This document shows, piece after piece, positions 1 through 21,171 of a stretch of DNA of 21,171 nucleotides (positions are counted from its first letter, which is position 1; the number at the start of each line of letters is the position of its first letter). Source of the DNA: an uncultured archaeon. GTDB lineage: Archaea > Hadarchaeota > Hadarchaeia > Hadarchaeales > Hadarchaeaceae. Made by a program: the position numbers and the translations under genes. The notes under the pieces were generated by a model. It did no database searches. It worked only from the letters and a program-made list of their open reading frames with translations, and was not told the DNA's origin. The stretch spans positions 1-21,171 of the forward strand of contig CAKZTQ010000031.1 in assembly GCA_937921735.1 (NCBI GenBank), given 5' to 3'.

Positions 1-270
1 GTAGCGGGAACACATGCTCTCCAGAGCCCTCTTCATGCTTTTCTCGCACTGTATGAAGAAGACCTTGCCCGCTCCCCTCGCCTCAACCTCGTCAGTGAAG
101 CATTTGCAGGTTAACGTCTTCCCCAATCCTTTTCCACCCTCGAGCCAAAGGTTCTCGGGCACGTCGGACTCAATGATAAATTTGAGCATATCCTGCAGTT
201 GCCTGTCGCGATGGAGCAGCCTCGGGGGTTTGAAATCTTCGGATAAGGGGGCAAACGTCTTGACCTTCAT
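1..270 (-). CDS. cdc6: Cdc6/Orc1-like AAA+ replication initiator, N-terminal part (runs off the left edge)
   Basis: Manual translation from ATG 270: MKVKTFAPLSEDFKPPRLLHRDRQLQDMLKFIIESDVPENLWLEGGKGLGKTLTCK..., open to position 1. L-x-x-x-F/Y-x-P-x-x-L-x-H-R-D/E-x-Q followed by P-x-N and a Walker A (GGKGLGKT) is the typical Cdc6/Orc1 N-terminus. Not in the supplied ORF track. Confidence 0.8.
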   Translation of the reverse strand, partial: MKVKTFAPLSEDFKPPRLLHRDRQLQDMLKFIIESDVPENLWLEGGKGLGKTLTCKCFTDEVEARGAGKVFFIQCEKSMKRALESMCSRY

Positions 271-375
271 GTGAAATCGCCCTGTGCGCGCCTATTTCAC
301 AAGTGCTGTGCGCTTAAAAGTGAAAGTGAAGGTCCGAGGTGCGACTTCTGCCTGACATGATCGACCTTCAATATT

Positions 376-508
376 GATGTGAGGGGAGAACGCGTAGCGT
401 CTCGAGCACAACCCTCACTCCCTTGGTCGATGCCGTCATACTGCCCCTCCGCGACGTGAGGTCCACCCCTCATTTACCCCTCATTTCACATAATCCTCAT
501 TTAAATGA
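376..508. other. Candidate replication origin with ORB-like repeats upstream of cdc6
   Basis: ACCCCTCATTT in perfect tandem (465-475, 476-486), third copy AATCCTCATTT (492-502), opposite-orientation TGAGGGG (380-386) and palindrome TCATTTAAATGA (497-508). The minus strand reads GTGAAATGAGGGGT, similar to the GAAA..GGGG end of ORB elements. Confidence 0.45.
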
Positions 509-552
509 TCTCACGCACCAATCTGGCGTTAAACTGGGAAAGAGGAGCGGTG

Positions 553-957
553 ATGTTGGGAAGAAACGTGAAAAAAGGTTTGAAGGTGGGGATCATTTAC
601 GCGGCATTCTTCGTCGTAGTGTGGACTTTGGCTGCCAATCTTTCGCTGCCCCCCATTCCGATGCTCGGAGGCGGGGAGGCGGATGTGACCTCCCCAGGCG
701 TTACGGAGCTTGACTGGGTGCTTACGAGCGATACGCCGCCCAAAGTTAGCGGGGCAACGTTGAAGTTTGATGACGACTTGGCGAGCGGAACGACCATTTA
801 CCTCTCAGTTCTGAATGATGCGGGCACGGTGCTGGCCTCGGGATCTAAAACCCTTACATCAAAACTCCCTGAAGGCGACCCAGTGACCGTGAATCTCGAT
901 GACGAAGTTCCACCCGAACAGATCTATAAGGTTGCAGTGACCGTCGTAGGTTCGTAG
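553..957 (+). CDS. Secreted single-domain beta protein; candidate SipW-processed (TasA/AbpA-like) fibre subunit
   Basis: ORF 505-957. Likely start is ATG 553, after GAGGAG and TTTAAA at ~500. Basic plus hydrophobic signal ending WTLA, then ANLSLPPIPMLGGGEADVTSP. Aligns over its whole length with the N-terminal domain of the next gene. Confidence 0.6.
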   Translation: MLGRNVKKGLKVGIIYAAFFVVVWTLAANLSLPPIPMLGGGEADVTSPGVTELDWVLTSDTPPKVSGATLKFDDDLASGTTIYLSVLNDAGTVLASGSKTLTSKLPEGDPVTVNLDDEVPPEQIYKVAVTVVGS

Positions 958-994
958 AAGGCCGAATAAGCGAGTTTGCTGAGCGTGATGATTC

Positions 995-2431
995 TTGCGC
1001 GTAAAGAAACCCGCCGCCCCCCTTCTTTTTCTGCTCATGATGTTAGTTACTCTTGTAACCGCTGCACAGTTGCAGCTCCCCCCGATACCGATGCTCGGAG
1101 GCGGGGAGGTGGAGGTGTCCTCCCCCGCAGCCGTTGCGAGCATAAAATGGTTAACGCATTACTACGGCGGAATCCCGAAAGTTGACGGGGTCAACGTAAC
1201 TTTTTTAGGTCCCTTGGCGGGCGGTACCGAAATATATGCGGATCTTCTCGATAGTGCAGGCAGCAGCGTGGCATCCGGCTCAGCAATATTAACATCGGAA
1301 CTGCCAGCCGGGATTCCGGTCACTATATCGACAAGCCCGCCTGCCAACGCATCCGTAGTTTATAAGTTGAGGCTAACGGTCATCGCTCCTGCGCCTCAAA
1401 ATGCGAACGTGACGTTCAGCGCGACAGGGTTGGGCGCAGATGCTGATGGAATAGTTCTGACAGTCGATGGCGGAAGCTACGCCTATTCGAGCCTACCTAA
1501 GACGTTCACGTGGGCTGTTGGAAGCCAACACACCTTCTCGTGGACTGACCCGGTTACTGCGGGAAGTGCGGGGAAGCGTTACGTATGGGCCTCAACAAGC
1601 GGCCTTTCAACGCTTAAAAGCGGAACAATAGAGGTTCCCGCGGGCGGCGGGGCAGTGACCGCCAATTATGTGACCCAATATAGGCTTACGATAAGCGTTA
1701 GCCCAAGCGGCGCCGGCACAACAACTCCTGCGCCTGGCAACTATTGGCACAACCAGTCAACCTCAGTCCAGGTTTCAGCCACTCCAAACCAGGGATACAT
1801 CTTCAGCCATTGGCTACTTGATGGAAACTATGCGGGCTCCAGCAGCACGATAACGGTGCAGATGAACAGCGCCCATGAGTTAGTGGCCGTGTTCCTGCAA
1901 GTCGTTTCGCAGACAAGGTACTTCGGCTACCACAGCCATACGGTAAACGGCTTGAATGCGATTAGGCTCATAACGACCCCTGACGTCTCGTATTTACGTG
2001 AGGGCGACACATCAATAGTTGATCAGGCCATAACTATCAGCTGGGGGATACGGGTGTGGAAGCGCTCTTCCTCAGGAGTTGAAACTGAGATAACGTCCGG
2101 AACGCCGGTGGCGCTTGTTTCAAGGAACAGTAACGGACAGGGTATGCAGTCGGCGACGTGGAGCTGCCCAGAAGTTGACCTGAACCCGACGGACTCAATA
2201 GTTGTGCGAGTATACATGGATTTTGAGGGCTGGCGCCTCCTACAGATCTTCACAACCGAACAGCTCAACGCGGAGCAGCTTCGTCCTTCAACGTGGACGG
2301 TTTATTACTACACTTACTATAACCTGCGCTTACTCGGGGGAGAAGAAGGCGACCTGTACCTCACTGTCTTCTTCTACCACGGCAACTCGGCCTATCCCAG
2401 CCGCATTGAGGGTTTCACATGGGCAGGCTAG
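995..2431 (+). CDS. Secreted multidomain protein: paralogous fibre-subunit domain, surface repeat modules (including an InlB B-repeat-like unit) and a C-terminal aromatic-rich domain
   Basis: Signal peptide ending LVTA, then AQLQLPPIPMLGGGEVEVSSP. Modules VTFSATGLGADADGIVLTVDG..LPKTFTW and GTTTPAPGNYWH..ATPNQGYIFSHWLLDG. Ser/Thr-rich with many N-x-S/T sequons. Confidence 0.7.
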   Translation: MRVKKPAAPLLFLLMMLVTLVTAAQLQLPPIPMLGGGEVEVSSPAAVASIKWLTHYYGGIPKVDGVNVTFLGPLAGGTEIYADLLDSAGSSVASGSAILTSELPAGIPVTISTSPPANASVVYKLRLTVIAPAPQNANVTFSATGLGADADGIVLTVDGGSYAYSSLPKTFTWAVGSQHTFSWTDPVTAGSAGKRYVWASTSGLSTLKSGTIEVPAGGGAVTANYVTQYRLTISVSPSGAGTTTPAPGNYWHNQSTSVQVSATPNQGYIFSHWLLDGNYAGSSSTITVQMNSAHELVAVFLQVVSQTRYFGYHSHTVNGLNAIRLITTPDVSYLREGDTSIVDQAITISWGIRVWKRSSSGVETEITSGTPVALVSRNSNGQGMQSATWSCPEVDLNPTDSIVVRVYMDFEGWRLLQIFTTEQLNAEQLRPSTWTVYYYTYYNLRLLGGEEGDLYLTVFFYHGNSAYPSRIEGFTWAG

Positions 2432-2460
2432 GCGGGAACTGTAGGTTGCAGGTGTAGCCT

Positions 2461-2904
2461 ATGGGGAAAGTCAGCGTGATGCTGCAAGCCGCACTCCTCT
2501 CTTTCCTCCTAGCCTTCATTTTCCTGGAGTTTGCAGGCTTAGTCACCGTGGCGATAGTTGCGACGCCTTCCATGGAGCCTTTTTTGCCTAAGGGGTCGGC
2601 TGGCGTATTCGTTAAGGCAGGAAAATACGAGGTTGGCGACATCATCATCTTCAGGGTTCACGGTTGCCTTGTGGCCCACAGGGTTGCAGCTGAAACTAAA
2701 AATGGTTTCAGGACGAAGGGGGACCATAACGGCGTCTTGGATCCATGGGTTGTTACTGAAGACGCCATCCTTGGAAGGCTCGTCCTGTCCGTGCCGATGC
2801 TCGGCTACGCCATCTACATCTTACGCTCGCCATTGATCTTTGCCGCGGTCTCAACCGCCATCCTCATGATCTTCACATGGGACGCTTTCTGCGGCGAAGC
2901 GTGA
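2461..2904 (+). CDS. Signal peptidase I, S26B (SipW/Sec11-type)
   Basis: N-terminal TM, catalytic Ser in TPSMEP, GDIIIF, His in VAHRV, TKGDHN..DPW and a C-terminal TM. Confidence 0.9.
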   Translation: MGKVSVMLQAALLSFLLAFIFLEFAGLVTVAIVATPSMEPFLPKGSAGVFVKAGKYEVGDIIIFRVHGCLVAHRVAAETKNGFRTKGDHNGVLDPWVVTEDAILGRLVLSVPMLGYAIYILRSPLIFAAVSTAILMIFTWDAFCGEA

Positions 2905-3030
2905 CAACCTCCGGGGTTCAGATGCGCAATTCGAAGAAGAGGGCGACGATTCCGCAACCCTGGCAATATTGCTTTGAGTTTTCATGACTCCAATTTTAAC
3001 GTTCACTTCACTTCAAATTGTGGTGAAAAA

Positions 3031-4143
3031 TTGCACCGCTATGGGAAAGGAATGAGCGCCCTGCTGAGCACCGCAGTTCTCATCATAATATGCGTTTCGG
3101 GAGGGCTGCTCCTCTACACCATTTTGAGCGGCAGATTGCAGTGGGCGGATGAAGGGCTTTCAATAGAGTCCGCTGATCTGGTGAAGCAGACCGATGGATG
3201 CGTGACCTTCGCAATAATAATAAAGAATGTTGGCGGAAAAACTGTGAAAACGCTTATTTTGACGCTTGATGGGGAAGAACAAGTTTCAACCAATATCGTT
3301 TTGGAACCTCGCAAGTCCACGTCCCTCGTTCTGAGCAGCAGCCAACTCACCAAAGACTATGTTGTGGGAAACGTCTACACCGTGACAGTTGAAGCTATAT
3401 TCGTGGATGGGAGCGCGCGCTCGATTACGACATCTTTGAGATGTCGAGGCTGTGGCAGCTCAATTAGAAGGGAAACTGAGGAGGAGGGTGGAGGGGAGGC
3501 TGAGGGCGAGCAGATAGACTTCGCAATCTCCCTGTCCCCATCAGGGACCAAGCTTTTGCCAGGTGAAAGTAACTTCACAGTACTGAGGATTTCATTATTG
3601 AACGGGACATCCGCAGATGTAACGCTCTCAACATCAGGTCTCCCGCCAGGTGTATCTGTAGAGTTCAGCCAAAATCCATTAACAGTTTCCCAAGGTTCTC
3701 CTGCCTCGTGCATCATGAATGTGGCGACGGACGCTACTGCGCCGGTCGGTAACTATGCCGTTGAAGTCATTGGAACTGTGGGAACGCTGAGAAGAAAAGT
3801 GATATATACTCTCATCATAATCGAGGAAGGGGGCCTTCTACTATCGCTCAAGGACCAGGACTTCTGCTTCGGCTTCACGAACGGCTTGTCCGATCAATGG
3901 TTTGATGAAAAACAGGCGAAAACTTACATGTTTCAATTTAGCTACTACTTGGAGTATGAGGCAATGGGCTCACCGTCCGGCCCATCCCAGCAGAATAATG
4001 CAATAATCTACGTTTGGGGAGCCGACTTCATATTCGGATGGGGCGATGAGGTTTACGTCTACAGGTACTCCACGAGCGAGGCAATGAATCCGGAAAGCTC
4101 CAGCAACATATACGCGAACCTGCTTCCGCCGCCTGAAATTTGA
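3031..4143 (+). CDS. Type IV pilin-like protein (class III signal) fused to an Ig-like domain and a C-terminal extension
   Basis: ORF 2974-4143. Likely start is TTG 3031 after GGTGA. KG/MSALLSTAVLIIICVSGGLLLY class III leader. Pilin domain aligns with 16873-17322, followed by an acidic Gly/Glu linker and DFAISLSPS..GLPPGVSVEF..APVGNY. Confidence 0.75.
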   Translation: MHRYGKGMSALLSTAVLIIICVSGGLLLYTILSGRLQWADEGLSIESADLVKQTDGCVTFAIIIKNVGGKTVKTLILTLDGEEQVSTNIVLEPRKSTSLVLSSSQLTKDYVVGNVYTVTVEAIFVDGSARSITTSLRCRGCGSSIRRETEEEGGGEAEGEQIDFAISLSPSGTKLLPGESNFTVLRISLLNGTSADVTLSTSGLPPGVSVEFSQNPLTVSQGSPASCIMNVATDATAPVGNYAVEVIGTVGTLRRKVIYTLIIIEEGGLLLSLKDQDFCFGFTNGLSDQWFDEKQAKTYMFQFSYYLEYEAMGSPSGPSQQNNAIIYVWGADFIFGWGDEVYVYRYSTSEAMNPESSSNIYANLLPPPEI

Positions 4144-4197
4144 GGGGGAAGCCGTGACTCACACTTTAATATCCTTGTGCCAAAAAGGTTTGGTGAG

Positions 4198-5301
4198 ATG
4201 GGGAAAATGAAAACAACTAATGCAATAAGGTCGCTACTTGTGCTCCTAACGTGCATGTTGATGTTATCTCAGGTGTCTGTTGCCTTCAGTTCCAAGTCCA
4301 GCATCGCCCCGATATCTGACGAAGCGCTCCCAACCAGCATGGATTTGGAATTGACGCCTCCGCCGGACGAAGCTCTGATAGTTCCAACTCCAAAATGCGA
4401 GTCGCCCTCGCCTCACGCATCTCTGTTGCTGATAGCGGTCGCTTCAATAGCTATTTCCGCCACCATCCTCATCAGGAAGGCGAGGGCTAGGTGGATGATT
4501 CCCGTGGCCATGTTGGTGGTGGCGACCACTCTCTTAGCGTCCCCTCTGCCCGCTCATGCGGTTGACTTCGGCAACCCTCTGGACACCTCCAACATGATGC
4601 TCTTTGCCTATTATTACGACCAAAACGGGTGGGTGTTGGCTGACACCGTCACTGCCTTCGAGAACTACACGAATCATGGGAACTATTATGATGGGTGGGT
4701 GCGCGTATGGATGGATGTGAAGGACACCACCTTTATTGGCACCGAGTTTTACGTTGACGTTCGCGTGAGGGTGAGGAGCGATGGATGGATCCTTGCATGG
4801 TTGACGAGGGATCAGTCATACGCGTACATCGTGTTCTGGGGACGTAAAATCACTACGGCAGGACCGCCGGTAACCAGCGCAACCGTCCCCTCACGGGCAA
4901 TCCACAGGGTCTTCTACGCCTCCAAAAAGACGTTCCCGGGATATGGCGCCATAAAACTTTATGACTTCACGCACCCGACCGCGAGGAAATTGCTGATCTT
5001 CGGCAAGTCCATTTCTTCTGGCAGCGCTGCCAACGTTTACTTCTATTACACCATCCCGGCAGGCATTCAAGTAATGGATGCGACTACAAGCGTTTCTTAC
5101 TACGAATCTTCTTCCTCGTATTGGGGAAAAATAAACCTCGACGGTGCCACGGTCATCAACCTTGATGCGACAACCTACTGGCGCTCATTCGACTGGCCTC
5201 TATCCGCCTTCACTACTGAAGTGAAGCACACAATTCACTTGCAAGTATCCACAACGACCGGGAGCATCTACATTAATTTCGCGCTCATCCTTTGGCTGTG
5301 A
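4198..5301 (+). CDS. Hypothetical secreted/membrane protein with two signal-peptide-like segments
   Basis: ORF 4177-5301 with GGTGAG before ATG 4198. N-terminal signal, Pro-rich spacer, TM, RKARAR, second hydrophobic stretch ending PAHA, then a Trp/Tyr-rich domain. Confidence 0.65.
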   Translation: MGKMKTTNAIRSLLVLLTCMLMLSQVSVAFSSKSSIAPISDEALPTSMDLELTPPPDEALIVPTPKCESPSPHASLLLIAVASIAISATILIRKARARWMIPVAMLVVATTLLASPLPAHAVDFGNPLDTSNMMLFAYYYDQNGWVLADTVTAFENYTNHGNYYDGWVRVWMDVKDTTFIGTEFYVDVRVRVRSDGWILAWLTRDQSYAYIVFWGRKITTAGPPVTSATVPSRAIHRVFYASKKTFPGYGAIKLYDFTHPTARKLLIFGKSISSGSAANVYFYYTIPAGIQVMDATTSVSYYESSSSYWGKINLDGATVINLDATTYWRSFDWPLSAFTTEVKHTIHLQVSTTTGSIYINFALILWL

Positions 5302-5398
5302 CGATGATCCGGCACACCCTCATGACCTGATGCCCTCTCCATGGCTGAGGTCGGAAAGCTCCAACGCCCGGCATTCATTCCCTGCTGAAACCGTAGGC

Positions 5399-5430
5399 TT
5401 TTTAATTAATCCCTTTTTTAATTAATCCCT
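5399..5430. repeat. Perfect 2 x 16-bp tandem repeat TTTTTAATTAATCCCT (possible T-rich terminator or binding site)
   Basis: Copies at 5399-5414 and 5415-5430, each containing the palindrome TTAATTAA. Confidence 0.9.
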
Positions 5431-5449
5431 TAATCGCACTGTCCTTGCG

Positions 5450-5465
5450 GCATTTTTAAAAATGC
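5450..5465. promoter_or_regulatory. Perfect 16-bp palindrome GCATTTTTAAAAATGC containing the probable TATA box of the parB-like gene
   Basis: Read directly. The TTTAAA core lies about 25-30 bp upstream of GTG 5484. Confidence 0.6.
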
Positions 5466-5483
5466 ACGAACCCAGATTTTTCG

Positions 5484-6302
5484 GTGAAGCGCTTGGACGA
5501 AGTTTCGGCGGTAGTGGTCAGCTTGGACAGCCTTGAGCTCGGCGCCTTCACTCCGAGGCTGATGTTCGATGAGGGCTGGATTAAGGAGCTTGCGGAGGAC
5601 ATTTCGAGGAACGGGCAGCTCAAGCCCATAATCGTGAGGCCCCACCCCTCCAAGCCGGGGTTCTACCAGGTTATCGATGGGGAGCACAGGGTCAGGGCGC
5701 TTGGGCTGCTGGGCATGACGCAGGTGCGAGCTGAGATCCGCCAGCTCTCCGACGAGGAGGCTGTCTTTCTCGCCATGAGGGTGAACGAGCTCCACGGCAA
5801 GCGCCTGAGCGATCTTGAGGAGGGCTCACATATGCTGAAGCTAAACGTTGAGTTCGGCTGGACCCAAGAGAAGATCGCTGAGAAGCTCGGCAGGAGCCAA
5901 CAGTGGGTGAGCGACAGGATCAGGATAGCGAAAAACATGTCTGAAGATTTGAGATTTTACCACGCGCGTGGTAAAATCTCCCTAGCCCACGCGAGGGAAA
6001 TCGCTGAGCTCCCGAGGGAAGTTCAGCCCGAGATCGTCAAGAAGGTTGTTGAGGAAGGCCTGAGCTCGAGGGAGACGGCCCTGCTCACGCACGCGCTGAG
6101 GAGGGCTGAGGGCGAGGATGAGAGGAGGCGAGTCCTCCAAGCGCCAGTCAAGGCCCTGACCGAGGCCTACGAGGAGCCAGCAAGGGTAGTTGAAACAGTC
6201 CTTTCCAGGAAGGAGGAGATTATTGAGACCTTCACGTGCCCAGGCTGCGGGAGGAAAGCGACCGTTGACTGGGTTGAAAGGAAGCTCGTGTGGGGTGAGT
6301 GA
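5484..6302 (+). CDS. parB: ParB/RepB/Spo0J-family protein
   Basis: IKELAEDISRNGQLKPIIVRP..YQVIDGEHRVRA (ParB N-domain, GxxR), EN-like VNELH, HTH WTQEKIAEKLGRSQQWVSDRIR, GKISLAHAREI and a C-terminal CPGC. Confidence 0.9.
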   Translation: MKRLDEVSAVVVSLDSLELGAFTPRLMFDEGWIKELAEDISRNGQLKPIIVRPHPSKPGFYQVIDGEHRVRALGLLGMTQVRAEIRQLSDEEAVFLAMRVNELHGKRLSDLEEGSHMLKLNVEFGWTQEKIAEKLGRSQQWVSDRIRIAKNMSEDLRFYHARGKISLAHAREIAELPREVQPEIVKKVVEEGLSSRETALLTHALRRAEGEDERRRVLQAPVKALTEAYEEPARVVETVLSRKEEIIETFTCPGCGRKATVDWVERKLVWGE

Positions 6303-6790
6303 GCGTGGACGGCGGCAGAACCTTGGCCGAGCTTGAGAGGATAGACGGGGTGGTTGGGGAAGGGAAGCTTTCCAAGGAAGGCATGGCGAAGCTGCGGGAA
6401 ACGTTCGGCGCAAGGTTCACAGCCGCGCTGAGGCTCGTCAGGCGAGGATGCGTTAAAAAGTACGTTTTCAAGCCCAGCGGTCGGGTCCGGTGGATAGTTG
6501 TGGGCAACGAGAGGGAGTACCTTATATACGATAGGGCCCCGTACTGCCACTGCGACGACTTCTACCTCTCAGTAATGAATGGAAGCGCGAAAGCATGCAA
6601 ACACCTGATAGCTCAGAGGCTCGCCTCGCAATTGGGGTTGTACGAGGTCGAGGAGGAAAGTGACGAAAAATACGTCAGGCTCCTCGAAGAATGGAGAAAG
6701 GTTGATGCCCTGCCGAGAACGAAAGGACCCAATGTGGCTGGCGGGCGACGATCCCGGTGGAGTGGCGATGAAGTACACAGTCCATATTGA
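6299..6790 (+). CDS. SWIM zinc-finger protein
   Basis: YCHCDDFY..ACKHLIA matches CxC-xn-CxH; WIVVGNEREYLI is typical of small archaeal SWIM proteins. GTGA overlap with the parB stop. Confidence 0.85.
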   Translation: MSVDGGRTLAELERIDGVVGEGKLSKEGMAKLRETFGARFTAALRLVRRGCVKKYVFKPSGRVRWIVVGNEREYLIYDRAPYCHCDDFYLSVMNGSAKACKHLIAQRLASQLGLYEVEEESDEKYVRLLEEWRKVDALPRTKGPNVAGGRRSRWSGDEVHSPY

Positions 6791-7319
6791 CCTGACTCAG
6801 CCACTCCCCGCCCACGCGAACGCGCTGCTTCACGGCAGGGAGCTGATGCTGCTGGACTCGAATGTGTTGATTGCCCTCTCCTATGGGGCTGAAGAGGAGT
6901 GGGTTAGGAGGATTCTGGTCGAGTGGAGGAGGTATGGGGCTAAGGCTGTCTGCGGGATTTGCGACTTCATCCACAAGGAGGCCATCAACGCCGAAAACTG
7001 GATGATTGGCCGCGTCACAGTGGGATCCTTCCTCAAAAAGATTGCGGAAAGCCGAGATGGGATGTATATTGAGGTTTCAACGACCATAAAGGATGTGAAT
7101 GCAGACGGCAGGGCGGAGTTCCTCGACCTCCTCCCGAAACAACAGAGGATCCGTCTCATTAAAAGCTGGGATGTCTCGCCAACCGACAAATGTCTCCTTG
7201 TGGTGGCAGTATACCTTGGCTGGAACGGGGTTAACGCCTCGGTCAGAACCCGCGATCGCGCCCTAGTCGACCTGTGCAAGGAGTTTGGCATCAGGACTTG
7301 GCCATACCTCTCAGCTTAA
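6768..7319 (+). CDS. PIN-domain protein (putative ribonuclease)
   Basis: ORF 6660-7319, likely start ATG 6768. LLDSNVLI, IHKEA, SPTDKCLL and TRDRAL give the PIN acidic-residue pattern. Confidence 0.75.
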   Translation: MKYTVHIDLTQPLPAHANALLHGRELMLLDSNVLIALSYGAEEEWVRRILVEWRRYGAKAVCGICDFIHKEAINAENWMIGRVTVGSFLKKIAESRDGMYIEVSTTIKDVNADGRAEFLDLLPKQQRIRLIKSWDVSPTDKCLLVVAVYLGWNGVNASVRTRDRALVDLCKEFGIRTWPYLSA

Positions 7320-7521
7320 TAATCTCAGTAAGGTCCAGCTTCCAACCACCAAGATCGGGTTCTGAGCTACGTAGTCTCTGATAGACACGTTAGCTCTCGA
7401 GCTCCATCAACCGTTCCGGGTTCATTGGCGATCCCTTTCTGATTATCGGTCAATTGCTAACGCTTTTTTCTTGCTGCCACACATTTGGAAAAATGCGGGT
7501 GGGGAAAGGCCAGCTGTCAGC

Positions 7522-7731
7522 TTATCTCCCTTTAATCTTTTTTAGACGTTCCCGCTCGATTTTCTCAATGCATGCTTCTCGGGCGAATGAGGATCGGCTT
7601 GGCCAGTGGCCGCACTTCTCAATGAGTTTATCGATTTCCTCAAGAACGGGCATGGGGATGGAGGCCGCTCCGAATTCAACTCGGGCTCTTTTTTCACGTT
7701 TCTCAGCATTTGGACCTCTCACGTTGCTCAT
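7522..7731 (-). CDS. Ribbon-helix-helix (CopG/MetJ-like) DNA-binding protein
   Basis: ORF 7522-7872, probable start ATG 7731 (uncertain). AASIPMPVLEEIDKLIEKCGHWPSRSSFAREACIEKIE fits the archaeal RHH pattern. Confidence 0.8.
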   Translation of the reverse strand: MSNVRGPNAEKREKRARVEFGAASIPMPVLEEIDKLIEKCGHWPSRSSFAREACIEKIERERLKKIKGR

Positions 7732-7868
7732 CTCGCTGCTCTCATGATGTATCATTCTGCCTCGCTTCGAAGGTGTGAACCGTGAAAGATGGGGCGGCAA
7801 CCGACGGGTCTCTGAGCCGCGAAGCATCGCCAGAAGCGAGAATCTCCCGGCTTCAGCCGTGGAGAGTG

Positions 7869-10325
7869 TCAAGCCGAGATCTCAGAAGAGCCCTCGCCCT
7901 CCATCATCATTCTCTGGAATTCGATAAGGTCGTATTTTTTGCCCCTTTTGTGCTTTTTTGATTTTTCGGATGGTGCGGGCTCTTTTTTTGATGTTTCAGA
8001 CGGTGAGCTCGGAGGTGGCGAAAGTTGGGCGCTTGTAGGCGGGGAGGTTGAGGGAGTTGAGGGTGATGGTTGCTCTGTGGATGGTGGGCTCGGAGGTGGC
8101 GAAAGTTGCTCTGTGGATGGTGAGCTCGGAGGTGGCGAAAGTTGGGCGCTTGTAGGCGGGGAGGTTGAGGGAGTTGAGGGCGGTGGAGATCCAGTTGAGG
8201 GTGGCGGTGGAGGGTTTGGATGCGGAATTTGATCCGTGATCCATTTCGTGTTCTCCTCCAGCTCCCTCAAATCCTCGTTCGGATCCCTTCCCAGAATCTT
8301 CGATTGCTTCTCGACATTATCCACTAGATTTGCCAGGAGGTACGGGTTCTCCAGGGCGGCCCTGTTAATCAGCTCCTTAACGCTATCCCCAACCCTCTTC
8401 TCATACGTCCCAGGTATCCTGATCCTGAAGGTTTTCTCCGCCCACTTGCCAGCTTCCTTATCCGGGAGCTTTCTGACGGTTTCCCTGAGTTCCCAGCCCT
8501 TTTCGTAGTCGATCTTGCCTTTTTCATACTTTTCCTCGTATCCCTCGCGCATGAGAGCGTACATCCTCGCCTTCAAGGCCTCTCCGTAAACCCCGGTCGT
8601 CTCCCTGTCGAGGATGTTCCAGTAGAACCGCGGCTTCTTATCTAATGCCTCGAGGTCGGGGTTGGGGAACGGCTCTCCCATACTGCGGAAGATCTTTTCA
8701 ATTTCTGCCTCATTATCCATTTTCTCCTTTAGTGCTTTGGAAAGAATCTCTTCCCTCTCCTTTGGTTCAAGCTTCTGCCACCTGTCGAGGCCGAGCTTGA
8801 TCCTGTCAAGCATCACAGGGTTGGCCACCTTCAGACCTTCCGCAAGCTTCCTGAACTCCTTGCCTGCCTTCTCGCTGTCGAGGGGGAGGTTGAGCTTCTG
8901 AGCCAGCATGTCCCCGATCGCCTTGTCAGATCTACCTGCTATCTCGTTGTCATACCACTCTAAGCCGAGGCCGGCGCTTTCACCCTCGGTTGATTTCAGC
9001 GCAAACTTGTAGAGCAGCCCCTCCGCCGCGCTGCCAGCCCTGCCCGCAACGATTTCCTGAAGGGAGCGCTGAGTGGAGCGCATGGCCCCTGGTATTGTGC
9101 CAAGCGCGGTTGAAAAAACTTTTCCGGGAGGCGCACCGACTAAGGCGCCGGGAAGGATGGCTGCGGCGGCTGCAGCGACCCCCGTCCCCGCGCCCCTCAA
9201 TGCGCCTCCAAGCCTCGATGCGCCCACTCTGCTCGCTTGTAAGGCTCCACTAACTACTCCGGCGCCCCCTGCGGCAACCATTGCGGTCGGGCTAAGCATT
9301 AGCCCCGTAGCCACGGCTGAGGCCGTTGAGGCCACGCCTCCCATCGCCATGAACAGTCCCCCGAGCCTTCCTGCGAACATCGTCGACATGTAGGCGGCTC
9401 CGGCAAAGGTTGCCAGGGCCATGATGAGCTTCGCGATCCCGCCTAAATCGGTTCTGGCAACGAGGAGGTAGCCGAAGTGTATGAGGATCGCGGCTATTAA
9501 GCTTGCGAACATCATTCCAACCGCGGTCTCAATCAGGCTGTCAGCCAAGTGTCTGGTGGGCGGGATGAGCCTGAGCATGAGCAGAAGCGGGAGCGCCGCA
9601 GCCAAGCAGCCGATGAGCAGGAGCCTGACGGCGCCCATCATGACCGCAAGTATCAGTATGGAAGTTGAAATTATGAAGATGACGACGGAGCCGAAGAAGC
9701 GAACCGCTACGTCCCAACCGCCCGAGAGCACGCCTCCCCCCATGGCCCCAATCAGCGCATCAATCTCACCCTCGCTCTGTATGATGAGGCCCGTTCCGCC
9801 AACATCCTGCCAGCCCGTGAGAGCATTCATGGCCGCGGCGGCGCCGTTGTAAATGTACTTCACCGCGAACACCATTATCAGCGTAAAGACCGAGTTCAAA
9901 ATTATGTTCATGGCCGTTCCCTCGCTCATGAACCTGAAAGTTTCGAAGATGTAACACATCGCCGCTATTATGAGGACGACCGCCAAGAGGGACAAGGCGA
10001 TCTGCTGGAGCAGCCCGTAAAGTTGCGCCGCGGCCCAACCAATCCATTGATCTGCCGGGGCACCGCTGACGGGGGCGGCCTGAGGGTTATCCGGGATTAT
10101 GGGCAGTTTGATGAGCAGGACGTATGCACCTTCCGCGCCTCCCATGAGGGAGCTCGCGAGCCACCTGAGTATCTGTGGGCCGAACGCTGCAAGCGCGAGC
10201 ATCATCGCTAATATGAAGCCCACCATGATTGCTGCGTCTACGCCGAACGCCGCCCTCCTGCGCCTCAGCCTCGCCAGCACCTTGGTGCCGGCCCTCCACG
10301 TTAAGCTTGAAAATTTCACCCTCAA
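7869..10325 (-). CDS. VirB6/TrbL/CedA-like polytopic membrane protein with long charged C-terminal region and Pro/Ser tail
   Basis: ORF 7869-10547. Start probably TTG 10325 or GTG 10319, downstream of GCTTTTAAG (10367-10359). About 7-9 hydrophobic segments including AVRLLLIGCLAAALPLLLMLRLIPPTRHLA, then a Gly/Ala-rich stretch as in TrbL/VirB6, then a soluble domain. Confidence 0.6.
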   Translation of the reverse strand: MRVKFSSLTWRAGTKVLARLRRRRAAFGVDAAIMVGFILAMMLALAAFGPQILRWLASSLMGGAEGAYVLLIKLPIIPDNPQAAPVSGAPADQWIGWAAAQLYGLLQQIALSLLAVVLIIAAMCYIFETFRFMSEGTAMNIILNSVFTLIMVFAVKYIYNGAAAAMNALTGWQDVGGTGLIIQSEGEIDALIGAMGGGVLSGGWDVAVRFFGSVVIFIISTSILILAVMMGAVRLLLIGCLAAALPLLLMLRLIPPTRHLADSLIETAVGMMFASLIAAILIHFGYLLVARTDLGGIAKLIMALATFAGAAYMSTMFAGRLGGLFMAMGGVASTASAVATGLMLSPTAMVAAGGAGVVSGALQASRVGASRLGGALRGAGTGVAAAAAAILPGALVGAPPGKVFSTALGTIPGAMRSTQRSLQEIVAGRAGSAAEGLLYKFALKSTEGESAGLGLEWYDNEIAGRSDKAIGDMLAQKLNLPLDSEKAGKEFRKLAEGLKVANPVMLDRIKLGLDRWQKLEPKEREEILSKALKEKMDNEAEIEKIFRSMGEPFPNPDLEALDKKPRFYWNILDRETTGVYGEALKARMYALMREGYEEKYEKGKIDYEKGWELRETVRKLPDKEAGKWAEKTFRIRIPGTYEKRVGDSVKELINRAALENPYLLANLVDNVEKQSKILGRDPNEDLRELEENTKWITDQIPHPNPPPPPSTGSPPPSTPSTSPPTSAQLSPPPSSPSTEQLSPPPSPPSTEQPSPSTPSTSPPTSAQLSPPPSSPSETSKKEPAPSEKSKKHKRGKKYDLIEFQRMMMEGEGSSEISA
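8002..8180. repeat. Coding direct repeats (62 bp x2, 117-bp period, with nested 39-bp units) encoding the Pro/Ser/Thr tail
   Basis: GGTGAGCTCGGAGGTGGCGAAAGTTGGGCGCTTGTAGGCGGGGAGGTTGAGGGAGTTGAGGG at 8002-8063 and 8119-8180. Protein: PSTPSTSPPTSAQLSPPPSSPS x2, with QLSPPP x3. Confidence 0.9.
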
Positions 10326-10390
10326 CGCCCTCGCTCTAAAAGCTTTTGCTTTCTCGCCCTTAAAAGCTGAGGGCATGGAGAGGCCGATGA

Positions 10391-13300
10391 TCAGCGGGAC
10401 TCTCTGAGAAATTTTATGATGAGGCCGACTATTATGGCAGCCGCGGCTACGCCTATGAGCGCCATGGCGACCTGCTCGAACATAACCTCCCAGAAGGTTT
10501 TGCCCCAAGGCTGGACTGCCACAATAGCATGGAATCTTGTCCCCCAAACGTTTTCAGCCTCGATTAGGAGGAGCGCATCGTCGTATCCTGGCAGCGCCTT
10601 CATCTCCGGATCCTTCGCCACGAGAAGCTCCATCCGGCCTGAGAAGCCTAAGACGCCCCCGCGGATTGAGGAGTAGCCTCGGTAGCCCGAGAATCTGCCG
10701 TCTTCAATCCACTCTTCAGGAACCGTCAGGTTCAAGGAGAAAAGCCTCCTCAACTGCAGCCCCTCAACAGGGATGTCCTTCAACATGTAGCCATGCGGCG
10801 CACTCGCAACCGCGTAGGCAGTTATCTTCGCCAAGCCCCCGAGCTCGGGAGCGGCCTCAACAGTCAGCCTTGAAGTTTTAGGGCCGTCCGAGGTCACGTT
10901 GACGGGCAACGGTGAACTGGGGTCGAGGTTTGCGTAGATCGTGAGCGGCTCGCTTGAGGCGAAGTCCACGTAGACCGTCTTCGCGATGGAGACCGCGTCT
11001 TTCCATCTCCAAAGCCATGCATTGGTGAAGCGGAGTCGATCGATCCAGAACCGCCCCGCGGGCTCCGCAAGTTCAGCGTATATCCCGACCGCATGGATTT
11101 CCCCCCCGGCGGGAAGAGTGACCGTCCGCCACGAGCCGATCCCAACGGTCTCGTTCATGGCGGCGATGCCCGAGGGCGAGAGGAGCACAACCGTCACTTT
11201 GCCGCTGCAGCCCTCGCCGAGGTATATGTCGAAGGAAAGGCTGCCCGACGGGGCATCTGCGGGCTTGATGAGATGGAGGAGCGCGCATGCCGTCGCCACG
11301 CCCTCAGCGTCCACCATTATGCTTGAAAGCCCGGCTGTCTTTCTGCCCCAGTCCGCGGAGACCCTGCAGGACGGGGAGTCCCACCACGCATATGCGTTCT
11401 CGATATTCTCGGTCAAGGCGTCTCCGTCGTGCGGGTACACGCCAAGGTATGGCGTTCCGCGGCCCGCCGTCGCGTTGAGGTTGTAGAGGAAGGCGCTCGT
11501 CCTGTTCATGGTGCCCGATGCTGAGCCGACCCCGCCGAAGTACTGGGGGTGGCATTCGTATATGTCCTTGGAGGCGATCTCCAGCATCACCTCATCGATC
11601 TCCTGCTCCTCAAGGTAGCTTCTGAACCAGTTTTCCTCAGTTGTGTTGAAGGTTGGGCTGAGGAGCGCCTCAACCCTGACGGTGCCGTCGATGGACCAGC
11701 TCTCAGCCGCTCGATCCCACCTGAAGGCTTTGACCTCCACGTCCTTCCGGTAGTATTCGAGGGGGCATGTGAAGTTCACGCTGAACGCGTGTGTTCGGGG
11801 GGAGAAGGCATCGGTGGTGAAGGTTACCCTGTAGGTCAGCGAGACGTTGTATCCCATCCCCAACGCCTCAGCCGCCACCCTGTCGTCCAGGTCGAAGATG
11901 AACTTTACGTAGCGGCTCTCGTTGCTGAAGAAGACTGGAAGCTGGAAGTTGACGAACTTCAGGGCATCGTTGCGGCTTACGCCCGCCTCCCTAGCTACGC
12001 TTTCCAAGAGCTTGTTGTGCGAGTAGACGCCTATGACCTTGCTGCCGACCATCGTCGCTTTCACGCTTCCGCTCGGAGATGGAAGCTTGGAGGCGAAGTC
12101 CATTAGCAGCCGTTGAGCCTCCTCCAGCGTGACGTTCCCTTTCAATTCGACCTGCGGCGGCGTGATGAGGGCATACTCGAAGGAGAACCATTCGTCCCAA
12201 GCCATCCCGTAGCCGACCTGCGTGTACACGGGCATCCGAACGGTCCACTTATACGTGTGGGTTGCGTTTTCAGGCCAGCTGTAGGTTTTCGGGAGGTCCT
12301 TGACGGTGAGCCCTTCGCCGTCAACCTTCAGTACTATGCCCTCAGTTTCGGCGTCCATCCCGGCCGCGGAGAACGTGACCCCGCGTGTGAGGTTGAACAG
12401 CTCCATGATGGCCCGGAGGTTTTCCGCTATTTCTTCAGGTTTCGTTCCGGACAGGCCCGGGATGGCCGTCAGACCCGTGAGCCGCTGCTGAACCGCAATC
12501 CTGCTCGCATGCCCGTACCAGTCCCAGCCCTCGAAGACGGCCCTCTTCCCCAGATCCTTTTCGGGGCCGTTCCCGTCGTACCTGACGATTACGGCGAAGT
12601 GCTTCTCGTAGCTGCCTTCGCCGGGAGACCTGGGTATGGTGTAGGCGAAGGCCGTGAACTGGGGGTCATACTTGGCAACCTCGACGCTCACGGTTGCAAC
12701 GCTCAAGTAGCGCGTTTTGACAACCGCCTTCTCAAAAACGTACCTTTTGCCATACACCTTTGCGCTCAAAACCGCCGTCCACGAGTAGGTGTGTTGCGTG
12801 TTCGTCCTCCAGTCCGCCGTGTAAGGGAGCCGACCAACGTAGATGTTCTGGGAGCCGTCCAACACAAGCACAACGCCATCCGCATCTGCGTCGAGACCGT
12901 AGGCCGCAAACCTGACCGCCGAGGGCACTTGAACGGGTTCAGTCACTTCGAGCCGGAGGGGGGCCGAGGCCGTAACTTGGCCGCTTGAAGCCTTCACTAT
13001 GAGCGTGTAGTTTCCGGTCGGCGCGGTTTGGGAGGCGCTTAAGGTCATGACGGATTGGAGGGGGGTCAAACCGTCAGCTTCGCCGGACGGGGGCTTGAAG
13101 GAGACCTCGCACCCCTGCGGGACACCTTCGGCAAAGAGCGAGACCGGCACGGACGTGTACCGGCCGCTCAAGCAAACCCTGACGCCTGCGAGGAGGCCGC
13201 TTCCCTGCCCAACGCTTGCCGAGTGCGGGTCAAGAAAGGTTGAGAGGCTCCATGAGGGGATGTAGCCCGGCTTCTCAGCCCAGGCCTGAACCCCCAAAAA

Positions 13301-14560
13301 CTGCTCAGTGAGCGGGTTACACGTGTCCTCAGCTGCGAAGTACCCTCCGCCGCTTGTCCTCGCCGTTTTCGAAACGATCCACGTGCCGCCCGTCCAGAGG
13401 TTCCTTTTCCTGAACTCCGCAACGACGTCGCTGTGGGCAACTGGCGCTCCGCTTGAATCGTAGAGGTAGCCTGTTGCCTGGCAAACCGTGCCCCTGAGGG
13501 GGTCAAACCACGTCGTCCACTTCAAGTCCTTGACAACGAGCTTGAGCTCCGCTTGAGCGGAGAGCGGGACCAGCTTAAGAGGGGACCGGGCCCTCGCCTC
13601 CAACACAAGCCCGGTTGAGGGGGAGGCGTTTTCACCCTCATCTTCGCATTTTTTGAAGACGGCCCCGACCCCGTGCGGGCGGTCCATGAAAACGGTTATG
13701 GGGTTGCACGGCCCCATGTCACGGCCGTCCAAAATCCAGTGGCTGAAAGTGTAGTTTGCGTCCGGTATGGCGAAGACCGAGACGTACGTCCCGGCGTCAT
13801 ACAGGTACATTCCGGGCGGGGGATCCGTCGTTCCGCCGGTTGAGGCGCCTACCCAAAGGGCGTATTGAATCCTGCGGAAGATGGGCTGGAGGGCGTAAGG
13901 CGCGTTCATGACCACGCCTATCGGGTTCGAGGATCCGGCGTGCTTCCCATTGAGGAGCCAGTAATCCAACTCGTAGTAGTCGTCGGGGATGGCGCTCACG
14001 GAGACGGATTCGCCCTTCGCATGCCAGTAGCTTCCGGGGGCGGGGCTGGTGGTGCCGTGCTCCGAGGGGAGTATGGTTAAGAGGAATTCGATCCGGTAGT
14101 GGGCGAAGACCTCGACGCCTCCGAACGTGACCGAGACCGAACCGCTTGCGCCGCCCTCAGCCGTCGCGTAGGCCTCAGCCCTGACTGAAAAGTCATATGT
14201 GCCCGGGTTTGCATCGGCCCTAACCTTGAAGAGCGCTTTGCCGGACGTCGATCCCCACCCCTCGTCCCTAAGCTTCTCGAAGGCTGACTGGTCGTAGACG
14301 GCTTGGACGCCGCTGAAGCTCAGGCCCTCAACCATGTAGACGCCGTAATTTATCCAGAGCTGATCGTTGGGGAAGAAGGAGCCGTCCGGGTTGACTGAGG
14401 GCCTGCCGAACCTGTCCATTCCAGGCCAGTAGTTGACCACAACATTGACTTTCCCGGAGTCTCCTGAAATCTCGATCCACGCCGGCGAGGCGACGTCGGC
14501 GAGGGCGGAAGCTAAGAGGACGAGCAGGAAGGCTGAGCCCGCTAGGCGCTTCCTCCACAT
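10391..14560 (-). CDS. Large (1389 aa) secreted, C-terminally membrane-anchored modular surface protein/adhesin
   Basis: Signal peptide MWRKRLAGSAFLLVLLASALA, two tandem InlB B-repeat-like units, an Ig-like unit, two GLDADADG-type modules and a C-terminal TM followed by KFLRESR. Confidence 0.8.
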   Translation of the reverse strand: MWRKRLAGSAFLLVLLASALADVASPAWIEISGDSGKVNVVVNYWPGMDRFGRPSVNPDGSFFPNDQLWINYGVYMVEGLSFSGVQAVYDQSAFEKLRDEGWGSTSGKALFKVRADANPGTYDFSVRAEAYATAEGGASGSVSVTFGGVEVFAHYRIEFLLTILPSEHGTTSPAPGSYWHAKGESVSVSAIPDDYYELDYWLLNGKHAGSSNPIGVVMNAPYALQPIFRRIQYALWVGASTGGTTDPPPGMYLYDAGTYVSVFAIPDANYTFSHWILDGRDMGPCNPITVFMDRPHGVGAVFKKCEDEGENASPSTGLVLEARARSPLKLVPLSAQAELKLVVKDLKWTTWFDPLRGTVCQATGYLYDSSGAPVAHSDVVAEFRKRNLWTGGTWIVSKTARTSGGGYFAAEDTCNPLTEQFLGVQAWAEKPGYIPSWSLSTFLDPHSASVGQGSGLLAGVRVCLSGRYTSVPVSLFAEGVPQGCEVSFKPPSGEADGLTPLQSVMTLSASQTAPTGNYTLIVKASSGQVTASAPLRLEVTEPVQVPSAVRFAAYGLDADADGVVLVLDGSQNIYVGRLPYTADWRTNTQHTYSWTAVLSAKVYGKRYVFEKAVVKTRYLSVATVSVEVAKYDPQFTAFAYTIPRSPGEGSYEKHFAVIVRYDGNGPEKDLGKRAVFEGWDWYGHASRIAVQQRLTGLTAIPGLSGTKPEEIAENLRAIMELFNLTRGVTFSAAGMDAETEGIVLKVDGEGLTVKDLPKTYSWPENATHTYKWTVRMPVYTQVGYGMAWDEWFSFEYALITPPQVELKGNVTLEEAQRLLMDFASKLPSPSGSVKATMVGSKVIGVYSHNKLLESVAREAGVSRNDALKFVNFQLPVFFSNESRYVKFIFDLDDRVAAEALGMGYNVSLTYRVTFTTDAFSPRTHAFSVNFTCPLEYYRKDVEVKAFRWDRAAESWSIDGTVRVEALLSPTFNTTEENWFRSYLEEQEIDEVMLEIASKDIYECHPQYFGGVGSASGTMNRTSAFLYNLNATAGRGTPYLGVYPHDGDALTENIENAYAWWDSPSCRVSADWGRKTAGLSSIMVDAEGVATACALLHLIKPADAPSGSLSFDIYLGEGCSGKVTVVLLSPSGIAAMNETVGIGSWRTVTLPAGGEIHAVGIYAELAEPAGRFWIDRLRFTNAWLWRWKDAVSIAKTVYVDFASSEPLTIYANLDPSSPLPVNVTSDGPKTSRLTVEAAPELGGLAKITAYAVASAPHGYMLKDIPVEGLQLRRLFSLNLTVPEEWIEDGRFSGYRGYSSIRGGVLGFSGRMELLVAKDPEMKALPGYDDALLLIEAENVWGTRFHAIVAVQPWGKTFWEVMFEQVAMALIGVAAAAIIVGLIIKFLRESR

Positions 14561-14668
14561 GGCATCTCAAAAGCTTAGGGTCCTTTGCAACTTAAAGGCG
14601 GGGGCATGGAAACGAGCTTTTAAGCTTGGAAACTCTCGAGCTTTAGAGGCGTTGGATCTGAGGAGGCG

Positions 14669-15253
14669 GTGGACGTGAGCGGTTTAACGCCCATCATCAA
14701 GGGCGGCGTGCGGATCCTGAGGCCGTGCGAGTACGAACTGCTCAGGAAGGGCGCCAAAAAGCTTGAGAACCAGGTGAGGCTGGACGCCCTCCTCCTGACG
14801 GGTTTAAGGTACGTCGAGGCCCGGAGGCTCCATGAGCATCCAGAGTGGTTCGATGGGAGGTTCATACACCTCCCCGAGTATGCGCAGAGGAAGGCGAAGC
14901 GCAGGCAGCGCGAAAGGTGGGTCAGGCTCAACCCTCAGGGGCAGCAGATCCTCCCCTTCTTCTTCAAGGGTTCGCCGCCGCCATCGTGGAAGGCCTGGAC
15001 TGAGGCGCTGAGAAGGTGGGCCCTTCGGGCCGGACTTGACCCGGCGGGGCTTGGGCCGAAGACAACTCGGAAGACTTGGGAGAGCTGGCTCGTGACGTGC
15101 TACCCTGAACGCTTGACGGAGATATTCCTGAGCCAAGGTCACACGGAGCTCACAAGCCTGAAACATTACCTGAACCTGCCGTTCACGGAAGTGGACAGGC
15201 TGGAGATGGAGAGGTGGGTCATGGGCTGGGCTCCGTCGAAAACTTCCAGTTGA
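14669..15253 (+). CDS. Minimal tyrosine recombinase/integrase (catalytic domain only)
   Basis: LLLTGLRYVEA (Arg I), KTTRKTW (KxxR in place of HxxR), SQGH and LKHY (His and nucleophile Tyr). GAGGAGG RBS, with GCTTTTAAG upstream. Confidence 0.85.
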   Translation: MDVSGLTPIIKGGVRILRPCEYELLRKGAKKLENQVRLDALLLTGLRYVEARRLHEHPEWFDGRFIHLPEYAQRKAKRRQRERWVRLNPQGQQILPFFFKGSPPPSWKAWTEALRRWALRAGLDPAGLGPKTTRKTWESWLVTCYPERLTEIFLSQGHTELTSLKHYLNLPFTEVDRLEMERWVMGWAPSKTSS

Positions 15254-15275
15254 AGGGCAGGGTTGCGCATGAGCC

Positions 15276-15317
15276 GCTTCAACGGACGCCATGCTCGCTT
15301 CAACGGACGCCATGCTC
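15276..15317. repeat. Perfect 2 x 21-bp tandem repeat GCTTCAACGGACGCCATGCTC
   Basis: Copies at 15276-15296 and 15297-15317, 22 bp after the recombinase stop. Confidence 0.9.
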
Positions 15318-15482
15318 CAGGAGCTTGCGGGGGCCTTCGGGCTCAGCGGCCCCAAGGGTTCCGGGCTAAGCATTGATGCGTGTGGAGTCAATATTTAAAC
15401 TCATCCATTTTGAAGCATCGAATTTAAATCTTTAGGAAACGAATTTACGGTGAAGGGAATCGATTATGAGGGAGGGGTGGAA

Positions 15483-15701
15483 ATGGCGGGAACGATTGAA
15501 AAGGGTCTTGGAAAAATTGGCGTGACGGTTTCTAAGCCGGTTTTAGCCGTCCTATGCATAATCTTCGGCATCCTGGTGATAATTGTACCGGCGCTTCTGG
15601 AGATAATAGTCGGCATATTTTTCATAATAGAGGGGGTTCTGCTGCTAACTGAACATGCGGAGTTGCGGAAACAGCGGGAGGCGCCGCCTTCCCAACGCTG
15701 A
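15483..15701 (+). CDS. Small two-TM membrane protein (DUF3096-like)
   Basis: GGAGGGGTGG before ATG 15483; LAVLCIIFGILVIIVPALLEIIVGIFFIIEGVLLL hairpin. Confidence 0.7.
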   Translation: MAGTIEKGLGKIGVTVSKPVLAVLCIIFGILVIIVPALLEIIVGIFFIIEGVLLLTEHAELRKQREAPPSQR

Positions 15702-15718
15702 CGCTCGGGGGTGAAAGC

Positions 15719-16279
15719 GTGCCTGAACCATTCGCGCTGTATGTGAGCAAGAGGTTTCTTGATAAGGCTTCTAAAACTTTCGGTTTGGGGTTCATTGTCA
15801 GGAAACCCTTAACGGAAATGCTTAGGAAAATGGACGTCCCTTTCAAGGAGCTTGGGAGGGATGAGGCTAAAACAGCTCTCGACAGACTCGCCGAATCCAA
15901 AGGGGTGACAATTTCGGTCAGTCAGCTTATAAAGGGTTTGGCGCTCGCGTTTTTCCTGCCCACAAGCATTTTTATTGCAACTTTGAAAAAGGTTTTTTAC
16001 AGGTCTGGGGCTGAAACCGAAGATAGCATGATCCTGGAGTTCCTCGCAGAGATACCGAGAATGTTTAGGCCAACGCTTTTCTACGACATATGGCTGATCG
16101 TGCCTAAAACCGAGGCGGGAGAGACCAACGCGAAGCAGCTGATCAAAACGATAGTGGAAAAAACCGGAGTGCCGCCGTTAACAGGGGAGGAATGGGAGGA
16201 CCTTCAACCCATAGTGGAAAAACTGAGGGGGAAACTGGAGATAAAAGGCATAACGGAAAACCTGTGGAAATCGATATAG
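15719..16279 (+). CDS. Hypothetical protein
   Basis: 186-aa ORF with GGGGTGA RBS and protein-like composition; no recognised motif. Confidence 0.75.
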   Translation: MPEPFALYVSKRFLDKASKTFGLGFIVRKPLTEMLRKMDVPFKELGRDEAKTALDRLAESKGVTISVSQLIKGLALAFFLPTSIFIATLKKVFYRSGAETEDSMILEFLAEIPRMFRPTLFYDIWLIVPKTEAGETNAKQLIKTIVEKTGVPPLTGEEWEDLQPIVEKLRGKLEIKGITENLWKSI

Positions 16280-16287
16280 CCAACTAG

Positions 16288-16315
16288 GCGGGGGTTTGAG
16301 GCGCCAAGCCCCCGC
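16288..16315. terminator. GC-rich hairpin between convergent genes
   Basis: GCGGGGGTTTG (16288-16298) pairs with CAAGCCCCCGC (16305-16315) with one G-U pair and a 6-nt loop. Confidence 0.55.
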
Positions 16316-16323
16316 TCGCAGTT

Positions 16324-16758
16324 TTATCCGGTGCAGGGCGCGACCATCGACTTGTGGAGGGCGCTGCCATCGCTTGCCCTCGCCCTTATCTCAACGGGGT
16401 AGGTCTTGCCGACCGTCACGGAGAAGCCGGAGGGATCCATTACGGAAGCGCTTTTCGACTGGCCCACATCTATGGGGCCAAGCTGCAGCGTTGCGCTGCC
16501 CGAGTCGCCGTAGACCGTCACATTACAGGATGTTATGGGCTTGTTCCCGGAGTTCTTTATTGTGGCGGAGACCAGGATGGTGGATGAAGTCCTGATGATG
16601 TCGACCGAGATAACATGTATGCTGAGCTGGGATGAGGCCGTCCCGGCAGCGTTGAAGAAGAGGCTATATATGACGAGCCCGGCCGCAATCGTTATGGCCA
16701 TCAGCATTACCGTTGCGAGGAGGGGGCTTACGGCTCTTCTGAGCGGTTCGCTACGCAT
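16324..16758 (-). CDS. Archaeal type IV pilin (class III signal peptide)
   Basis: RRA/VSPLLATVMLMAITIAAGLVIY leader; IKNSGNKPI; VTVGKTYPVEIRA..DGS. Confidence 0.9.
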   Translation of the reverse strand: MRSEPLRRAVSPLLATVMLMAITIAAGLVIYSLFFNAAGTASSQLSIHVISVDIIRTSSTILVSATIKNSGNKPITSCNVTVYGDSGSATLQLGPIDVGQSKSASVMDPSGFSVTVGKTYPVEIRARASDGSALHKSMVAPCTG

Positions 16759-16807
16759 TTTTCAAGTTCACCAGAAGCAGTGCACGTGGAAACTTTAAAG
16801 CGGCTTA

Positions 16808-16837
16808 ATCGGAAAAAAGAATGATCGGAAAAAAGAA
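16808..16837 (-). repeat. Direct repeat ATCGGAAAAAAGAA x2 (16-bp period); T-rich on the minus strand, likely the pilin terminator
   Basis: Copies at 16808-16821 and 16824-16837, downstream of the pilin stop at 16873. Confidence 0.75.
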
Positions 16838-16872
16838 AAAAGGGGTTTTGTTGAGGGATTTAACCCGTCAGC

Positions 16873-17322
16873 TTAGCCGGATCTGCACATCACCGACTCA
16901 GTCTTGACGAAGGTGCTGCCGTCGGAGAATTTGGCTTCAATCACGATGTTGTAGGTGTTGCCGACAACGAAGGTTCCGCTCGGACTGTAGGTCAATGATG
17001 CGGACTGGGCTGGCTGAAGCGGGTTGGAGTCAGAGACGTTCTCGCCGGCAACCTTGAGGTTTTGAGCGGCTCCGCCTGCGAGCTTAACGGTCAATGATAC
17101 GGCCGGCTTGTTCCCGGTGTTCTTGGCGGTTATGGAGAAAGTCACGGTGCCCCCTGTATCTTTCACCAAGTCTACGGCCTCGAGGGATATCTGCCCCTTC
17201 GTAGCCATTATGCTGAAATAGTTCGTGAACGCGCTGTAAACCAGTAGTCCGCCTACGACACATATGGCCACCAGAATTATTGTCGCTATTAATGGGCTTA
17301 CGGCTTTTCTTTTCGCCATCAT
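16873..17322 (-). CDS. Archaeal type IV pilin (class III signal peptide), probable major pilin
   Basis: ORF 16873-17388, likely start ATG 17322 or 17319. KRKA/VSPLIATIILVAICVVGGLLVY leader. It has its own TATA-like ACTTTAAAGT (17355-17364) and T-rich terminator. Confidence 0.9.
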   Translation of the reverse strand: MMAKRKAVSPLIATIILVAICVVGGLLVYSAFTNYFSIMATKGQISLEAVDLVKDTGGTVTFSITAKNTGNKPAVSLTVKLAGGAAQNLKVAGENVSDSNPLQPAQSASLTYSPSGTFVVGNTYNIVIEAKFSDGSTFVKTESVMCRSG

Positions 17323-17364
17323 AGGTTTTTCCCCGATGTGGATGAGGCGTGAGAACTTTAAAGT

Positions 17365-17396
17365 GCGGTTATTGGACTTTGCGGTCATCGGACTTT
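17365..17396. promoter_or_regulatory. Tandem 16-bp imperfect repeat in a divergent promoter (candidate operator)
   Basis: GCGGTTATTGGACTTT / GCGGTCATCGGACTTT (14/16 identical), abutting the palindrome ACTTTAAAGT. Confidence 0.5.
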
Positions 17397-17435
17397 AATG
17401 TTTCCGCCCCTTCAACGTTTCAGGAAGTGACGGCT

Positions 17436-17606
17436 TTGACCGAGAGATGCCCTAAATGCGGGACGGAAGTGCGCGTGCCCATTAGGGCGTGGACGATGGC
17501 GCCCAAGAAGGGGGGAGGGGCGCTGCTCCGCATAACCTTGTATGAGTGCCCGAGATGTCTCCACCGCTGGAGGGAAGTCGCCAAGCTGGTTCCCGTCGCT
17601 AGGTAG
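17436..17606 (+). CDS. Cren7-like small chromatin protein with zinc-ribbon cysteines
   Basis: CPKCG..PIRAWTMAPKKG..ITLYECPRC..WR resembles the Cren7 pattern P-x-K-x-W-x-L-A-P-K..I-G-L-F-x-x-P..F-R, with two CxxC motifs. Start TTG 17436 or GTG 17427. Confidence 0.65.
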   Translation: MTERCPKCGTEVRVPIRAWTMAPKKGGGALLRITLYECPRCLHRWREVAKLVPVAR

Positions 17607-17621
17607 ATCGGTGGGGTTGCT

Positions 17622-18404
17622 TTGGGGAATTTCGTCTCGCCCGAGGTCTGCGGGTACTTTTTCGCCCTATCGGTTTTGGCCTACGCGTCCTACTGCGACT
17701 TCAGAACTCGCGAGGTCTCAGACATCGTTTGGGTCGCCGGATGCCCCGTTGGTCTGGCCTTAAGCCTGCTCAACATCTTCTCGGGGAACCTTGATGCTGC
17801 CGCCCTGGCGTTTTCCTCGGCAGCCTCAGCCTGCGTAGGGCTCGCCCTGTTCAAGCTCGGCCTTGCTGGAGGGGCGGACGCCCTCGCCCTCCTCTTCACA
17901 GGCCTGACCGTCCCAGCGTATCCCGAAGGCCTGCCGCTTTCCGCCGACCCTTTGGGCTTCCCGTTCTTCGCCGTTTTCTGCAACGCCGTCCTCCTGAGCT
18001 TGGCCTGCCCAGCCTCGGTGTTCGTTTCAAACGTTGCGGACTTGGCGAGGGGGAGGAATCCCTTCAGAGGCGTTGAGGTGAGGGGCGTCGGGGACCTCCT
18101 CGCCCTGCTGCTCACGGCTAGGCGCGTCAGCCTTGAGAGGCTTCTGGAGGGCCTACACTACTTTCCAGCCGAAAAGCTTGAGGATGAGGGCGGCAGGCCC
18201 ATAAGGGTGCCATTATGCTTTGCGAGGGCTAAGGCGGACCTCTCAGAGGTGACCGCGAGGATGGTTGAGAACAGGCAGCTCTACAGCGACGGGGTCCTCG
18301 CATCGCCGACCATCCCCATGATAGCGTTCCTCGCCCTCGGTTTGGCCCTCCTCCCCATGGGGAACCTTGTCTTCATCCTCATCCAGTCGCTATGGAGTTT
18401 GTGA
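17622..18404 (+). CDS. Prepilin/prearchaellin peptidase (A24, PibD/FlaK-like)
   Basis: ASYCDFRTREVSD (first Asp), GGADA (GxGD-type second Asp), multiple TMs and C-terminal PTIPMIAFLALG. Confidence 0.9.
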   Translation: MGNFVSPEVCGYFFALSVLAYASYCDFRTREVSDIVWVAGCPVGLALSLLNIFSGNLDAAALAFSSAASACVGLALFKLGLAGGADALALLFTGLTVPAYPEGLPLSADPLGFPFFAVFCNAVLLSLACPASVFVSNVADLARGRNPFRGVEVRGVGDLLALLLTARRVSLERLLEGLHYFPAEKLEDEGGRPIRVPLCFARAKADLSEVTARMVENRQLYSDGVLASPTIPMIAFLALGLALLPMGNLVFILIQSLWSL

Positions 18405-18459
18405 GGTTGAACGCGCACTTTAAGGTGCACGGGAGTAAGAAGGTGTGGTGAAGGAAGTG

Positions 18460-18816
18460 ATGGGCTCGCGTCTCGGAAGGATTTTGAGGGCGCTTAGATC
18501 CGCGGGGAACTCGGCAGCGCACGCATTCGCGGCTCTGCAGCTGGCGCTCATGAGGAGGAGCAGGGAGGAGGAGGTCGCCGTAGGCTACAACATGATAGCC
18601 ACGTGCCTCATGGCCGGGGCCATCATGGCTGTTGCGAAGCCGATTGCCAACTGGCTGACTGGAAATATGCTCGATAATCCTCCAGTGCCGGAATTGGGAA
18701 CGATGGTGAACAGAATCTTCGACCTCGTCATGTACTTGGGCGTGGTCATACTGGTGGTGGGCCTAATCATGGCTGGCATAAACCTTGTCAGGCGCCCGAA
18801 AATCCGCAAGAAGTAG
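18460..18816 (+). CDS. Small two-TM protein, possible VirB2/CedA1-like conjugative pilin
   Basis: ORF 18445-18816. Basic leader, two hydrophobic helices separated by NPPVPELG, and a basic C-terminus. Own promoter GCACTTTAAGGTGC (18415-18428). The function is inferred from size, topology and context. Confidence 0.4.
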   Translation: MGSRLGRILRALRSAGNSAAHAFAALQLALMRRSREEEVAVGYNMIATCLMAGAIMAVAKPIANWLTGNMLDNPPVPELGTMVNRIFDLVMYLGVVILVVGLIMAGINLVRRPKIRKK

Positions 18817-19372
18817 GGTCGGACTCTGCGCCGCCTTCCCGATCGTGCTCGTCTGGGTAGGCTTAGGCCCCTATTTCCTCCTCTGCGCAGCTTCCTCGTC
18901 GCCGGCCTCAGCCTACGCCTATTTCTCCATATGGGCTGCCGGCGTGCTCTCCGACTTCTACACCACGTACCGCTTTTACAGGTCCGATCCCGGAGGCTTC
19001 GAGAGGAACGAGCTCAGCGGCTACATGAGGAAGCTTTACAGGGCATTCGGCTTCAAAGCCGGGCTCGCGGCGTTTCTGGCCTTGGTGGAGGCGCCGGTGG
19101 GCCTGATAGTGTCCTTCGCGCTCGTGCCAGCCTCGGCAAGGGTTTTCGGATTGCCTCAGCTCGCTCAGCCCGAGTCGCTCGCCTACCTTTCGTCGGGCTT
19201 CGCCTTTCTAGGCCTAGGCCACCTCGCAGCTGCGGCCTGGAACCTCATGTTGGAGATGGAACCTCTTCCGTCAGTTGCTCCCCGACCGAAGTCGGAGGCC
19301 TTTGATGGTGGCGGCGATGTGAAAGCTGAACAGCCTCATGGACTGCGCCCGCTGAGCTGGAAGCGCGGCTAA
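18785..19372 (+). CDS. Membrane protein (DUF5658-like D-x-x-T-T...E-x-N motif); start uncertain
   Basis: SDFYTTYRF..FERNE plus about four hydrophobic segments. Confidence 0.55.
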   Translation: MSGARKSARSRVGLCAAFPIVLVWVGLGPYFLLCAASSSPASAYAYFSIWAAGVLSDFYTTYRFYRSDPGGFERNELSGYMRKLYRAFGFKAGLAAFLALVEAPVGLIVSFALVPASARVFGLPQLAQPESLAYLSSGFAFLGLGHLAAAAWNLMLEMEPLPSVAPRPKSEAFDGGGDVKAEQPHGLRPLSWKRG

Positions 19373-19436
19373 AGCCGGGCGACTCCATGAACCCGCCTTT
19401 TAAGTTTCAGGGCTTTAACGCTTCCGAGGAGGAAAG

Positions 19437-19970
19437 TTGAGGAGACTTATCGCCGGCGGCAAGTTGCCAGGAGGAAAAGTCGAGGGGGGCGAACCTTCCG
19501 AGGGTTCCGCGAGTTCCGAGGGGGTCTTATGGAGCGGGAAGCCTACCGTGCTTGCCTTCTACGATGCGCTTGCGGGAGGGGCGCTGCTCATAATAGTTTC
19601 GGCTCTGATCTTTGCGCTGCTGCCATTTGTCGCTCCGCTGTCGGCGATAGGCGTTGCATGCGGTCTCTTGCTGATGGCCTTCGCATTCATAAAGGCTTGG
19701 GCGAACACCTACACGGTCACGGACAGCCATGTTAGGAGGCAGTACCGCTTCGTCGCGGTGAGGGTTGAGGAGGCAGCCTTCGACAGGATCACCAACACGG
19801 TTTTGGAACAGGACGTTATAGGCAGGATCCTTGGCTTCGGGGACATAAGGTTTGACACGGCTGGGACGCCCTTCATGGGCGTGCTCTTTAAGGGCGTCAG
19901 GAACCCGGGCGGGGTTAAGAGGCTTATAGACGAAAAGATGGAAAGGATGGGCGGCGCCCCCACTCGCTGA
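19437..19970 (+). CDS. Membrane protein with bacterial PH domain (bPH_2, YdbS/YdbT-like)
   Basis: VLWSGKP, two TMs, then YTVTDSHV..FDRITN..EQDVIGRILGFGDIRFDTAG..FKGVRNP. Confidence 0.85.
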   Translation: MRRLIAGGKLPGGKVEGGEPSEGSASSEGVLWSGKPTVLAFYDALAGGALLIIVSALIFALLPFVAPLSAIGVACGLLLMAFAFIKAWANTYTVTDSHVRRQYRFVAVRVEEAAFDRITNTVLEQDVIGRILGFGDIRFDTAGTPFMGVLFKGVRNPGGVKRLIDEKMERMGGAPTR

Positions 19971-20020
19971 ACTTCAACCTGCGCTGCCGAACTTTAACTT
20001 GCACATGCGCCCATCTTCCG

Positions 20021-20695
20021 ATGGGAGCAAAAACTGCGGCAGCGTTGACGGCGATCGCGGCCGTATTGCTGACCCTCGCTCTCCTCCTCGCAAACCCATC
20101 GCCGCCCCCAGCGTACGTCGATTTTGAGGACGCGAGCTGGGGTGGCGCGTACGTCGAGCGGATTGGCGGGGCGTGGAGGCTTGCAGTCCCCCTGCGTGGG
20201 CAGGAGGCTCGCGCCATTCTCAGAAGCCGGCAGGAGTTTCTAGGGGGCTACTTTGAGGTTGAAATGAAGACCGTGGACGGCGGCGTCGGCTGCAGCGCCT
20301 TCTTCCTCTACGGCGAATATGGAGGGGGCGACTTCGACGAGATTGACGTAGAAGTATATGGGTTCATGGAGAGCTGCGAAGACATTTACGCCAACCTGAA
20401 CCCTGGGATGGCGGACTTCACTTGCTGGGTCGGCGGGCGGAGACATTTGATTAGGACGGGGCTCGGGTTCATGGCCAACGAGGCATTCCATAGATACGCG
20501 ATAAAATGGGTTCCAGGCGAGGCCGTCGAATTCTACGTTGACGGGGTCAAGGTGGGCGCCTTCTACGGAGAGAGGGTTCCGGAAAGGCCCATGAGGCTCT
20601 ACATGCAGACCATGTATGCGGATTGGATGTCCGGGTTCGGCGCGCATGAGGGGGAGGCCGCCACCCTTTTCAGAAACCTAAAGGTGCGCACGTAG
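20021..20695 (+). CDS. Secreted or membrane-tethered glycoside hydrolase family 16
   Basis: N-terminal hydrophobic signal, GYFEVEMK, SAFFLY, catalytic DEIDVE (ExDxE), FHRYAIKW.P..VEFYVDG and P..PMRL. Confidence 0.85.
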   Translation: MGAKTAAALTAIAAVLLTLALLLANPSPPPAYVDFEDASWGGAYVERIGGAWRLAVPLRGQEARAILRSRQEFLGGYFEVEMKTVDGGVGCSAFFLYGEYGGGDFDEIDVEVYGFMESCEDIYANLNPGMADFTCWVGGRRHLIRTGLGFMANEAFHRYAIKWVPGEAVEFYVDGVKVGAFYGERVPERPMRLYMQTMYADWMSGFGAHEGEAATLFRNLKVRT

Positions 20696-20863
20696 CTACC
20701 GCTTCTGAACCTGCGGCCATAAACCTGCAGGCTTCCCACCGACAAGCTGAAGAGGGTTTTCCCCGAACTTGCTTTAAAAGTTCAAGGTTTCAAGATTCAG
20801 TAAGGCATATTGAGTTTCCGGAGCCCAGCTGAGGAGGTCGGTCTGCGGAAAGAATCTCCCGGT

Positions 20864-21157
20864 TCAGGACTTTTCCGCGTTCTGTCGCGCCGCGGACTTC
20901 GACTCTTTATAAAGCTGTATCCCCCTCACAGTTACGATTGAGCCAATCCAGCCCATCACCCCGAGGAACATGGTTCTGACCGCGGCTTCAGCTATCGGAC
21001 CGAGGATCGCCCCAATGGCCTCCGCAAGATCCCGGGATGTCGCTATGCCGCCGAGGGATGTGAGCATCGAGTATGCGATGAGGAACGTCAGAATCAGCAA
21101 AATTAGCCCTGCCGCTATCAGAACGTACGCCAACCACTCAGACTTTTCAGGCTTCAT
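20864..21157 (-). CDS. Small two-TM hypothetical membrane protein
   Basis: GGTGA before the ATG; two hydrophobic helices. Confidence 0.7.
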   Translation of the reverse strand: MKPEKSEWLAYVLIAAGLILLILTFLIAYSMLTSLGGIATSRDLAEAIGAILGPIAEAAVRTMFLGVMGWIGSIVTVRGIQLYKESKSAARQNAEKS

Positions 21158-21171
21158 TATGCATCACCGTT

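Follow-up and report, generated by a model that had tools for sequence, protein, structure and literature searches.

A compact archaeal locus encoding a small secreted beta-sandwich protein, a cargo-bearing paralogue and a signal peptidase I: a possible surface-fibre module

The locus and its three genes

Three open reading frames lie on the forward strand between positions 553 and 2904 of the window, by which we mean the whole 21,171-nucleotide stretch of DNA analysed, and are separated by intergenic gaps of 37 nt and 29 nt. ORF1 (553-957, +) begins with an ATG at 553 and ends with a stop codon at 955-957; ORF2 (995-2431, +), of 478 aa, begins with a TTG at 995 and ends with a stop codon at 2429-2431; and ORF3 (2461-2904, +), of 147 aa, runs from an ATG at 2461 to a stop codon at 2902-2904. 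A sequence-only reading of this DNA had proposed a three-gene operon at 553..2904, and its coordinates, strand and tight spacing were all borne out, supporting the view that a small subunit, a cargo-bearing paralogue and a signal peptidase I form one tight gene unit.

Reading of the upstream sequence revealed TTTAAAT at 500..506 (+), which precedes the ATG at 553 by 47 nt and which from general knowledge of archaeal promoters we take to be a possible TATA box of the operon, and the Shine-Dalgarno-like word GAGGAG at 542..547 (+), 5 nt before the start codon of ORF1. In the ORF listing, the ORF1 frame is extended as far as an ATG at 505 that overlaps TTTAAAT. No Shine-Dalgarno-like word comparable to that of ORF1 was read upstream of ORF2, and the combination of GAGGAG at ORF1 with a TTG start and no such word at ORF2 would fit ORF1 as the more abundant product. 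Downstream, ORF4 may have a promoter of its own; counterparts of ORF4 and ORF5 are absent from the related loci described below. A tRNA scan of the window returned zero genes, and megablast of positions 1-8000 against plasmids returned no match.

ORF3 was identified as a signal peptidase I of the archaeal/ER type, in agreement with the sequence-only reading, by its score of 62.9 bits against NCBIfam TIGR02228 (archaeal signal peptidase I; cut-off 51.85), with 136 of its 147 residues covered. Its Pfam S24 and S26 matches fall below their cut-offs, and it scores 36.2 bits against the Bacillus SipW equivalog NF046067, which has a cut-off of 190. The protein contains the boxes S37-M38-E39-P40 and H73-R74-V75 (Ser37 codon 2569-2571; His73 codon 2677-2679), which we presume to represent the S-M-x-P (Ser) and H-R-V (His, not Lys) catalytic boxes of S26B enzymes, and S37, M38, P40, G59-D60, H73, R74 and V75 are invariant in all seven aligned peptidases (ORF3 and six from related loci). 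Two hydrophobic stretches, one at each end of ORF3, are apparent by eye. ORF3 is predicted to serve a SipW-like role, yet it is not a SipW orthologue.

Three further beta-rich domains follow the domain that ORF2 shares with ORF1, in keeping with the proposal that the 478-aa protein is a cargo bearer. The first (residues 136-213; 1400..1633, +), modelled with pLDDT >90, is shared with a 1389-aa surface protein (10391-14560, -), in which it matches two copies (BLASTP, E=3e-15 and 4e-11). The next is a divergent InlB B-repeat domain (residues 219-302; 1649..1900, +) recognized by Pfam PF18998 (E=4.2e-11; 43.1 bits versus a cut-off of 23.6) and 46% identical to a copy in the same 1389-aa protein. 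The last, a C-terminal beta-rich domain (residues 311-478 and stop codon; 1925..2431, +), has no Pfam family and is modelled with moderate confidence, pLDDT falling below 50 at residues 306-345 (AlphaFold2). Approximately 50 of 60 other proteins found each cover only 16-45% of ORF2 and vary in architecture; from the alignment consensus, the stretch of ORF2 that they have in common appears to be this C-terminal domain. Whole ORF2 bears only a loose likeness to multi-Ig surface adhesins (TM-scores ≤0.21). Cargo-bearing forms with differing cargo recur, namely ORF2, its 66%-identical orthologue P0183, P0007 (396 aa), and P0064 and P0088 (DUF2341).

A conserved N-terminal extension and an Ig-like core

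BLASTP aligned ORF1 with the N-terminal domain of ORF2 across the signal peptide and the whole domain of ~110 aa, with 51/121 residues identical (42%, E=9e-20), and on this alignment the two are paralogues. The motif L-x-LPPIPMLGGGE-x-x-V-x-SP occurs in both, so that the shared motif after the signal peptide and the domain-length alignment reported from the sequence alone were both confirmed. The signal peptide of ORF1 (residues 1-27; 553..633, +) would be cut by signal peptidase I after T-L-A27; AlphaFold2 places a helix at residues 6-28, alanine occupies position 27 in 84% of 64 family members, and a small residue is found at -3. That of ORF2 (residues 1-23, including the TTG start; 995..1063, +), with a modelled helix at residues 8-24, aligns with it. 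The predicted mature proteins are 107 aa and 455 aa in length and begin A-N-L-S (ORF1) and A-Q-L-Q (ORF2).

Immediately after the predicted cut, ORF1 carries an N-terminal extension, ANLSLPPIPMLGGGEADVTSPG (residues 28-49; 634..699, +), a candidate donor strand that is nearly the same as residues 24-46 of ORF2 (1064..1132, +). In a codon alignment in which the two genes share 178/357 nucleotides overall, this segment is identical at 16/22 residues, versus 33/83 in the core (residues 50-134), and the longest word common to both genes, an exact run of 22 nt (658-679 = 1088-1109), agrees with the earlier observation that this is the best-conserved part of the pair. The same codon is used for 6/6 degenerate identical residues of P36-E42, versus 16/43 elsewhere. 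Because both the identity and the codon sharing of the extension exceed those of the rest of the pair, the motif is conserved beyond what the remainder shows. V35, L38, G39, G41, V45 and P48 are kept family-wide, and five natural two-domain relatives possess the extension once only, at the mature N-terminus. The extension stands apart as an element of its own, being best conserved in the pair, kept throughout the family, present in single copy in the two-domain relatives and located outside the core in both models.

The ORF1 core (residues 50-134 and stop codon; 700..957, +) was modelled by AlphaFold2 as a six-stranded beta-sandwich, with strands at 50-57, 65-72, 81-87, 93-100, 111-119 and 126-132 and block pLDDT of 93-98. 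The corresponding core of ORF2 (residues 47-130; 1133..1384, +), which the family profile matches at E=4.5e-36, likewise has six strands (pLDDT ~96). The extensions show no regular secondary structure in the monomer models (block pLDDT 72-81 in ORF1 and 55-78 in ORF2), and the monomers do not bury this segment as a strand, an arrangement that the sequence-only reading had named as evidence against itself. As predictions, these models neither demonstrate nor exclude strand donation. A Foldseek search of the PDB returned generic Ig-like sandwiches as the best matches for the ORF1 core (E=0.015 or weaker), with none at E≤1e-3 and no TasA, AbpA, thread, cannula or Tafi chain among the 47 matches listed. 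The best match of the family profile to PDB sequences was a CopC-like YcnJ domain (E=0.025), and no TasA-like chain was found up to E=10. Neither the PDB profile search nor the Foldseek matches listed revealed structural or sequence likeness between the family and solved donor-strand subunits, which counts against the fibre proposal considered below.

A family linked to signal peptidase I

Neither Pfam nor NCBIfam has a model for the subunit domain, the sources searched provided no informative annotation, and two ESM Atlas look-ups returned unnamed clusters only. An exhaustive profile search collected at least 88 representatives of clusters formed at 50% identity, mostly of 130-145 aa, and this family is real, conserved and previously undescribed. 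The closest relatives are P0003, P0004 and P0183. A scan of species-representative genomes with an alignment of close relatives matched 84 stretches, none of which was confirmed, so that the window's own lineage is missing from the species representatives.

In all eight related loci from other archaea, a signal peptidase I follows tandem paralogues. Seven contain a complete ORF3 homologue on the same strand, 0.6-1.2 kb downstream (phmmer, E=8e-9 to 3e-14), and in the eighth (L004), which is cut by the contig end, the peptidase is visible in frame. TIGR02228 is the best family for 8/8 of these peptidases (E=2.5e-8 to 3.7e-16), two of which exceed its cut-off. Homologues unlinked to S26 peptidases would have spoken against the sequence-only reading; instead, linkage to an S26-type peptidase was found in every locus, although the eight are not independent, six being Caldarchaeales-like and all having been found with patterns specific to the Caldarchaeales-type subfamily. 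The family profile detects two to three tandem paralogues in 5/8 loci, and syntenic ORFs of the other loci align with them (hhalign of the syntenic B and C sets against the family, probability 97.4 and 96.6). By analogy, such multiplicity of subunits is typical of major and minor pilins. Downstream of the peptidases in related loci lies a conserved protein of ~470 aa that hhalign finds unrelated to the family, ORF4 or ORF5 (probability ≤2.3). No type IV pilus assembly genes (T2SSE, T2SSF, A24) occur among the 75 flanking ORFs of the eight loci, which suggests that assembly of a fibre would need no ATPase.

A possible donor-strand fibre and its alternatives

The earlier fibre interpretation is partly supported by these results, and we consider the chances about even (probability roughly 0.5) that ORF1, ORF2 and ORF3 constitute a self-contained cell-surface fibre module with a dedicated signal peptidase I. 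Both subunits would leave the cell through Sec, and the ER/SipW-type peptidase of the locus would cut after Ala27 of ORF1 and Ala23 of ORF2, exposing an extension of ~20 residues that passes from a hydrophobic stretch through an LGGGE hinge to V-x-x-P and precedes the compact six-stranded beta-sandwich. The freed extension of one subunit would dock on the sandwich of the next as an added strand. ORF1 would build the shaft, and because the extension and core of ORF2 are almost identical to those of ORF1, ORF2 would be incorporated into this polymer too, its three C-terminal beta domains being presented as an adhesin at the tip or on the flank.

Several observations count against strand donation or the fibre itself. 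AlphaFold2 builds the extension as a strand nowhere (block pLDDT 55-81), its proline-rich LPPIP sequence in the window should limit beta-sheet hydrogen bonding, and the second domain of the five tandem-domain relatives has no extension of its own, so that the core is perhaps complete and stable without a donated strand. The middle part of the core also matches repeats in long multi-Ig proteins, and no obvious membrane anchor for a fibre is found in the window. Mutual information with APC across 178 family sequences (effective number 116) yielded no strand-pairing ladder, being dominated by subfamily-defining columns. Published monomer models of AbpA, and of the thread subunit in some predictions, are self-complementing (PMC9245690, in its sections on AbpA; PMC9715654); unlike in those models, the unstructured extension predicted here could reflect the absence of a groove-and-strand signal.

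Another explanation, which we regard as unlikely though far from negligible, is that these Ig-like proteins are secreted or attached to the surface but do not polymerise, that their extension serves, rather than as a donor strand, for recognition by or tethering to the peptidase, the S-layer or a partner protein, and that a dedicated peptidase is needed only because the signal peptides or post-cut residues suit the housekeeping enzyme poorly. The confident, compact sandwich formed by the core alone, the second cores that lack an extension, the strandless extension and the generic Ig-like Foldseek matches are all consistent with this explanation, as are weak Pfam matches to ordinary Ig-like domains (Invasin_D3 in 3/64 and Big_1 in 2/64 members), and the relevant portion of PMC10269814 attributes the need for SipW to residues past the TasA cut site. 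However, 20 conserved residues are long for a peptidase recognition element, the near-identity of the extension in proteins of 107 aa and 455 aa fits a common docking site, and the presence of two to three small paralogues plus cargo-bearing versions per operon is the pattern of a heteropolymeric fibre.

The locus is built like those of the TasA, Tafi and AbpX donor-strand fibres, while its subunit fold differs. TasA polymerises by donor-strand exchange with TapA as nucleator, according to the relevant parts of PMC9245690, PMC9674648 and PMC10151520, and the tapA-sipW-tasA operon of Bacillus subtilis, as described there, likewise unites a major and a minor secreted subunit with a dedicated ER/archaeal-type signal peptidase I. 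In contrast to the jelly-roll TasA of ~230 aa, the mature subunit here has ~107 aa and a six-stranded core; unlike TapA, the minor subunit is truly paralogous to the major one and shares its N-terminal segment; and, unlike SipW, ORF3 is no SipW equivalog. The AbpA bundling pili of Pyrobaculum and the Sulfolobus threads (Saci_0406) are also made of Sec-secreted archaeal subunits, which the pertinent sections of PMC9245690 and PMC9715654 describe as being cut by signal peptidase I and polymerised by N-terminal donor strands without chaperone or usher, a neighbouring paralogue or accessory protein being proposed as cap or nucleator. Their folds are jelly-rolls, and neither in sequence nor in fold do they match the family described here. 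Because the sections of PMC9245690 on the abp operon place no dedicated peptidase gene near it, AbpA hardly serves as a precedent for encoding the peptidase alongside the subunits.

Haloarchaeal Tafi and taf-like clusters resemble the present locus in combining small paralogous subunits with a dedicated signal peptidase I. As outlined in parts of PMC11821415 and PMC12337348, they encode the subunits TafA/TafE, the tip protein TafC, the peptidase TafD and the DUF5305 protein TafG; the clusters include two or three small paralogues and a tip protein of two domains that carries a donor strand at its N-terminus, and Sec-dependent Tafi-like versions occur in Thermococcales and Archaeoglobales. At 150-200 aa, the 3+5 stranded sandwiches of Tafi are larger than the six-stranded subunits described here, and Pfam scans found neither DUF1102 subunits nor a DUF5305 accessory protein in the window. 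These Tafi-type families are also absent from the proteins scanned downstream of the peptidase in the seven related loci other than L004. AbpX of Pyrodictium abyssi and its homologues in Thermoproteota adjoin a TIGR02228 signal peptidase I gene, as do the subunit genes of the window, and larger AbpX loci add minor subunits and predicted tip proteins with donor-strand co-assembly in AF3 models, according to portions of bioRxiv 10.64898/2026.01.04.697558. The same portions give as hallmarks of AbpX an aromatic second and an acidic fourth residue in the mature protein, a peptidase that has ten transmembrane helices, and a DUF5305 protein as its partner. The gene architecture seen in the window, with a major subunit, a minor subunit, a tip protein with a subunit-like domain and a dedicated TIGR02228 peptidase, also belongs to Tafi and AbpX fibres according to PMC11821415 and bioRxiv 10.64898/2026.01.04.697558. 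In contrast to AbpX, the mature proteins here begin A-N-L-S or A-Q-L-Q, the 147-aa peptidase has two hydrophobic stretches, and the window contains no DUF5305.

Like the bacterial FimA/PapA systems, in which the tip adhesins of chaperone-usher pili consist of a pilin domain plus a cargo domain, the present locus joins subunit domain and cargo in one protein and combines a six-stranded Ig-like core with an N-terminal extension; here, however, the cargo lies on the C-terminal side of the subunit domain, in contrast to the N-terminal lectin domain of FimH. Archaea lack an outer membrane, unlike the hosts of chaperone-usher systems, and no chaperone or usher Pfam families were found in the 21 window ORFs or the 75 related-locus flanking ORFs. 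Chaperone-usher pilins are described in part of PMC11821415 as having a six-stranded, incomplete Ig-like fold that a neighbour's N-terminal extension completes.

A kinship with TasA or AbpA was not supported, as no such relation was detected among the Pfam families and Foldseek matches listed or in the PDB-sequence search. Neither PF12389, presumably the family named Peptidase_M73, nor DUF1102 appears among the 25 of 56 matched families listed for 64 members (Pfam, E≤1). PF12389 is linked to TasA in the section of PMC9245690 that treats it. We judge it improbable that the family belongs to the TasA superfamily (TasA, AbpA, AbpX, Tafi, thread and CanA) as a strongly diverged and shrunken branch, having ancestry as well as mechanism in common with it, although the locus logic and TIGR02228-type peptidase are alike, a Sec signal peptide precedes a conserved N-terminal segment in both, and divergence within the superfamily is already such that its members can be connected only by comparing profiles or structures (PMC9245690, in the portion on these relationships). 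Known members have an eight-stranded jelly-roll or a 3+5 sandwich (PMC12337348, in its structural comparison), in contrast to six strands in ~85 residues here, and the AbpX hallmarks of aromatic position 2, acidic position 4 and ten-helix peptidase are missing. In summary, the superfamily trait of a co-encoded dedicated signal peptidase I, frequent but not universal, is present, and the eight-stranded core and profile relation are not.

The idea that the proteins are type IV pilin-like, retaining the N-terminal hydrophobic helix and having the prepilin peptidase of 17622-18404 as their processing enzyme, can practically be set aside: a model of helix plus beta-sandwich, the K-K-G preceding the ORF1 hydrophobic stretch, the source label UPF0333 on one family member and the three class III pilin-like proteins and A24 peptidase encoded in the window agree with it, but the class III (prepilin) model TIGR02537 matches the pilins at 16324-16758 (-; E=1e-5) and 16873-17388 (-; E=4e-7) and neither ORF1 nor ORF2, no consistent [KR][GA] site precedes the helix in the family members inspected, the -1 alanine at the helix end is 84% conserved, the conserved neighbour in 8/8 loci is signal peptidase I rather than an A24 peptidase, and type IV pilus assembly genes are missing from the 75 flanking ORFs.

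Archaeal surface fibres built by strand donation have been recognized only since 2022, and to our knowledge three structural groups are known, with subunits all of 150-230 aa. The findings taken together tentatively point, at somewhat less than even odds, to a donor-strand fibre of archaea in a fourth structural class, next to ABP/thread, cannula and Tafi, having a minimal subunit, its own ER-type peptidase, no chaperone, usher or ATPase, and tip or lateral adhesins generated by cargo fusion. The minimal subunit would be the modelled six-stranded Ig-like core of ~85 residues plus the N-terminal extension of ~20 residues, and interchangeable adhesins would arise from the same extension and core fused to differing cargo domains. 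Such fibres would be common in uncultured Thermoproteota (Caldarchaeales, Pyrodictiaceae and relatives), and in this window the module may be carried on a mobile element. A smaller, unrelated-looking subunit family governed by the same genetic logic, in which paralogous subunits and a cargo-bearing paralogue are accompanied by a signal peptidase of their own, would imply that this mode of fibre building has evolved or diverged further than thought, and would permit a family of at least 88 representatives, now without a Pfam or NCBIfam model, to be named. The domain would also offer a compact, thermophile-derived and possibly self-assembling scaffold with natural points of cargo fusion, and the conserved association between it and a dedicated peptidase has a bearing on the question why fibres of this kind so often require a signal peptidase for themselves.

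Gene order, paralogy and the signal peptidase

The candidate shaft subunit ORF1 (553–957), its cargo-bearing paralogue ORF2 (995–2431; 478 aa) and the signal peptidase I ORF3 (2461–2904; 147 aa) are arranged head to tail on the + strand, with gaps of 37 nt between ORF1 and ORF2 and 29 nt between ORF2 and ORF3. The ATG of ORF1 is preceded by a Shine-Dalgarno-like word read from the sequence (GAGGAG, 542–547, +), and a TTTAAAT box (500–506, +) overlaps an alternative upstream ATG at 505. Unlike ORF1, ORF2 starts with TTG and has no Shine-Dalgarno-like word upstream, a difference that would fit a stoichiometry of abundant ORF1 shaft and minor ORF2.

The sequence-only reading had treated the two subunits as paralogues, and this was borne out for ORF1 and an N-terminal stretch of ~130 residues in ORF2 (51/121 identical, E=9e-20, BLASTP). 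Their most conserved part is indeed N-terminal: in the extension that follows the predicted signal-peptide cut, 16/22 residues (ORF1 28–49) are identical, versus 33/83 in the remaining domain. The 22-nt identity between 658–679 and 1088–1109 is exact and is the longest word common to both genes. In the codon alignment, the same codon is used at 6/6 degenerate identical residues from P36 to E42 versus 16/43 elsewhere, and the shared codons of this stretch may reflect local gene conversion or constraint at the nucleotide level. The three successive Gly codons of LGGGE differ mutually (GGA GGC GGG) yet match between the paralogues.

With 62.9 bits, ORF3 exceeds the cut-off (51.85) of TIGR02228, the archaeal signal peptidase I model of NCBIfam; its Pfam S24 and S26 matches fall below threshold. 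On the Bacillus SipW equivalog model of NCBIfam it reaches 36.2 bits, far under the cut-off of 190. What had been proposed as a SipW peptidase is a signal peptidase I of the ER/SipW type, without being orthologous to SipW. S37 (in S-M-E-P), H73-R74-V75 and G59-D60 are invariant in an alignment of ORF3 with six peptidases from related loci.

Surroundings of the module

Just 3′ of the peptidase gene lies ORF4 (2974–4143, +; likely start TTG 3031), a large type IV pilin-like protein whose N-terminus (…HRYGKG, then MSALLSTAVLII…) is similar to that of UpsA-type pilins (E=7e-7 on the UpsA model of NCBIfam). Because a start at TTG 3031 would yield a short leader of class III, with an ATTTTAA box ~40 nt upstream, ORF4 may be a separate transcription unit; it has no counterpart at any of the eight related loci described below. 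It is homologous (phmmer, E=2e-22 and 7e-9) to a pair of UpsA-like type IV pilins whose N-termini are of class III, at 16324–16758 and 16873–17388 (both −; TIGR02537, E=1e-5 and 4e-7). Near these is an A24 prepilin peptidase (17622–18404, +; Peptidase_A24 30.3 bits, cut-off 26.5; FlaK model E=1.6e-10); genes for an assembly ATPase or a platform protein were not seen in the window. ORF5 (4177–5301, +; 374 aa) has a beta-rich C-terminal part of ~240 aa, besides its signal peptide, a linker rich in proline and two hydrophobic stretches; it matches no Pfam or NCBIfam family and has no relative at the related loci.

BLASTP finds the second and third domains of ORF2 again, in multiple copies (E=6e-21 to 4e-11), in a 1389-aa surface protein (10391–14560, −; Pfam Flg_new_2) that has a signal peptide and, at its C-terminus, a hydrophobic anchor. 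The common domains are the InlB B-repeat and one with the pattern GLDADADG…LP.T..W, and their recurrence points to probable domain shuffling among the surface proteins of one element. The neighbourhood has the look of a mobile element, either plasmid-like or integrated. Its genes include an AAA/Orc1-Cdc6-like fragment truncated at the window edge (1–270, −), ParB (5484–6302, +; E~1e-15 for its N-terminal and HTH domains), a polytopic membrane protein of 892 aa whose tail is a Ser/Pro-rich repeat (7869–10547, −), a membrane protein of 123 aa that weakly matches T4SS_pilin (18445–18816, +; E=5e-4) and a 194-aa ORF without a Pfam match (14669–15253, +), whose motifs we take to resemble a tyrosine recombinase C-terminus. 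A secreted glycoside hydrolase family 16 protein is also encoded (20021–20695, +; Pfam E=8e-16). The GC content climbs from ~0.49–0.55 (1–8 kb) to ~0.60 (9–15 kb), and megablast of window 1–8000 against the plasmid collection gave no match.

The subunit family and its linkage to peptidase genes

Model scans found no Pfam or NCBIfam model for the domain shared by ORF1 and ORF2. Searched exhaustively with a profile, 1.84 billion representatives yielded 88 proteins with E-values of 1e-3 or less, 24 of them reaching 1e-10 or less; most are 130–145 aa long with a signal peptide. A profile of 64 sequences, used in a word-indexed search, added 95 clusters, almost all hypothetical or without a name, among them a large subfamily from Nitrososphaerota/Caldarchaeales-type MAGs. 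Pfam matches on 64 members were scattered, weak and Ig-like (Invasin_D3 in 3/64, Big_1 in 2/64). After the predicted cut, V35, L38, G39, G41, V45 and P48 are conserved family-wide. Cargo differs among the cargo-bearing relatives, which include P0183 (66% identical to ORF2), P0007, and P0064 and P0088 (DUF2341).

Patterns built from the closest relatives yielded no locus in one genome scan; a second scan, with patterns from the Caldarchaeales-type subfamily, returned eight loci, in Calditenuis, Caldarchaeum (three), Archaeon HR01, and Thermoproteota, Nitrososphaerota and Pyrodictiaceae MAGs. Six of these, found by subfamily-specific patterns, are closely related, and with the window the set represents about four independent lineages. 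The sequence-only reading had presupposed that homologues are linked to peptidase genes, and such linkage is present at 8/8 loci: an ORF3 homologue lies downstream on the same strand in seven (phmmer, E=8e-9 to 3e-14), and in the eighth (L004) the peptidase is recognisable in frame, the contig ending inside the gene. TIGR02228 is the best family for all eight peptidases, above cut-off in two. One or two additional small ORFs separate the first subunit gene from the peptidase; the family profile detects them in 5/8 loci, and the syntenic ones elsewhere align with them (hhalign against the family, probability 97.4 and 96.6 for the two sets).

In 7/8 loci, L004 being cut by the contig end, the peptidase gene is followed by one for a ~430–590-aa protein that combines a signal peptide and a C-terminal hydrophobic stretch with about five InlB-B-like repeats. 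Examples 3′ of the peptidase are at 2126–3553 (L002), 9826–11241 (L005) and 9741–11264 (L006); the gene in L001 is on the opposite strand, and the L005, L006 and L001 proteins carry a cytoplasmic zinc ribbon. By hhalign it is unrelated to the subunit family, ORF4 or ORF5, and it is not DUF5305; it could be the module's membrane anchor or a peptidase accessory protein. Flanking genes vary between the eight loci; L004 and L006 have a divergently oriented TrmB-like regulator upstream.

A candidate donor strand and its rivals

The AlphaFold2 model of ORF1 (64 sequences; mean pLDDT 92.0) consists of a signal-peptide helix (6–28), a segment without regular secondary structure (29–49; block pLDDT 72–81) and a core of six strands within 50–132 (block pLDDT 93–98). 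That of ORF2 has a helix at 8–24, an unstructured stretch at 25–46 and a six-stranded core at 47–130, followed by two beta domains modelled with confidence and a C-terminal domain modelled with less. An N-terminus buried within its own domain would have spoken against the sequence-only reading; both monomers leave it free. The kinship with TasA or AbpA sought by Foldseek did not emerge, no known donor-strand subunit being among the 47 matches listed for ORF1 against the PDB. None of these reached E<=1e-3, and the best were generic Ig-like sandwiches (a DUF1425 protein, E=0.015; Cj0090, RhoGDI and beta-galactosidase Ig domains). The broad family profile reached at best E=0.025 against PDB sequences. 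The ORF2 chain as a whole bears a loose resemblance to surface proteins built of several Ig domains, such as YwfG, SdrD, the PitA pilus tip and the C-terminal domains of SpyCEP (TM-scores <=0.21).

In the proposed mechanism, the extension would hold together a fibre with ORF1 as shaft and ORF2 as a minor, adhesin-bearing subunit. The extension is a natural candidate for the donated strand because it occurs once per polypeptide, is free in the monomer models and differs little between ORF1 and ORF2; it is also single-copy, ahead of the first domain, in five two-domain relatives (P0026, P0048, P0070, P0074 and P0078). The same gene logic is described in the cited passages on TasA (tapA-sipW-tasA), Tafi and AbpX loci (PMC9245690, PMC11821415, PMC12337348, bioRxiv 10.64898/2026.01.04.697558), which have in common with the module a small abundant subunit, paralogous minor subunits, a variable-cargo paralogue and a private TIGR02228 peptidase. 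In contrast, the module lacks the tested features of the TasA superfamily, namely fold and profile match, and the AbpX hallmarks and DUF5305 accessory protein are absent from it in the window. AbpA had been paired with a co-encoded peptidase, which does not hold: in the passages cited, the AbpA paper reports none dedicated nearby (PMC9245690).

The main rival is that ORF1 and ORF2 are non-polymerising surface proteins whose signal peptides require a special peptidase. Three points argue against strand donation. The core may be complete alone, since the second domain of the tandem relatives has no extension; the extension of the window proteins is proline-rich; and the AlphaFold2 monomer does not self-complement, unlike predictions described in the cited passages for AbpA (PMC9245690) and, in some cases, a thread subunit (PMC9715654). 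Mutual information across 178 family sequences (effective number 116) mainly reflected columns that separate subfamilies and revealed no ladder of paired strands. On the gene logic shared with known fibre loci and the features of the extension, an ORF1/ORF2 fibre is the favoured, plausible reading. A type IV pilin reading of ORF1/ORF2 is unlikely, as neither protein matches the class III model TIGR02537, Ala occupies position −1 of the predicted cut in 84% of the family members aligned and no type IV pilus machinery occurs among the 75 flanking ORFs scanned at the eight loci.

Among the papers listed by literature searches on donor-strand/SipW-type and TasA-superfamily fibres, none describes such fibres from Caldarchaeales or Bathyarchaeia, or a subunit family of this size. 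Newness as a kind of fibre would hinge on the fibre mechanism. Even if its members do not polymerise, the family would remain a conserved one, apparently undescribed and paired with a peptidase of its own.

Follow-up and report, generated by a model that had tools for sequence, protein, structure and literature searches.

Homologous adhesin modules on three predicted surface scaffolds of a contig that is probably a fragment of an archaeal conjugative element

The window analyzed here, a stretch of 21,171 bp, is an entire contig of a metagenome-assembled genome (MAG) of 60 contigs that is 83% complete, and it therefore has no flanks of its own. Each gene named in an earlier note on this DNA was tested against an open reading frame listing with translations, and all of them were present at or near the positions given there. 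Families were assigned by Pfam and NCBIfam profile searches, and hydrophobic segments were located with a hydropathy scan.

Near one end of the contig, genes for two secreted subunits are followed by a signal peptidase gene. The plain subunit (150 aa; 505..957, + strand) has a signal peptide, a conserved N-terminal extension of about 20 residues and a six-strand Ig-like sandwich; its likely start at 553 gives 134 aa. The second subunit (478 aa; 995..2431, +) is fused to adhesin-type cargo (Flg_new_2, E 4e-11), in which a module also present in a pilin and in the giant adhesin is followed by an InlB B-repeat and, last, a C-terminal domain. The two are paralogs, with 42% identity over 121 residues (10-130, E 1e-18), and both start with an N-terminal hydrophobic signal according to the hydropathy scan. 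The peptidase gene (2461..2904, +), which starts 29 bp past the 478-aa subunit gene, encodes an S26B (archaeal/SipW-type) signal peptidase I (TIGR02228, 62.9 bits against a cut-off of 51.85; SipW, E 4.4e-9) with SMEP and HRV motifs in its translation. Identity to the signal peptidases of relatives is 28-35% (28% within the same genus), and this gene is the sole copy found in the MAG. The subunit family occurs in none of the 65 other genomes of the phylum. The phylum is small, with 66 species genomes.

The earlier note, which correctly described the paralogous subunits followed by an S26B peptidase, assigned them to the TasA/AbpA-type fibers. A donor-strand fiber of this kind, in which the cargo subunit would correspond to TapA/AbpB and the peptidase to a dedicated SipW, seems very improbable to us. 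The layout does resemble that of tapA-sipW-tasA in B. subtilis and, for subunit and larger accessory paralog, that of the Pyrobaculum ABP genes (AbpA/AbpB), in that an S26B peptidase accompanies a plain subunit and its larger paralog (PMC9245690). Moreover, the family is most conserved after the signal peptide, in a stretch modeled with low confidence ahead of the sandwich, as a donor strand could be. However, the predicted structure of the plain subunit has an Ig-like sandwich of about 85 residues instead of a jelly roll; TasA, AbpA and CanA were absent among the rows of both fold searches with this model and were not found in a PDB profile search; and the TasA, camelysin and SipW-cognate models of Pfam and NCBIfam matched neither the window subunits nor 42 family members. 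The archaeal ABP loci are reported to have no peptidase of their own (PMC9245690), so that a dedicated one in this operon would be unusual. As far as can be tested by sequence and predicted fold, the operon does not encode a TasA-type fiber and seems new in comparison with known archaeal elements. The subunits may nevertheless form filaments.

A second set of genes resembles a type IV pilus system, in agreement with the earlier description of three class III pilins and an A24 peptidase. The two plain class III (type IV) pilins, of 144 aa (16324..16758, −) and, as listed, 171 aa (16873..17388, −), are 37% identical and match TIGR02537, the archaellin/type IV pilin N-terminal domain, with 25 and 29.5 bits (cut-off 20). 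They also match UpsA (E 4e-11 and 2.4e-15, respectively), both below its equivalog cut-off, and the shorter one matches CARDB (8e-6). The third pilin (389 aa; 2974..4143, +) is fused to cargo, has a weak UpsA match (E 7e-7) and shares 40% identity with the 171-aa pilin. Its gene is part of a co-directional cluster with the signal peptidase operon. The A24 prepilin peptidase (17622..18404, +; Peptidase_A24, 30.3 bits against a cut-off of 26.5; FlaK, E 1.6e-10) had no match in any of five relatives, and a homolog with 48% identity adjoins a VirB6-like gene in a metagenome locus (L033). Like the signal peptidase it is the only copy found in the MAG, so the two enzymes could serve the whole cell; which substrates each of them cuts we infer. 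On the next contig, one step away in the assembly graph, are genes for a pilus ATPase and a platform, which probably belong to this pilus; the PilB of contig C34 is 25-34% identical to that of relatives.

The third set of genes includes a VirB6/TrbL-like polytopic membrane protein of 892 aa (7869..10547, −) with at least six hydrophobic segments. Translation probably begins at Met58 (position 10376), and the resulting 835 aa match the homologs. In two independent searches the top structural match was TrwI/VirB6 of plasmid R388. The best PDB rows in Foldseek were TrwI/VirB6 chains (7o3v_J/G/F, 8rt9_F, 8rtd_L; probability 0.97-1.0, TM by target 0.38-0.47), and rhodopsin rows ranked below them (TM 0.15-0.21). 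The modeled membrane domain matches 211-263 positions of the 260-272-residue TrwI chain, but with 10-13% identity, and the window protein adds a long soluble C-terminal half of about 400 residues, rich in Pro, Ser and Thr, and resides in a monoderm archaeal envelope. Pfam TrbL matched 2 of 20 family members. The gene is absent from 40 relatives, including those of the same genus, and the sources of homologs label them as several distant lineages (Jordarchaeales, Thermofilum, Nitrososphaerota, Brockarchaeota).

Overlapping the listed start of this gene is that of a giant surface adhesin (1389 aa; 10391..14560, −; Flg_new_2, 7e-13), for which the hydropathy scan indicated a signal peptide and a C-terminal membrane anchor. 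It holds repeated adhesin modules and InlB B-repeats. A VirB2/TrbC-like T4SS pilin candidate (123 aa; 18445..18816, +) has a leader and two hydrophobic helices; its own PF18895 (T4SS_pilin) score of 20.6 bits is below the cut-off of 26.6, and 11 of 14 family members match with E<=0.01 (best 3.3e-6). The leader, of about 35-45 residues, is conserved in the family, and an invariant charged motif follows it ahead of helix 1. No sequence match to the solved CedA1 or TedC chains was found. The VirB6-like protein, the VirB2-like pilin candidate and the anchored adhesin thus agree with the earlier proposal.

The signal peptidase might, wholly or additionally, mature this pilin candidate, comparable to TraF of RP4, TrhF of R27 or the cleavage of TedC, but we regard this as unlikely. 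TraF and TrhF, both plasmid-encoded, are homologous to signal peptidases and process conjugative pilins (PMC12037004), TedC is apparently cut by signal peptidase I (PMC9905601), and the leader of the 123-aa family is conserved ahead of the invariant motif. On the other hand, this leader has no clear conserved Ala-x-Ala site, the peptidase gene adjoins the subunit genes but is 15.5 kb from the pilin gene, and none of 25 related VirB6-like loci contains a signal peptidase gene.

The three systems are connected by their cargo. Residues 105-291 of the 478-aa subunit are 44% identical to a pilin on contig C36 (E 9e-39) and 41-50% identical to four segments of the 1389-aa adhesin, and residues 183-296 of the 389-aa pilin are 37% identical to the cargo of the C36 pilin. 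By sequence comparison, all three scaffolds (subunit, pilin and adhesin) thus have a homologous adhesin module in common, a feature that is new here. The shared design noted earlier, in which a plain subunit and a cargo-fused paralog accompany a peptidase, holds and is even tighter than first described, because the cargo domains are homologous across the three systems.

Several of the other genes suggest a replicon. The earlier note proposed a cdc6/ParB/integrase replicon, of which the ParB part is strong. The protein (5484..6302, +) matches HTH_ParB (PF17762, 8e-16), ParB_N (PF02195, 3e-15) and TIGR00180 (104.6 bits, cut-off 58.45), both Pfam matches thus being around 1e-15, and a perfect 30-bp palindrome inside the gene (5951-5980) is a candidate parS. 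Next to it, a 163-aa protein (6299..6790, +) has a SWIM-like Cys/His motif by eye and no Pfam match. Both recur together in loci L025 and L033, with 68-76% (ParB) and 60-62% (partner) identity. The Orc1/Cdc6-like AAA+ protein is a 90-aa N-terminal fragment (1..270, −; TIGR02928, E 4e-8; AAA_16/AAA_22 weak), cut by the contig end. The integrase assignment is weak: the 194-aa protein (14669..15253, +), divergent from the adhesin gene, shows tyrosine recombinase box motifs by eye, with no Pfam or PDB match, and a homolog of 84% identity reaches only E 0.008 with Phage_integrase.

The remaining genes are less informative. A 374-aa protein (4177..5301, +) with three hydrophobic segments had no Pfam or NCBIfam match and no usable match in an Atlas search. 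Downstream of the VirB6-like gene, a small protein (7522..7872, −) looks ribbon-helix-helix/CopG-like by eye, with no Pfam match. Two genes at 15450..16279 (+), one for an 83-aa protein with a single hydrophobic segment and a weak DUF3096 match and one for a 186-aa protein, are absent from the 25 related loci, and so is that of a secreted GH16 glycoside hydrolase (20021..20695, +; Glyco_hydro_16, 8e-16; signal segment), which may be cargo or act in cell-envelope remodeling. A 195-aa membrane protein and a 177-aa bPH_2 membrane protein (5.7e-10) are encoded at 18785..19970 (+); bPH homologs adjoin the adhesin in L033 and L035, and in L036 the 195-aa protein has a homolog near a VirB6-like gene. 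At the contig end, the hydropathy scan indicated a 97-aa small membrane protein (20864..21157, −).

To what extent the window is one piece of DNA was examined with Logan contigs of one run, the sole run holding the contig. Positions 4092-20000 are tiled at a uniform depth of 18.4-19.1x. Short nodes of 31-48x with loose ends break the Logan contigs at 1-170, 3964-4121, 7528-7872 and 15984-16056, and the first 4 kb, at 15x compared to 18-19x elsewhere, are joined to the rest through a repeated node. That the contig is chimeric or mis-binned, with three systems that are not of one replicon or not of this host, is quite improbable, even though binning alone ties it to the MAG, its homologs are labeled with other phyla, and loose ends occur at these four sites. 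Its GC content (0.564) is inside the range of the MAG, the depth is uniform over most of its length, and homologous adhesin modules tie the genes that flank each node. The 3964-4121 node (36x), at the 3' end of the 389-aa pilin gene, has a tandem-duplication joint that accounts for its double depth. Bases 1-170, on a Logan contig of 47.6x compared to about 19x for the remainder, are a repeat common to other DNA, and the segment 7522-7872, with about twofold depth and several loose ends, is common to other DNA in the sample. The final 141 bp of the contig, which is not circular, overlap contig C36.

We compared 25 metagenome loci that contain the VirB6-like gene, with 10-kb flanks. The adhesin recurs in 17 of them, directly upstream of the VirB6-like gene (38-56% identity), and the integrase-like gene in 8 (79-85%). 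Neighbors include TFIIB, PAPS reductase, MCM, Orc1-like, ParB and T4CP/HerA-like ATPase genes. A gene of about 380 aa (c2) occurs in 12 of the 25, and c7 and a HerA-like ATPase (c15) occur as well; homologs of all three are found on contigs C23 and C36 of the same MAG. The mobile-element context suggested earlier is supported by these neighbors and by the absence of the VirB6-like gene and the subunit family from relatives. The modules themselves do not recur as a set: all three together occur in none of the 25 loci, and neither do the subunit, signal peptidase and plain or fused pilin genes, while the T4SS pilin candidate is within 10 kb of none. Only the A24 peptidase (one locus) and bPH (two loci) are found again.

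The ATPases expected for DNA transfer are encoded elsewhere in the MAG. Contig C28 carries a 627-aa protein matching the VirB4 C-terminal domain (4ag5, E 3.3e-17; TrwK, 5e-4) and a 1046-aa T4CP-like protein (TrwB_AAD_bind, 1.5e-10); in locus L034, a T4CP with 42% identity to the C28 protein adjoins the VirB6-like gene. Of the machinery named in the earlier note, VirB4/VirD4-like and pilus ATPases were thus found on other contigs, and the window itself contains no VirB4, T4CP or relaxase. No end overlaps join it to C28 or C23, and both are linked to it only through the shared bin.

We favor, with a probability of about 0.6, a reading of the contig as part of an archaeal integrative-conjugative element (ICE) or conjugative plasmid, with a T4SS-like module and two accessory surface systems. 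The conserved transfer core would consist of the VirB6/TedA-like channel, the VirB2-like pilin candidate and the adhesin, powered by the VirB4-like and coupling-protein-like ATPases of C28, and ParB with its SWIM-like partner, Orc1/Cdc6 and the short tyrosine recombinase would provide maintenance. One accessory system would be a type IV pilus, built from plain pilins and from pilin-adhesin fusions, with its own A24 peptidase, the other a set of plain and cargo-fused Ig-like secreted subunits with their own signal peptidase I. Since the three scaffolds carry homologous adhesin modules, we infer one binding specificity on three supports, which would bring donor and recipient together and keep them in contact, in the manner of Ups pili with Ced and of the thin pilus with IncI plasmids; DNA would then cross the T4SS-like channel. 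Conjugative function and direction of transfer are suggested by these gene contents.

A chromosomal, domesticated island for DNA exchange and aggregation, with a Ted/Ced-like channel and Ups-like pili, or an immobilized ICE remnant is less likely, though not negligible; its role would be cellular DNA exchange and biofilm formation, not self-transfer. Ced and Ted are chromosomal T4SS derivatives with VirB6-, VirB2- and VirB4-like parts and aggregation pili (PMC9905601), and an immobilized, integrase-less ICE is known in Nitrosocaldus (PMC5797428). No relaxase, attachment site or tRNA gene was seen on the contig, and for neither peptidase was a second copy found in the MAG. The absence of the VirB6-like gene from 40 relatives, the distant labels of homologs, and the conserved integrase-like gene, ParB and Orc1 argue instead for a mobile replicon.

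A mobile element of the preferred kind would not be the first to combine a DNA-transfer channel with a type IV pilus, contrary to the earlier view that the combination is undescribed. Reported archaeal ICEs carry VirB4/VirD4/VirB6/VirB2-like, CopG, sialidase, Cdc6, PIN, integrase, TFIIB, ParB, TadC, FlaI, prepilin peptidase and pilin genes (PMC5797428, PMC6563490). Those of thermophilic Nitrososphaeria/Thaumarchaeota (Ca. Nitrosocaldus ICE-1/ICE-2; the class of Krupovic et al. 2019) share with the present set the VirB6-/VirB2-like proteins, the VirB4/VirD4-like pair (here on C28), small CopG-like and PIN-like genes, a Cdc6-like ATPase, a tyrosine integrase and ParB, as well as TadC, a FlaI-type ATPase, prepilin peptidase, pilins and a BNR/sialidase-like protein (here on C34). 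In contrast, TFIIB is found in loci related to the window and not on the contig, and no att/tRNA border was seen. The operon of Ig-like subunits and signal peptidase I, and the constant position of a 1300-1390-aa adhesin upstream of the VirB6-like gene, do not come up in the compared passages of the ICE descriptions.

Ced (Sulfolobales, Aeropyrum) and Ted (Thermoproteales) also combine a polytopic channel of the VirB6 type with a two-helix pilin and an ATPase resembling VirB4, and work with Ups or bundling aggregation pili (PMC9905601). They are, however, described as chromosomal and importing cellular DNA, whereas the window set is accompanied by integrase, ParB and Orc1 genes and absent from relatives. 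A likeness between pilin and channel N-terminus is reported for CedA/CedA1, whereas the window families show none (hhalign probability 3.7%).

In IncI plasmids, variation of the PilV adhesin arises by shufflon. These plasmids (R64, TP114) combine a conjugation T4SS with a type IV thin pilus, of which the PilV adhesin minor pilins set mating specificity (PMC9045228). They are bacterial and diderm, whereas the window is archaeal and has the same adhesin module fused to three different scaffolds.

The region is best read, at a probability of roughly 0.6, as a piece of an archaeal conjugative element in which a T4SS-like transfer module occurs together with a type IV pilus and a new peptidase-linked subunit operon. 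The window spans contig C31 (21,171 bp) completely; this contig comes from an archaeal MAG of 1.06 Mb (60 contigs, 83% complete). It opens with a cut Orc1/Cdc6 fragment on the minus strand (1-270), followed by five tightly packed, co-directional genes encoding a 150-aa secreted protein (505-957), its 478-aa paralog (995-2431), an archaeal signal peptidase I (2461-2904), a class III pilin of 389 aa fused to cargo (2974-4143) and an unknown 374-aa protein. ParB and a 163-aa partner come next. Three minus-strand genes follow, which encode a 116-aa product, an 892-aa polytopic membrane protein (7869-10547) and a 1389-aa anchored adhesin (10391-14560). Beyond a divergent 194-aa recombinase-like gene (14669-15253) and two small unknown genes lie two plain class III pilins (16324-16758 and 16873-17388), an A24 peptidase (17622-18404), a 123-aa two-helix protein (18445-18816), a 195-aa membrane protein, a bPH_2 protein, a secreted GH16 protein and a 97-aa membrane protein. 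Since the ORF listing and family scans recover the genes that the earlier note had picked out by reading the DNA, its account of the gene content is confirmed.

The transfer module is represented by the 892-aa protein, which had been proposed to be VirB6/CedA-like. By hydropathy, residues 105-470 contain six hydrophobic segments, and the AF2 model of residues 90-480 (23 sequences, pLDDT 74.2) contains long helices, so that the protein has at least the five helices asked of a polytopic channel component. Among PDB entries searched with Foldseek, this model matched TrwI/VirB6 chains from the T4SS of R388 best, with probabilities of 0.97-1.0 and TM scores by target of 0.38-0.47, and rhodopsin entries ranked below them reached TM scores of 0.15-0.21. 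These scores are modest yet specific and concordant, and the modeled fold appears to resemble that of solved VirB6, which bears out the proposal. The 892-aa protein itself had no Pfam match, with none to PF04610 (TrbL/VirB6) even at E≤1; PF04610 was matched by two of 20 family members (best E 6.5e-5), and one homolog carries a precomputed PF04610 assignment. A single-sequence search of the PDB returned nothing, the family profile retrieved no VirB6 from the PDB, and tblastn with the channel domain found no match among 72,556 plasmids. The protein has 23 homologs with 47-68% identity, whose source labels include Jordarchaeales, Thermofilum and Nitrososphaerota. At its first helix the family has an invariant Gly-x-Asp-Ala-Ala-Ile motif, and the idea that this is an A24 cleavage site was dropped because an A24 gene accompanies the family in only one of 25 loci. 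A 65-bp direct repeat (7999-8063 and 8116-8180, 98% identical) codes for the Pro/Ser/Thr-rich linker that recurs within the protein's C-terminal half.

Scanning metagenomes with the VirB6-like family alignment yielded these 25 related loci, whose ORFs were clustered together with those of the MAG. A conserved gene order emerged: the recombinase-like gene, a small gene, the adhesin, the VirB6-like gene and the ORF clusters c2, c3, c7 and c15. The VirB6-like gene is found in all 25 loci, the adhesin in 17 (38-56% identical), c2 (about 380 aa) in 12, the recombinase-like gene in eight (79-85% identical), the multi-pass membrane protein c3 in eight, c7 in five and the DUF87/HerA-like ATPase c15 in three. 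In the present MAG, homologs of c2 and c15 are located on contig C23 and a c7 homolog on contig C36; no homolog of c3 was found in it. The module neighbors include TFIIB (seven loci), PAPS reductase, MCM and Orc1-like genes with DUF87/TrwB ATPases, which adjoin the VirB6-like homologs in L019, L032 and L034, and ParB with its partner recurs in two of the 25 loci. The recombinase-like gene is unusually conserved in L018, L020-L022 and L025-L028, at 79-85% identity against 45-68% for the neighboring adhesin and VirB6-like genes. Cluster c3 (about 540 aa, following c2 in L018, L020-L022, L024 and L025; e.g., L022 12612-14243) shows a weak retropepsin-like match (gag-asp_proteas, E 0.0012).

Counterparts of the conjugation ATPases VirB4 and VirD4, which the earlier note had proposed to look for, are present as a pair in the MAG and absent from the window. 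Contig C28 encodes a VirB4-like ATPase (PDB 4ag5, E 3.3e-17; TrwK, 5e-4) and a 1046-aa coupling-protein-like ATPase (TrwB_AAD_bind, 1.5e-10), the latter 42% identical to the T4CP of locus L034. No VirB4-like ATPase lies on the window contig, and C28 has no assembly link to it.

A T4SS pilin candidate is offered by the 123-aa protein, a small protein with a conserved leader and hydrophobic segments at residues 44-62 and 94-112. Its family shares the leader, the two hydrophobic helices and an invariant charged motif. The window protein scored 20.6 bits with PF18895 (T4SS_pilin), below the cut-off of 26.6, and 11 of 14 family members matched this model at E≤0.01 (best E 3.3e-6). The PDB gave nothing for the single sequence, and neither CedA1/TedC nor VirB2 for the family profile. 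Alignment of the pilin and VirB6-like families by hhalign had a probability of 3.7%. A search with the pilin-family HMM, covering six-frame ORFs from the entire MAG and from the 25 loci, recovered only the window's own gene; the sole other match was weak (E 0.016) and lay within a VirB6-like ORF. According to the excerpts of PMC12037004, the signal-peptidase homologs TraF of RP4 and TrhF of R27 mature T4SS pilins. By analogy, the signal peptidase of the window may mature the 123-aa candidate, a role that would be compatible with others, including one in the operon in which it is encoded.

In that operon, the 150-aa and 478-aa subunits share 42% identity across a stretch of about 120 residues, and 29 bp downstream follows the signal peptidase, which scores 62.9 bits with TIGR02228 (cut-off 51.85) and thus is an adjacent, dedicated peptidase of the S26B (SipW) type. 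The earlier note had assigned these subunits to TasA/AbpA-type fibers. Neither protein matched any Pfam or NCBIfam family at E≤0.01, nor did the 42 aligned family members, none of which matched TasA, camelysin or SipW-cognate models at E≤0.1. A PDB profile search with the subunit family found no TasA or AbpA, a single-sequence PDB search with the 150-aa protein found nothing, and TasA, AbpA and CanA were not among the matches listed when a subunit model was searched with Foldseek and VIA-align. The TasA/AbpA assignment is therefore unsupported by these searches. Searches of the Atlas returned nothing for the 374-aa protein and unnamed clusters only for the subunit. The subunit has just two other close homologs, and an exhaustive profile search collected 88 representative clusters, mostly of 130-145 aa and some source-labelled Thermofilum/Thermofilaceae. 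The operon leads to small secreted proteins of an unstudied family, for which fiber formation is directly testable.

The gene layout of the operon is compatible with a putative strand-donating fiber. A further-reaching proposal is that the plain and cargo-fused Ig-like subunits with their own signal peptidase I constitute a new, non-TasA class of archaeal surface fiber or stalk, assembled by the conserved N-terminal extension and serving as a third scaffold for the adhesin module that a conjugative element also fuses to a type IV pilin and to its T4SS-linked anchored adhesin. The outcome would be a modular mating-contact system with a single specificity on three supports; we consider this rather improbable.

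For the type IV pilus, the 144-aa and 171-aa proteins both score above the TIGR02537 cut-off and are class III pilins, and the 389-aa protein was counted as a third on the basis of 40% identity to the 171-aa pilin. The A24 peptidase scored 30.3 bits with PF01478 (cut-off 26.5). With the UpsA model NF046073 the pilins reached 29.5, 43.1 and 56.9 bits against a cut-off of 130 bits; by these scores they are UpsA-like and not UpsA. The set may continue beyond the contig: the 3' end of the window shares a 141-bp overlap with contig C36 (positions 1-141), which contains two further class III pilin-like genes, one of them a 447-aa fusion. Both contig C34 (by its end) and the reverse of contig C9 (by the C9 start) enter C36, which in turn enters the window 3' end, and because of this three-way fork there may be two variants of the element, or a repeat within it. 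Contig C34, reached via the forked C36, encodes a T2SSE ATPase (1e-28), a T2SSF platform protein (2e-13), a coiled-coil protein and a 1008-aa pilin-BNR fusion. Contig C9 carries mostly ORFs without family match, together with genes of the MoxR/VWA and RNase H-like/SWIM types and one homologous to the element gene c26. Identity between the C34 ATPase and the ATPases of relatives is no higher than 25-34%, and therefore the pilus set also looks accessory. At its far end (15-464), C34 has a TnpB/Cas12f-like fragment (Cas12f1-like_TNB, E 4.7e-18).

The three systems are connected by homologous cargo domains. In the 478-aa subunit, residues 105-291 align with the C36 pilin fusion at 44% identity (E 9e-39), and this subunit also aligns with four segments of the 1389-aa adhesin at 41-50% identity. 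For the cargo of the 389-aa pilin, identity is 37% with the C36 pilin and 29% with the adhesin, and the C34 pilin-BNR fusion has a pilin domain in common with the window pilins (31-45% identical). One adhesin module is thus reused on a type IV pilin, on the T4SS-linked anchored adhesin and on a secreted subunit. Such homology links the systems more strongly than their mere proximity, and it suggests a common binding target.

The earlier note had proposed to test whether the gene set co-occurs elsewhere. Subunit, signal peptidase and pilin genes were found in none of the 25 loci within 10-kb flanks, which speaks against generality. The only accessory genes of the window that recur there are A24 (L033), bPH (L033 and L035) and the 195-aa protein (L036). 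Subunit homolog P0027 and T4SS-pilin homolog P0120 both have 8149 as longest contig, and the homologs P0131 and P0119 both have 4860, which hints that the subunit operon and the transfer module occur together on other contigs.

Comparison with related genomes points in the direction of a mobile element. The VirB6-like gene was absent from all 40 relatives, ranging from the same genus to the same order, and the window-type A24 peptidase from all five relatives searched for it. Signal peptidase I is present in 25 of 25 relatives, to whose copies that of the window is only 28-35% identical, and an A24 peptidase of a different lineage in 20 of 25. The region therefore looks accessory, with the profile of a mobile element. 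The integrase-like gene of the window, which encodes the 194-aa recombinase-like protein, has weak family support, and this protein retrieved nothing from the PDB as a single sequence. In the ICE class of Krupovic et al. (2019), an integrase goes with attachment-site repeats, often at a tRNA gene. No tRNA genes were detected in the window, C36, C9 (1-20000) or C34, and the element borders lie outside the contig. TFIIB next to ParB, as in the ICE of Krupovic et al. (2019), is not found in the window, where ParB is present without TFIIB. Searches for related loci in species genomes and in viral contigs returned nothing. In the 83%-complete MAG, no signal peptidase I or A24 peptidase was detected besides those of the window; either the host has copies of its own that did not assemble, or the cell relies on those of the element.

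The excerpts of PMC5797428 and PMC6563490 describe archaeal ICEs with VirB4, VirD4, VirB6, VirB2-like, CopG, sialidase, Cdc6, PIN, integrase, TFIIB and ParB genes, and also with TadC, FlaI, prepilin peptidase and pilins. The gene profile of the window region matches these elements, and the suggestion that its combination was undescribed is not supported, as a T4SS with a type IV pilus on a ParB/integrase replicon has already been published there. For the subunit operon, the adhesin-channel pairing and the sharing of a domain by three scaffolds, no description was found in the literature searched, which covered texts outside supplementary tables.

Together with the 25 related loci, the window delineates a conserved module of integrase, adhesin, VirB6-like protein, c2 and HerA-like ATPase. 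To our knowledge, archaeal conjugation is understood mechanistically for plasmids of Sulfolobales and for the domesticated systems Ced and Ted alone. Homologs of the module are source-assigned to several distant archaeal lineages, and the module therefore is a concrete candidate for a still-mobile Ted/Ced relative. Its fixed pairing of giant adhesin and channel, together with the reused adhesin module, suggests how such elements recognize recipients.

The assembly was examined with public sequencing runs. Only one run (DNA) contains the window stretch and may be its source; no RNA runs containing it were listed. Independently built contigs from that run tile the window, with 143-3993 at 15x and 4092-7568, 8151-15769 and 16084-20000 all at 18.4-19.1x. 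In view of this even tiling, chimerism of 4-20 kb is unlikely, and the first 4 kb are somewhat less secure. Short nodes whose depth is higher interrupt the run's contigs at 1-170, at 3964-4121, near 7528-7872 and near 15984-16056. The 158-bp node at 3964-4121, in the pilin-fusion gene, has double depth (36x) and a joint from 4121 to 3964 with 22 inserted letters, which fits a tandem duplication within this gene that is collapsed in the contig. At 7528-7872, a small gene downstream of the VirB6-like gene, the depth is about twofold (41.8x) with at least four different loose ends, suggesting that the gene is common to several related elements of the same sample.

A perfect 30-bp palindrome at 5951-5980, within the parB coding region, is a candidate parS/centromere site. 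PIN nucleases are reported for Nitrosocaldus ICE-1 in the excerpted account of that element, and a 219-aa ORF at 6660-7319, without Pfam match, has an internal Met followed by what by eye is a PIN-domain-like N-terminal motif.
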